Part shown: piece after piece, positions 1 through 42,126 of the stretch
Layout: the number at the start of each line of letters is the position of its first letter
How positions within the stretch are numbered: the stretch's first letter is position 1
From: a virus
Taxonomy: Duplodnaviria; Caudoviricetes
Reading direction: 5' to 3' (one strand)
Length of the DNA stretch: 42,126 nt
IMG/VR virus record: IMGVR_UViG_3300012838_000029
Location: 1 to 42,126 of that record
Notes under the pieces: generated by a model
Databases searched by the model: none
The model's input: the letters and a program-made list of their open reading frames with translations, nothing else
What the model was told of the DNA's origin: nothing
Translations under genes and position numbers: made by a program

Positions 1-1077
1 GTGCCGCCCGAGGTGGACCTCAGCGGCCTGACCTTCATGCCGCTCGACGTGCAGCGCCTGCGCGACAGCGAGCTGGTCTCCGACGCCTCGCCGCAGGAGT
101 TCCGCGCGGCGGTCCTGCTGTGGTGTGCGGCCTGGCACCAGGTGCCGGCGGCGAGCTTGCCCGACAAGGACTCCACACTTGCACGCCTGGCGGGCTTCGG
201 TCAGTCGCCGTCCGAGCTGCGCGCGTGGCGCAAAGTGCGTGAAGGAGCGCTGCGCGGCTTCGTCCTCTGTCGAGATGGACGCTTGTATCACCCGGTTGTC
301 GCCGAGAAGGCACTCGATGCGTGGTCCGAGCGCAGAGAGGTGCAGGGCATGCGCGAAGCCGAAAGCGTGCGCAAGCGGCGGGAACGCGCATGGCGCTCGG
401 CGGCAACGGACGTGCTGCGAAATCACGGCATCGTCTTGGAATACAACGTGACCACCGGCGAACTCCGCAAGCGCATGGAGTCGCTCGGGTACGTCATCGT
501 GGTTGATGAATCCTTCTCCGCGTCCGTGACAGGTCCGCGTGACAGTCACGGACGGGCTACGGCTAAGAAGAGAAGTGAAGTGGAGGGGAGTGAAGAGGAG
601 TGGAGTGGAGAGGAGAGAAGAGAAGCTGTTAATACAAAAGCTGCGCGCGCAGCAGAGGGAGACAACAGCCCAGCAGCACAGCTCGCTGCGGTGCTCGCGG
701 CAGCGCACGGTCGGCCGGTGGCCGCCGATGACCCGGAGGTACAGCGGGCAGTAACCGAGGGGATCTCGAAGGCCGAGCTGGAAGCGGCATGCGCGGGCGT
801 GGTGGGCGGCAAGCCGCCGCGGTACTACGTGCAGCGCGCCATCGGCCGGCGCCTGGATGCCAAGGGCAGTACGCCGGCCGCACCCGCTGCCACACGGCCC
901 AGAGATCCCGATGCGGAAGCGCGGGCCGAGCGGCGCCGGGCGATCGAGGACCAGATCATCGACGTGCGCCACTGCGCCGATCGCGGCATCGGGGACTGGA
1001 CGCCGGAGCGCGCCGCGGCACGCATCGCCGAGCTGCAGACGGAGCTGGCCAGCCTGGCCGAGGAGGTGGTCTCGTGA
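1..1077 (+). CDS. DUF1376/YdaU-family phage replication protein (true start may lie just before the window)
   Basis: N-terminal 'FMPLDVQRLRDSEL...AAVLLWCAAWHQVPAASLPD..LARLAG' is typical of DUF1376. Contains an internal repeat tract. Confidence 0.8.
   Translation: MPPEVDLSGLTFMPLDVQRLRDSELVSDASPQEFRAAVLLWCAAWHQVPAASLPDKDSTLARLAGFGQSPSELRAWRKVREGALRGFVLCRDGRLYHPVVAEKALDAWSERREVQGMREAESVRKRRERAWRSAATDVLRNHGIVLEYNVTTGELRKRMESLGYVIVVDESFSASVTGPRDSHGRATAKKRSEVEGSEEEWSGEERREAVNTKAARAAEGDNSPAAQLAAVLAAAHGRPVAADDPEVQRAVTEGISKAELEAACAGVVGGKPPRYYVQRAIGRRLDAKGSTPAAPAATRPRDPDAEARAERRRAIEDQIIDVRHCADRGIGDWTPERAAARIAELQTELASLAEEVVS
521..640 (+). repeat. Putative replication origin inside the initiator gene: iteron-like repeats plus 12 tandem purine pentamers
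   Basis: CGTGACAG at 525-532 and 538-545. 10-bp inverted repeat CGTCCGTGAC (521-530) / GTCACGGACG (545-554). Twelve tandem (A/T/G)G(A/G)AG pentamers at 566-625, followed by TTAATACAAAA. Confidence 0.6.
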
Positions 1078-1388
1078 CCGCGTTCTCGCAGGCATTGCGC
1101 GCAAGCGTAGTTGGGCAGCCCGCTCACATGGCCGGAGAGCCCTACGCCAGCGCTGCTAACCCGCTGGGCGCAGCCGGAAAGGTTAGATATTCGTTAAGGA
1201 AACCAAACCCGGCGGCCGGGGTCAATAGAATCAATGGGTTACGCTGTGCCCGCGCCGGTCGGGGCGGGCCACGGACCCCACCCCCCCTTCGCATCAGCCC
1301 GCCCGGGAAGGGGGGCGGCCAACTATTGGCCCCTCGAAAAATGGGAGGGGTACATGGGCCACTCCCCCGGCGCGAGGTGCGAGCGTGA
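1074..1388 (+). CDS. Possible 104-aa 'bridge' ORF across the structured IHF region
   Basis: GTGA overlaps with the upstream stop (1074-1077) and the downstream start (1385-1388). Low-complexity product with no recognisable family. Confidence 0.35.
   Translation: MTAFSQALRASVVGQPAHMAGEPYASAANPLGAAGKVRYSLRKPNPAAGVNRINGLRCARAGRGGPRTPPPLRISPPGKGGGQLLAPRKMGGVHGPLPRREVRA
1229..1241 (+). promoter_or_regulatory. IHF binding site consensus
   Basis: AATCAATGGGTTA is a perfect match to WATCAANNNNTTR, in a locally AT-rich patch of a GC-rich genome. Confidence 0.6.
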
Positions 1389-2542
1389 GCGCGGCGCGGG
1401 CGGAGAGCCCGGCGGAGGTGCCGCAGCTGCCCGCTGCGGTGCTGGAGGCGCTGGCAGGCGTGCCGAATGGGCAGGAGCTGCTCGGCTACCGGGCGCGGCT
1501 CCTGGCGCGCCCTGGCGGGTTCCCGGCGGTGATGGCGCGAGTGGAGGCCCTGCCGATGGCGCCGGCGGCGCTGGCGGAGTTGTGGACCTGGCTGGTGCAC
1601 CTGGCCATCGACTGCGGCTCTCGGCCGGAGACCACGGGGCAGAGCTACGGGCGGACGGTCGGGCGGTTCCTGTCCTGGTGCCACCGGGAGGGCGTTGACC
1701 ACCGCACGGCAGCCCTCAAGGACTTCGAGCGCTGGCAGCGGTGGCTGGCCTTCGAGCTGAAGAACCGGGAGACTTGGCGGGCGCAGCAGGTGTTCGCCCT
1801 GCGGAATTTCTACGACTGGCGGCGCAGCCGCGGCCTGGCCCAGGCCAACATCGCCGCGGACCTGCGCGGGCCGCGGGTGAAGCCGCGGCCGCCGCGAAAG
1901 TACACCACCGAGCAGCTCAAGGCGCTGTTCCGCGCCATCGCCCAGGCGCGCAGCGACCGGGTGGTGCGCGACCGCTGCGCGGTGCTGCTGCTCCTGGCCA
2001 CCGGCCTGCGACGCGAGGAGTTGGCGTCGCTGGAGCTGGGCTCGATCGAGCTGACACGCCGGCACGGCGTGGTGCGGGTCCAGGGCAAAGGCGCCAAGCA
2101 GCGTGACGTGCCGTTCGAGGGGCCGGCGGTCGACGCGCTGCACGAGTGGCTGCAGCACCGCGACCAGCTGCCATGGATCGTCGACACCGAGTCACTGTTC
2201 GTCTCGCTCACCGGGCCGACGCAGGGCCGCGCCCTTGCGCTGCGCAGCTTCGAGACCATGGTGGGCACCCACGCCCGGGAGGCGAAGCTGCGGGACTGGG
2301 GCATCCACCGGTTCCGCGTCACCTTCGCCACGCAGCTGTACGACGACGGCGCGGACATCGAGACGATCCGCGCCCTGATGGGCCACGAGACCATCGAGAC
2401 CACGCGCCGCTACCTGGCGGTATCCGAGCGCGCCCGTCGCACCCGCCTGCGCGCGGACCGCCAGCACGCGGTCCTCGGCACCAAGCCCACCGGTACGCCG
2501 ATGTGGGTCCGCCTGGCGGCGGGGGAGCTGACCCGTGATTGA
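1385..2542 (+). CDS. Tyrosine recombinase, XerC/XerD-like (no arm-binding domain evident)
   Basis: Complete catalytic set: GLRREE (R), GKGAKQR (K), HRFR (HxxR), LMGH (H), TRRY (Y). SAM-like N-terminal domain. Confidence 0.92.
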   Translation: MSAARAESPAEVPQLPAAVLEALAGVPNGQELLGYRARLLARPGGFPAVMARVEALPMAPAALAELWTWLVHLAIDCGSRPETTGQSYGRTVGRFLSWCHREGVDHRTAALKDFERWQRWLAFELKNRETWRAQQVFALRNFYDWRRSRGLAQANIAADLRGPRVKPRPPRKYTTEQLKALFRAIAQARSDRVVRDRCAVLLLLATGLRREELASLELGSIELTRRHGVVRVQGKGAKQRDVPFEGPAVDALHEWLQHRDQLPWIVDTESLFVSLTGPTQGRALALRSFETMVGTHAREAKLRDWGIHRFRVTFATQLYDDGADIETIRALMGHETIETTRRYLAVSERARRTRLRADRQHAVLGTKPTGTPMWVRLAAGELTRD

Positions 2543-2933
2543 CGGAATCCAGTTCAGCGACCGCGGCGATGCGCCCACGGAGTTCGAGGTGCGGCTTCTG
2601 CAGCAGACCCAGGGTGATACCGCGTGGCTGGTCACCGGCCAGCGCCTGATGGCGGAGCTCGGCGCCGCGGCGGGCGCCCGTGCACTGGCGATCGTCCTGG
2701 ACGAGCTGGGCGGCGAGAAGCTCCGCGTGACCCAGCGTCGCCGGTTCTTCGAGGCGCTCTGGCGGGAACAGCGCGACGCCCTGGTGCGTGACCTGGCGAC
2801 CCGTGGCGACTGGACCTACCGGGACATCGCCGAGGCGCTGGGCCTGAGCCATCGGCTGGTGCGCGCTATCGCCGGGGGGTGCCACGGGCCGGGGCGACAG
2901 TGGCACGGCGGGTGTGAGATATCCGGGCAATGA
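2535..2933 (+). CDS. Mor/C-family transcriptional activator (late gene activator)
   Basis: 'ELGGEKLRV...RDALVRDLA...YRDIAEALGLSHRLVRAI' fits the Mu Mor/C pattern (GG motif plus C-terminal HTH). Lies directly upstream of the terminase genes. Confidence 0.72.
   Translation: MIDGIQFSDRGDAPTEFEVRLLQQTQGDTAWLVTGQRLMAELGAAAGARALAIVLDELGGEKLRVTQRRRFFEALWREQRDALVRDLATRGDWTYRDIAEALGLSHRLVRAIAGGCHGPGRQWHGGCEISGQ
2876..2906 (+). promoter_or_regulatory. Late-promoter/activator motif, copy 1
   Basis: GGGGTGCCAC-N5-GGGGCGACAGTGGCAC ends 23 bp before the terS ATG. Same motif at 9908-9938 and 30016-30046. Confidence 0.75.
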
Positions 2934-3688
2934 CCCGCCGTCCGCCCGCCGTCCGGAAGAAGCGCCAGCTCAGCGAAGCCGAGCTGGCCCAACGCCGCGC
3001 CGCCTCCCGCAAGGGCGCCGAGGCGGCGACGGGCCCGCGCACGCCGGAGGGCAAGGCCCGCAGCTCGCGCAATGGCTGGAAGCACGGCCTCACCAGCGCC
3101 GTGCACCGGCAGCACTTCGACCAGGGCATGGCCGCGCTGATGGGCTCCCTGGCCAAGCCATGCCTGTCCACCTGCCCGAAGTACCCCTGCTACGCCGTCG
3201 AGGCGGAGATGACCGCGCCTGGCGGCAGTTGCATGGACAAGGAGCGCTACGTCCACGCCTTCACCGCGATCATCGACGCGGTCGAGAACAACGCCTCGGA
3301 GGGCATGAACGCCCTGATGGCCAGCGAGGTCGCCAGCACCCTGCAGATGCTCCACGACATGAAGGCCCGCTGCGCGGACCTCGGCCCGATGATCGGCATT
3401 CAGGCGGTCACCGCCGATGGCGTCGCGGTCTACGGCAAGGACGGCGAGCCGGTCATGGCCAAGTGGGTGCCGAACCCCGGCTGGCCGGTCGTGCTCAAGA
3501 CCCTCGAGGTGCTGGGCATCAGCCTGCCGGAACTGCTGGCCACGCCGCAGGCCAAGGCCCGCGCAAAGGTGGAGGGCGAACAGGTCGACGCCGTGCAGCA
3601 GCTGATGGGCGGCATCTTCCAGCGCGCCGCCGCGGCGCGGCTGCCCGCGGCCGGTGGGCGCGTGATCGACCACGACGAGGGCGGCTGA
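2930..3688 (+). CDS. terS: Probable terminase small subunit
   Basis: Directly upstream of and coupled to terL. 'TGPRTPEGKARSSRNGWKHGL' motif and a Cys cluster (CLSTCPKYPC). Confidence 0.6.
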   Translation: MTRRPPAVRKKRQLSEAELAQRRAASRKGAEAATGPRTPEGKARSSRNGWKHGLTSAVHRQHFDQGMAALMGSLAKPCLSTCPKYPCYAVEAEMTAPGGSCMDKERYVHAFTAIIDAVENNASEGMNALMASEVASTLQMLHDMKARCADLGPMIGIQAVTADGVAVYGKDGEPVMAKWVPNPGWPVVLKTLEVLGISLPELLATPQAKARAKVEGEQVDAVQQLMGGIFQRAAAARLPAAGGRVIDHDEGG

Positions 3689-5562
3689 TGCGCCAGCGCA
3701 GCGCCACCGGCATCCTGCAGGCGCAGATGCTCGATCGCGGAGTGTACGAGCCCGACGAGTTCGAGCAGTGGCTGGCGGAGCGCGGCTGGTCCTGGCGCGG
3801 CCTGGACCGCGGCGCCTATGGGCTGACCGTCGACGAGGCGCTGTTCGTGTTCACCTGCGAGGACCCGCTGCGCTGGGCGGAGACGTACCTGGTCGAGCCG
3901 GACACCGGCGACCCGTACCGGTTCTGGGATTACCAGCGGCCGAGCGTGCGCGCCTGGATGCAGGACGTGATCCACCAGGACGGCGCGGAGTGCGGCAAGA
4001 CGCGCGAGATCATCGCGCTGATCGCGTGGTCGGGGTGCACCTCGGTGGGCGGGCGCATCGCCAACCCGTGGTCGCTGGTGGCGGCGCCGCAGCAGACCCA
4101 CCTGGACGAAATCATCCTCGCGCTGGAGGAGCAGTTCGGCGCAGCCGAGTCGGGCAAGGGCCACAGCCTCCTGTCTCGCTTCTGGCTCAAGCCGAAGAAG
4201 ACCCCGCACGTGATGCACCGGTTCCTCGCGCCCAACCCGGTCAACCCGGCGCGGCCGAGCATCGCGCGCACTTACTACCGGCCCGGCGGCCATGACGGCG
4301 AGGCTTTCCGCGGCGTGCACGTCAACGCCTTCGGCTTCTTCGACGAGGCGGCCAAGGTCAAGAACGCGGTGATCTTCTCCGAGTTCTGGCGCGCCCTGAA
4401 ACCCGGCTGCCGCTCGCGCGTCTACTCCGTGCCCGACGGCGACCGCAGCACGGAGTACTTCAAGCTCACCCAGACCGCACGGCTCAACCTGCCGGAGGAC
4501 CAGGACGGCTTCCGCCTGTTCCGCTGGCAGCAGCCGATGAAGCCGCCGCCGTTCTGGGATGCCAAGCGCGAGGCGGACATGGTGCGCCGGTTCTCCGGCC
4601 GCAACACGCCCGGCTACCAGCGCAACGTCCTGGGCGAGTGGGGCCAGGCCGAGAACCCGGTGTGGCCCTTCGGCGCGCTGCTGCCCAACGTGGTGGATCT
4701 GCCGGACTACCGCGTGATCAAGCTGCAGGCCGACGCGGAATCCGACTCGCTGAGCATCGAGGTCATGGCGGTGACGCTCACCGTCCAGGACGGCCGCAAG
4801 GTCGGCGAGTACCGCTGGCTGCAGGACTCGGCCACCGGCCTGGCCGAGCTGCTGCGCGGCAGCGACGACGGCCGCCGCCAGGCCATGGCCGCGATCCTGC
4901 GCCCGCACATCCCGGCGGTGTCGCAGGGCGTGTTCTGGGCCGGCGCCGACCTGGGCGAGCGCAACGACCCCACCGAGATCATCCTCAGCGAGGAGGTCGG
5001 CACGCTCTGGCGCGACAAGGTGCGCATCCACGCCAAGGGCTTCCCGTACAACCTGCAGAAGGAGCTGATCGCCGCGCTGGACAGCCTGTTCGGCAACCTG
5101 CCGTTCTGGGGCGCGGACCTCGGCAGCGCCGGCACCACCGTGGTCAAGGACCTGATCGCCGAGGACCGCTTCGCGGACCTGCACTTCGAGGACCGGATGA
5201 TCGGCTTCCACTTCCAGCAGTCGGTCGAGTGCATCGGCGAGGACGGCGAGGCACTGGAGGACGAGGACCCGCGCACGGGAACCCGCAAGGTGATCGCCGC
5301 GCCGGCCAAGCACTGGGCCACCCAGTGCATCTCCGCCCGGCTGCAGGCCCACGGCTACGCGCTGCCGTACGACCCCGAGGCCATGACCTCCATGGCCACC
5401 CAGACCGCCCGGCAGGGCGCCCGCTGGCCGATCTACTCAAAGCAGTTGGACCACTTCCCCGACGCACGCCGCCAGCAGATGTTGCGGAAGATCCGCAGCG
5501 TGATCGACGACGGCGGCGGCGTGGACCTGTTCGCCAGCGGCGTGGTGGAGCGCGCGGCGTGA
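3688..5562 (+). CDS. terL: Terminase large subunit
   Basis: Walker A-like GAECGKT, Walker B FFDEAA, nuclease GADLG..ND motif and C-terminal DHFPDA. 624 aa; ATG overlaps the terS stop. Confidence 0.88.
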   Translation: MRQRSATGILQAQMLDRGVYEPDEFEQWLAERGWSWRGLDRGAYGLTVDEALFVFTCEDPLRWAETYLVEPDTGDPYRFWDYQRPSVRAWMQDVIHQDGAECGKTREIIALIAWSGCTSVGGRIANPWSLVAAPQQTHLDEIILALEEQFGAAESGKGHSLLSRFWLKPKKTPHVMHRFLAPNPVNPARPSIARTYYRPGGHDGEAFRGVHVNAFGFFDEAAKVKNAVIFSEFWRALKPGCRSRVYSVPDGDRSTEYFKLTQTARLNLPEDQDGFRLFRWQQPMKPPPFWDAKREADMVRRFSGRNTPGYQRNVLGEWGQAENPVWPFGALLPNVVDLPDYRVIKLQADAESDSLSIEVMAVTLTVQDGRKVGEYRWLQDSATGLAELLRGSDDGRRQAMAAILRPHIPAVSQGVFWAGADLGERNDPTEIILSEEVGTLWRDKVRIHAKGFPYNLQKELIAALDSLFGNLPFWGADLGSAGTTVVKDLIAEDRFADLHFEDRMIGFHFQQSVECIGEDGEALEDEDPRTGTRKVIAAPAKHWATQCISARLQAHGYALPYDPEAMTSMATQTARQGARWPIYSKQLDHFPDARRQQMLRKIRSVIDDGGGVDLFASGVVERAA

Positions 5563-5566
5563 GCGG

Positions 5567-5761
5567 CTATCGCTTGGTCAGCTCGCCATCTTCGAGCGCT
5601 TCAAGCCAGCGCTTCTGGTACGTCTCGGCCTGCGAAAGTCTGGCGAGCAGCGCGAAGACGATGCTTAGGCCGACCAGCCCCAGCCCCAGAGTTGCAGGCG
5701 TCAGCCAGTACAGGCCCGCCGCGCCAAGCGCGATGGCGATCAGGGCGATCAAGAGGTACAT
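5567..5761 (-). CDS. Small two-TM membrane protein (antisense moron, 64 aa)
   Basis: MYLLIALIAIALGAAGLYWLTPATLGLGLVGLSIVFALLARL...; GGAGGGG Shine-Dalgarno upstream on the minus strand. Confidence 0.65.
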   Translation of the reverse strand: MYLLIALIAIALGAAGLYWLTPATLGLGLVGLSIVFALLARLSQAETYQKRWLEALEDGELTKR

Positions 5762-5795
5762 GCAGTTTCCCCTCCACATGGGTGTGTCGGGGAGC

Positions 5796-5824
5796 TTGAC
5801 ACGGGCATGGAACGGGCGCATCTT
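5796..5824 (+). promoter_or_regulatory. Sigma70 promoter for the C4/RadC cassette
   Basis: TTGACA (5796-5801)-N17-CATCTT (5819-5824), immediately upstream of the c4 target hairpins. Confidence 0.65.
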
Positions 5825-5832
5825 CCGCCCCG

Positions 5833-5909
5833 CAGCGGCAAATTCCGCTGTCGGGGTTGGAAGCCCGAACCGAAGGCGCACAAGCGCCGTCCATGACCGG
5901 CGTTTTTTT
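5833..5909 (+). promoter_or_regulatory. c4-a1b1-like target hairpins and terminator-like hairpin
   Basis: CAGCGG-CAAATT-CCGCTG hairpin. TCGGG-GTTGGAAG-CCCGA hairpin whose loop is complementary to the C4 segment CTTCCAAC. CGCCG...CGGCG followed by T7. Confidence 0.7.
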
Positions 5910-5918
5910 GTGCCCGCG

Positions 5919-5996
5919 TTATGGCGGGCGGTGCGTGGACGCCGCAAGGCGTGCCGGTCCTTCGGCCGGTCTTCCAACCGCGCACCGTCCGCCACC
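5919..5996 (+). ncRNA. c4: C4 antisense RNA (P1 c4 / P4 CI-like)
   Basis: Closing stem TGGCGGGCGGTGCG (5922-5935) / CGCACCGTCCGCCA (5981-5994), GCAA-loop and CCGG hairpins. Single-stranded CTTCCAACC (5971-5979) is complementary to GGTTGGAAG (5855-5863) and TTGGAAG (6001-6007). Confidence 0.8.
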
Positions 5997-6044
5997 CTGT
6001 TTGGAAGCAGGTCGGCGGACTCCAACATGCCGAAGGAGTCCCGC

Positions 6045-6635
6045 ATGACTGACCATGCTGCCGCGCGCCGTGCGCGCGAAGACCGGGCCATCGCCCGGGC
6101 CCTGAATATCCTCCATGCCCGCCATGCCGCCCAGGGCCAGCTGCTTGACCCGCCGGCTGCGCGCGCCCTGTTCGCGCTGCGCTTGGCGGGTGAGGTGCGC
6201 GAGCACTTCGAGGTGGCCTTCCTCAACACAAGGCACGAGCTGCTGGGCGTTGAGCGCCTGTTCTCCGGTGGACTGGCCGGCTGCATCGTCAGCCCGCGCG
6301 AGGTGGTGCGCACCGCCCTGCGCTACAACGCCGCCGCCGTGATCCTGGCGCACAACCACCCCAGCGGCCACGTTGAGCCCTCCCGCGCCGACCACGACCT
6401 CACCGACACTCTGCGCACCGCGCTGGCGGTGATAGAGGTGCGCGTGCTGGATCACATCATCGTCGGTGGCCGCGACACCACCGCCTTCGGCGGGCCGGAC
6501 TGCACTGTCACCCGAGAGCGGCACGCGCAGCGCGAAGCCTGGCAGGCGCGGATTGCTAAGAAGAACGCGGCTGCCGAGAAGGCGCGGGAGACGCGCCGCC
6601 GGAAACGCGCCGTGGCAGTGGGAGCCAGGCCATGA
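6045..6635 (+). CDS. radC: RadC-like JAB/MPN domain protein
   Basis: REHF...SPREVVRTALRYNAAAVILAHNHPSG..EPSRAD...VLDHIIVG is an intact JAB motif. SD AAGGAG at 6033-6038. Confidence 0.9.
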   Translation: MTDHAAARRAREDRAIARALNILHARHAAQGQLLDPPAARALFALRLAGEVREHFEVAFLNTRHELLGVERLFSGGLAGCIVSPREVVRTALRYNAAAVILAHNHPSGHVEPSRADHDLTDTLRTALAVIEVRVLDHIIVGGRDTTAFGGPDCTVTRERHAQREAWQARIAKKNAAAEKARETRRRKRAVAVGARP

Positions 6636-7387
6636 ACTACGGCGAGAATGATCCGATCTTGGTCGAGGCCATCGCCAGCGGCAAGTACATGGTTACTCCG
6701 GACGGCCGTGTCTGGAACCTGGACTTCCGCGGGACGGGCCGCCCCGTGGAATGCAAGCAACACATCAACACCGCGGGCTATTTGGTAGTCACCGTGGAGA
6801 TGTCGGGCCGGAAGGTTGGAGCCCTCGTGCACCGCCTTGTGCTGCTGCGTTATCTGGGGGCTCACCCGGAGCGGCGGGTAGCCAACCACCGGGACGGAGT
6901 AAAGACGAACAACCACATCGACAATCTGGAGTGGGTGGAGCAATCCGACAATGTGAAGCACGCATGGGCGGCGGGGTTGAGAGGTTCCAGCCCAGGTTTC
7001 AAGGCCAAGTTGACGGATAATGACGTGCGGCGTCTTCACGAGCTGAGCGAAGCAGGGCGCACGCGTGGCCAGATCGCTTTCGCTTTGGGCGTGACGCCAT
7101 CGGCGGTGGAGAATGTCCTCCGCGGGCGTAGTCATGCAGCGATCTCGCCCTTGCCAAAGGAGCGCGAGCGCGGCCGCCGTGGGATGCCCGACGAAGGATG
7201 GGCGGCGAAGCTGACCCCGGACCAGGTGCGCCAGATTCACCGGGAGTACATGCCGCACAGCCGCGCCCACGGGCTTCGAGCCATTGCTCGCCGGTTCGGT
7301 CTGAGCCGGGGCACTATCGCGAATATCGTCAGTGGGAAATCCTGGCCCCACATCTACCGCGAGTTTCACCCCGAGGTGCAGCCGTGA
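6632..7387 (+). CDS. HNH endonuclease with two C-terminal HTH-like DNA-binding repeats
   Basis: VHRLV...ANHRDGVKTNNHIDNLEWV..SDNVKH. Two repeats AKLT..V..I......IA..GV/LS...I.N...G.S. Confidence 0.88.
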   Translation: MNYGENDPILVEAIASGKYMVTPDGRVWNLDFRGTGRPVECKQHINTAGYLVVTVEMSGRKVGALVHRLVLLRYLGAHPERRVANHRDGVKTNNHIDNLEWVEQSDNVKHAWAAGLRGSSPGFKAKLTDNDVRRLHELSEAGRTRGQIAFALGVTPSAVENVLRGRSHAAISPLPKERERGRRGMPDEGWAAKLTPDQVRQIHREYMPHSRAHGLRAIARRFGLSRGTIANIVSGKSWPHIYREFHPEVQP

Positions 7388-7758
7388 GCCGCGGTGACGA
7401 GGCGGCCTGCGCTCCCGACTCCGCTCGGCTGTTCGCCGACCTGCAGGCGTGGCACGCCACCATGCGCGAGATGGAGGCCAACAGCCGGCAGCTGTGCACG
7501 GCCCTGCGCTGCGGTCCAGACCTGCCCCTGCTGCAGAGCGCCTGGGCGCTGGCCTATGGCTACATCGCCCAGCTCGCCGCCCGCCATGGCATCGATGCGC
7601 ACTGGCTCACCTGGTGGTGGGAGGAATGCCGGCTGGGCGACACCCCGGCCGACTGTGCGCTGCCGGGCGCCCCCCCCAACACCATCAGCACCGTCGCCGA
7701 GCTGGCTGCCGTGATCCTGGCGGACCGTGCCCGCCCCCCACAGGAAGAAGCCGCATGA
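7384..7758 (+). CDS. Hypothetical phage protein
   Basis: GTGA and ATGA coupling at both ends; globular-looking sequence containing WLTWWWEEC. Confidence 0.6.
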   Translation: MSRGDEAACAPDSARLFADLQAWHATMREMEANSRQLCTALRCGPDLPLLQSAWALAYGYIAQLAARHGIDAHWLTWWWEECRLGDTPADCALPGAPPNTISTVAELAAVILADRARPPQEEAA

Positions 7759-9899
7759 ACCTCAACCCCCTGCGCCTTTTCGGCCGCAAGTCCACCGATC
7801 CCACCCGCAACCAGGGTGGAGGGGTGGTGGCCTCCATCCGTGACCAGCAGCCGCTCGGGCCATGGTCGGACATCCTCACCGGCTGGCAGCCGCGTGCTGT
7901 CTCGCCCTGGCTGTACGAGGCGCTGAAGGAGGCGCTGCCCATCCTGGACGCCGGCATTGGCCGGCTGGTGACGCTGGATGGCATCCTGGAGGTGGAGGGC
8001 GACAACGACCGCGTCGTCGGCATCATCGAGGAGTGGATGCGCAACGTGCCGGTCAACGACCTGGAGACCGGCTACCAGGCGGCCTACGCCAGCCAGGCCG
8101 AGGAGATGAACGAGCAGGGCCACGGCATCATCGAGTACGTGTACGACGACAAGGGCCGCGAGGTGGTCGGCCTGCGCGTGGCCGACTCGAAGGGCACGGC
8201 CTTCGTCCGCGACACGGACCGCATGCGGATCTTCTACCGCGCGCCGCGCAACCACGGCGACCGCCGGCCGGATGGCCTGGGCCAGGTGGAGCGCATCCTC
8301 ACCGGGCAGGTACGCGGGGAGGTGACCACCAGCATGCTCGGCCAGGTGGGTTATGTGGAGCTGGACCCGGCGCAGCTGGTGGTCTCCGTGCACCGGCCGG
8401 AGGCGGACAACCCCTACGGCACCTCGCTGCTGCGCAGCATCCCGTTCGTCGCCCAGAACCTGCTGCGCATGCAGAACGCCACGGGCCGGGTGTGGACCCG
8501 CTTCGGTGACCCGTCGTTCCATGTGCAGTTCAGCACCAAGAGCCCGAAGATCAACGCGGAGGAGGCGCACCGCCGCGCCACGGCCATTGCCAAGGACCTG
8601 GCCACCGCCCTGGTCGCCAAGGAGCGCGGCAACAGCGTGGACCTGGCCACCGGCGTGGGCATGAACGACACGATCACCATCGACGTGATCGGCGCCGTGG
8701 GTGAGGCACTGAGCATCGACCTTCCGGCAAAACACATGATCGAGCAGATCGTCGCAGCGTTCGGCATCCCGGCGTGGATGCTGGGCGTGTCCTGGGCGCA
8801 GGCGGCCGGCATCGCCGAGCCGCAGTCCGAGCTGGTGCTGCAGGACAGCCGCACGCGATTCGCCCGCCGCGAGGCCGGGTTGCGCCGGCCGATCGAGGCA
8901 ATGCTGCGCGGCCGCGGCATCACCTGGAAGCCTGGCGACTGGAAACTCACCCAGCGCCTGCCCAGCCTGCACGACGAGGTGAAGCGTGCCCAGGCCGGCT
9001 TCCTGATCGCCCAGACGGCGATGATGGGCCGCGGCACGGAGGAGGGCGCGGGCAACCCGCGCGGCATCGACAACAACCTGCGCACCTCCCGGGGCGGGTT
9101 CCGCAAGGCGCACGGCTGCCGCCACAAGGCGCCGGACGACGAGGCCGGCGGCGGCGAGTCCTGGGCGGAGGACGATCCGGCGCTGCCGGTACTCGAGCGG
9201 GACACGCAGGCGGCGGTGCTGCGCGACTGGCACCGCCTGCGCGACCAGGTGATCGCCCTGGCGGTGCCGGACCGTGCGGCCGAATCCTGGGCGTTCGACC
9301 TCGCACAGCTGCCAGCCATCGTCACCCGCGTGGACGCGGCCGCGCCGGCCATGACCGTCACCCTGCTGGTCGGTCAGCTCGGCGCCTGGGAGCGGGGGGT
9401 GGACAACGCCCTGCGCGAGCGACGCGGCAAGGCCGCCCGGGCCAAGGCGGTGTGGGATGACGACCCGGCCCTGGCCAAGATCGTCAACGCCATGCGCAGC
9501 GCGGCGCGCGAGTACCTGCGCGAGCGCGGCCTGGTGTACGTGCAGGACGGGCTGGACCGCGTGCTGCGCGAGCAGGTGATCGCTGCGCTGGCCGGTGGCG
9601 CCTACGACGGACTCAACGCGCTGGCGGTCGCCGAGCAGCTGGAGCGCCGCTTCGGCGCCGGCGACTTCAACTGGGAGCGGCTGGCACGCAGCGAGATCGC
9701 CGAGGCGCAGGTGGACGGCAAGCTGGACCTGTACGCCGAAGAAGGCCTGAACGAGTACGAGCTGGTGGCGGCGCCCGATGCGTGCCCCACGTGTCTGCGG
9801 CTGGCGGCGGGCGGCCCGTACCGCATCGGCGACCCGGACGCACCACGGCCGGTGACCGACACGCATCCGAACTGCCGCTGCTCGGTCGGCCCCGTGTGA
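7755..9899 (+). CDS. Portal protein fused to a Mu gpF/SPP1 gp7-like minor head domain
   Basis: Portal-like 'DNPYGTSLLRSI...FGDP...IVAAFGIPAWMLG'. C-terminal 'ERLARSEIA...CPTC...HPNCRC' gpF signature. 714 aa. Confidence 0.82.
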   Translation: MNLNPLRLFGRKSTDPTRNQGGGVVASIRDQQPLGPWSDILTGWQPRAVSPWLYEALKEALPILDAGIGRLVTLDGILEVEGDNDRVVGIIEEWMRNVPVNDLETGYQAAYASQAEEMNEQGHGIIEYVYDDKGREVVGLRVADSKGTAFVRDTDRMRIFYRAPRNHGDRRPDGLGQVERILTGQVRGEVTTSMLGQVGYVELDPAQLVVSVHRPEADNPYGTSLLRSIPFVAQNLLRMQNATGRVWTRFGDPSFHVQFSTKSPKINAEEAHRRATAIAKDLATALVAKERGNSVDLATGVGMNDTITIDVIGAVGEALSIDLPAKHMIEQIVAAFGIPAWMLGVSWAQAAGIAEPQSELVLQDSRTRFARREAGLRRPIEAMLRGRGITWKPGDWKLTQRLPSLHDEVKRAQAGFLIAQTAMMGRGTEEGAGNPRGIDNNLRTSRGGFRKAHGCRHKAPDDEAGGGESWAEDDPALPVLERDTQAAVLRDWHRLRDQVIALAVPDRAAESWAFDLAQLPAIVTRVDAAAPAMTVTLLVGQLGAWERGVDNALRERRGKAARAKAVWDDDPALAKIVNAMRSAAREYLRERGLVYVQDGLDRVLREQVIAALAGGAYDGLNALAVAEQLERRFGAGDFNWERLARSEIAEAQVDGKLDLYAEEGLNEYELVAAPDACPTCLRLAAGGPYRIGDPDAPRPVTDTHPNCRCSVGPV

Positions 9900-9900
9900 T

Positions 9901-9948
9901 CGCACAAGGGGTGCCACTGAAAGGGGCGACAGTGGCACCCCTTGTGCG
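9901..9948 (+). promoter_or_regulatory. Late-promoter/activator motif, copy 2, extended to a perfect 19-bp inverted repeat
   Basis: CGCACAAGGGGTGCCACTG-AAAGGGGCGA-CAGTGGCACCCCTTGTGCG, upstream of the head operon. Confidence 0.75.
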
Positions 9949-10004
9949 CCAGCCTGACCCGGAACGATGAAGCGCATGCCGTGCGCGCTCAGGAGATTCC
10001 GGGA

Positions 10005-10358
10005 ATGTCGAACGCACCGACGATCGAAGAGCTGCAGAACCTGACCGCCGCCGAGCTGGTGGAGCAGGTCGGGAGCCTGGACGCGGCCCGCGCCACCGCG
10101 TTGCGCGAGCTGGAGGCCGCCGACAAGGACGGCGGTCGCAAGACCGTGCTGGCGGCGATCGACAAGCGCCTGGCGGAAGTGGGCGGCCAGGGTGGCAATG
10201 ACCCGGCGCCTGCCGCCGCCCCGCGCCGCGCCACGCAGGCCGCCGCCGCTGATACCCCGGTATGGCAGGCCCCCGACTACGACGGCCCGCTGACCATCCC
10301 GCAGGCCGCCTGGCGCCGCGAGAACATCAAGCCCGCGCAGGAGCCGCGCACCAAGTGA
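10005..10358 (+). CDS. Hypothetical head-associated protein
   Basis: AGGAG SD upstream. 'LRELEAADKDGGRKTVLAAI' resembles small helical virion domains. First gene of the head operon. Confidence 0.65.
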   Translation: MSNAPTIEELQNLTAAELVEQVGSLDAARATALRELEAADKDGGRKTVLAAIDKRLAEVGGQGGNDPAPAAAPRRATQAAAADTPVWQAPDYDGPLTIPQAAWRRENIKPAQEPRTK

Positions 10359-11455
10359 GCGGCCCCCGCGCCAAGTCGCTGCAGCTGCGGATAAAGTCCG
10401 CCGGCGACCCGACCCCGGAACAGCTGACCGCCATCCGCCAGTACACCCTGGCCGAGATGGCGGCCGAGCAACTGTACGTGCGCACCTTCGCTCTGGCGCA
10501 CAACGCCATCGACCGGGACCGCGAGGCGTTCGATGAGGCGCTGCTGGCGGACTTCGCCCGCACGCTGCCGGGCAAGGGCCTCTTCATCAAGCACCCGATG
10601 GACTGGGCCAACGCCGACCGCGGTGGCCCGCCGGAAGGTCGCTGGTTCGCCGCCCGCACCGAGCGCATGTCGCTGGACGAGGCCCGCACCCTGCTGCGCG
10701 AGCCGGAGCTGCGGTTCCCGCCGGACGTGCAGACCGCCGTGCTGCTGATGGCCGATGCGTACCTGGTGCGCACCACCGACAACGGACCGCTGCTGCTGAA
10801 GATCGACGCTGGCGTGGTGAGCGACGTGTCCATCGGCTTCACCGCCAGGGACTCCGAGCGCATCACCGACGCCAACAACAACGAACTCAACGCCCACCGA
10901 ATCCTGGGCCCCGGCGAAGCGCTGGAGGGCTCGCTCGTCTGGCTCGGCGCGCAGCCGGGCGCCCGCGCCATCAAGGGCGCACGCACCCCCGAGGAAACTG
11001 ACATGAAGACCTACTCCGAAGAGCAGTTCAATGCGGAGAAGTCCGCGCGCGAGGCCGCCGAGCAGAAGGCCACCGCGGCCACGGCCTCGCACGAGCTGGT
11101 GCTCAAGCTGCGTACCAGCCTGGGCGACAACGCCCACCTGGTCGACAAGCCCGAGCTGCTGGCCGACCAGCTGAAGGCGGCCGGCGACTACCGCAAGGGC
11201 CTGGTGGACGACATCGTCGCCGCCGAGCGCCAGCTGGGCCTGTGCAGCGACGACGGCGAGGCGGTGGAGGCGGCCAAGGCGATGTACGCCGGCTTCGACA
11301 CCTCGAAGCTGAAGAAGCTGCACGACCACTATGCCGCGCGCACCACCAAGGGCGGCCGCGTCACCGCCTCCGATCCGGCGGCCCGCGGCGGCGCCAACGA
11401 CGGCGAGGAAGGCGGCAAGAAGTCGGCCTTCGCCGACAACCCCGCGCTGGCCTGA
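10355..11455 (+). CDS. Prohead protease with C-terminal scaffold
   Basis: IKHP and 'DVSIGF...LEGSLVWLGAQPGA' caudoviral protease motifs, a coiled-coil C-terminus, and an internal SD plus ATG at 11003. Confidence 0.75.
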   Translation: MSGPRAKSLQLRIKSAGDPTPEQLTAIRQYTLAEMAAEQLYVRTFALAHNAIDRDREAFDEALLADFARTLPGKGLFIKHPMDWANADRGGPPEGRWFAARTERMSLDEARTLLREPELRFPPDVQTAVLLMADAYLVRTTDNGPLLLKIDAGVVSDVSIGFTARDSERITDANNNELNAHRILGPGEALEGSLVWLGAQPGARAIKGARTPEETDMKTYSEEQFNAEKSAREAAEQKATAATASHELVLKLRTSLGDNAHLVDKPELLADQLKAAGDYRKGLVDDIVAAERQLGLCSDDGEAVEAAKAMYAGFDTSKLKKLHDHYAARTTKGGRVTASDPAARGGANDGEEGGKKSAFADNPALA

Positions 11456-11488
11456 CCGGCACCCACCTACGCACAGGAGCACGCCCCC

Positions 11489-11851
11489 ATGGGCCTGAAC
11501 ATCGCGTCCCCGAGCGAGCTGGTCAAGAACACCGGCTTCGCGCATTCCGCCGCCACGGTCGCGCGCGAGCCGATCGTCATCAACGGCCGTGTCGCCATCC
11601 CGCTGAACACCGCCGGTGCGAACGAGCGCAACGCGTTCGTCTACGAGTCCGAGGTGGACAACGTGCCCGCGCTCACCGGCACCGCCTGGAGCTGGGGCGA
11701 CGCCCTGTACTGGGACGCCACCAACAAGCGCCTGACCAAGGTCTCCACCAGCAATACGCTGTTCGGCCACGCGATCCAGCCGAAGGCGGCGGATGCGGCG
11801 GTGAGCGGCCTGGTTGCCTTCAACGCCTTCGCCACCGTTCCGGCCGCCTGA
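11489..11851 (+). CDS. DUF2190-family capsid cement/decoration protein
   Basis: 'AWSWGDALYWDATNKRLTKVSTSNTLFG' motif; located between protease and capsid. Confidence 0.75.
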   Translation: MGLNIASPSELVKNTGFAHSAATVAREPIVINGRVAIPLNTAGANERNAFVYESEVDNVPALTGTAWSWGDALYWDATNKRLTKVSTSNTLFGHAIQPKAADAAVSGLVAFNAFATVPAA

Positions 11852-11881
11852 CGCGGCCGACCTGATCAAGAGGACATCCCC

Positions 11882-12952
11882 ATGGGTGCAGTCGCCCGCC
11901 TGAAGAACCTGCAGCAGCTCAGCGGCGAACCGCAGCTGAAGGCCCTGGTGCAGGCCATCGACCTGGAGCTGTCGCTGCCGGGCCTGTACCTGGACCTGCA
12001 TGGCGGCAAGGCCGCCAACGACCCGACCGTCACGCTGCTGGGCAACCAGCGCAAGGCCGAGGGTCCCAAGCTGGACCACATCAAGGCCGCGCTGCACCAG
12101 AAGTACGCGACGCCGACCGATACGCCGCAGTCCAGCGACGTGGCCGCGCGCATCGACCAGTGGTTCCACACCGGCATGCAGGAGATCGACACCGGCTGGA
12201 CCAACCTGTACCGCCTCGTGGACATGCGCGGCGGCAACCAGGACGCGTTCGAGATCTACACCGGCGAGTTCGGCATCACCTTCAAGCAGCGTGCTCCGGG
12301 CGAGAAGACCGAGATCTGGCGCCTGCCGTCCGAGACGGAGATGCAGATCAAGACCGTGCGCTACACCGCGGGCGCCGGCATCCTCGACAGCTGGATTCGC
12401 TACAACAAGTGGTGGCAGATCGACGACATCCTCGCCGAGTTCCGCGCCAAGTCGTGGATGCACCAGGCCGAGCAGCACTATGGCCTGCTGACCGCGCTCT
12501 CCAGTGCGGTCAACTTCGCCCACATCTCCGGTGATGACCTCGGTACCGAAACCCTCAACGCGGCTGCCGCGTGGATCTATCGCCAGCAGCAGCTCAAGGG
12601 CACGGCGGTCAGCGCCAGCACCCCGCTGTGGATCGTGACCAGCCCGGAGAAGCGCGGCTACATCCTGCGCATGCTGGAGGCGACCCAGGGCAGCCTGATC
12701 ATCGGCTACCAGAACGGAATCCCCCTGGCGGTGACCGTGGCTGGCGTGATCGCCACCACCTACGTCCCCGCCAACGACGCCGGCTACTACCTGGTGCTGC
12801 CCGCCCGCAAGGCCGCGCGAGGCCTCTGGCAGGACCTGCAGATCGAGAAGGCCCGCGACATCTACAAGTCCGCCGAGGACTGGGTGGGGTCGATGGAGTA
12901 CAACGCGGTCATCGGCGACACCTCCCAGGTGCGCCGAGTGCTGTTCGGCTGA
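11882..12952 (+). CDS. Major capsid protein (Mu gpT-like HK97 fold)
   Basis: Position, 356 aa length, strong SD and highly biased codons; followed by a stabilising hairpin. Confidence 0.75.
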   Translation: MGAVARLKNLQQLSGEPQLKALVQAIDLELSLPGLYLDLHGGKAANDPTVTLLGNQRKAEGPKLDHIKAALHQKYATPTDTPQSSDVAARIDQWFHTGMQEIDTGWTNLYRLVDMRGGNQDAFEIYTGEFGITFKQRAPGEKTEIWRLPSETEMQIKTVRYTAGAGILDSWIRYNKWWQIDDILAEFRAKSWMHQAEQHYGLLTALSSAVNFAHISGDDLGTETLNAAAAWIYRQQQLKGTAVSASTPLWIVTSPEKRGYILRMLEATQGSLIIGYQNGIPLAVTVAGVIATTYVPANDAGYYLVLPARKAARGLWQDLQIEKARDIYKSAEDWVGSMEYNAVIGDTSQVRRVLFG

Positions 12953-12959
12953 CGGGGGA

Positions 12960-12984
12960 GGGCGGCCCGGCCAACGGGCCGCCC
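12960..12984 (+). terminator. Hairpin after the capsid gene (attenuator or mRNA stabiliser)
   Basis: GGGCGGCCCG-GCCAA-CGGGCCGCCC 10-bp stem with no U-tract. Confidence 0.45.
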
Positions 12985-12990
12985 AAGGCG

Positions 12991-13446
12991 ATGGCGGCCA
13001 AGGTCACCAAGCAGGATATCGACGATGCTGGCTTCAGGCCGGAGCAGTTCGGCATTGCGTCGGGCGGCCCGCCTGCGTGGACTGAGTACGTCGCGCGCCT
13101 GCTGACCCGGGCCGAGCTGTGGTCGCGCGGCCGGTTCGGCGGCGGCTACGCCGATGTGCCGGCCGACACGCCCCAGTTCGAACACCTGCGCGCCGCGGAA
13201 CTGTGCTGGGCATCCGCCCAGTTGTGGAAGCGCCGCGCCGCCTTCATCGACAGCAACGCCGTCAGCTCGCTGGAGCGACTGGCGCATGCCGACCGCCGCG
13301 AGTTCGAGGCCCAGGCCGAGCGCGCCATGGCCTGCGCCGAGGAACAGATGGCCCTTGCGATCAACCCGGCCGCGCCCGCCGGCACCGGCGGCACGCTGAC
13401 CCACGTGGTCACCGGCCCCTGGGCGGCGCTGGGGGTGTGCCGGTGA
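12991..13446 (+). CDS. Putative head-tail adaptor
   Basis: Synteny after the capsid gene; helical 151-aa protein. Confidence 0.55.
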   Translation: MAAKVTKQDIDDAGFRPEQFGIASGGPPAWTEYVARLLTRAELWSRGRFGGGYADVPADTPQFEHLRAAELCWASAQLWKRRAAFIDSNAVSSLERLAHADRREFEAQAERAMACAEEQMALAINPAAPAGTGGTLTHVVTGPWAALGVCR

Positions 13447-13886
13447 GCGTGCGCATTGCCGTCGATGCCGCCGCGGTGCAGCGGGCTGCCGCCGAGAGCG
13501 CGAGCGGACTGCTGCCCTCCAACCGCGAGCTGGTGCGCGAGCTGGCCATACAGGTGCAGCGCGCTGCCCGCCAGAACGCCAACGGCGCGGCGCAGGGGCA
13601 GGTGCGCGCGCGCCGCGGCACGCTGCCGGGCGCCGGCAACTATCCCATCCCGGTACGCACCGGCACCTTCGGCCGGGGCTTCGGCCTGCGCGTCACGGGG
13701 GAGAGCGCCATCGTCTTCAACGACACGCGGTACGCCCGGGCGCTGCACGACGGCTTCCGCCCCTACGGCAACCCCAACGCCACGCCGATCCCGGCGCGCC
13801 CGTACTTCGACGACGCGCTCGAGGCCATCGATATCGACGCCGCCCACGCTGCCTGGGAGCGGCGCATGCAGAGGGCCGGCCGATGA
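13443..13886 (+). CDS. Tail completion / virion morphogenesis protein (HK97 gp10 / Mu gpG-like)
   Basis: 'PVRTGT...NDTRYARALHDG...IPARPYF' motif. Confidence 0.7.
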   Translation: MSVRIAVDAAAVQRAAAESASGLLPSNRELVRELAIQVQRAARQNANGAAQGQVRARRGTLPGAGNYPIPVRTGTFGRGFGLRVTGESAIVFNDTRYARALHDGFRPYGNPNATPIPARPYFDDALEAIDIDAAHAAWERRMQRAGR

Positions 13887-14386
13887 TCGCCACCGCCCGC
13901 GCCGCGCTGCACGCGCTGCTGCAGACCGACCCGGCCTTCACCGCGGAGATCGCCGCGCTGGGCCTGGCCGCTGACGACAGCGCCGTAGTCCCGGGCGTGC
14001 GCAGCGGCAACCGGCCGTTCGCGCAGATCCACCAGAGCGAATACCCCTGCTGGATCGACGACGCGGGCGAGCAGGTGGCTGCCGGCTACGGCAACGACGC
14101 CAGCGACCCGGCCGGCCTGGTCATCAACAGCACCCAGCAGGACTGGCAGGGCGACATCGAGCTGAGCCTGGTCTGGCACCAGCAGTCGCATGCCCGATCC
14201 GTGGCCCAGACCGACGCGATCCTCCCGGCGCTCGTGCGCCTGCTGCTGCGCCACCCGGACCTGGGCGGCGCCTGCGCCATGGCCTGGGTGGCCAGCGCCG
14301 ACACCAGCCTGGGCGAGCGCCACCCCACCCACGTGGTGCACGCGGTCATCCGCTGCGTCTACACGATTTCGAGGGACACCCCATGA
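13883..14386 (+). CDS. Putative tail terminator
   Basis: Synteny and size (167 aa); ATGA coupling. Confidence 0.55.
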   Translation: MIATARAALHALLQTDPAFTAEIAALGLAADDSAVVPGVRSGNRPFAQIHQSEYPCWIDDAGEQVAAGYGNDASDPAGLVINSTQQDWQGDIELSLVWHQQSHARSVAQTDAILPALVRLLLRHPDLGGACAMAWVASADTSLGERHPTHVVHAVIRCVYTISRDTP

Positions 14387-14706
14387 ACCAGAAGCGCCGC
14401 GCCGACATCACCCCCGCGCCGGCCCCGCCCGCCACCCCGTCCACCGTCTCCGTGGTGCTGCCTGCCGATGCGCGCCCCGGCGTGCTGCGGGTGGGCGCCT
14501 ACGTGCCCGGCAAGGTCTACCCGCTGCCGGCCGACAAGGCTGCCCACCTGGTGGCCGCCAAGGGCTTCGAGCCCGCCACCGCAGAGGACGCCGCCGCGCT
14601 GCGCGCGGCCTCCGAGCCCGTCAACGCCGCCGCCCCGTCCGTAGCCGCCACTCCCTCCTACGCGGGCGGGCAGGGCGGCGGCACCTCTTCCGACTACCAG
14701 GAGTAG
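14383..14706 (+). CDS. Hypothetical structural-region protein
   Basis: ATGA coupling; small protein just before the tail tube gene. Confidence 0.6.
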   Translation: MNQKRRADITPAPAPPATPSTVSVVLPADARPGVLRVGAYVPGKVYPLPADKAAHLVAAKGFEPATAEDAAALRAASEPVNAAAPSVAATPSYAGGQGGGTSSDYQE

Positions 14707-14712
14707 CCCGCC

Positions 14713-15705
14713 ATGCCCCAGGCCACCGGCGCCCTCACCAGGCACGTCGCGGTCACCCAGACCGCGCTGCGCGCGCTCCCCGGCGTGGTCGATGCCGAGG
14801 TGCTTTACGTCCAGACCTTCGACTACAACGACGCCGAGCCGCTGGAGCAGGACCCGACCCTGGCCGGCGGCTTCCGCGGCGAGATGAAGGGCGAGCGCGG
14901 CCGGCTGGACCCCAGCGGCAGCGCCGTGGTCACGGTGGGCACCAGCATCGGTTTCTGGCTGAAGCACCTGATCGGCGAGCCGACCACCACCGGCAGCGGC
15001 GCGCCGTACACCCACCTGTTCCAGGTGAGCGCGGCCAAGCCGCTGCCGGTGGCATGGGCACATGAGCGGGACTACAGCAGCCGCATCGCCGTGCCGGGAC
15101 GCTACGTGCGCAGCCTGGACGTGCGCATCGCCTCGGCCTCGTTCGCCTTCCAGACCGGCAGCCCGTTCCAGCAGGCCACGTTCAACCTGCGCGGCATGAC
15201 CCGGCGCCAGCTGCCGGCTACGCCGATGGATGCGGAACCCACCGACTACGGCCACTCGGCGTTTGCGCTGGCCGGCCTGACCCTGCAGCTGGACAGCGGC
15301 GCCACCCAGGTGTGCGTGGAATCGCTGACGCTCAACTGGGACAACGACCTGGACCCGGACCTGTACTGCCTCAACGACGGCGGCCAGCGCCACGACCTGC
15401 CCGAGGGCATGGTCATGGTCACCGGCGAGGGCGTGGCCCAGTTCGACAGCCCGGCGCTGCTGACCAAGGCCCAGGCCGATACCAGCCTGGCGCTGCAGAT
15501 CGTGCTCAAGCGCGGCACGGGCGCCGGCACCGTCGGCAATGAGCAGCTGACCATCACCATCCCGCTGTCGGTGCTGGAAGCACCGACCCCGGGCGTCACC
15601 GGCCCGCGCGGCCTCAAGCAGCCGTTCTCGTTCCGTGCCCACCGCGCCGCCGGCGCGGAGCTGGGCGTGACGGTGGAGCTGAAGAGCCCGCGCGCCGTGA
15701 TCTGA
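14713..15705 (+). CDS. Major tail tube protein
   Basis: 'FWLKHLIG.....APYTHLF...SLTLNWDNDL...DLPEG..VTGE..AQFDS..LL.KA' siphophage tube pattern. Confidence 0.82.
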   Translation: MPQATGALTRHVAVTQTALRALPGVVDAEVLYVQTFDYNDAEPLEQDPTLAGGFRGEMKGERGRLDPSGSAVVTVGTSIGFWLKHLIGEPTTTGSGAPYTHLFQVSAAKPLPVAWAHERDYSSRIAVPGRYVRSLDVRIASASFAFQTGSPFQQATFNLRGMTRRQLPATPMDAEPTDYGHSAFALAGLTLQLDSGATQVCVESLTLNWDNDLDPDLYCLNDGGQRHDLPEGMVMVTGEGVAQFDSPALLTKAQADTSLALQIVLKRGTGAGTVGNEQLTITIPLSVLEAPTPGVTGPRGLKQPFSFRAHRAAGAELGVTVELKSPRAVI

Positions 15706-15724
15706 GTCAACCAGGAGGGAGCCG

Positions 15725-16177
15725 ATGTTCCGTTTTGCCGATGTGGGGCGCCAGTGGGTGCCCGTGGAACTGCCGCAGGGCGAGGAGCGGGTGCAGGTGC
15801 ACCTGCTGCTGGACCTGCTGACCCGCGAGGAGCTGAAGGCCCGCGAGCGCCGCCAGCTGGAGCTGACCGGACCGGGGCTGATCAGCCGCGCCACCGAGAT
15901 CAAGAGCGTGGAGGACCTGCTGCGCATCTTCGACGAGACCGCCGGCGCCGCCGACGCGGACCGCGCCGAGCTGCTGCAGCGCGCCCACGACTGGCGCGGC
16001 CTGGGCACGGCCGAGGGCGAGGCGCTGGGCTTCACCCGCGAGCGGCTGGAGTCGCTGCTGCGGTTCGACTTCATCTTCAACCGGGTGCGCCAGGCGCTGT
16101 ACCGGGCCAGCCGCGAGGGCGTCGCAAAAAACTCCGAGCCTGGGGCCGCTGGATCGCCGGCGGTACCCCAGGCCTGA
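15725..16177 (+). CDS. Tail assembly chaperone (gpG-like)
   Basis: Between tube and tape measure genes; slippery A AAA AAC near the 3' end. Confidence 0.75.
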   Translation: MFRFADVGRQWVPVELPQGEERVQVHLLLDLLTREELKARERRQLELTGPGLISRATEIKSVEDLLRIFDETAGAADADRAELLQRAHDWRGLGTAEGEALGFTRERLESLLRFDFIFNRVRQALYRASREGVAKNSEPGAAGSPAVPQA

Positions 16178-16542
16178 AGAGTGGAGAGCGGCTATGGGAC
16201 TTCGAGAATCTGTACGGCGCCGGCTTCACCTCGGAGGCGTGTTCCTCCTGCTCGCGCGTCTGCCCGGATTGCCCGCAGCCCCGATTGCTGCCCGATGCGC
16301 GAGCTGGGGCGAATGCCTTCCTGCTCGTACGTACGCAATGGAACTACGCCCCGAGTGGCATGCCCACTGGCCTGCGTTACGGCGACTGCATGGCCGTCTG
16401 GCGCGCGCACGCGCGCGAGCTTGGCGTGCCGCGCACCGGGCTCGCCGGGCTGATGGCCGACGTGCAGGAGATCGAGGCGGCGATCGTCGAGGTGGCGCGG
16501 GAACGCGCTGAGCAGGAGCGGACGAAGCATGGCCACCCGTAG
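15725..16542 (+). CDS. Tail assembly chaperone -1 frameshift product (gpGT-like, DUF1799-like C-terminus)
   Basis: Slippery heptamer at 16126-16132. The -1 frame is open to 16542 and encodes 'TQWNYAPSGMPTGLRY'. Confidence 0.75.
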
Positions 16543-19099
16543 CACGCGCTTCCAGGTCGAGTTCACCACGGACGGCAGTGGCAACGTCCGTGCTGAACTG
16601 CTGAGCGTGGGCAAGGCGGCCGAGGACGCTGGCAAGAAGGCGCAGGCCGCCGGCCGCGACTGGGAAGCCTTCGGGCGTGGCATCGGAACGTCGATCCGGG
16701 CGGGCACTGTCGCAGCCGCTGCGGCCATTGCGCTGGTCGGGCGCAACAGTATCGCGGCGCAGCAGGAGATGGCCCAGCTCGATGCCGTGCTCAAGTCGAC
16801 CGGTCAGGATGCTGCGTTCAGCCGTCAGGAGCTGACCGGCCTCGCCGAGGCGATCGCACGGGCCTCCACGTACTCAGCCGGTGAGATCACAAAAGCCGAG
16901 ACGCGCCTGCTGTCCTACTCGGGTATCGCTCGGGACAACTTCGCCGGGGCCTTGCAGATCGCCATCGACCAGGCCGCACGGCTGGGTATCAGCGTGGAGC
17001 AGTCGTCGGAGATCGTCGGCCGGGCGCTGGAGTCGCCCACGAAGGCTGCCGCGGCGCTGGCCCAGCAGGGCTTCGGTGCCGCCTTCACCGACTCGGTGCG
17101 CAAGTCGATCAAGGCGCTGGAAGACGCCGGCCGGGAGGCCGAAGCGCAGAGGATGGTCATGGACATCCTCACCGAATCCTACGGAGGCGCCGCTCAGGCG
17201 GCGCGGGACACCTTGGGCGGTGCCCTCCAGGCGCTAAGGCACACGCTCGAGGATCTCACGACGGCCCCTGACGGCAGCCTGGACGCAGCCACGGCTGGGG
17301 TGAACACCCTCATCGACACCCTCAACGATCCGGCCGTCAGGGAGGGCTTCTCCGCCATGACGGGGGTGATCGCGTCCCTGACCGCGCAGATGGCCGAGGG
17401 CCTCGGCCTGCTGACCCAGTACATCGCACGGTGGCAGGAAGCGAAGGCCCTGAGGGACGGCGGAAGTGCAGCCCAGACGAGTGCCGGGGGAATCGAGCGG
17501 CGCCAGGAAGATATCCGCGAGACGCTCGAGTCGATGCAGCGCCGGGAAGCGGGCTTGCTAGGCGGTGAATGGTCCTGGCGAGATGGCTACGGCGACACCC
17601 CCGCGCTCAGTGCAGTGCAGCGGCAGCGGCTGATGCGGGGCGGTGGGGACAATGCCCGCGCCAACATCATCAATGAGCTGAAGCGCGAAATGCTGCAGCT
17701 GGATGCCGAACTGGCGCGCCGCAACGGGCCGCAGGTGCAGCTGCTCGAGAACGGCGCCCTGCCGGAAGGCGCGCTCAACCCTGCGGGGCGGGTGCCGGTG
17801 CCGAGCGGCGGCGAACCCGACAAGGACGCCGAGCGCCGTGCCAACCGCATCGCCAGCGCCCTGCGCGCGGCCCAGGGCGTGGCCGCCGACTGGCAGCGCG
17901 AGCTGGACAGCACCGGCAACCCCATCCTGGACCGCTATGCAGACAGGCTGGCCAAGGTGCAGGACCAGGCCGAGCGGCTGGCGCAGGCCAAGGTGCCGGC
18001 GGACAAGATCCGCGAGTTCACCACCGAGATGAACGGCCTGGCCGAGCAGCTGCGCGACCAGGAGCTGGCCGAGTACCAGCGCGAGTTCGCGGCCGAGACC
18101 GAGGCCATGGCCGCCACCCTGGCCGGGCCCGGCGTGGAGGCAGCGCTGCGGTACGCCAAGGCGATGGAGGACCTGAGGAAGCAGCAGGAGCTGGGCTTGG
18201 TCACCGCCGACGTGGCGGCCGAGCGTGAGCGCTACTACGCGGACGTGCGGGACAGCGCCGCCACCGGCATGATCGCTGCCCTGCAGGAGGAGCGGGCCAC
18301 CCTGGGCATGAGCGCGCTGGACCTGGAGGTGTACGACAACCTCAAGCGCGCCGGCGTGGATGCCAGCAGCGAGATGGGCCAGGCCGTGGAGGTGCTGACC
18401 CGCCAGCTGCAGCGGGAGCGCGAGGCGATCGGGGCGATCAACGACACCGCCTCCGCCTTCCACGAGTTCGGCGCGGCGGTGCTGATGAACACCAGCCAGG
18501 CCGGCAACGCCCTGGACCAGTTTGCCGAGCGCATGAAGCGCATCGCCGCGAACATGATCATGGACAAGATGGTGCAGATGGCCTTCGGCGCGCTGATGGG
18601 CGGCTGGGGCTTCGGCGGCGGTGCCTACACCGGCAACGGCACCGGGGCCGGCTCCATGGGCGGCTTCGGCAACAACCTGGACAACTTCACCGGCAACCCG
18701 TACGCGGGCCTGGGCGGTGGTCGCGCCACCGGCGGCGGCGTCAACGGCAGCGGCATCTACGAGGTCACCGAGTACGGCCGGCCCGAGCTGCTGCGTCGCG
18801 GCGGCCGCACCTACCTGATGCCCGGCCAGGACGGCGTGGTGCTGCCGGCGCGGGAAGCGGGCGCCAGCGCCGGACCCGGGGCAGGGGGCGTCCAGATCAA
18901 CTTCCAGGTGGAGAACAACGCCGGTGCCGAGGTGCGGATGGGCGAGTCGAGCGTGGGCGCGGACGGATCGCTAAACCTGCGCATGTTCCTGGACGCCGCC
19001 AAGCAGCATGTCGACCAGGCCATCCTCGGCGGCGGCTCGACCGCGCGGGCCATCCAGAGCCGCTTCGCCGGGATGCAGACGCAGGGGAGGCAGGTCTGA
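16529..19099 (+). CDS. Tape measure protein
   Basis: 856 aa, Ala-rich and helical; C-terminal 'RATGGGV....YEVTEYGRPEL'. Confidence 0.9.
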   Translation: MATRSTRFQVEFTTDGSGNVRAELLSVGKAAEDAGKKAQAAGRDWEAFGRGIGTSIRAGTVAAAAAIALVGRNSIAAQQEMAQLDAVLKSTGQDAAFSRQELTGLAEAIARASTYSAGEITKAETRLLSYSGIARDNFAGALQIAIDQAARLGISVEQSSEIVGRALESPTKAAAALAQQGFGAAFTDSVRKSIKALEDAGREAEAQRMVMDILTESYGGAAQAARDTLGGALQALRHTLEDLTTAPDGSLDAATAGVNTLIDTLNDPAVREGFSAMTGVIASLTAQMAEGLGLLTQYIARWQEAKALRDGGSAAQTSAGGIERRQEDIRETLESMQRREAGLLGGEWSWRDGYGDTPALSAVQRQRLMRGGGDNARANIINELKREMLQLDAELARRNGPQVQLLENGALPEGALNPAGRVPVPSGGEPDKDAERRANRIASALRAAQGVAADWQRELDSTGNPILDRYADRLAKVQDQAERLAQAKVPADKIREFTTEMNGLAEQLRDQELAEYQREFAAETEAMAATLAGPGVEAALRYAKAMEDLRKQQELGLVTADVAAERERYYADVRDSAATGMIAALQEERATLGMSALDLEVYDNLKRAGVDASSEMGQAVEVLTRQLQREREAIGAINDTASAFHEFGAAVLMNTSQAGNALDQFAERMKRIAANMIMDKMVQMAFGALMGGWGFGGGAYTGNGTGAGSMGGFGNNLDNFTGNPYAGLGGGRATGGGVNGSGIYEVTEYGRPELLRRGGRTYLMPGQDGVVLPAREAGASAGPGAGGVQINFQVENNAGAEVRMGESSVGADGSLNLRMFLDAAKQHVDQAILGGGSTARAIQSRFAGMQTQGRQV

Positions 19100-19521
19100 T
19101 GCCCAACCCCACCTGGCCCAGCGGCCTGCCGCCCATGCCGCTCACCGAGGGGCTCAGCTACACCCCGCCGGACAACATCGTCCAGGACGAGATGGACGCC
19201 GCCACCTGGGCCTACCCGCGCCGCACCGGCGCCCTTGGCACGGTGACCTGCCGGCTGATCCTGCGGCCCGGCCAGCTGTGGGTGTTGCAGCAGTTCCACG
19301 AGGTGACGCTGCGCTGGGTGCGCCGCTTCGACTGGGTCGACTTCCAGCTGCCGCCGCACCCCTCCAACGTGGCCACCTACAGCTTCATCCGCAAGCCGCA
19401 GGTCACCGCGCGCCGCAACGGCATGACGTGGCTGGCCGCCCTCGAACTGCGCATCCACGCCCGGCCGTCCGGCGTGTTTCTCCTCGACGTAAGCAACGAA
19501 GAACAGGGGCTGACCACGTGA
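19099..19521 (+). CDS. Distal tail protein (gpM/Dit-like)
   Basis: 'WPSGLP...GLSYTPPDN.V..EMD...PRR.T' pattern directly after the TMP. Confidence 0.7.
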   Translation: MPNPTWPSGLPPMPLTEGLSYTPPDNIVQDEMDAATWAYPRRTGALGTVTCRLILRPGQLWVLQQFHEVTLRWVRRFDWVDFQLPPHPSNVATYSFIRKPQVTARRNGMTWLAALELRIHARPSGVFLLDVSNEEQGLTT

Positions 19522-21092
19522 GCATCAACGTCAACGACATTGTGTCAGTCAAGGACCTGCCGCGGAAGCCGGCGGGGGTGAGCGACGCGCTGGTCGGCAT
19601 TTCATCCAATCCTGCCGATCCGCCATTTCTCGCACCGTTTGATCAGCTGCCGATCCCGGCTGCAATGCAGGCCGCTTTGGACGCGCTCGCCGCTGGCCAG
19701 AGTGCAGGGCAACTGGTCTATCGGACATGGCCCGAGCTGTCGGCGGTCACAGGTTCGGTAGGGGTGGGGGCCCAGGTTATCGGGGACGCTGGCACCCACA
19801 CTGATCCGGTGGTTGGAGGCACGGTTGCCAACGCCGGGCAGTACGTATGGAGCGCGTCTCCGCCTGGCTGGCGCTGGGTGCGTGCTGACCTTCTTCCGAT
19901 GAAGGCAGACGCCACGCAGGTCGAGGCACTAGCCGCGGGCGAGTTCGACAACTTTCGTATCGCTCAGATGGGGCCGGAGAGTGGCTATCTCTGGGCGCTT
20001 GCCGACCAAGCGGGTCGTAGCCCGATCCGGGTGGCGGTCGATGGCACTGTCGAGATGGCGAAGGCTGCGGTAGGTGACGCCCGTGCAGTGCCGCTCTCGC
20101 CGGAGACAGGGTACGCCTGGGCAGTGGTTGACCTGAATAACCGGATCGGACTTGGCCTCAAGCAAGACGGGACCGTCGTGGGCAAGGGGCTGGGCGGCGG
20201 CGTTGCGCCGGATGCCAGCCCGTACATCACCCCGACCAAGAACCTGTGGTGCATCGGTGACTCCATGACTGCCGGCGCCGGTGGGCAGGTGACGTGGCGT
20301 CAGGTGATCGAGGCAAACAACCCGGCTCGCGCGGTTACAAACGCCGGCATTGGCGGACAGACCTCACCGCAGATTGCTGCGCGGGTTGGCGCATACGTCT
20401 CGCTGGTCACGGCTGCCGGCGACAGCATCCCCGCTTCCGGCGGTGTGGTCCTGACGGACCTCAGTATCAAGCTGTTGTCCACTCCGGCCGACAATTCGGG
20501 GGGCACGCGCACGATCCCGGGCTGGCTGGGCGGTGTGTACGGCACGCTGTCCTGCCTCAACGCGACCACGGGCGACGCTGATGATGTCTACACCTTCACC
20601 CGCCAGTCTCTTGGCGCCCAGGTGTATCTGGCCCCAGGCTCTCCTTTCGTTCCAGACACAGGCACTCGCGCATTCGACGTGCTGATTGTCTTCGTCGGGC
20701 GCAACAACCTGAGCGATGTGGAGACGATCAAGCGCGACATTGCGCGCTGCGTTGGCCTACAGAAGACCGTGGAGAAGCGTTTTCTGATCATCACGCCGCC
20801 CAACGGCGGGACGACCACGCCTGGGCAGTCCACGGCTGAAGGCACCGGCAGTAGCACGCTCGCCAACATCAAGGCGGTCGAGCAGTGGGCAGTGCAGGAA
20901 TACGGTGACCGCGTGCTGCTATCGCGTCCCTATAGCTGGCAGTTCCACAACGGCAGCGCCGACGATCTTGATGATGTGGCGAAGGAGACCGTCCCGCGAT
21001 CGTTGCGGATCGACGGCGTGCATTGGACTACCGCATTCCACGCGCAGATTGCCGCGTGGGTGCAGAACGAATTGAACAGGAGAAACTGGTGA
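19518..21092 (+). CDS. Tail spike / receptor-binding protein with SGNH (GDSL) hydrolase domain
   Basis: SGNH blocks GDSMT, NAGIGG, GRNN and DGVH; duplicated 'PESGY.WA..D..R.....DGTV' motif. Confidence 0.75.
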   Translation: MSINVNDIVSVKDLPRKPAGVSDALVGISSNPADPPFLAPFDQLPIPAAMQAALDALAAGQSAGQLVYRTWPELSAVTGSVGVGAQVIGDAGTHTDPVVGGTVANAGQYVWSASPPGWRWVRADLLPMKADATQVEALAAGEFDNFRIAQMGPESGYLWALADQAGRSPIRVAVDGTVEMAKAAVGDARAVPLSPETGYAWAVVDLNNRIGLGLKQDGTVVGKGLGGGVAPDASPYITPTKNLWCIGDSMTAGAGGQVTWRQVIEANNPARAVTNAGIGGQTSPQIAARVGAYVSLVTAAGDSIPASGGVVLTDLSIKLLSTPADNSGGTRTIPGWLGGVYGTLSCLNATTGDADDVYTFTRQSLGAQVYLAPGSPFVPDTGTRAFDVLIVFVGRNNLSDVETIKRDIARCVGLQKTVEKRFLIITPPNGGTTTPGQSTAEGTGSSTLANIKAVEQWAVQEYGDRVLLSRPYSWQFHNGSADDLDDVAKETVPRSLRIDGVHWTTAFHAQIAAWVQNELNRRNW

Positions 21093-22000
21093 TGAGCGGA
21101 CAAAAGATCGTGCTGACGGGCGTGAGCTTCACCGACCCGAGCCTGCCCATCTTGGCGGATGACCCGCTGTTGGTGCCAGGCTCGCTCCTGTTGTGGGACC
21201 CGTCCCATAGCATGGGCGCGTTCGACGGCGTGCCAACCGCGAGTGGAGCGCCCATGCCGAACGTCGCGTGGAAGGAGGCTGCGGCAATCCTTGGCGGGGG
21301 TGGCGAGGCCGACCTTGCATTCAAGGTCAACGCCGCGATCACGGGTCTTGCAGCTGGGCAGGCACAGGCCGAACGTACTGCCAAAGGCGGCGTCCATGTG
21401 ATGATGACTCACGCTGGCCTGTCGGCTTCGCGAGGATGGGCGTTCAACGCGGCAACGGCCATCCGCGACTACATCTATGCCAACCGCAACACCCACCAGT
21501 TCTACGTGTCCATGTGGCGCAGGCAGACGCGGCCGTCAAAGGTCGGGGTGAACCCGGCGCAGTCGCCGTTCCACTTCATCAACGACACGGGCGCCACGTC
21601 GAACAACCTGTTCACCATGTCGAACGGGGTGTTCTCTCAGTCTGCGCCGGGCATCCCGCAAGTTCACAACGTGCCGTCCACCACCGAGAACAACGGTAAC
21701 ACCCCGGCCGGCACCAACCGCTACTCTAGTGCGCGGATCAGCGGAGGCATGGGAACTGGTCCCACGGCTACTCAGCAGATCATGGCCGGCGTGGGCTCCT
21801 TCTCCTCATGGAACAGCTTTAATCAGCCCGGTCCGCCCAGCGCCATCCTGTACCGCGTGTACCTCGAGGACCTGACGGTGTCCGGGCGCACCTACGAGCA
21901 AGTCGATGCCATCAACCACGCTCTTTGGCAGGCGGCCTTCGCTGCGGGAGGCAAGTACCACGGCGACACCTATAGCGATCCGGCGACTGCGGTCCCTTGA
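21092..22000 (+). CDS. Tail-spike-associated protein
   Basis: Coupled to the spike gene; same atypical codon usage; beta-rich. Confidence 0.6.
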   Translation: MSGQKIVLTGVSFTDPSLPILADDPLLVPGSLLLWDPSHSMGAFDGVPTASGAPMPNVAWKEAAAILGGGGEADLAFKVNAAITGLAAGQAQAERTAKGGVHVMMTHAGLSASRGWAFNAATAIRDYIYANRNTHQFYVSMWRRQTRPSKVGVNPAQSPFHFINDTGATSNNLFTMSNGVFSQSAPGIPQVHNVPSTTENNGNTPAGTNRYSSARISGGMGTGPTATQQIMAGVGSFSSWNSFNQPGPPSAILYRVYLEDLTVSGRTYEQVDAINHALWQAAFAAGGKYHGDTYSDPATAVP

Positions 22001-22108
22001 TGCTTTTCCAACTCGCCACCGCCTGCGCCACGCTCACTCGCTTGCGCTGCGCTGTGAACGTCGTCCAGTGGCGTTACGGCGCCGCGCCCGGTCTGGGAGC
22101 CCACTGAC

Positions 22109-22588
22109 ATGCCCCGCACCCTCTCCCCCGAAGCCGTCGCCGCGTTCCTCTCCCAGGAGAGCGAGGAGGTGCTGTTCGCGTGCGTGCGCATCGACCACCC
22201 GGACCTGCCGCAGCCGATCCGCCTGGTGAACAACACCGAGCCGGCCGTTCGCGTGGATGGCATCTACAGCCCTGCGGACATGACCGTCGAGCTGCCTGAC
22301 GACACCGAGGACGGCAGCGGCGCCGCAGCGCTTTCATGCTCCAACGTCAAGCGCGAGGTGATGGGCTACATCCGCTCGCTGCGCGGCGTGCCCACGTGCC
22401 GCATCGAGGCGTGCCTGGCCAGCTCGCCGGACCGGGTGGAGATGGGGCCGTACAGGTTCGACATCGTCGGCTCGGCCTACGACGTGCTGCGCGTGCACCT
22501 CACCCTCGGGCAGGACGACGCGTTCCTCAACCAGTGGTTCCCCTACGACGAGGTGACGCCGGTGAGCCACCCGGGGCTGCCGTGGTGA
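22109..22588 (+). CDS. Minor tail protein (DUF1833 / gpL-like)
   Basis: 'IDHPDLPQPIRLVNNTE...VELPDD...FLNQWFP...TPVSHPGL'. Confidence 0.78.
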   Translation: MPRTLSPEAVAAFLSQESEEVLFACVRIDHPDLPQPIRLVNNTEPAVRVDGIYSPADMTVELPDDTEDGSGAAALSCSNVKREVMGYIRSLRGVPTCRIEACLASSPDRVEMGPYRFDIVGSAYDVLRVHLTLGQDDAFLNQWFPYDEVTPVSHPGLPW

Positions 22589-22911
22589 ACCTCGCGCCCT
22601 GGATCGGCCTGCCGCACCCCGGGCGCCGCGGCTGCTACCGCTTCGCCGCGCGCTTCCTGGCGGCGGAGGCGGGGCTGCGCTTGCCGCTCAACCGGGAACT
22701 GGCGCTGGCCCACGGCTGGGCGCCGGTGGAGCGGCCGCAGCGATTCGACGTGGTGGTGTTCAACCGCGGCGCCCGGCCGGGGCATATCGGCGTGTGCCTG
22801 GGCCGCGGCGAGTTCCTCCACGTGGTGGAGGGGGAGACCAGCACCATCGATTACCTGACCGACCTCGCGTACCAGCCGCGGATCGAGGGCTTCTACCGAT
22901 GCAGCACCTGA
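22585..22911 (+). CDS. NlpC/P60-family tail assembly protein (gpK-like)
   Basis: 'WIGLP...GCY...GHIGVCLG.GEFLH' retains the Cys-His-His pattern. Confidence 0.75.
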   Translation: MNLAPWIGLPHPGRRGCYRFAARFLAAEAGLRLPLNRELALAHGWAPVERPQRFDVVVFNRGARPGHIGVCLGRGEFLHVVEGETSTIDYLTDLAYQPRIEGFYRCST

Positions 22912-25445
22912 GCAGCTTCGCCTTCCGCGCCCACCCGCAGGGCATCGAGTACTCCGTGCCGGTGCGCGCGGGCCAGACCCTGCACCAGATGCTGCTGGAG
23001 GTCACCGCCGGCAAGCCCTACCACGGGGATGTGGTGATCCTGGACCCGCACGGCCACGAGGTGCCGCCGGCGCTCTGGAACAAGGTGCGGCCCAAGCCGG
23101 GCGCCAGGTTCCTGGTGGTGAACCACTCGGTGCACGGCAACGCGGCCCGCACCGTCCTGATGATCGCGGTGATGGCCGCGGCGATGTGGGTGACCGCCGG
23201 CGGCGCCGCGTTCACGACTGCCGGCGGCGCCACCTGGTTCGGCGCCAGCAGCTTGAGCGCCGCGGCGCTCGGAGCAACCGTGATGGTCGCCGGCACCATG
23301 CTGGTGGACAAGCTGGTGCCGCTGGCCCAGCCCGGCACCTCCACCGGCACCCGCGGCCAGTGGAACCAGATCACCGGCTTCCGCAACCGGGCCAACCAGT
23401 GGGGCGCCGTGCCCTGCGTGCTGGGCGAGGACCTGATCTACCCGACGTACGCGGCGGCGCCCTACAGCGAGGTGGTGGGCGAGACCTCCTACCACTACTA
23501 CCTGTTCGAGCTGGGCCCCGGCGACGACCTGCTGGTCGACCAGATGACGATCAACGGCACCGACACCTCGGACTACGACGAGGTGTACATCAACGTCACC
23601 CGCACCCCGCGCCTGTACCTCAACACCGTGCTGGAGAACGCGGTGGGCGCGGACATGGACGACGACGGCGAGGTGGTCTACCGCACCACCGAGCCGGACA
23701 CCGACCGAATCTCGATCGACATCCTGAAGTACGCGGGCCTGTTCGGCGTCGGCACCAGCGGCAAAGACTTCAGCATGTACGTGGGCTGGTCCATCCGGTA
23801 CCGACCGGTGGGTGACGACGCCGCGCCCTGGCAGCTGCCCGAGAACCCGCAGCTGTCGCGCATGACCACCCAGCGCCCGCAGAAGGCCCCGCTGAGCGTG
23901 ACCGGCGTCGATTACTGGGTCTCCGGCATGTACAAGAATCCGTTCGGCGCCACCATCGCCTGGGACGTGCCGCGCGGGCAGTACGAGGTGCGGGTGCGCC
24001 GGGTGAACTCGCACCGGGGCAGCGCCTCCAATACCTACGTGGACCAGGCGCGGTGGCACACCCTGCGCTCCATCCGCCTGCAGGCGCCCACCAACACCAG
24101 CACCAACAAGGTGGAGATGCGCATCCGCGCCAGCGGCCGCCTGACGGGCTTCATCGACGGCTTCCGGTGCCGGGTGCGCCAGCAGGTCCCGGTGTACGAC
24201 CGGGAGACGGACACCTGGTCCGCCCCGGTGTTCACCAAGAACCCGGCATGGGTCGTCTACTGGCACATGACCCGCAACCCGGGCCTGCACCTGCACGCCG
24301 GCGACGAGGAGATGCACCTGGAGGTATGGGCCAACTACGCCGAATACTGCGCCACCCACGGCCTGGAGATCGGCACCACGGCCGATGTGCGCGGCCCGAA
24401 CCGGGAGATGATCAACAAGCTGCTCGGCGGCGCCATGGCCAGCCTGGGCAAGCGCGATGGCAAGTGGCTGCCGGTATACGACCCCGGTGACGTGGTGCCG
24501 CGTGACAGCTTCTCCGCGCTGGACCTGAAGGACTTCCGTCTGGAGCGCACCCACCGCGAGAACCCCCACGCGGTGCGCGTGCTGTTCAAGAACACCCTGG
24601 CCGGCTGGCGCGAGGACGAGGTCATCGTGCTGGCCGACGGCTACAGCCTCAACGGCCTGGACGCGCGGGGCAACCCGTCCGCGCTGCCCGCGCCCACCCG
24701 CTGGGAGACCCACCGCCTCGAGCTGGCCATGACGCCGCAGCAGGTGTGGGTGCTGATCCGCTATCAGATGGCCCAGGCCGAATACCGCCCCTGGGTGGCC
24801 TCCTGGTCCACCGGCCGCGCCGGCCTGCGCGTGGTACGGGGCGACGCGGTGCGGGTCTCCCACGATTCGGTGCAGTGGGGCACCGGCGCGGGCTTCGTGG
24901 CCGAGGTGACGGCCGGGGGCTACGCCGGCGCCGCCGCTACGGTGCGGCTGGACGAGACCATCGCCAGCGAGCCGGGCAAGACCTACCAGCTGCAGCTACG
25001 GCACCGCCGCAGCGGCGAGACCCGCATCGTGGCCTGCACGCCGCACAGCGCCTACACCGACACCTTCTACCTGCCGGCCCTGCCCCCGGGGGTCAGCCTG
25101 GGCCAGCTGGTGGAGCCGGGCGACACCGCGGTGCTGGGCGAGTCGGAGAAGGTCTCCGAGGTGGTGTTCATCACCGGCGTGCGCTACCCGGAGCTGCTGC
25201 GCCCGGCGCTCACCGCCGTGGCCTACGACCCGCGCATCGGCCCGTACTGGGCCAACCCGCCGGAGAACCTGCCCACCGCGCTGGGCTCGCGGGCCAGCGA
25301 GCTGCCGGACCCGCCGGACCTGGTCAACGTGATCTCCTCTCCGGAGCACGACATGCCTGACGATGCCGGCATCGTCGGCCCGATGATCCGCATCGGCGTG
25401 CGCCAGCGCTCCCGCCCGATGACCCAGGAGATGCTGGAAGCATGA
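22899..25445 (+). CDS. Tail tip / host-specificity protein (gpI plus gpJ-like)
   Basis: 'WNKVRPKPG', 'N.ANQWGAVP.VLG', 'GQYEVRVRR', 'TKNPAW'; 848 aa. Confidence 0.85.
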   Translation: MQHLSSFAFRAHPQGIEYSVPVRAGQTLHQMLLEVTAGKPYHGDVVILDPHGHEVPPALWNKVRPKPGARFLVVNHSVHGNAARTVLMIAVMAAAMWVTAGGAAFTTAGGATWFGASSLSAAALGATVMVAGTMLVDKLVPLAQPGTSTGTRGQWNQITGFRNRANQWGAVPCVLGEDLIYPTYAAAPYSEVVGETSYHYYLFELGPGDDLLVDQMTINGTDTSDYDEVYINVTRTPRLYLNTVLENAVGADMDDDGEVVYRTTEPDTDRISIDILKYAGLFGVGTSGKDFSMYVGWSIRYRPVGDDAAPWQLPENPQLSRMTTQRPQKAPLSVTGVDYWVSGMYKNPFGATIAWDVPRGQYEVRVRRVNSHRGSASNTYVDQARWHTLRSIRLQAPTNTSTNKVEMRIRASGRLTGFIDGFRCRVRQQVPVYDRETDTWSAPVFTKNPAWVVYWHMTRNPGLHLHAGDEEMHLEVWANYAEYCATHGLEIGTTADVRGPNREMINKLLGGAMASLGKRDGKWLPVYDPGDVVPRDSFSALDLKDFRLERTHRENPHAVRVLFKNTLAGWREDEVIVLADGYSLNGLDARGNPSALPAPTRWETHRLELAMTPQQVWVLIRYQMAQAEYRPWVASWSTGRAGLRVVRGDAVRVSHDSVQWGTGAGFVAEVTAGGYAGAAATVRLDETIASEPGKTYQLQLRHRRSGETRIVACTPHSAYTDTFYLPALPPGVSLGQLVEPGDTAVLGESEKVSEVVFITGVRYPELLRPALTAVAYDPRIGPYWANPPENLPTALGSRASELPDPPDLVNVISSPEHDMPDDAGIVGPMIRIGVRQRSRPMTQEMLEA

Positions 25446-26098
25446 GCGCGCCCACCGTGGCCTATGACGTGCGCTGGCGGGTGGCCGCCGATGCGGAGGA
25501 CTGGACCGTCAAGCGGTTCGAGCTGGGCGCGGCGATCGACATCCGCGATGGCCTGCAGCGCGACACCGTGTATGAGGGCGGCATCCGCTCGGTGGCCGCC
25601 TCGGGCAAGACCTCGGCCTGGGTGCCATTCGAGGTGGCCGTGCCCGGAACGCACCGCGAGGGCGCTGCAGCGCTGCCGGTGAATGCCTTCGCCAACCAGG
25701 CTTCAGCATGGGACGTGGACACCTCGGTGGAGTACGTGGCCAGCACGGACGGCAGCGGCGACAGCGTGGCGGTGATCACCATCAGCGCCGGCAGCCTGGT
25801 GGTCGGCGACTCCACCGTCGCCTACGCCACCAGCAGCGCTTCGGTCGCCGGCGAGCCGGAGACCGAGAAGCGCGTGTACCTCTACTACGACGACCCGCGT
25901 CTGCAGGGAGGCGCCCGCACCCTGGGCGTGGCCGAGAACTACGTCGACAGCCTGCGCGGCGCGGGCCGCGTGGCCATCACCACCGTGCTGCTGCAGTTCC
26001 CCGCGATCGGCGCGCCGCCCAACACGGGCGGCGGCGGCATCGGCGGCGGCGGTGGCGGCGGCGGCGCCCACAACACTCCGGAGCAAGCCCCGCTATGA
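25442..26098 (+). CDS. Tail tip C-terminal protein (FN3-like domain plus poly-Gly tail)
   Basis: 'YDVRWR...W....GLQRDTVYEGGIRSVAASGKTSAW' FN3 pattern; 'YLYYDDP.LQGG'. Confidence 0.65.
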   Translation: MSAPTVAYDVRWRVAADAEDWTVKRFELGAAIDIRDGLQRDTVYEGGIRSVAASGKTSAWVPFEVAVPGTHREGAAALPVNAFANQASAWDVDTSVEYVASTDGSGDSVAVITISAGSLVVGDSTVAYATSSASVAGEPETEKRVYLYYDDPRLQGGARTLGVAENYVDSLRGAGRVAITTVLLQFPAIGAPPNTGGGGIGGGGGGGGAHNTPEQAPL

Positions 26099-26475
26099 CC
26101 TATACCAAGCGCGAAGACCTGGCCGGCCGCCCGGGCGAGACTGTCGTGGCGCTGGACGACGGCCACCTGGTGGCCATCTCCTGCGCCCGCAAGCTGCTGG
26201 GCAACCGGATCTCCTTCCACGTGCTGGCCCGCGCGATCGACACCGCCGGCGCCCCCCTGCGCGACGCCGGCGGCGAGCCCATCGAGCGCGAGTTCAAGTT
26301 CAGCGCCGACGTCGGTACCGACGCCGACGAGATGGCACGCCAGTGCCTGCTGGCGGCGCTGGGCGAGCCCACCACGCTGCCGCTGGGCCCGATGGGCCAG
26401 GCCAGCCACAGCATCCGCGTTGCACTGGCGGCGGCGCCGGTGGCAGGGGCGGTCGACGCGGGGGCGATGCTGTAG
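26095..26475 (+). CDS. Hypothetical tail-associated protein
   Basis: ATGA coupling; last gene of the tail operon. Confidence 0.65.
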   Translation: MTYTKREDLAGRPGETVVALDDGHLVAISCARKLLGNRISFHVLARAIDTAGAPLRDAGGEPIEREFKFSADVGTDADEMARQCLLAALGEPTTLPLGPMGQASHSIRVALAAAPVAGAVDAGAML

Positions 26476-26568
26476 GGGCCGGCCCAGGGGTCGGGATTGG
26501 TTGCGCCGGGGCCCGGCCCCCTGACACCCTGACAGCCCGGCATCGCGCCGGAAACGCGGAGTAGGGCA

Positions 26569-27084
26569 ATGGACATGGCGCAGTGGAAGCACACGGCCAC
26601 CGCGGAGGTCCCGGCGGGGAGCATCGTGCTTCACGAGGACAACGTGTACCTGGCCTGCCACGACGACTTCCTGGACGACAATGCCCTCGGGTTCCTCGTG
26701 CTTTCCGGGCCGCTCTGCGGGCACGTGGATCGCATCGACGCGCCGGGCTGCCGGGTGTTCCAGGGGGAAGTCGCGTTCGAGCCCTCCATGGACGAAGCCG
26801 CCGCCGATGGCGTCGAGCCCGGGGAGTACATCGCGTGCCTGCTGGTCACACCAGAGGGCATGCGCCTCGTGGCGCATGCCGACGGCTACAACGTGCTGGT
26901 CACCTGCCAAGGCCAGGTTGTCCGCGTCCACGGCGTGTCCAGCGACTGGCCTGTCATCGGCGCATGGACGCTGGTGCTCATTGGCCCCGGCGATCAGCGC
27001 ACGCGCTTCCTCGAAGTGAAGGCTGTGCCCGAGGCCTTCGGGTCAGAACTTTCTGACCCGGCCGGCCGGGCTTCCCCGATATAA
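26569..27084 (+). CDS. Hypothetical protein (moron)
   Basis: GGAG upstream; 171-aa globular acidic protein with no recognised family. Confidence 0.6.
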   Translation: MDMAQWKHTATAEVPAGSIVLHEDNVYLACHDDFLDDNALGFLVLSGPLCGHVDRIDAPGCRVFQGEVAFEPSMDEAAADGVEPGEYIACLLVTPEGMRLVAHADGYNVLVTCQGQVVRVHGVSSDWPVIGAWTLVLIGPGDQRTRFLEVKAVPEAFGSELSDPAGRASPI

Positions 27085-27325
27085 CGGCTGCCCCCGACGC
27101 GGGAAGATGGGGGCCACCAGCACCGCACGGCACCGGCCCCCGGCCCAGGTAGCGCACCCGTGCGGCCCCCGGTTCATGGCCGGGGGTGCTGGTCTCGGCT
27201 CCTGCGACTCATGCCGCAGAGAATCGACACGACGGCGCTTCCTCCCCCGGTGGCGCCGTGCCGGCCGCGCCTATCCCCCCTCGGTGGCGCGAGAGACGCC
27301 CGCAAGGCTCGTCGAAAGCCCGGCT

Positions 27326-27565
27326 TTACGCAGAGGTGCAGCTTTCACCCTCGTTCTCGCCCGGAATGAGCCCGGCCGACGACAGCATGCAGCTGATGCT
27401 CGCGTGGATGTGCTCGACGTAGTCGGCCGGCGCCTGTTCCACCAGGCATTCCGCCTCGCCGGCGAACGCCTCCAGCACCTCGTCAGGTTCGCACTCGTCC
27501 ACCAGGCAGGGCAGGCGCTGCTCCAGACGCTGCAGTTCGGCGTCGATCTCGGCTCGGGTTTTCAT
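27326..27565 (-). CDS. Small acidic hypothetical protein coupled to SRAP
   Basis: MKTRAEIDAELQRLEQRLP...; ATGA overlap with the SRAP stop. Confidence 0.65.
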   Translation of the reverse strand: MKTRAEIDAELQRLEQRLPCLVDECEPDEVLEAFAGEAECLVEQAPADYVEHIHASISCMLSSAGLIPGENEGESCTSA

Positions 27566-28482
27566 GCGGCGATCCGGTGCTCGTAGTAGGGGTGGCGCTT
27601 GTCGTCGAAGATCGCGTGCAGCGCCGCCAGGTTGCCCGGCTCGGGGTTGAGCCAGGCATCGATGTGCTCGGGCTTGATGTTGATGATGGTGCGGTCGTGG
27701 CCGGCAGCGGCCACCTCGGGCTCCGGCTCGTCCGTGATGGCCGCGAAGCTCAGCAGATCCGGCTCCACGCCGGCGGGGTCCCTCCAGTGCGACCACAGGC
27801 AGGCCACCAGCATCGGCTCTCCGTCGCGCGGGGTGAACTCCAGGACGCGGTTCTTCCCGTCCGGCCCCTCGACGTTCTCGTAGAAGCGGGTGGCCACCAT
27901 CAACCCGTGGCTCGTGCCGAACTGCGCGGCCCAGAAGCCGGCCAGGTTGTCCCGCCGGGCGTTGTACGTGCCGGGGAACTTGCGGTCGTAGAACGCGGGC
28001 TTGCCGCACGGCCGGCACTGGTAGCGCATCGGCTTCACCACGCGCTGGCCGTTCTCCCAGACCATCACCGGGGCGTACATGCCGGGGAACACGCGGTCGT
28101 CGTCGCTGGCCAGGCCCTTGAGGATGTCGAGCCGGCGCCGGGCCGCCTTGCCCTTGTTCGTGCCGATGCGCACGTCGTCGCGCGCCTTCTTGGTCTCCTT
28201 CACCTGCAGCGCCCGCTGCGCGTCGCCGACGCGCCGGCGCAGCGCGAACAGCTCGGCCTCCAGCTCCGCGATGTCAGCCTGGTCCTGGGCGAGCAGGGCG
28301 GCGCGCAGCTCCGGCGGGCCGATCTCCTCCAGCTCCCGGATGGTCGCGCGCGGCGCCTTCCGGCGCGGCTGCCGCTTCTCCCCGGGCCAGAAGGTGGCCA
28401 CGTAGGTGTCGATATCCATGACAGCGCCGAAGTGCCGCTTGAACAGCTTGAACTCGGCGTAGATCTGGGCGGAGTAGCACAT
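27562..28482 (-). CDS. SOS response-associated peptidase (SRAP/HMCES/YedK family, abasic-site protection)
   Basis: N-terminal Met-Cys, 'YNARRDNL', 'FYEN', 'AAITDEP..VAAAGHDR..I.I...DAWL'; coiled-coil insertion. Confidence 0.9.
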   Translation of the reverse strand: MCYSAQIYAEFKLFKRHFGAVMDIDTYVATFWPGEKRQPRRKAPRATIRELEEIGPPELRAALLAQDQADIAELEAELFALRRRVGDAQRALQVKETKKARDDVRIGTNKGKAARRRLDILKGLASDDDRVFPGMYAPVMVWENGQRVVKPMRYQCRPCGKPAFYDRKFPGTYNARRDNLAGFWAAQFGTSHGLMVATRFYENVEGPDGKNRVLEFTPRDGEPMLVACLWSHWRDPAGVEPDLLSFAAITDEPEPEVAAAGHDRTIINIKPEHIDAWLNPEPGNLAALHAIFDDKRHPYYEHRIAA

Positions 28483-28644
28483 GGGCCGGAGGATAACCGG
28501 GCCGAGAACGCCGACACGTGACGGGCCCTATGGATACGCGGCGACAACTCCCGCAATTCGCTTATCACGCCAGATCGCGCAGCGGAAGTGCGACCCCTCA
28601 ATAAGTACTTGAATTACCGTAGTTGATGACGCCGCCTCACCCCC

Positions 28645-28673
28645 TAGACAGAGCCCGCGAGCGGGGCTAGCTT
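28645..28673 (+). promoter_or_regulatory. Sigma70 promoter for the antirepressor-like gene
   Basis: TAGACA (28645-28650)-N17-TAGCTT (28668-28673). Confidence 0.6.
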
Positions 28674-28718
28674 AGCCCTCGACCGGCGAGGGTCGGTCAC
28701 CAACCCATCGGGGTTTCA

Positions 28719-28820
28719 GTAAAAAGAAACCCCGCCTGAGCGCCAACTCAGGCAGGGCAGGTCTTTCAATCAATCCGCCACCATCTGGAAGCGGGTTAGC
28801 GTTGTAAGCAAACGCTAACG
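28719..28820 (-). ncRNA. Predicted ~100-nt cis-antisense RNA
   Basis: Minus-strand promoter at 28855-28827. Ends in the hairpin GCCTGAG-TTGGCG-CTCAGGC followed by GGGGTTTCTTTTT (intrinsic terminator). Confidence 0.6.
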
Positions 28821-28826
28821 CAAGGA

Positions 28827-28855
28827 AGCGTAGGCCGGTTTCGACAGACGGTCAA
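28827..28855 (-). promoter_or_regulatory. Antisense sigma70 promoter
   Basis: TTGACC (reverse complement of 28850-28855)-N17-TACGCT (reverse complement of 28827-28832). Confidence 0.6.
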
Positions 28856-28897
28856 CGATCCTTTTTCCGGCTCTGGTGGTTTTCTGTGAGGAAAACC

Positions 28898-29524
28898 ATG
28901 AATACGAGCGCTACCCCCAGCGACCCCCCGCCGCTCCGCCTTCCGCCCCGGCTTCCCAAGCTTCGCGCCCCAATGCAGGGCTTGGCTAGCGGCCGGCCGC
29001 AAGCACCAACGCTTGATACGTGGCTGCCGGCGGCGGAGCGCGTGAGCCCTCCGCCGCCGCAGCCGGGCAGCCTCGCAGATCGAATGCTGAGCGGGTGCAT
29101 CTTGATCGAGTCGATCTGCAGCGTGCTCCGGCCGGCGCCCTCGGCCACCCATGCTCTTTACGAGCGCCTGGCATCCCGACTGGATCTTGTGGGCGTGCTT
29201 CCTGCCTACTCGGTCGACGCGCCTGAGGGCGCGGCCGGGTCGGAGGCCACGAAGAGCCTGACCGAACTGCTCAAGCAGCATGGCAGCCCAATCAGCGCCC
29301 GCGCCGCGAACAAGATGTTGGAGGCGTCCGGCGTGCTTGAGCGCCAGGAGCGCGCGTCGAGCAACGGTCGGAAGGGCTACTGGTGCATCACGCGTGAGGG
29401 TGAACAGTTCGGCAAGAACTTGACCCATCCGGAAAACCCGCGCGAGACCCAACCGCACTTCTACCTGAGCCGGTTCGCGGACCTGGTCAAGCGTGCAGGG
29501 TTGCCGGTAACGATCGCCGTGTGA
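28898..29524 (+). CDS. Antirepressor-like protein (C-terminal domain found on KilA-N/Rha/Bro-type phage regulators)
   Basis: 'SLTELLKQHG..ISARAANKML...G.LE...R.SS.....YW.IT.EG..FGKNLT.P.NPRETQPHFY'; Pro-rich N-terminus. Confidence 0.7.
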   Translation: MNTSATPSDPPPLRLPPRLPKLRAPMQGLASGRPQAPTLDTWLPAAERVSPPPPQPGSLADRMLSGCILIESICSVLRPAPSATHALYERLASRLDLVGVLPAYSVDAPEGAAGSEATKSLTELLKQHGSPISARAANKMLEASGVLERQERASSNGRKGYWCITREGEQFGKNLTHPENPRETQPHFYLSRFADLVKRAGLPVTIAV

Positions 29525-29530
29525 CGCGCG

Positions 29531-29558
29531 ACCCGGCCCTGCTTTTGCGGGGCCGGGT
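29531..29558 (+). terminator. Strong hairpin after the antirepressor-like gene
   Basis: ACCCGGCCCTGC-TTTT-GCGGGGCCGGGT 12-bp stem with a weak U-tract. Confidence 0.55.
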
Positions 29559-29599
29559 GATTCTCAGATGGGGAGACGCTGGTGCGCACAATGCCCGCC

Positions 29600-29983
29600 A
29601 TGCGATGGAAGCCCGTCCACATCACCGCCAGCGGACCGCCGACCGTCCTTGAACTCGATGGGGTCGGGGTCGTGCGCCTGATGGAAGGCGTCGGTGGCTC
29701 CTGGTTCGCGGTCCTCAATTACCACCTGCCCAGGGACCGCCACAGCATGCGCGACTGCACCAGCTACGAGGCTGGCCGCACCGGGGCCGAGCTGTGGGTG
29801 CAGCGCCACCGGGATCGACTGGAGCGCGAGGCGGGCGAGGCGCGCGCCCGCTGGGCGCGGCTGCCGGTGGCGGAAGACGTGGCCACCTCTCCGCGCCGGT
29901 CGCTGGCGGAGATTGAGGCAGAACGCGAGCGGATCATCGCGAACCTGAAGGTTCCACCTCGGCCCCACCGCCGGCGGCGCTGA
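29600..29983 (+). CDS. Conserved hypothetical prophage protein
   Basis: 'RDCTSYEAGRTGAELWVQRHRDRL' motif recalled from Xanthomonadaceae prophages. Start uncertain (29582, 29591 or 29600). Confidence 0.65.
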   Translation: MRWKPVHITASGPPTVLELDGVGVVRLMEGVGGSWFAVLNYHLPRDRHSMRDCTSYEAGRTGAELWVQRHRDRLEREAGEARARWARLPVAEDVATSPRRSLAEIEAERERIIANLKVPPRPHRRRR

Positions 29984-30015
29984 GCAGCGGAGCCGCGGGG
30001 CATGTGCCGGCAAAA

Positions 30016-30049
30016 GGGGTGCCACCGCCGGGGGCGACAGTGGCACCCC
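30016..30049 (+). promoter_or_regulatory. Late-promoter/activator motif, copy 3
   Basis: GGGGTGCCAC-CGCCG-GGGGCGACAGTGGCACCCC upstream of the lysis cassette. Confidence 0.75.
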
Positions 30050-30171
30050 CGGGCGGCCAGCATCGCCGCATGGCAGCCCCGACGAGCCCTCCCGATCCCG
30101 TCACCCGTGCCGCGGCGCTGTGCGGCGGCGCAGGGGACGACGTCGCCGCCAGCGGCTCGCATCCTGCCGCC

Positions 30172-30750
30172 ATGGCCACCCAGCTTCCTCTCCCGATCAA
30201 CCCGGAAGACGCGGTCCGGCGGATCATCTTCCCCGCGCTGAGGCTGCTGCCGCCGGCCATGACCAGCCTGCAGGCCGTGGTGCTGATCGTCGCCATTTTC
30301 CTGCAGGAGTCCGCGCTGGCGCACCGCTGGCAGGTGGTCGACGCGAAGCGCCCCGAGCGCAAGGGCCCCGCCCGCGGCCTGGCCCAGTTCGAGAAGGGCA
30401 CCCGCGCCAGCCGGGGCGGGGTGTGGGGAATCTACCTGCACGCGTCCAGCCGGTACTGGCTGTCGAAGGTGTGCGAGGCGCTGGGCATCCCGTTCACCCC
30501 GGACGCCATCTGGCAGGCCATGGAGCGCAGCGACGTCCTCGCCGCAGCCTGCGCCCGCCTCCTGCTGTTTACCGACCCCAAGCCGCTGCCGGCGCCGGAC
30601 GATGAAGAAGGCGCGTGGAAGCTCTACCTGCGCACCTGGCGCCCCGGCGCCTACACTCGCGGCACGCCCACGGCGCGACGGCAGCTCCGCGAGAAGTTCG
30701 GGCGCAACCACCGCGTCGCGCGCGCGGCTGCCCTGGCGGCGCGCCCGTGA
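30172..30750 (+). CDS. Endolysin (lysozyme/transglycosylase-like); alternative in-frame start at 30070
   Basis: 'AIFLQES..HRWQ...GPARGLAQFE.G...DVLAAACARLLL..DP.PLP.....AW..YLRTWRPG'; first gene of the holin/spanin cluster. Confidence 0.75.
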   Translation: MATQLPLPINPEDAVRRIIFPALRLLPPAMTSLQAVVLIVAIFLQESALAHRWQVVDAKRPERKGPARGLAQFEKGTRASRGGVWGIYLHASSRYWLSKVCEALGIPFTPDAIWQAMERSDVLAAACARLLLFTDPKPLPAPDDEEGAWKLYLRTWRPGAYTRGTPTARRQLREKFGRNHRVARAAALAARP

Positions 30751-31094
30751 TGGACCTGCAGCGCCAGCCCGATGGCCGCCGGCACATCAGCCTCGGGCCG
30801 GTGGAGTGGGCGATCGTCGGCGGCGCCGCATCCGTCCTGCTGGTGCTGGTCGGCATCGTCTATACCGGCATCACCAGCAAGATCGAGGACCAGGCGCGCA
30901 GCCAGAAGGAGCTGGCCGCCTCGATGGCGCTGGTCTCCCAGCAGGTGGCCGTGACGAACGGCCAGATCCAGACGCTCACCGCCCAGCTGGCCGACGTGCC
31001 ACGCCTCACCCGCGACATGGCGGAGGTGAAGGTGCGCGTGGAGCAGCACGACCTGGACATCCGGGAACTGAAGCAGCTGCGGAGGGTGCAGTGA
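30750..31094 (+). CDS. Single-TM coiled-coil lysis-cassette protein (holin/antiholin candidate)
   Basis: One TM segment (WAIVGGAASVLLVLVGIVY) followed by a coiled coil. Confidence 0.6.
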   Translation: MDLQRQPDGRRHISLGPVEWAIVGGAASVLLVLVGIVYTGITSKIEDQARSQKELAASMALVSQQVAVTNGQIQTLTAQLADVPRLTRDMAEVKVRVEQHDLDIRELKQLRRVQ

Positions 31095-31516
31095 TGGATC
31101 GCAAGGCGACGCTTGTGGCGGTGCTCAGTGCGCTGGGGGCAGTGCTGACGGCGCTGGCGACGCACGGCTCCGACGCAATCCAGGCGCTTTCCGGCGTACC
31201 GGTGCTGGTCCAGGCCTGGGCTGCCGGCCTGCCGCTGGGGGTCTGGTCGTTCGCGCTGGCGCTGGTACTGGCAACGCTGGTGTGGGTGGCTGCCATCCGC
31301 CACCTGCCGATCGCGCCCAGTGGCAAGGCGCCATTTGTCGCTGCCAACGCCGTGGCGCTGGTGCTGGGCCCGGCGGTGACCGTGGCGCAGCAGTATTTCG
31401 CGTCCACGCGCACCCCCGGGGCGCTGCTCAACGCGCTGATCATCGGCCTGATCGCCGGCCTGGCCGCGCCCCACATCGGCGCGCTGCTGCGTGGCAAGGC
31501 GAGGACCGCGCCGTGA
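31094..31516 (+). CDS. Multi-TM holin candidate
   Basis: About four hydrophobic segments and a basic C-terminus, within the lysis cassette. Confidence 0.6.
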   Translation: MDRKATLVAVLSALGAVLTALATHGSDAIQALSGVPVLVQAWAAGLPLGVWSFALALVLATLVWVAAIRHLPIAPSGKAPFVAANAVALVLGPAVTVAQQYFASTRTPGALLNALIIGLIAGLAAPHIGALLRGKARTAP

Positions 31517-31908
31517 GGGACTGGGCAGACCTGATCAAGCTGGGCGTCGCACTCGGGCTGGCCATTGCCGTCGCCCTCTGGGGCCGCAGCTGCGGCAAGG
31601 CCGCGGGCCTGGAGGAGGGTGCCGAGGCGCGCACCGCGCTGGCCGACGCCCTGGGTAAGGCGAACCGGGCCCTGGCCGCCTGCACGGGCTCGGTCAAACT
31701 GGCGAACCGGGAGGCTGAGCGCGCCGCGGCGGAAGCGCTCCGGCAGCAAGGCCTGGCCGCCCAGGCCGCCGAGCGCGCGGAGCAGGCACAGAAGGACGCC
31801 GACCGCCGCGTCGCCAACCTGGCGCGTCAGCTGCAGGAGGCCCGCGCCAACCCGGACGCCGCCGCGCAGCTGGACATTGAACTCCACCCCTCCATCCCAC
31901 TGCTGTGA
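31513..31908 (+). CDS. i-spanin (Rz-like)
   Basis: N-terminal TM segment followed by an Ala-rich coiled coil. Confidence 0.75.
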   Translation: MRDWADLIKLGVALGLAIAVALWGRSCGKAAGLEEGAEARTALADALGKANRALAACTGSVKLANREAERAAAEALRQQGLAAQAAERAEQAQKDADRRVANLARQLQEARANPDAAAQLDIELHPSIPLL

Positions 31909-31916
31909 GGCCGCCG

Positions 31917-32198
31917 ATGCGCCTGATTGCCGCCGCCGCGGTCCTGCTGCTGACCGCATGCCAGACTTGCCCGGAGCGGCTCCCCGAGGTGGTGAAGGTG
32001 CCCGTGCGCGTGACCGTGCCGGTGCCGGAGAAGCTGACCGCCCCATGCCCCGTCGCCCGGGCGCAGACCCGCACCGTCGAGGCCGTCGTCCAGGCCTACA
32101 ACGCTAACGTGGAGCAGCTGGAAGCCTGCAACCGCAAGCTGGGGGAGATCCGGGCGTTGCCGGTGGGCGAGGGGCCGGACGCCTCCGCCACCCGCTGA
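31917..32198 (+). CDS. o-spanin lipoprotein (Rz1-like, separated architecture)
   Basis: Lipobox LTAC; Pro-rich 'PVPEKLTAPCP...LEACN.KL..IR'. Confidence 0.8.
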   Translation: MRLIAAAAVLLLTACQTCPERLPEVVKVPVRVTVPVPEKLTAPCPVARAQTRTVEAVVQAYNANVEQLEACNRKLGEIRALPVGEGPDASATR

Positions 32199-32519
32199 CC
32201 CTTCGGGCGGCGAAGTCGATCAGATCCAGTGCTGTCTTGATGAGCGCTGCGGCGGCCGCCGCTTCGGTGACGCTGATGTCCATGCGTGCTGATCCTGCTG
32301 TCGGGAGAAACCAGCGTGGACGAGCCAGGACGGCCCGATTCAGACGGGTTTCCGAAAACGCAGGACCAGCGTGTGTTTGTCGCACCCGCGAAATCCCGCC
32401 ATTCGCCAGAGGGCAGGATCAGCGCGCAACTACCGCGCAATCCTGCCTTTCGGCGACGGCAGGATGTGGGCTGGCTATGGAGCGTTCCACGTCCGGGATT
32501 TCCGCAGCGCGGCTTCTTC

Positions 32520-32927
32520 TCAGCGGCAGGGGACAGCGCCGCGCTTGACCGCGCCTAGCGCCCGCTCGAGTTCATCCTCGTCGAACACGATGCCGCGGCC
32601 CCACACGGTGATCGTCACCTCGGTGCCGTTTTCCAGCTGCCGTATATCGAACCGCTCCAGGTCGGTCACCTGGCCATCGTTGCCAACACGCAGCACAGCG
32701 GTCCGGGTGTCGCTGTAGAGGTTGCCGCTGACCGGCCAAGCGCCCCGGACCAGCGCCTTGGGCGTACCCCAGCACGCGCGGGCGTAGGCATCGGCGCGCC
32801 GGTAGACCTCCTGGTAGCCCTCCGGCACCACGATCGTGCGGGAAGGGGAGGGCACGCCCTCCTTGATGCCAGGGGTGCATGCCGCGAGCGCGGCTAGTAG
32901 CGGAAGGACGAGCCAGCGCGTGTGCAT
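32520..32927 (-). CDS. Lipoprotein in the repressor operon (superinfection-exclusion candidate)
   Basis: Lipobox LAAC; downstream of cI on the same strand. Confidence 0.7.
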   Translation of the reverse strand: MHTRWLVLPLLAALAACTPGIKEGVPSPSRTIVVPEGYQEVYRRADAYARACWGTPKALVRGAWPVSGNLYSDTRTAVLRVGNDGQVTDLERFDIRQLENGTEVTITVWGRGIVFDEDELERALGAVKRGAVPCR

Positions 32928-32931
32928 CGGG

Positions 32932-33159
32932 CTACTCCGGGCGGGCCTGGGGGGCCTTGCGCTCCTGCTCTAAGCGAGCCAGGTCGGTGCGCAAAGAGGC
33001 GATATGGTCGTTCTGGTGCTGCAGCAGCCGGGCGATGTGGTCGAGCCGGCCTTTGATGCCGAAGATGGCGAAGGGGAGGATGAACCAGAGCACTGCCAGT
33101 ACGAACAGGAACAGCGCGATCACCGCGCCGATGAGTTCGAGATCCCCATTGCTGACCAT
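32932..33159 (-). CDS. Small membrane protein in the repressor operon
   Basis: 'LIGAVIALFLFVLAVLWFILPFAIFGIK' TM segment; GGGAGG SD. Confidence 0.7.
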   Translation of the reverse strand: MVSNGDLELIGAVIALFLFVLAVLWFILPFAIFGIKGRLDHIARLLQHQNDHIASLRTDLARLEQERKAPQARPE

Positions 33160-33189
33160 CGCCCCTCCCTGAGTTCAGATCACCTCTAC

Positions 33190-33525
33190 CTAGCCACTGG
33201 CCAGGAGATCAAGCAACCCCTTCTGCTGCTTCGCCGTCAACCGGCTTACGCGCTCGATCAGCTGCTGGTCGAGCGCGCCTAGGTACGGCTCATGCGGCTC
33301 ATGCACACGCGTGGGCGCCGCCCCGGCGGGAGCGAGCAACAGCGAGTCAGCCGACGCACGGTACAGCTTGCAGAGCTCGATAAACACCTGCAGCTGGGGG
33401 AAGTTTTTGCCGTTCTCCCACGCGGATAACGCCCCCTTCGTTACCCCCAGCTCCAGGGCCGCATCCATCTGCGTGAGCCCTGCCTGCTCCCGGGCGGCCT
33501 TCATGCGGGCGCCGAAAGTAGTCAC
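33190..33525 (-). CDS. cI: CI-like XRE repressor (no S24 autocleavage domain), probably leaderless
   Basis: 'FGARMKAAREQAGLTQ..AA..LGVTKGALSAWENGKNFP' HTH, divergent from cro. GTG lies 6 nt downstream of a minus-strand TATACT -10. Confidence 0.82.
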   Translation of the reverse strand: MTTFGARMKAAREQAGLTQMDAALELGVTKGALSAWENGKNFPQLQVFIELCKLYRASADSLLLAPAGAAPTRVHEPHEPYLGALDQQLIERVSRLTAKQQKGLLDLLASG

Positions 33526-33531
33526 CGGTGA

Positions 33532-33597
33532 AGTATAGGGCCGCTTAACTTGCCCGGGTTCAGGTGGGCTTGACATGGCGTCAAGGCCGCCTATACT
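33532..33597. promoter_or_regulatory. Lysis/lysogeny switch: three operators and divergent promoters
   Basis: GTnnAG-N5-CTnnAC at 33533-33549, 33558-33574 and 33580-33596. Rightward promoter TTGACA (33570-33575)-N16-TATACT (33592-33597). Leftward -10 TATACT (33537-33532). Confidence 0.78.
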
Positions 33598-33607
33598 CCG
33601 GGTCAAG

Positions 33608-33844
33608 ATGAGCGCGACCCCTTCCAATCACGAACACCCGATCCGGCGCGCCAGGCTGGCCCGCCGCTGGTCGCAGCAGGAGCTCGGCCTCCGCCTGGAC
33701 CCGCCGGCCACCAAGGCCGCTGTTTCCCAGTGGGAGTCAGACACCACCCAGCCCGAGCCGAAGCTCGGTTTGCAGCTGGTGGACCTGTTCGATGGCGAGT
33801 TCTCCCTGGAGGACCTGTACCGCCGCGAGAGGAGCGCTGCCTGA
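33608..33844 (+). CDS. cro: Cro-like XRE regulator
   Basis: 'IRRARLARRWSQQELG.....TKAAVSQWES....P' HTH; first gene after the rightward promoter. Confidence 0.8.
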   Translation: MSATPSNHEHPIRRARLARRWSQQELGLRLDPPATKAAVSQWESDTTQPEPKLGLQLVDLFDGEFSLEDLYRRERSAA

Positions 33845-34335
33845 TGCACGCCATCCTGACCACCCCCGCGTTCCCGCCGCGACCGGCCCAGCAGGGCAGG
33901 GCGACAGGGCCGACTGCGGCCGAGCCCACCTCCGAGACCAGCCGCCAGCTGGAGCAGGCCCTGAGCCAGTTGGAGGAGGTCGCTGCGCGGCAGCGGGGAA
34001 CCGCCCAGGCCGGGCGCACCCTGGCCGACGTCTGCGCCCGCCACCTGCGGGCCAACCAGCCGGCGGCGCACCAGCCGCGGGCCGCCGTCCGCCACGCCGG
34101 CAACCCCATCCGGGAGGCGCGGGCGAAGGCCGGGCTGTCCCTGCAGAAGCTGGCGGCGCGCCTGGGCATCACCGCCAGCTGCCTCCACTACTGGGAGACC
34201 GACGGCAACTTCATCGGCGTGGACCGCCTGCGGGAGCTGCGCGCCGCGCTGGCCCCGCACTTCGACCTCGAGGCGTATCTGGCTCACGCCGAGCGGGTAG
34301 GGCGCACCCGCGGGCGTGCGGAGAGGGGCCGCTGA
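33844..34335 (+). CDS. XRE HTH protein
   Basis: C-terminal 'IREARAKAGLSLQKLAARLGITASCLHYWET'. Confidence 0.75.
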   Translation: MHAILTTPAFPPRPAQQGRATGPTAAEPTSETSRQLEQALSQLEEVAARQRGTAQAGRTLADVCARHLRANQPAAHQPRAAVRHAGNPIREARAKAGLSLQKLAARLGITASCLHYWETDGNFIGVDRLRELRAALAPHFDLEAYLAHAERVGRTRGRAERGR

Positions 34336-35093
34336 TGGACACCCTCGTCCCGGCCATCGGCTACATCCGCGTCAGCACGCAGGAGCAGGCGGCCAACGGC
34401 CACAGCATCGAGCAGCAGCGCGTGCGGCTGGAAGCCTGGGGCCTGGCGCGCGGCCTGCGCTACGTGGACATCCTGGTGGACGCCGGCGTCTCCGCCGGCA
34501 AGCCGCTGCACAAGCGCCCGGGCGGGGCCGAGCTGCTGCGCCGCATGCGCGCCGGCGAGGCCGAGGTGGCCGTGGTCGTGTCGATCGACCGCATGTTCCG
34601 CGACGCCCAGGACGGCCTCAACACGCTGCTGGGGCAGGGCAGGGAACCCGGCCTGCCGCTGCAGTCGGTGACCGACCCCTGCGACACCACCACCGCGATG
34701 GGCCGCTTCATCCTCACCGTTTGGCTGGCCCGCGCGCAGCTGGAGCGCGAGCAGACGTGCGAGCGCAACGCCGCCATCGCCCGCGGCCTGCGCCGCGCCG
34801 GCCGCCCCAACGGCTTCACCCCCTACGGCTGTGTGCTGGTGGACGGCCAGCTGTACCGCGACCCGGCCACGTGGCCGGTGCGCGAGCAGATCGTCGCGCT
34901 CGCCGCCCAGGGCCTGGGCACCCGCGCCATCGCCACCCGCCTGGCTGAGCAGGGCATCGCCGCTCCCCTCGGCGGGGCGCGCTGGTCTAAGACGTCGGTG
35001 GGCCGGGTGATCGAGTCGCATGACGGGCTGAACCATATCCCCGCGCTGCCCGGCGCAGAAGAAAGCCGCATTTCACAGGAGCCCACCCCATGA
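34335..35093 (+). CDS. Serine recombinase (resolvase domain plus short recombinase DNA-binding domain)
   Basis: 'GYIRVSTQEQ' catalytic Ser, 'DAGVSAG...RPG', 'IDRMFR', 'DTTTAMGRF', 'PYG', 'W....V.R'; 252 aa. Confidence 0.9.
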   Translation: MDTLVPAIGYIRVSTQEQAANGHSIEQQRVRLEAWGLARGLRYVDILVDAGVSAGKPLHKRPGGAELLRRMRAGEAEVAVVVSIDRMFRDAQDGLNTLLGQGREPGLPLQSVTDPCDTTTAMGRFILTVWLARAQLEREQTCERNAAIARGLRRAGRPNGFTPYGCVLVDGQLYRDPATWPVREQIVALAAQGLGTRAIATRLAEQGIAAPLGGARWSKTSVGRVIESHDGLNHIPALPGAEESRISQEPTP

Positions 35094-35344
35094 ACTGTCC
35101 GCTCGCCAATGCCGAGCAGCTGATCGCTGTGCGCTCGCCGGAGGGCCAGCGCCTGGCCATCGAGATCGCCGTGCTGCGCGATGCCCTGGAGATGGTCACC
35201 CCCGATGCGCCGGCCGGCGTGGTCTACGGCCGCATCGACGACGCCATCCAGCAGCGCCAGCAGGCCCTGCTCGCCGAGTACCAGCGCCTGCAGCTGCCGC
35301 TCACCCGCGAGCAGCAGCTGGCCGAAGTCCACACCCGCGGCTGA
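35090..35344 (+). CDS. Hypothetical protein
   Basis: AGGAG SD and ATGA coupling. Confidence 0.6.
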   Translation: MNCPLANAEQLIAVRSPEGQRLAIEIAVLRDALEMVTPDAPAGVVYGRIDDAIQQRQQALLAEYQRLQLPLTREQQLAEVHTRG

Positions 35345-35368
35345 GCCGCACTCCCCGGAGGGAACCCG

Positions 35369-35959
35369 ATGCTTGCCGAGCGTCCCACCCGCAGCCAGGT
35401 CCTCGCGGCCGCCATCACCGATGCGGTGATGCAGTCGCGGCTGGGCTGGCGTGCCTACGCCCAGGCGGTGGTCGACCACTACCTGGCGACCACCGCCGTC
35501 GTGGACCGCGTCATCGCGTTCCGCGTGGCCACCACGGCCGAGCAGTACGAGGAGGCCGCCGCCCTCAACACGCAGACCGTGCGCCGCATGGTCTCCGGCG
35601 AGAAGGTCATCCCGCTGGATATCAGCGAGTCGCTGGTGGAGGCGCTGCCGGAGCCGTTCCGCGAGCGCACGCTGGCGGTGCTGGCCGGCCGCTTCGGCCT
35701 GATGGCCGCGCGCAAGCCGCCGGCCCCGGGCGTGCCGGGCGGCGCGTACATCGGCCCCTGCCGCCTGATGCGCGACACCGCCGCCGTACTGGAGCCGCTG
35801 GCCGCCGCCTTGGAAGACAACCTCCTCACCCCTGACGACCTGCCCGCCATGCAGCAGGCGCAGCGCCGCCTGGGCGACCTCATGGGCACCTGCCTGCAGG
35901 TGGAGGCGCAGCTGCAGCAGGCGGCCGAGGGCATGGCCGCGCCGGGAGCGCGCGCATGA
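35369..35959 (+). CDS. Phage regulatory protein (CII/YmfL-like)
   Basis: GGAGG SD; helical, with C-terminal 'AALEDNLLTPDD' as in CII/YmfL-like proteins. Confidence 0.55.
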   Translation: MLAERPTRSQVLAAAITDAVMQSRLGWRAYAQAVVDHYLATTAVVDRVIAFRVATTAEQYEEAAALNTQTVRRMVSGEKVIPLDISESLVEALPEPFRERTLAVLAGRFGLMAARKPPAPGVPGGAYIGPCRLMRDTAAVLEPLAAALEDNLLTPDDLPAMQQAQRRLGDLMGTCLQVEAQLQQAAEGMAAPGARA

Positions 35960-36063
35960 GCGCCGCCATCTTCTTTGCCGGCATGGCCGTGGGAATGGGG
36001 GTGGCCCTGTGCGCCCTGTACTTCGCGCGCGGCAGCCACAGCACGCCGAGGAGGCCGCGATGA
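35956..36063 (+). CDS. 35-aa single-TM peptide
   Basis: MSAAIFFAGMAVGMGVALCALYFARG...; ATGA-coupled at both ends. Confidence 0.5.
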   Translation: MSAAIFFAGMAVGMGVALCALYFARGSHSTPRRPR

Positions 36064-36269
36064 GCGCCTGGCTGCAATGGCTGCCCGCGGCGGCCGAGGG
36101 CTCGCGCTGGCGGCTGATCCGCTTCAAGCAGGTGGATGCCGAAGGCAAGCCGGTCGGCAAGCCGGAAGAGGCGCTCAGCGCCGCCGGCTACGGCCTGCGT
36201 TTCCCCACCGAGGAGCGCGCCGCCCTGGTGGCGCGCCACCTCAACGCCGAGGAGGCCGCCGGTGCGTAG
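36060..36269 (+). CDS. Hypothetical protein
   Basis: GGAGG SD and ATGA coupling. Confidence 0.6.
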   Translation: MSAWLQWLPAAAEGSRWRLIRFKQVDAEGKPVGKPEEALSAAGYGLRFPTEERAALVARHLNAEEAAGA

Positions 36270-36288
36270 CGCGGCCCACGTTCCGCAG

Positions 36289-36323
36289 AAAAGTGAAGCC
36301 ACCGGTGCTGGAACACCGGTGGC
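36289..36323 (-). terminator. Hairpin with a minus-strand U-tract inside the early operon
   Basis: GCCACCGGTG-CTGGAA-CACCGGTGGC perfect 10-bp stem, preceded by AAAAGTGAA. Confidence 0.5.
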
Positions 36324-36357
36324 CTCGGGTGACCACAAACCGTTGGAGGCTCAGGTC

Positions 36358-36600
36358 GTGCATCAGTCCATCACAGCAGCACCGGCCGCGCAACCTGCGC
36401 TGCCCGTCGTCCTCGTCAGCGACATCATGCTTACCGACCACTACGCCCGACGCCGCGCCGCGCACTACCAGGTGGCCGCCGCCCCGGTGGTCGCCGCCGG
36501 CCGTGGCGCAGCCATCTTCCACCACGACCGCGTGGCCGGCTACCGCGCCGCGGAAACCGCCGCCTACGGCCTGGCCGTGCTGCAGGGGAGGGCGGTCTGA
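36358..36600 (+). CDS. Hypothetical protein
   Basis: GGAGG SD; stop overlaps the rdgC start. Confidence 0.55.
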   Translation: MHQSITAAPAAQPALPVVLVSDIMLTDHYARRRAAHYQVAAAPVVAAGRGAAIFHHDRVAGYRAAETAAYGLAVLQGRAV

Positions 36601-37505
36601 TGTTCTTCCGCAACCTCACCCTGTTCCGCTTCCCGGCCGGCCACGACTTCAGCCAGCTCGCCGAGCTGCTGCCGGAGGCCGCGCTCAAGCCGGTCGGCCC
36701 GCTGGAGCTCGGCACCGCCGGCTTCATTCCGCCGCTCGGGCGGGATTCCACCGAGCTGATGCACCGCATCGGCGACGCCATCTGGCTGGCGGTGGGCGAG
36801 CAGCGCAAGCTCCTGCCGGCCGCCGTGGTCGCCGATGCGCTGGCGCGTCGCATCGCCGAGGTCGAGCAGCGCGAGGGCCGCAAGCTCGGCGGCCGCGCCC
36901 GCAAGCGCCTGAAGGACGAGGTGCTGCACGAGCTGCTGCCCAAGGCCCTGGTCCAGAACCGCCGCACCGACGCCATCCTGGACCTGCAGCTAGGGGTGCT
37001 GTTCGTCGACACGGCCAGCCGCAAGGCGGCAGCAGCCGTGGCCAGCGAGATCCGCCGGGCGCTGGGCAGCTTTCCGGCCCTACCGGCGGCCGCCGAGACC
37101 GAGCCGCGCGCGGTGCTCACCTCCTGGCTTGCCGGCGAGCCGCTGCCGGAATGCATGCACTTTGGCGATGAGTGCGAGCTGCGCGACCCCGCCGATGGCG
37201 GGGCCGTGGCCAAGCTTCAGCACCACCAGCTGCACAGCGAGGAGGTGGCACGCCACCTGGAGTCCGGCAAGCAGGTGGTCCGCCTGGGCCTGTGCCTGGA
37301 CGACCGTCTCGGCTTCGTCCTCGGCGATGACCTGGTGGTGCGCAAGCTGCGCTTCTTCGAGGCCGCCGTCGAGTCGCTGGAGAACACCGAGCACGACGAC
37401 CTGCACGCCGAGCTGGACGCCCGCTTCGCCCTGATGGCCGGCGAGGCCCGCCACCTGTTCCGGGTGCTGGAGCAGGCCCTGCACATCCGGGCGGGGGAGG
37501 GCTGA
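36600..37505 (+). CDS. rdgC: Recombination-associated protein RdgC
   Basis: 'MFFRNLTLFRF...KLLPAAVV...LKDEVLHELLPKA...VDTASRK.A...LGSFP...LDARFALM'. Confidence 0.93.
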   Translation: MFFRNLTLFRFPAGHDFSQLAELLPEAALKPVGPLELGTAGFIPPLGRDSTELMHRIGDAIWLAVGEQRKLLPAAVVADALARRIAEVEQREGRKLGGRARKRLKDEVLHELLPKALVQNRRTDAILDLQLGVLFVDTASRKAAAAVASEIRRALGSFPALPAAAETEPRAVLTSWLAGEPLPECMHFGDECELRDPADGGAVAKLQHHQLHSEEVARHLESGKQVVRLGLCLDDRLGFVLGDDLVVRKLRFFEAAVESLENTEHDDLHAELDARFALMAGEARHLFRVLEQALHIRAGEG

Positions 37506-37508
37506 GGC

Positions 37509-38195
37509 ATGGAGCAGAACACAGACCCGGTGCGGGCGCTGATTGCCGATTGGCGCGAGGAAGCCGCCGAGTGCCATGCCGAATCGGAGACGCCCGCGGT
37601 AAAGCGTGACCCGAGGGCCTATGCCGGATTTGCCTCTGCATCTCGCATCCTGACCCGTTGCGCTGACGAGGCGGAATCCGCCCTCGCCTCCGCGCCACCG
37701 AGCGCGCCCGTGGGGGACGTTGGCGGGGTCATGCGCCGAGCGTTGTGCCGGATCGCGCTGGGGCACGAGCCTGCGCAGGTGATCGCTGACGAGGCCATCG
37801 CCGAGGCACGCAAGGCCGCCCTCTCCCAGCAGCCCGCAGCGCCGAGCGGGGAGGCGGTGGCGTGGCCGCACTACACCGGGTCCGTGCTGACCAGCGGGGC
37901 CGACAACGAAGCCCGCGTGACATTCGCTTTCAGCAGCCGAGACGAGGCCGAGCGATTCCATGGGGTTGCCATCGCCATGCTCTACGCCGCGCCCCAGCAG
38001 CCCGCGGCCGTGGATGAGGCGTGGCGGCAGAAGGCGGCCGATTGGCTGGAGTCGAAAGCTGCCGAGCAGGAAGCGAACAATGAGAAGTGGCCCGATCACG
38101 CGGCCGCCTACAAGGAGTGGCGCGACCGTCCCGGCATCCTGAGGTCTCTGGCAATCCAAGTCCTCGCCGCCCAGCAGCAGGGAGGCACCCCATGA
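37509..38195 (+). CDS. Modular hypothetical early protein
   Basis: Segments joined by 'QQPAA' linkers. Confidence 0.65.
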   Translation: MEQNTDPVRALIADWREEAAECHAESETPAVKRDPRAYAGFASASRILTRCADEAESALASAPPSAPVGDVGGVMRRALCRIALGHEPAQVIADEAIAEARKAALSQQPAAPSGEAVAWPHYTGSVLTSGADNEARVTFAFSSRDEAERFHGVAIAMLYAAPQQPAAVDEAWRQKAADWLESKAAEQEANNEKWPDHAAAYKEWRDRPGILRSLAIQVLAAQQQGGTP

Positions 38196-38512
38196 ACGAC
38201 GCCGACTTCATCGCCGCCATGCAGCAGGGCCTGCCGCCGCTGCCGAAGGGGCTGGAAGTGCTGGAGCTGGGCAACGCAGACCTCTCGGCGTCCAGCACCT
38301 GGACCGGCCGCACCGAGCCGAACGAGGCCGCGCCGCTGCCGCAGTACCCGCAGCGGGATGACCTGCCCGAGACGCCTGAGAAGCCGCTCACCTTCGCCGA
38401 GGCCATGGAGCGCAGCGCCCGCCGCCTGGCGCTGGCTGACACGGCCTTCTGCGCGCTGTTCTTCCTGGTGGGCGCCGGCGGCGCGCTGCTGCTGGGAGGT
38501 ATCGCGGCATGA
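38192..38512 (+). CDS. Hypothetical protein with C-terminal TM segment
   Basis: GGAGG SD; ATGA coupling at both ends. Confidence 0.6.
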   Translation: MNDADFIAAMQQGLPPLPKGLEVLELGNADLSASSTWTGRTEPNEAAPLPQYPQRDDLPETPEKPLTFAEAMERSARRLALADTAFCALFFLVGAGGALLLGGIAA

Positions 38513-39468
38513 CCACCATCACCCCCTTCCGCCGCAGCCCCGTCAGCGCCATGAGCATCGCCGACGGCGTCGTCCACTACCTGCAGCGGCTGCAGCGGCG
38601 CAACCGCAGCCTCAACACGCTCAACGCCTATCGCAGCGACCTCAGCCAGTTCGCCGGCTTCCTGCAGCGGTTGGGGCAGGGCGACCTGGTGGCCACGGTG
38701 GGCCAGGCCCAGGTGTCGCGTTGGCTGGATGACCTCTCCGCCGAGGGCGTCAGCCCGCGCAGCCAGGCGCGCAAGCTCTCCGTGCTGCGCGGGTTCTACA
38801 AGCATGCGATGCGCGAGGGCTGGATCGGCTTCGACCCCACCGCCGACGAGTCCGTGCGATTCCGCGCGGCGCGGGTCATCGCGCCGGAGATGGACGAGCT
38901 GCACGCGGTGATCGACGCCATCCCGCGCCAGGGCTGGCGCAACCTGCGCGATCGGGCGCTGCTGCGCCTTGCCCTGGACACCGGCGCCCGCATCAGCGAG
39001 CTGGGCGGGCTGGACGTGCCGGGCAGCCCCTCGCAGTCCGTGGTGGACCTGCGCCGCGGCCTGGCCCACGTGCTGGCCAAGGGCGGCGATATCGACACCC
39101 TGCCGTTCAACGCCGCCACCGGCCGCATGGTCGAGGACTGGCTCGCCGCCCGCCCGGAGGTGGCCAGCCCAGGCCACGCTGCCTTGTTCGTCAGCAACCG
39201 CGGCAACCGCTGCAGCCGCGCCACCCTGCACCAGGTATGCAAGCAGCGCGGCGAGGCAGTGGGCCTGCGCCTGCACATGCACCTGTTCCGCCACCGTCGC
39301 GGCTCCATGGTCATCGAACGCTGCGGCGACAAGCTCGGCCAGCAGTTCCTGCGCCACCAGAGCCTGGCCACCACCAGCCAGTACGGCCGCCACGCCAACA
39401 ACCGCACGCTCGGCGTGATCCGCCAGCTGGCGGATATCGACGAGGGGAGGGTGGCATGCAACGGATGA
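38509..39468 (+). CDS. Second tyrosine recombinase, XerD/XerC-like
   Basis: 'SLNTLNAYRSDLSQF...SPRSQARKLSVLRGFYK' SAM-like domain; catalytic TGARISE, AKG, HLFRH, LRH, TSQY. Confidence 0.92.
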   Translation: MTTITPFRRSPVSAMSIADGVVHYLQRLQRRNRSLNTLNAYRSDLSQFAGFLQRLGQGDLVATVGQAQVSRWLDDLSAEGVSPRSQARKLSVLRGFYKHAMREGWIGFDPTADESVRFRAARVIAPEMDELHAVIDAIPRQGWRNLRDRALLRLALDTGARISELGGLDVPGSPSQSVVDLRRGLAHVLAKGGDIDTLPFNAATGRMVEDWLAARPEVASPGHAALFVSNRGNRCSRATLHQVCKQRGEAVGLRLHMHLFRHRRGSMVIERCGDKLGQQFLRHQSLATTSQYGRHANNRTLGVIRQLADIDEGRVACNG

Positions 39469-39761
39469 TCGCCCACCCCGAAGGCCTGCCCGCTTGCCGC
39501 AACGGCCACCCCGCGCGCCATATCCAGGACGCCCGCGCCCTGCGCGCCGGCGGCGGCCACCTGCTCGAGTGCCGCTGCTGCCACACCGGCAAGCACGCCG
39601 ACTACGACGACGCCCTGCGCGAGTGGTGCCAGGCCCACGGCCACCCGGCACCGAGCGTCGAACCCCAGCGGCCGCTGCCGCTGGGCAATGTCACCCCGCT
39701 GCACCGCCACCGCGCGGCTGACGCCTTCGGCGCCGGCGAGCGGCTCCCCTCTGCCCGTTGA
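39465..39761 (+). CDS. Cys/His-rich hypothetical protein
   Basis: 'CRNGHPARHIQDAR...GGGHLLECRC'. Confidence 0.65.
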   Translation: MIAHPEGLPACRNGHPARHIQDARALRAGGGHLLECRCCHTGKHADYDDALREWCQAHGHPAPSVEPQRPLPLGNVTPLHRHRAADAFGAGERLPSAR

Positions 39762-39769
39762 GGTCTGTC

Positions 39770-40030
39770 ATGTCCGACCAGAACGAAATCCTGTTGCAGG
39801 CGCTGCGCTCCGGCCCGATGACCGCGCTGGAGATCCTGGACACCCTCGGCATCGCCCGCGCCAGCGCCCGGGTCTACGACCTGCGCCGGGCCGGCCACGA
39901 CGTGCGCAGCGAGATGATCACCGTGCACAACCGCCGCGGCGAGCCTTGCCGCGTGGCCGCGTACTCCCTCGCAGTCCAGACGGCAGCGACGCCGAAGGCG
40001 ATCACTTCCGAGCGGATGCGTGCGCAATGA
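39770..40030 (+). CDS. Winged-helix HTH protein
   Basis: 'QNEILLQALRSGPMTALE....GIAR.SARVYDLR..GH.V...MITV......RVAAY'. Confidence 0.75.
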   Translation: MSDQNEILLQALRSGPMTALEILDTLGIARASARVYDLRRAGHDVRSEMITVHNRRGEPCRVAAYSLAVQTAATPKAITSERMRAQ

Positions 40031-40680
40031 GAGCCCTTACTAGCGCCTCGCCATTAAGGCAGTTACTTCTCGACAGAGCCGTCAGCGGCGCCTTTCAGGA
40101 AGAAGCGCTTGAGGCGCGTACGCGCTGTTGCGATCTGTCGAATATCGTCCTCAAAGCGTCCAATGTACTCATCCAGGAAAGCCATCTTAATGGTCAGGTC
40201 TCGAACGGGCGGCACAAGTGGCGGCCCGGACGTGCTTCCGACATTGAACCGCGTGATGACGGCCATGATCTGCGCGGCCGTCTCCCCATCGAAAGCACCC
40301 AGCTGATCCACGAAGCGAAGCGTGAGCTGAAGCGAGGCGCGGGCGTACCTCTCGGCCAAAGCGGTGGCTACCTCCTTGGGCATCCGGTGACCTCGCTCGC
40401 CCTTGGCATCCCCAACCGCTTGACACAGATGCGAATCGAGTTGGGCGAACTCGTTGTCGATCACGCGCGCAAGGCGGTCCGCCGTATGCGCGCGCGCAGT
40501 TTCTGCCTTCTGAGCTTCAAAGCGACGTTGGCTCTCAATTGCGCGTCGGGATTCGCCGGCGGTCCAGAGAGCCACGGCAGCCGCAACGAAGGTGCTGACT
40601 GCACCGACGGCGGTCCAGTCGATCCAACTTCCGAGTGCAGCCCACCAGTCGGCGCCGGCTTGGAGCAAGTGCATGCGTAA
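40027..40680 (+). CDS. Possible 'bridge' ORF overlapping an antisense gene
   Basis: ATGA overlap with the upstream stop; its own stop overlaps the next ATG by 8 nt. May be only a shadow ORF. Confidence 0.3.
   Translation: MRALTSASPLRQLLLDRAVSGAFQEEALEARTRCCDLSNIVLKASNVLIQESHLNGQVSNGRHKWRPGRASDIEPRDDGHDLRGRLPIESTQLIHEAKRELKRGAGVPLGQSGGYLLGHPVTSLALGIPNRLTQMRIELGELVVDHARKAVRRMRARSFCLLSFKATLALNCASGFAGGPESHGSRNEGADCTDGGPVDPTSECSPPVGAGLEQVHA
40063..40674 (-). CDS. N-terminally membrane-anchored protein (antisense moron)
   Basis: 'IDWTAVGAVSTFVAAAVALW' TM segment followed by a helical domain; distinct codon usage. Confidence 0.7.
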   Translation of the reverse strand: MHLLQAGADWWAALGSWIDWTAVGAVSTFVAAAVALWTAGESRRAIESQRRFEAQKAETARAHTADRLARVIDNEFAQLDSHLCQAVGDAKGERGHRMPKEVATALAERYARASLQLTLRFVDQLGAFDGETAAQIMAVITRFNVGSTSGPPLVPPVRDLTIKMAFLDEYIGRFEDDIRQIATARTRLKRFFLKGAADGSVEK

Positions 40681-41080
40681 CCCCCCCGAACCCATCTGGC
40701 GGCATGGTTGCGCCGAGCGAGCACCCTTCGCAAGTCCCCGCCACAGGAGGGAGGTGCTGTGTGCTTCGGGGCAGGGCGCAACGGGTAGGCCAGCCAATCT
40801 GGTTGTTTGCCCGGCCTGTGGCTCGGAAGCTGGGGCCCGCATCTGCTGCGGCGTCGACCTGGCCGCGCCGTTCGTGATGACCACCGCGCGCATCCGCTCG
40901 CTGCGCCGCTACGCCCACGGCATGAAGGGTTTGGACGAGCCGACCTACCGCCTGCACCTGGCTGCAGTCGGCGCCGCCAGCACCACCGAGCTGACGCGCG
41001 AGCAGCACACCGCGCTGCTGCGCCGGCTCGGCGCGCTGCCTAACCGCCCGCGCAAGCGGGGCAGAGGAGCGGCGGCATGA
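40673..41080 (+). CDS. GemA/DUF1018-like protein with CxxC motif (start uncertain)
   Basis: 'KGLDEPTYRLHLAAVGAASTTELTREQ' resembles the Mu GemA N-terminal motif; CPAC..CC. Confidence 0.55.
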   Translation: MRNPPEPIWRHGCAERAPFASPRHRREVLCASGQGATGRPANLVVCPACGSEAGARICCGVDLAAPFVMTTARIRSLRRYAHGMKGLDEPTYRLHLAAVGAASTTELTREQHTALLRRLGALPNRPRKRGRGAAA

Positions 41081-41238
41081 AGCTCGACCAGGAACGCCCC
41101 ATCGCCACGCTCGCCGACGCCATCGCCGCCGCCGAGTTCGCCCTCAACCACACCCCCGAGGGATGCCCCTCGCTGGTGATGCCCTACGCACTTCAGCTGC
41201 TCTTGGCAGCGGCACGGGAGACCAGGTGTGATGATTAA
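41077..41238 (+). CDS. Hypothetical 53-aa protein
   Basis: GAGGAG SD, ATGA coupling; MKLDQERPIATLADAIAAAEF... Confidence 0.55.
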   Translation: MKLDQERPIATLADAIAAAEFALNHTPEGCPSLVMPYALQLLLAAARETRCDD

Positions 41239-41917
41239 GATCGCTCTAATCTGCCAGCGACTCAAGTTCTCGCAGGGCGATCCCGAGGGCTGCATCCGCA
41301 CGATCGAAGATCAGCCCTACGTCCTCTGGCTCCTCCATCTCATCTTCGTCTCCGGTCTCGTGGTCGACGATGACTCCGCCGTACCGCCAGTATGTGTACT
41401 GCGTGTACACGCCGACGCGGACCAGTTCAAATGCAACTACGGCGCGTTGGAGCGCAACACCAGCGTCCTCGAGATGATAGAGCTCGGGGAGCCGGGTATT
41501 CAGCGCGTCCGGGACCACCAGGGGCTCCACGACATCATCGTCGTTGTATCTCTTCGGCACATGCCTCCAGCGGGCCCGTGCAGTCCAGAGCGCACCCTGC
41601 ATAGCTTGTACATGCGGTATCAGGACGAAGGCGAGTGCCCGTGCTCTGAACCGCCTGGTGCGCTCCAACTGAACCCGCTCGTTCCTTGCGATACGCGTCG
41701 GCACGCCAATCGCCACAAGAAGAGCAACGATGGTTCCAATAGCCTGAACCCAAGCCGCTTGGGCCCCCGGCTCAAGCGCACAAAATCCTATCCAGTGACA
41801 GTCCATATCCCCTCCGCTGCCCCTCCGTCTGACTGCCAGTCATTGTCACCTGACTGGAGCCCTAGACGTAGGCGTAGGCTGTTGCACTCTCTCCCCAGGA
41901 CGGGGGCAGCCGGATGA
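41231..41917 (+). CDS. Possible 'bridge' ORF overlapping an antisense gene
   Basis: ATG overlaps the upstream stop by 8 nt; ends in ATGA with the next gene. May be only a shadow ORF. Confidence 0.3.
   Translation: MIKIALICQRLKFSQGDPEGCIRTIEDQPYVLWLLHLIFVSGLVVDDDSAVPPVCVLRVHADADQFKCNYGALERNTSVLEMIELGEPGIQRVRDHQGLHDIIVVVSLRHMPPAGPCSPERTLHSLYMRYQDEGECPCSEPPGALQLNPLVPCDTRRHANRHKKSNDGSNSLNPSRLGPRLKRTKSYPVTVHIPSAAPPSDCQSLSPDWSPRRRRRLLHSLPRTGAAG
41246..41806 (-). CDS. N-terminally membrane-anchored protein (antisense moron)
   Basis: 'AAWVQAIGTIVALLVAIGVP' TM segment; GAGGGG SD. Confidence 0.72.
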   Translation of the reverse strand: MDCHWIGFCALEPGAQAAWVQAIGTIVALLVAIGVPTRIARNERVQLERTRRFRARALAFVLIPHVQAMQGALWTARARWRHVPKRYNDDDVVEPLVVPDALNTRLPELYHLEDAGVALQRAVVAFELVRVGVYTQYTYWRYGGVIVDHETGDEDEMEEPEDVGLIFDRADAALGIALRELESLAD

Positions 41918-42126
41918 GCGCCGACTGCCCTGTAGCCCGGCCGGCCCCAGCCTTTGCCGTCGCTGGCTTCCCGATCAGCGCGGCGGACCACGATGCCGTA
42001 GCCCTTGCAATCTCTGATGATCTGGCGCTGGTCGGGTCGCTGATGAGGCTGTACCGCTTTAGCTCCATAGAGGCGACGGACTACCTGACTTTCTGCAAAA
42101 GCAGGGTGGATGGAGGTGACAAGTGA
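41914..42126 (+). CDS. Hypothetical protein
   Basis: ATG start, stop at the last base of the window. Confidence 0.45.
   Translation: MSADCPVARPAPAFAVAGFPISAADHDAVALAISDDLALVGSLMRLYRFSSIEATDYLTFCKSRVDGGDK

What the first reader, a model, noticed from the sequence alone, without database searches (positions are those of the whole stretch)
1..42126. Mu-like phage with no DDE transposase but two Xer-like tyrosine recombinases, a serine recombinase and RdgC
Seen: two catalytically complete tyrosine recombinases (1385-2542 and 38509-39468), neither with an evident lambda-Int arm-binding domain. Also a serine recombinase placed as the third gene of the early operon (34335-35093) and RdgC. All three recombinases sit inside lytic-direction operons rather than alone next to an att site. 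Established: Mor/C, GemA, gpF and gpT-type capsid are hallmarks of Mu-like phages, which normally encode MuA/MuB, and the serine recombinase sits where MuA follows ner. Inference: this lineage may use an undescribed integration, excision or resolution system, such as a phage-encoded XerC/XerD-like heteropair acting on its own site, or programmed rearrangement during lytic growth.
Basis: partly seen in the sequence, partly recalled or inferred. Interest (0 to 1): 0.8.

Follow-up and report, generated by a model that had tools for sequence, protein, structure and literature searches.

The report
Tailed prophage lineage that targets dif
This prophage is not a Mu-type transposing phage that lost its transposase: it belongs to a tailed-phage lineage whose members sit at the bacterial chromosome's dimer-resolution site (dif) and always carry three extra recombinases, whose jobs are so far only predicted.

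Summary
There are two catalytically complete Xer-like tyrosine recombinases (Int1 1385-2542, Int2 38509-39468), a 252-aa serine recombinase (34335-35093) and RdgC. No DDE transposase was found.

The Mu framing fails. All Mu hallmark hits score below their curated cut-offs.

All 20 distinct full-length relatives keep Int1, Int2 and the serine recombinase in the same places. One of them is the GenBank isolate KY697807.1. So these genes are core genes of the lineage, not sporadic.

Eighteen of the 20 also carry a fourth Xer-like recombinase, Int3. It lies antisense beside an attP that copies the XerD arm and central region of dif. In all 6 integrated relatives whose right end I read, a full dif-like site lies next to Int3; that site was searched genome-wide in 5 of them and occurs once in each.

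The window's own left flank, read from an identical 1-Mb contig, is host DNA. It ends in such a site about 160 nt before position 1. Int3 is not in the record. In the two other records that lack Int3, the border falls exactly where Int3 begins in their nearest relatives, so here it is probably cut off as well.

The roles of Int1, Int2 and the serine recombinase remain inferred.

This scan found the same lineage before on other DNA (e1-6289886).

The parts
1..1077 (+). Replication protein (DUF1376). First gene of the record. The dif-like attL lies about 160 nt upstream, outside the window.
   Evidence: PF07120 at E 1.2e-9. PHROG 22470 'replication protein' at E 9.6e-62. attL at L045:9839, Rep start at L045:10001.
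1078..1384 (+). Conserved non-coding stretch between Rep and Int1, with invariant blocks. Function unknown.
   Evidence: Six-sequence alignment with invariant runs. No Rfam match. The same block lies in the 81-nt terminal repeat of KY697807.1.
1385..2542 (+). Int1: Xer-like tyrosine recombinase, catalytically complete. Always the gene before the late activator and the terminase genes.
   Evidence: Int1/Mor-like/g2930/TerL synteny in 8 of 8 IMG/VR loci. Orthologue in 20 of 20 full-length relatives. Its own clade in the tree.
2535..2933 (+). Mor-like late transcriptional activator candidate. Overlaps the Int1 stop by 8 nt.
   Evidence: PHROG 836 at E 8e-6. Weak HTH_23 hit.
2930..5562 (+). Candidate small terminase (2930-3688) and large terminase (3688-5562).
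   Evidence: Position before the portal gene; 75% identity in relatives. No Pfam, PHROG or PDB sequence hit. Protein Atlas features point to Terminase_6N/6C clusters at score 0.99, a lead only.
7755..27084 (+). Siphovirus head and tail module: portal fused to a MuF-like domain, decoration protein, capsid, tube, tape measure, DUF1833, NlpC/P60, gpJ-like tip.
30172..32198 (+). Lysis block ending in an Rz1-like spanin.
   Evidence: PF23793 at E 7.8e-10. PHROG 11951.
33190..33504 (-). cI-like HTH repressor, divergent from the early operon.
   Evidence: HTH_3 and HTH_31 at E 2e-11.
33575..34335 (+). Cro-like and a second HTH protein, at the start of the early operon.
34335..35093 (+). 252-aa serine recombinase: an intact short form, not a truncated integrase. 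Second or third gene of the early operon in all relatives.
   Evidence: Orthologue in 20 of 20 full-length relatives. 255 homologues; 119 of the 120 listed are 190-283 aa and one is 175 aa. Catalytic residues invariant or nearly so.
35369..35959 (+). CII-like transcriptional activator.
   Evidence: PHROG 4834 at E 8.8e-28.
36600..37505 (+). RdgC homologue.
   Evidence: PF04381 at E 3.1e-89.
38509..39468 (+). Int2: Xer-like tyrosine recombinase, catalytically complete, in the early operon.
   Evidence: Orthologue in 20 of 20 full-length relatives. Its own clade in the tree.
39456..39761 (+). Cys/His-rich 101-aa protein that follows Int2.
   Evidence: PHROG 34716 at E 2e-23. Adjacent to Int2 in G002, G003, G006, G333 and G221.
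39758..41080 (+). HTH_39 protein (39758-40030) and a weak GemA-like protein (40592-41080).
   Evidence: Both are conserved in relatives.
41081..42126 (.). Right end of the record: lower G+C, poor coding signal, no match in relatives. It holds no Int3 and no dif-like site.

Best explanation
The window is a temperate siphovirus prophage in a bacterium of the Stenotrophomonas/Luteimonas family, not a Mu-type transposing phage, and it belongs to a lineage whose members sit at the chromosomal dif site; integration is likely carried out by a fourth Xer-like recombinase (Int3) that probably lies just past the record's right border, and the two tyrosine recombinases and the serine recombinase inside the window are predicted to act after induction on the dif-like junctions or on replicated phage DNA.

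Shown:
- The gene content and catalytic completeness of the recombinases.
- Their conservation across the lineage.
- In relatives, attP lies between Int3 and the replication gene. It consists of a XerD-type arm, a 6-bp centre and a phage-specific arm.
- Integration leaves attL (XerD-type arm, centre, phage arm) and attR (phage XerD-type arm, centre, host XerC arm).
- attR is the only full dif-like site in the lysogen genomes searched.
- The window's left flank is host DNA and ends in an attL of this type.

Inferred:
- Int3 takes XerC's place on the phage arm and works together with host Xer proteins.
- attL cannot be used by XerCD, which keeps the prophage stable.
- Int2 (early operon) and Int1 (co-transcribed with the late activator) supply the excision or directionality function that an Xis would otherwise give, or they process multimers.
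- The role of the serine recombinase is unknown. It is an early, intact enzyme.
For: Gene map:
-.

Synteny and conservation:
- Int1, Int2 and the serine recombinase are in 20 of 20 distinct full-length relatives. These are G001, G002, G003 (=G007), G006, G333 (=G410), G018, G221, twelve further IMG/VR records and KY697807.1.
- Int3 is in 18 of the 20.
- The two records without Int3 (G409, G419) end exactly where Int3 begins in their nearest relatives.

att sites:
- attR with a host XerC-type arm lies beside Int3 in 6 of 6 integrated relatives whose right end I read.
- attL was found in 4 relatives.
- attP was found in the circular or virion-derived records G001 and KY697807.1.
- The full site pattern occurs exactly once per genome in 5 of 5 lysogen genomes.
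- An inovirus sits in tandem at the same site in G002.

The window itself:
- L045 is identical at 11073 of 11074 bases. Its upstream 10 kb encodes a pyridine nucleotide-disulphide oxidoreductase, FtsK, LolA, an MgsA/RarA-family ATPase, DUF4124 and a GH9 enzyme.
- attL at L045:9839 carries a phage arm matching 13 of 15 bases of the KY697807.1 attP arm.
- The host FtsK is 85% and 78% identical to those of G006 and G007.
- A homologue of the RarA-family protein (81% identical) lies next to attR in G221.

Identity of the recombinases:
- They are Xer-like but not XerC or XerD. The tree gives five separate clades, each with 99-100% support.
Against: - The window record holds neither Int3 nor attR, and I could not read the DNA to the right of 42126. 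Loss of Int3 is therefore not excluded.
- The window's attL is atypical. Its 6-bp centre departs from the T-R-T-R-C-A pattern of most relatives (G018's centre also departs from it). Its host-side half keeps only the inner 7 bases of the XerD-type arm. The site could be decayed or secondary.
- No experiment or binding test supports any assignment of recombinase to DNA arm.
- Int1 is only about 1.5 kb from attP or attL and is about as conserved as the terminase, so it could itself belong to the integration machinery.
- No recombination site for the serine recombinase was found.
- The relatives were collected with Int1 or TerL as bait. The 20 of 20 for Int1 is therefore partly by construction for the 7 found with Int1. 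It is not by construction for the 13 records found with TerL.
Confidence: 0.6

Rival explanations
1. Int1 and Int2 form a phage-encoded XerC/XerD-like heteropair that itself recombines attP with dif. One partner sits on each arm. Int3 is an accessory protein or a back-up.
For: - Both are complete and present in 20 of 20 relatives.
- The att sites have two unlike arms, as a heteropair would need.
- Int1 lies about 1.5 kb from attP.
Against: - Int3, not Int1 or Int2, abuts attP (within about 0.2 kb) and is antisense to all lytic genes, as integrases usually are.
- The Int1 and Int2 genes are 37 kb apart, in different operons.
- Binding between them was not tested.
Confidence: 0.15
2. Int1 is a Cre-like enzyme. 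It would act on a site in the conserved Rep-Int1 intergenic stretch, next to the packaging genes, to circularise incoming DNA or to make or resolve multimers during replication. This would be independent of dif.
For: - The intergenic stretch holds invariant blocks, including a short dyad with a conserved spacer, in 6 of 6 aligned relatives. The same block is in the terminal repeat of KY697807.1.
- Int1 is always directly upstream of the late activator and terminase genes.
- The phage encodes RdgC. From recalled knowledge, RdgC restrains RecA.
Against: - The dyad arms are only 6-7 bp long.
- The block could equally be a promoter, an origin, a pac site or a leader.
- The terminal repeat in KY697807.1 may be an assembly overlap at a G/C homopolymer.
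Confidence: 0.15
3. The extra recombinases are inert passengers or decaying duplicates with no role in the phage life cycle.
For: No function could be assigned by sequence.
Against: - Catalytic residues are intact.
- No internal stops in any relative.
- They keep fixed positions across relatives whose terminase is only 55-57% identical.
Confidence: 0.03
4. A Mu-like transposable phage whose transposase is too divergent to recognise.
For: Weak GemA, Mu F and Mu-portal similarities, and a Mor-like activator.
Against: - All of those hits are below their cut-offs.
- No rve domain in six frames.
- There is a dedicated replication gene.
- Relatives sit at one specific site, with site-specific junctions.
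Confidence: 0.01

Closest known systems
IMEXs: integrative mobile elements exploiting Xer (CTXphi, VGJphi, TLCphi, Xanthomonas Cf/XacF1-type inoviruses; dif-type DJR phages in PMC12715192, passages read)
   Same: - Insertion at dif through an attP that mimics part of dif.
- A usable dif is rebuilt at one junction.
- Tandem arrays with other dif elements occur, as with the inovirus beside G002.
   Different: - These are 41-52 kb tailed phages.
- They carry their own Xer-like recombinase beside attP, plus two more and a serine recombinase.
- Classical IMEXs encode no recombinase.
- Here the XerC-side arm of attP is replaced by a phage-specific arm.
Chromosomal XerC/XerD
   Same: - Same fold class and size.
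- Same six catalytic residues.
- Best NCBIfam and PDB matches.
   Different: - They score 140-164 bits against cut-offs of 330-335.
- They form three clades separate from host XerC and XerD.
- They are phage-borne.
Tyroviruses (Bacillus phages, PMC9703825, passages read)
   Same: A phage group defined by three conserved Xer-like tyrosine recombinases whose roles are only guessed.
   Different: - Tyroviruses are 160-170 kb Bacillus phages.
- No dif targeting is reported in the passages I read.
- They have no gene synteny with this lineage.
Microcystis phage MACPNOA1, GenBank KY697807.1
   Same: - A member of the same lineage, with Int1, a Mor-like gene, terminase, serine recombinase, RdgC, Int2, antisense Int3 and a dif-like attP in the same order.
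   Different: - Only 44-55% identical in these proteins.
- Deposited as a cyanophage although it has 68% G+C.
- The record's annotation does not mention dif. The three papers that name it were seen only as search listings.
Phage Mu and B3/D3112-type transposable phages
   Same: - The early operon diverges from a repressor gene.
- Distant head-gene similarities.
- A Mor-like activator sits before the late genes.
   Different: - No MuA or MuB.
- Its own replication initiator.
- Site-specific junctions in relatives.

Membership tests
XerC/XerD (chromosome dimer resolution recombinases) | Reaches the curated equivalog score (TIGR02224 / TIGR02225) | tested here: not met
   Int1 scores 156 and 145 bits; Int2 scores 140 and 122 bits; the cut-offs are 335 and 330. 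Host XerC and XerD of G006 and G007 pass.
XerC/XerD (chromosome dimer resolution recombinases) | Catalytic R-K-H-R-H-Y set | tested here: met
   Alignments to XerD chain 1a0p.
XerC/XerD (chromosome dimer resolution recombinases) | Groups with host XerC or XerD in a tree | tested here: not met
   Int1 (9 sequences), Int2 (8), Int3 (7), XerC (5) and XerD (3) form five separate clades, each with 99-100% support.
IMEX (element exploiting host Xer at dif) | Integrated at dif and flanked by dif-like hybrid sites | tested here: inconclusive
   Met in relatives: attR in 6 of 6 and attL in 4; the site is unique in 5 of 5 genomes. For the window, only an atypical attL was seen. attR could not be reached.
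IMEX (element exploiting host Xer at dif) | Encodes no recombinase of its own and relies on host XerCD | tested here: not met
   Int3 sits beside attP in 18 of 20 relatives. Int1 and Int2 are in all 20 and in the window.
Mu-like transposable phages | DDE transposase MuA (with MuB) | tested here: not met
   No transposase family among the 72 ORFs scanned. No rve domain in six frames.
Mu-like transposable phages | Insertion at many sites by transposition | tested here: not met
   Relatives lie at one site with site-specific junctions.
Mu-like transposable phages | Mu-type GemA, Mor, gpF, portal and gpT genes above family thresholds | tested here: not met
   GemA, Mu F and Portal_Mu are all below their gathering scores. 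There is no Mor or gpT Pfam hit.
Lambda-type integrases | N-terminal arm-type DNA-binding domain | tested here: inconclusive
   No such Pfam domain in Int1 or Int2. Int1 has an unassigned N-terminal extension of 65-80 aa. The structure job could not be run.
Large serine recombinases (phage integrases) | Full recombinase domain plus a zinc-ribbon and coiled-coil domain; about 450-700 aa | tested here: not met
   The protein is 252 aa and covers only positions 2-51 of the 102-position PF07508 model. 119 of the 120 listed homologues are 190-283 aa and one is 175 aa, but only lengths of 138-441 aa were searched.
Small serine recombinases (resolvase/invertase) | Catalytic domain with the active-site Ser and Arg residues, plus a short C-terminal DNA-binding domain | tested here: met
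   PF00239 at E 5e-27. Matches to Gin/Hin-type invertases and gamma-delta resolvase. Y10, R12, S14, R86 and R89 invariant, D85 nearly invariant. The C-terminal part is the helical first half of the 'Recombinase' domain rather than HTH_7.
RitABC / Tn554 TnpA-TnpB recombinase trios | Adjacent, co-oriented tyrosine recombinase genes forming one module | tested here: not met
   The Int1 and Int2 genes are 37 kb apart. In relatives Int3 is antisense and lies 4.5-9 kb beyond Int2.

The most novel reading that the evidence does not exclude
A lineage of tailed phages carries a private, multi-subunit Xer machine. Int3, Int1 and Int2 would occupy the different arms of attP and dif, so that the phage enters and leaves the chromosome's dimer-resolution site without FtsK control. 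The early serine recombinase would be a further, still unknown step. This would be a tailed-phage counterpart of the IMEXs that brings its own enzymes.
Probability: 0.2. Interest if true: 0.85.

Novelty: new variant of a known kind. Interest (0 to 1): 0.68.

Why it matters
Insertion at dif has been described for filamentous, double jelly-roll and microvirus-type prophages that borrow host XerCD. My six literature searches found no description of a tailed phage that does this.

A 40-50 kb tailed phage at dif raises three questions:
- How does chromosome dimer resolution keep working?
- How is the prophage protected from XerCD/FtsK?
- How is excision triggered?

Four conserved recombinases in one phage give a tractable system for these questions. 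Culturable lysogens exist (Stenotrophomonas sp. MMGLT7 and Luteimonas terrae 4099, as titled), and so does a sequenced isolate.

There is also a practical point. Provirus callers cut off the Xer-like integrase in 2 of 13 related records, and probably here too. That makes such phages look as if they have no integrase.

Tried and rejected
- Circular or permuted record. The end-to-start ORF continuity and the Logan contig lengths first suggested a circular genome. I rejected this once L045 showed host genes upstream.
- tRNA as att site. The only ARAGORN call lies inside the serine recombinase gene, and there is none in the left flank.
- dif-like sites inside the window. None were found, so Int1 and Int2 have no internal dif-type site.
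- Repeats that could serve as inversion or deletion sites. Only a 34-bp dyad in three direct copies before late gene blocks was found. It is more likely regulatory.
- Rep-based metagenome loci. Of the 80 loci returned, I annotated the 37 that are 6 kb or longer. Only L045 belongs to this lineage; the other 36 share at most the DUF1376 replication gene, and three also have a weak RdgC hit.
- Right flank of the window.
- Structure prediction of the serine recombinase. The machine was busy twice.
- Co-folding Int1 with Int2. Not sent, because any two tyrosine recombinases are likely to pass by likeness to solved tetramers, so the result would not discriminate.
- First tree. It contained five wrong-frame ORFs. 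It was rebuilt after picking ORFs by BLAST.
- Fragments G004 (29 kb) and G005/L004 (11 kb) were left out of the co-occurrence counts. G004 has Int1 and the serine recombinase, but no Int2 orthologue in the part held.
- G268 is flagged unpublished. It had an Int1 orthologue and was not used further.

Full report
**What the window is**

The window is an IMG/VR 'provirus' record of 42,126 bp with about 70% G+C. I called genes by third-position G+C and annotated them with Pfam and PHROGs. Almost all genes lie on the + strand, in this order:
- a DUF1376 replication gene (1-1077; PHROG 'replication protein' at E 1e-61);
- Int1 (1385-2542);
- a Mor-like late activator candidate (2535-2933);
- two terminase candidates (2930-5562);
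- RadC and an HNH endonuclease;
- a portal fused to a MuF-like domain, a decoration protein, capsid, tail tube, tape measure and a gpJ-like tip;
- an antisense SRAP gene;
- a lysis block ending in an Rz1-like spanin (to 32198);
- an antisense cI-like repressor (33190-33504);
- the early operon: cro-like, a second HTH protein, the serine recombinase (34335-35093), a CII-like activator, RdgC (36600-37505), Int2 (38509-39468), a Cys/His-rich protein, an HTH_39 protein and a weak GemA-like protein (40592-41080).

The last kilobase has lower G+C and poor coding signal.

**Checking the observation**

Both tyrosine recombinases are complete. Aligned to XerD, each keeps the Arg, Lys, His-x-x-Arg, His and Tyr residues.

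The serine recombinase has a full catalytic domain but only the first half of the 'Recombinase' domain. It is not a broken integrase. Its family has 255 members at E <= 1e-10, and 119 of the 120 listed are 190-283 aa, with one of 175 aa (only lengths of 138-441 aa were searched). The active-site residues Y10, R12, S14, R86 and R89 are invariant and D85 is nearly invariant in 36 aligned members.

RdgC is unambiguous.

No transposase family was found in 72 ORFs, and no rve domain in six frames.

The 'Mu hallmarks' do not hold up. GemA, Mu F and Portal_Mu all score below their gathering thresholds. There is no Mor or gpT Pfam hit.

With a replication initiator and a cI/cro/CII-like switch, this phage has no need of a transposase. 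The position of the serine recombinase after cro says nothing about its function.

**Relatives**

Using Int1 as bait in IMG/VR gave 8 loci. All 8 keep the block Int1 / Mor-like / g2930 / TerL.

Using Int1 in species genomes found prophages in Stenotrophomonas sp. MMGLT7 (G006) and Luteimonas terrae 4099 (G007, the same prophage as IMG/VR record G003).

A sample of 400 genomes of G006's family held 5 with an Int1 orthologue. One of them is unpublished and I did not use it.

Using TerL as bait in IMG/VR added 13 records of 32-52 kb.

After removing one duplicate (G410 = G333) and adding GenBank KY697807.1, I have 20 distinct full-length relatives. Their recombinase content is:

| Gene | Present in |
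|---|---|
| Int1 | 20 of 20 |
| Int2 | 20 of 20 |
| Serine recombinase | 20 of 20 |
| Int3 | 18 of 20 |

All are in the same order and none has an internal stop. The two fragments G004 and L004 were left out of these counts.

**A fourth recombinase and the dif site**

The relatives carry one more Xer-like gene, Int3 (about 312 aa). It is antisense to everything else and lies at the far right end of the prophage.

In G006, a search for a recalled dif core motif found a site 175 bp from the Int3 start. Following this up gave these results:
- In all 6 integrated relatives whose right end I read (G002, G003, G006, G333, G018, G221), Int3 is followed by a site with a XerD-type arm, a 6-bp centre and a XerC-type arm.
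- In 4 of them I also found the left junction 0.2-2.3 kb upstream of Int1. It has a XerD-type arm and the same centre, followed by a phage-specific arm in place of the XerC arm.
- In the circular or virion-derived records G001 and KY697807.1, the corresponding attP lies between the Int3 start and the replication gene.
- The full site pattern occurs exactly once in each of 5 lysogen genomes, at attR.
- In G002 an inovirus (replication protein G2P, ssDNA-binding protein, Zot-type ATPase) sits in tandem at the same site, bounded by the same kind of repeats.

I read this as integration at the chromosomal dif, by crossover within the shared XerD-arm-plus-centre segment. Integration rebuilds a usable dif at attR.

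**The window's own ends**

A metagenome contig of 1.02 Mb is identical to the window at 11073 of 11074 bases compared. It supplies 10 kb of left flank.

That flank is host chromosome. It encodes a pyridine nucleotide-disulphide oxidoreductase, FtsK, LolA, an MgsA/RarA-family ATPase, a DUF4124 protein and a GH9 enzyme. The FtsK is 85% identical to that of G006 and 78% to that of G007.

About 160 nt before window position 1 lies an attL-type site (L045:9839). Its phage arm matches 13 of 15 bases of the attP arm of KY697807.1.

A homologue of the RarA-family protein also lies next to attR in G221, so the neighbourhood is at least similar.

Two cautions apply to this attL:
- Its 6-bp centre departs from the pattern of most relatives.
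- Its host half keeps only the inner 7 bases of the XerD-type arm.

The site may therefore be decayed or secondary.

**Where is Int3 in the window?**

Int3 is not in the record, and the record contains no dif-like site.

In relatives Int3 lies 4.5-9 kb after Int2. The record ends 2.7 kb after Int2.

Two of the 13 TerL-baited records (G409, G419) also lack Int3. Aligned to their nearest relatives, both end exactly at the gene boundary where Int3 begins. Provirus callers evidently sometimes trim this Xer-like gene as if it were host DNA.

I therefore think Int3 and attR lie just beyond 42126. I could not read that DNA, so loss of Int3 is not excluded.

**What the recombinases are**

NCBIfam ranks XerC first for Int1, Int2 and Int3. 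The scores are 140-164 bits against a cut-off of 335. The host XerC and XerD proteins pass their cut-offs.

In a maximum-likelihood tree, Int1 (9 sequences), Int2 (8), Int3 (7), host XerC (5) and host XerD (3) form five separate clades, each with 99-100% support. The branching among the clades is unresolved. A first tree was spoiled by five wrong-frame ORFs and was rebuilt.

The window looks mosaic. Its Int1 groups with the G001-G006 set, while its Int2 groups with G221 and G018.

**How it most likely works**

Shown: the site structure and the gene order.

Inferred:
- Int3, whose gene abuts attP, binds the phage-specific arm and takes XerC's place. Host Xer proteins occupy the dif-type arms.
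- attL lacks a XerC arm, so XerCD/FtsK should not excise the prophage.
- No Xis-like or XafT-like gene was seen in the Pfam scans. Directionality may therefore come from Int2 (early operon) and Int1 (translationally coupled to the late activator), both expressed only in lytic development.

This last step is the weakest. Rivals are a true Int1/Int2 heteropair at attP, and a Cre-like role for Int1 on the conserved Rep-Int1 intergenic stretch.

I can offer no supported role for the serine recombinase. It is an intact, early, universally conserved enzyme with no recognisable site.

**Comparison with what is known**

The papers I searched describe dif insertion for inoviruses, double jelly-roll phages and microvirus-type proviruses. 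PMC12715192, of which I read passages, contrasts 'dif-type' elements without a recombinase against 'int-type' elements with other targets.

No paper describing a tailed phage at dif turned up in six searches. Subscription journals are not covered by these searches.

Tyroviruses conserve three Xer-like recombinases of guessed function (PMC9703825, passages read).

KY697807.1 has been public since 2017. It is annotated with 'XerD' three times (one is really the tail tube), a Pin homologue and an integrase. The three papers that name it were seen only as search listings.

I reached the dif reading, before I looked that note up.

**Verdict**

The interesting object is a dif-targeting tailed-phage lineage with four recombinases, and this record shows three of them.

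Noticed in passing
window 5917-5999 (+): A C4 antisense RNA (Rfam RF01695, 73.9 bits against a gathering score of 45) lies between the large terminase and RadC. In P1/P7-type phages, by recall, this RNA controls an antirepressor.
   Followed up: no
window 2876-2906, 9908-9938, 30016-30046: Three direct copies of a 34-bp dyad: 10-bp inverted ends around a partly conserved 14-nt middle. Each sits just before a block of late genes (terminase, head, lysis). They are candidate late-activator sites or RNA hairpins. Among the relatives scanned, only L004 has one.
   Followed up: partly
window 1078-1384; L004, L005, L008, L031 and L129 equivalents; both ends of L179: The Rep-Int1 intergenic stretch has invariant blocks in 6 of 6 relatives and no Rfam match. 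In the window and L004, a 15-codon mini-ORF starts in the conserved block and ends overlapping the Int1 start. In KY697807.1 the block lies in the record's 81-nt terminal repeat.
   Followed up: partly
window 34935-35029 (+): ARAGORN calls a 95-nt tRNA-Arg(TCG) inside the conserved serine recombinase ORF. This is most likely a false call in G+C-rich coding DNA.
   Followed up: no
L007 163-6554 (record G002): An inovirus-like element (CI-like repressor, G2P replication protein, ssDNA-binding protein, Zot-type ATPase) lies in tandem to the left of the tailed prophage. It is bounded by the same dif-like repeats.
   Followed up: partly
L179 (GenBank KY697807.1): This 'Microcystis phage' has 68% G+C and is a member of the lineage found in Stenotrophomonas and Luteimonas genomes, so its stated cyanobacterial host looks doubtful. 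Its portal gene is annotated 'glycerone kinase' and its tail tube 'XerD'.
   Followed up: partly
window 3688-5562: The presumed large terminase (624 aa, 75% identical in relatives) has no Pfam, PHROG or PDB sequence match. Only language-model features point to Terminase_6 clusters.
   Followed up: partly
L031 5455-5625 (G006, left of attL): A second copy of the Cys/His-rich gene that normally follows Int2 lies outside the prophage, to the left of its attL. This suggests another related element, or a remnant, in tandem at dif.
   Followed up: no
attP and attL right halves in L005, L031, L129, L045: The phage-specific arm is usually part of a short palindrome of 6-7 bp halves with a 5-13 nt spacer. 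This may be a second protein-binding dyad next to the core site.
   Followed up: no
records G409 and G419 (L175, L176): These provirus records end exactly at the gene boundary before the Xer-like integrase. Provirus callers appear to trim it as a host gene, which makes such phages look as if they have no integrase.
   Followed up: yes
window 27326-28482 (-): An antisense pair of genes between the tail and lysis blocks: an SRAP (SOS-response-associated peptidase) protein and a 79-aa ORF.
   Followed up: no

Follow-up and report, generated by a model that had tools for sequence, protein, structure and literature searches.

The window analysed here, a 42,126-nucleotide stretch of viral DNA with a GC content of 70%, contains plus-strand operons in which four plus-strand frames (bridges A, B, C and D) stay open across interruptions. 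We examined these frames in the window and in dozens of relatives. Re-checking of the window coordinates found all four frames and their end overlaps as given in the preliminary description, with 8/8 junction motifs confirmed. The start of every bridge overlaps the stop codon of the gene before it, and its end overlaps the start codon of the gene after it, the joints being -4 (NTGA), -1 or -8 overlaps between co-directed ORFs. SD-like motifs are located 10-14 nt 5' of the starts of bridges A, B and D.

Bridge A spans the rep-int gap

Bridge A (1074..1388, plus strand; 104 codons) connects a replication protein gene (DUF1376; 1..1077, plus strand; PF07120, E=1.2e-9; phrog_22470, E=9.6e-62) with a tyrosine recombinase gene of the integrase family (1385..2542, plus strand; Pfam PF00589, E=1.3e-32). 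The 307-nt gap between them carries conserved cis blocks, with no antisense gene under the bridge. GTG 1074 overlaps the rep stop TGA 1075-1077, and TGA 1386-1388 overlaps GTG 1385 of the integrase-family gene, resulting in GTGA at both ends; GGAGG is found 12 nt before the start. The frame had been described as covering an IHF region, and a match to the IHF consensus, which we take to be WATCAANNNNTTR, was indeed present at 1229..1241 (plus strand), one of 2 matches in the window compared to 0.04 expected. The block aligned to this site is kept in relatives, on the opposite strand in most of them.

Of 14 distinct relatives, 13 keep bridge A open, and NTGA overlaps mark both of its ends. In 12 of the 13 distinct loci that were scored automatically, one plus frame has zero stops across a rep-int gap of 307-373 nt, the remaining two frames hold 2-6 stops each, and the gap length modulo 3 equals 1. 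L018, outside the automatically scored set, also conforms to this pattern, and L016 is an exception in which bridge A extends 133 nt beyond the int start. Dinucleotide shuffling of the gap gave a probability of openness of 0.014-0.31 per locus. The TGA over the int start does not vary in alignment A1, and an NTG overlaps the rep stop in 11/11 aligned loci.

Substitutions in bridge A were flat across codon positions (0.23/0.23/0.22 for the pair L015/L035), compared to 0.12/0.05/0.43 for int and 0.03/0.03/0.14 for rep. The conserved block CGAAAAWT occurs in phase 0 in 2 loci, in phase 1 in 4 and in phase 2 in 7. No protein family match to bridge A was found in Pfam or PHROG, and none of the three products looked up in the protein collection (from starts 1074 and 1128 in A and 5559 in B) was present. 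The conserved openness, the lack of codon periodicity and the reading of DNA blocks in three frames thus indicate that the openness of bridge A is under selection and the peptide is not.

Bridge B crosses a backward gene and a C4 RNA

Upstream of bridge B lies a 624-aa ORF (3688..5562, plus strand; GC3 0.97) with relatives at 50-89% identity in 60 loci. The label terL that it had been given derives from its position ahead of the portal gene; a sequence match in Pfam, PHROG or PDB was not obtained. Bridge B (5559..6635, plus strand) begins with GTG 5559 over TGA 5560-5562 of this ORF and runs across an antisense gene, a hairpin and a C4 RNA gene into RadC. The antisense gene (5567..5761, minus strand), supported by its translation, the frame plot and gene calls in several sources, encodes a 64-aa membrane-type protein. 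A codon-in-register arrangement of bridge B with this gene was ruled out, as the two share third positions instead. The terminator-like hairpin with a T7 run (5882..5912, plus strand) is conserved in sequence in the relative L046. The C4 antisense RNA gene reported within the bridge was recovered at 5917..5999 (plus strand; Rfam RF01695, 73.9 bits against a gathering score of 45). The RadC ribosome-binding site (6029-6037) is complementary to the loop of this RNA (5958-5966), and a second complementary set is located upstream. The frame continues into the gene for a RadC-like JAB protein (6045..6635, plus strand; Pfam PF04002, E=2.9e-37) as proposed, with the qualification that RadC has its own start, ATG 6045, preceded by GAAGGAG. 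The part of bridge B ahead of RadC comprises 162 codons (5559-6044). The cargo island continues with an HNH endonuclease gene (6632..7387, plus strand; phrog_59, E=4.2e-40; ATGA overlap) and a 124-aa ORF (7384..7758, plus strand; GTGA overlap) with a homolog in L060, followed by the portal/Mu F-like gene (7755..9899, plus strand; phrog_30703, E=2.8e-34).

The preliminary description had cautioned that a frame in codon register with an antisense gene is often open by chance at high GC. Bridge B is also within chance when the window is taken alone: its probability of openness is ~0.05-0.2 over the gene, multiplied by 0.41 over the non-coding stretch, and the two alternative frames contain only 1 and 2 stops.

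Among 38 distinct intervals, 35 show an NTGA overlap between the stop of the terL-like ORF and the start that follows it. In several relatives it is the portal gene that overlaps this stop directly, and in L004, L006, L047 and L048 relay ORFs of 15-20 codons bridge gaps of 40-46 nt. All eight distinct junction loci with minus-strand cargo (the window, L046, L011, L016, L012, L061, L062 and L064) keep one plus frame open and doubly coupled. Their cargo includes DUF4145/phrog_1305 (E=9.5e-39) and phrog_37309 (E=5.5e-38), and in a Stenotrophomonas prophage a different backward gene precedes the same C4-RadC cassette. In L046, which has the design of bridge B, the bridge frame runs for 444 codons with 0 stops, and the two alternative frames contain 7 and 13 (Markov P=0.003). 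Bridge peptides of the L012 group are unrelated except at the C-terminus. It had been predicted that relatives with other antisense cargo would keep the open frame and the end overlaps and not the peptide, as was found at the rep-int gap and at this junction. The relay design is not obligatory, however: L032 has an uncoupled 1136-nt gap with a TAA stop, and in L100 (phrog_37309 family) and L106 (an apparently broken DUF4145 relative) the backward gene carries 2 TTA/CTA/TCA codons each and no open frame is present.

Bridges C and D oppose backward cargo genes

As described previously, bridges C and D are in codon register with the antisense genes that they cross. Bridge C (40027..40680, plus strand; 217 codons) follows an HTH_39 gene (39758..40030, plus strand; Pfam PF14090, E=3.7e-13), with ATG 40027 over TGA 40028-40030 (ATGA). 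Its TAA 40678-40680 overlaps by 8 nt the ORF starting at ATG 40673 (40673..41080, plus strand). Relatives conserve the C-terminal ~90 residues of this ORF; the N-terminal part extends the open chain, the frame plot being flat over 40680-40800. A search for an SD-like motif ahead of bridge C found none. The opposing ORF asC (40063..40674, minus strand, the putative coding strand) would encode 203 aa with an N-terminal hydrophobic helix, and its only match was the window's own gene call. It contains 0 TTA/CTA/TCA codons compared to ~1.5 expected after calibration. By the window alone, bridge C is within chance.

Bridge D (41231..41917, plus strand; 228 codons; GGGAG upstream) follows a 53-aa gene (41077..41238, plus strand; homolog in L045, E=3e-9). 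ATG 41231 overlaps TAA 41236-41238 by 8 nt, and TGA 41915-41917 lies over ATG 41914 (ATGA) of a 70-aa ORF (41914..42126, plus strand). The opposing gene asD (41246..41806, minus strand; 186 aa, predicted to be membrane-anchored) belongs to a widespread prophage family, found in 22 viral loci and lying backwards in lambdoid nin-like regions; asD shares 43% identity with P0002 over 98% of its length. Codon-position divergence identifies the asD reading frame as the coding frame. Both ends of the bridge are stop/start overlaps in 15/15 embedded loci examined, although these joints may be inherited rather than repeatedly evolved, given the shared synteny among the loci.

Could the bridges encode functional proteins, forming true antisense overlapping gene pairs? 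Bridges C and D are listed as proteins by some sources, including gene callers, and in phage Fc02 one gene of the lytic operon, lying over a backward exclusion gene, was reported to have exclusion activity of its own (PMC9936078). In the asD family, however, bridge-frame peptides average 20% identity and score 0.28 BLOSUM per site compared to 1.48 in the asD frame, in alignments that were built in, and hence favour, the asD frame. Pfam and PHROG gave no family match to bridges C and D either. The ESM Atlas model of the bridge D peptide has a pLDDT of 0.32 compared to 0.77 for the asD protein, in line with the non-globular product suspected earlier. Together with the flat substitution pattern and shifted blocks of bridge A and the unrelated L012-group peptides, these data make a protein function of the bridges improbable.

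Backward cargo genes avoid operon-strand stops

The backward cargo genes avoid TTA, CTA and TCA, which the operon strand would present as stop codons. Nine embedded minus-strand genes (1630 codons) contain 0 such codons compared to 15.7 expected (P=1.5e-7). The expectation was calibrated on 27 plus-strand control genes, in which 34 were observed compared to 67.7 expected naively (ratio 0.5); part of the depletion is thus ordinary codon bias.

In 15 distinct embedded asD-family members (2713 codons), A-ended codons account for 0/300 CTN and TCN codons compared to 215/1066 (20%) in the other four-fold families (Fisher P=6e-26), and TTA for 0/41 TTR codons, beating the codon-based null that had been proposed. 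Third positions among these members differ at 0.67 on average (105 pairs). Exactly the would-be operon-strand stop codons have thus been removed. In the two members that are not embedded, L081 and L082, these codons occur 2 and 8 times.

The open frames might be a passive by-product of cargo genes shunning these codons for translation efficiency in GC-rich hosts, and the bias of the control genes agrees with this. We consider it very improbable: the same asD-family genes use other A-ended codons freely, the non-embedded members do contain the shunned codons, no antisense gene lies beneath bridge A, and the joints at both ends would be left unexplained. Equally improbable is that the bridges are ordinary high-GC shadow ORFs with end overlaps singled out in the preliminary description. 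Elsewhere in the window, plus-strand genes do have minus-strand shadow ORFs of 573-805 codons over them, bridges B and C are individually unexceptional there, and a TGA stop after G, A or T is common. In relatives, however, the pattern is kept with inserts of only 56-62% GC and 7-13 stops in the alternative frames, and neither the conserved gap length modulo 3 at bridge A nor the asD-family codon usage is expected by chance. Comparison with relatives lifts A, B and D above chance at the sequence level, and coincidence appears largely refuted for these three.

Proposed relay of translation

To judge from these comparisons, the operon-strand frame stays stop-free across backward cargo genes and a regulatory gap, coupled at both ends, with the peptide drifting. 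We propose, with a probability of roughly 55%, that the four frames are relay frames kept open by selection for continued operon-strand translation. A ribosome that finishes the upstream gene would start again on the bridge frame, cross the backward gene, cis-element gap or C4 RNA gene, and terminate on the next start codon, passing translation on by termination-reinitiation. Bridge B may also let the essential portal chain escape the repression that C4 would exert at the RadC ribosome-binding site. Note that several downstream genes may not need reinitiation, since each is preceded by an SD-like motif (int1, GAGG; g40673, GGAG; RadC, GAAGGAG).

The frames had originally been interpreted as spacers that prevent Rho polarity. 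In this form of the hypothesis they would be selected mainly as ribosome cover against Rho (in B, also against the intrinsic-terminator hairpin), the overlaps serving as on and off points. The bridged stretches of 300-730 nt are long enough for Rho loading, the hairpin inside bridge B is conserved, and, as noted before, no N- or Q-type antiterminator is recognisable: the 55 proteins scanned, many of them without any family, gave no match to such a family. The P1 immI system includes a Rho step. Expression of ant in this system is governed by C4 control of icd translation (PMC8198154). Rho loads onto untranslated RNA and translation affects Rho-independent termination, according to a review (PMC12548453). 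On the other hand, the gaps of 40-46 nt are so short that shielding from Rho would be superfluous, and cover alone does not require the 3' end to fall on the next start codon, as it almost always does. The asD-family loci, moreover, sit in nin-like regions, where antitermination is common. Thus, the exact NTGA ends and the 15-20-codon relay ORFs favour a ribosome relay over Rho avoidance, which we regard as unlikely to be the main selective force. The comparative predictions of the spacer interpretation held, and the interpretation is supported in part. Shielding of nascent RNA from Rho, and in bridge B from the hairpin, could be a secondary effect of the relay. The relay frames likely let ribosomes carry translation across interruptions of prophage operons.

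Relation to known systems

Translational coupling occurs at overlapping stop and start codons such as ATGA and TGATG (PMC6728339, PMC10666635 and PMC12548453), and coupling by termination-reinitiation works only where the two ORFs overlap or lie very close together (PMC10666635). The bridge joints are co-directed overlaps of this kind. Unlike in ordinary coupled pairs, one partner is a 100-440-codon frame whose product appears not to be under selection, and which runs antisense through a gene, or through an RNA gene or cis-element region.

In Pseudomonas phage Fc02, the antisense overlapping genes olg1 and gene 10 are both treated as functional proteins (PMC9936078). As here, a lytic-operon ORF lies opposite a lysogenic-strand gene in a GC-rich temperate phage; the operon-strand peptide of the bridges, in contrast, seems unconstrained. 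For shadow ORFs, depletion of alternative-frame stops is described as exceeding codon bias, with function unknown (PMC3454372). Like bridges C and D, these are long frames that stay open in register with the codons of a real gene. The depletion described here differs in being tied to a backward gene in a coupled operon with joints at both ends, and in disappearing in members outside this context.

For the P1/P7 immI operon, the reference is reportedly Citron and Schuster 1990. This operon consists of C4 antisense RNA, icd and ant (PMC8198154). The C4 RNA in the window resembles it in scoring above the Rfam threshold, in having a loop complementary to the ribosome-binding site of the gene that follows, and in the second complementary set upstream, and translation of an upstream ORF would likewise govern downstream expression. 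In the window, however, it is RadC that would be controlled and not icd/ant, the cassette lies inside a packaging operon, and a frame running from upstream into RadC would evade C4.

The closest published precedents are ribosome-delivery short ORFs and MIRUs; for the mycobacterial MIRUs, Supply et al. 1997 is said to be the reference. Short ORFs can act solely for ribosome delivery, and MIRUs insert with a -4 coupled ORF (PMC12548453). As proposed for the bridges, such an ORF solely hands the ribosome to the next gene, and the -4 coupled ORF of an inserted element limits harm to expression. MIRUs are short, repeated mobile units, whereas the bridges are long and non-repetitive and would be maintained by synonymous-codon constraint on the backward gene or, in bridge A, over conserved cis blocks.

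The element, its gene map and its relatives

The element is an IMG/VR provirus record of 42,126 bp and ~70% GC that forms part of a 1.02-Mb metagenome contig (L056). Searches based on the terL-like ORF recovered 32 viral, 10 genomic and 18 metagenomic loci, and the relatives are Lysobacterales/Xanthomonadales prophages of Stenotrophomonas, Pseudoxanthomonas, Lysobacter, Luteimonas, Xanthomonas, Rhodanobacter, Dyella and Frateuria. Among isolated phages, megablast returned a single partial match, to Microcystis phage MACPNOA1, which covers 13% of the query at 74%; the right end of the window had no match. The element was present in 24 DNA and 0 RNA sequencing runs.

A gene map was built from codon-position GC and family scans. 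The rep gene (DUF1376; 1-1077) is separated by a gap of 307 nt from an integrase-family gene (int; 1385-2542), which is followed by an HTH gene, a gene of unknown type and a 624-aa ORF (3688-5562). The latter had been described as terL, but it matched no Pfam or PHROG family at E<=0.01 and no PDB sequence; the label rests on its position before the portal gene, and we refer to the ORF as terL-like. A cargo island (5563-7754), the portal gene (7755-9899) and the head, tail and lysis genes follow. The repressor region lies on the minus strand (32.5-33.5 kb), and a plus-strand early operon extends up to the right end.

Three recombinases are encoded, two of the tyrosine and one of the serine type (1385-2542, 34335-35093 and 38509-39468). 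The ORF at 34335-35093 matches serine recombinase/invertase (phrog_95, E=4e-49); a 95-nt tRNA-Arg(TCG) called within it by ARAGORN (34935-35029, plus strand) is probably spurious, as Rfam found no tRNA there at the gathering threshold. The tyrosine recombinase at 1385-2542 is conserved ahead of the packaging genes in every relative. Since it is intact within the provirus, integration may use a different enzyme or site.

Four open frames and their junctions

The preliminary description listed four plus-strand frames that stay open where the operons are interrupted: bridges A (1074-1388), B (5559-6635), C (40027-40680) and D (41231-41917), the last two running over the minus-strand ORF asC (40063-40674) and the minus-strand gene asD (41246-41806). 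Each of the four frames is present at these coordinates, with both of its junction motifs. Of the eight junctions, six are NTGA overlaps of stop and start codon (the two of A, those at the 5' ends of B and C, that of the B stop with the HNH start, and that at the 3' end of D); the 3' end of C and the 5' end of D are 8-nt overlaps. Junctions in the relatives likewise fit ORF pairs coupled by termination-reinitiation (-4/-1 overlaps).

The accompanying caution that such frames are often open by chance at high GC was justified, the signal for B and C being weak from the window alone. Over 5563-6044 the plus frames other than that of B contain only 1 and 2 stops, and minus-strand shadow ORFs of 573-805 codons lie over ordinary plus-strand genes. 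The codons TTA, CTA and TCA, which read as stops on the opposite strand (forbidden codons), do not occur in asC, a result compatible with chance for this gene taken alone. The decision therefore rests on the relatives.

Two smaller frames begin on an upstream stop and extend toward the next gene, one of 24 codons on the portal stop (9896-9970, GTGA) and one of 36 codons on a tail-gene stop (21997-22107, TTGA); these are possibly mini relay ORFs that the preliminary description did not list. Public gene calls conflict at C and D: some sources deposit the bridge peptides (217 and 228 aa) as proteins, others call the backward genes (203 and 118 aa). Loci of this kind put meaningless sequences into protein databases.

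The asD family and bridges C and D

A homolog of asD (P0002) shares 43% identity over the full length, and the Atlas model of asD has a pLDDT of 0.77 compared to 0.32 for the bridge D peptide; asD is thus a real protein. A single-sequence query of IMG/VR gave no match, while an alignment query gave 22 viral loci (L074-L095). In the loci examined, asD is embedded in backward orientation in a lambdoid nin-like region, flanked by a NinB/Orf gene and a phrog_1588 gene, with a DnaB-like helicase upstream and a RusA-like resolvase downstream. The family is widespread in prophages and comprises proteins of ~170-200 aa with a membrane helix, a variable C-terminal part and a nearly invariant N-terminus (M.C..IGWC......QAAWVQA.GS). 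It matched no Pfam or PHROG family; at a guess, its members are membrane proteins expressed from the prophage, for example exclusion factors.

In 15/15 embedded loci examined, an operon-strand frame runs from the upstream stop to the downstream start, either end being an NTGA overlap in 14 loci and a 1-nt overlap in one. Third codon positions of the family are nearly saturated (0.67 over 105 pairs). Between the pair L076/L077, divergence at the three asD codon positions is 0.12/0.05/0.35, identifying the asD frame as that under selection, and the BLOSUM score per site across the family is 0.28 in the bridge frame compared to 1.48 in the asD frame.

Forbidden codons are absent from 20 of the 22 family members; the two members outside the embedded setting have 2 and 8. 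In the 15 distinct embedded genes (2713 codons), none of 300 CTN and TCN codons ends in A, compared to 215 of 1066 (20%) in the other four-fold families (Fisher P=6e-26), and TTA accounts for 0 of 41 TTR codons. When asD and junction cases (see below) were pooled, nine embedded backward genes contained 0 forbidden codons against 15.7 expected under a null calibrated on 27 control genes. An initial null, which shuffled third bases among four-fold codons, predicted too many forbidden codons (14.6, with 6 observed in the controls). Part of the depletion is ordinary codon bias (control ratio 0.5). For the embedded backward genes, chance shadow ORFs of high-GC genes are rejected as the explanation by the family-wide count (0/300 against 20%) and by the pooled comparison (0 against 15.7); asC by itself, and B within the window, would still be compatible with chance.

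For asC, the search for homologs returned only the window's own gene call. Its coding strand is consequently unproven, and bridge C would belong here by analogy and by its position in an unbroken chain of ORFs (39758-42126).

The terL-like/portal junction and bridge B

The stop of the terL-like ORF is overlapped by the following start (NTGA) in 35 of 38 distinct intervals, and a chain of ORFs extends to the portal in 36. A clear exception, L032, has a TAA stop, a gap of 1136 nt and plus-strand cargo with spacers. In four distinct relatives, the 40-46 nt between terL-like stop and portal start are spanned by a relay ORF that has only 15-20 codons and an ATGA at either end (L004, 5795-5842; L006, 7863-7916; L047, 6854-6916; L048, 6872-6922). 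The portal start overlaps the terL-like stop directly in several others, indicating that 5563-7754 is inserted cargo. This island, which is missing from the closest relative, L004, contains a 64-aa membrane gene in backward orientation, an immI-like unit with RadC, an HNH endonuclease and a 124-aa ORF. Its C4-RadC part is ~90% identical in a Stenotrophomonas prophage (L046) whose backward gene differs.

Inserts at this junction are mostly ordinary forward genes (e.g. DUF6527, a Mom-like gene or phrog_15779). Backward inserts were found in eight distinct loci: the 64-aa membrane-type gene of the window, a lipoprotein-like ORF that precedes the same C4-RadC cassette in L046, a DUF4145/phrog_1305 gene in L011, a phrog_37309 gene in L016, and a membrane-anchored family in L012, L061, L062 and L064. 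Among these last four loci, substitutions peak at plus-frame position 1 and are fewest at position 2, which marks the minus strand as the coding one. Each of the eight loci has one open plus frame that is joined to both neighbours; that of L046 has 0 stops, where the other two frames contain 7 and 13 (Markov P=0.003). The backward gene of L012 (2901-3539) has an internal stop and is thus likely a pseudogene; the forward frame of 212 codons is still open, with ATGA at both ends.

Further relatives of two insert families had little power. For phrog_37309 (9 loci, 7 examined), contexts are mixed and genes span only 85-104 codons; a backward member (L100) has 2 forbidden codons and two co-oriented members have 1 and 0. 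The sole further DUF4145 relative (L106) is backward and apparently broken, with 2 forbidden codons. Exceptions to the design are L016 (at the rep-int gap), L032, L100 and L106.

The C4 RNA (Rfam RF01695) and RadC under bridge B were both borne out, RadC by family scan and C4 at 5917-5999 with 73.9 bits (gathering threshold 45); the C4 RNA of L046 scores 72.4 bits. C4 positions 5958-5966 are complementary to 6029-6037, the RadC ribosome-binding site, and 5971-5977 to 6001-6007, with an upstream complementary set at 5855-5876. Given the complementarity of the C4 loop to this site, a frame fused to RadC from upstream would bypass C4 and keep the RadC-HNH-ORF-portal chain going regardless of it. 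A terminator-like hairpin at 5882-5912 is conserved.

Bridge A and the rep-int gap

Thirteen distinct loci with rep and int were scored automatically. In 12 of them, the gap frame that ends on the TGA at the int start has zero stops and the remaining two frames have 2-6 each, the gap length is 1 mod 3, and the rep stop is overlapped by an NTG start. L018 fits this pattern too. In the exception, L016, the length differs by one base, and the frame is open from the rep stop and overruns the int start by 133 nt. Per-locus shuffling gave P = 0.014-0.31 for the openness. A GGAGG-type motif precedes the bridge A start.

Substitutions between L015 and L035 are flat across the codon positions of bridge A (0.23/0.23/0.22), compared to 0.12/0.05/0.43 in int and 0.03/0.03/0.14 in rep. 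The gap contains conserved DNA blocks, among them an IHF-like site (a match to the IHF consensus at 1229-1241), and one block, CGAAAAWT, occurs in phase 0 in 2 loci, phase 1 in 4 and phase 2 in 7. The flat rates and shifting phases indicate that the blocks are cis elements and the bridge A peptide is unconstrained. Thus, selection conserves the openness and both joints, not the peptide. An excisionase-like gene is rejected on the same two grounds.

An alignment of the gap (1078-1384) distinguishes five conserved blocks; these include a C7 run and, at a distance of 54 nt, a G-rich block, which together make up an imperfect inverted repeat. The orientation of the IHF-like site varies, the plus strand carrying it in L004 and the window and the minus strand in the remaining nine aligned relatives. 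Candidate roles of the element are a late promoter, a recombination site or a packaging site. An attP used by the provirus is rejected since the gap is intact inside the provirus; in addition, the left prophage end of L046 adjoins host tRNA genes, upstream of rep.

Discussion

Our results show selection against stops in an operon-strand frame, conserved joints at both ends and an unconstrained peptide. The preliminary description had interpreted the bridges as ribosome-coverage spacers that prevent Rho polarity and relay translational coupling; selection on the frames is now established, and the function is what we infer from their structure. Antisense overlapping protein-coding genes are not supported, as the second-frame peptide shows no purifying selection and matched no family.

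Ribosomes would restart translation at the upstream stop, travel across the interruption and pass to the following gene at its start codon. Shielding from Rho may be a second function beside this relay and, in the case of bridge B, so may shielding from the conserved hairpin at 5882-5912; a review notes that translation affects both Rho-dependent and hairpin termination (PMC12548453). We favor the relay over Rho avoidance because the 3' end of a bridge lies exactly on the next start codon, because some relay ORFs, at 15-20 codons, are too small for Rho to be of consequence, and because termination-reinitiation reportedly needs an overlap or a very short distance (PMC10666635). Counting against this reading are the SD-like motifs that several downstream genes bear themselves, the synteny shared by the asD loci, and the exceptions and ordinary codon bias described above.

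We propose, with a probability of roughly one half, an architectural rule for temperate phages: stretches of a coupled operon without a forward protein, whether backward cargo genes, RNA genes or cis-element regions, must stay translatable on the operon strand. Cargo genes would give up three sense codons, and long 'meaningless' frames would be pure ribosome conduits. If so, synonymous codon choice can be dictated by keeping the opposite strand readable, a constraint that codon-usage and gene-finding models currently omit and that would account for the disagreement of gene callers at bridge loci. The absence of TTA, CTA and TCA together with NTGA joints at both ends would be a signature of horizontally acquired prophage cargo, and the rule would draw attention to a widespread family of backward cargo genes. 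It would also provide a design principle for placing payloads in phage operons while avoiding polar effects, and make testable to what extent long phage operons rely on unbroken translation as opposed to dedicated antiterminators.

Frames held open across backward genes were not described in the published full texts covered (subscription journals outside coverage). The antisense pair olg1/gene 10 of phage Fc02 is a close published idea (PMC9936078), as is the depletion of stops in alternative frames, which is reported as unexplained (PMC3454372). Coupling at ATGA/TGATG overlaps is known (PMC6728339). Ribosome delivery may be the sole role of certain short ORFs, and a MIRU brings a -4 coupled ORF with its insertion (PMC12548453). 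The bridges resemble these in that their product is not under selection (flat rates in A; 0.28 compared to 1.48 in the asD family). In contrast to MIRUs, they are not a short repeated mobile unit: they comprise 104-358 codons and are mutually unrelated, and the inserts vary among relatives. The immI-like unit resembles P1 immI (PMC8198154) in that the C4 loop is complementary to the ribosome-binding site of the next gene. Unlike that of P1, the unit in the window is predicted from complementarity to control RadC instead of icd/ant.
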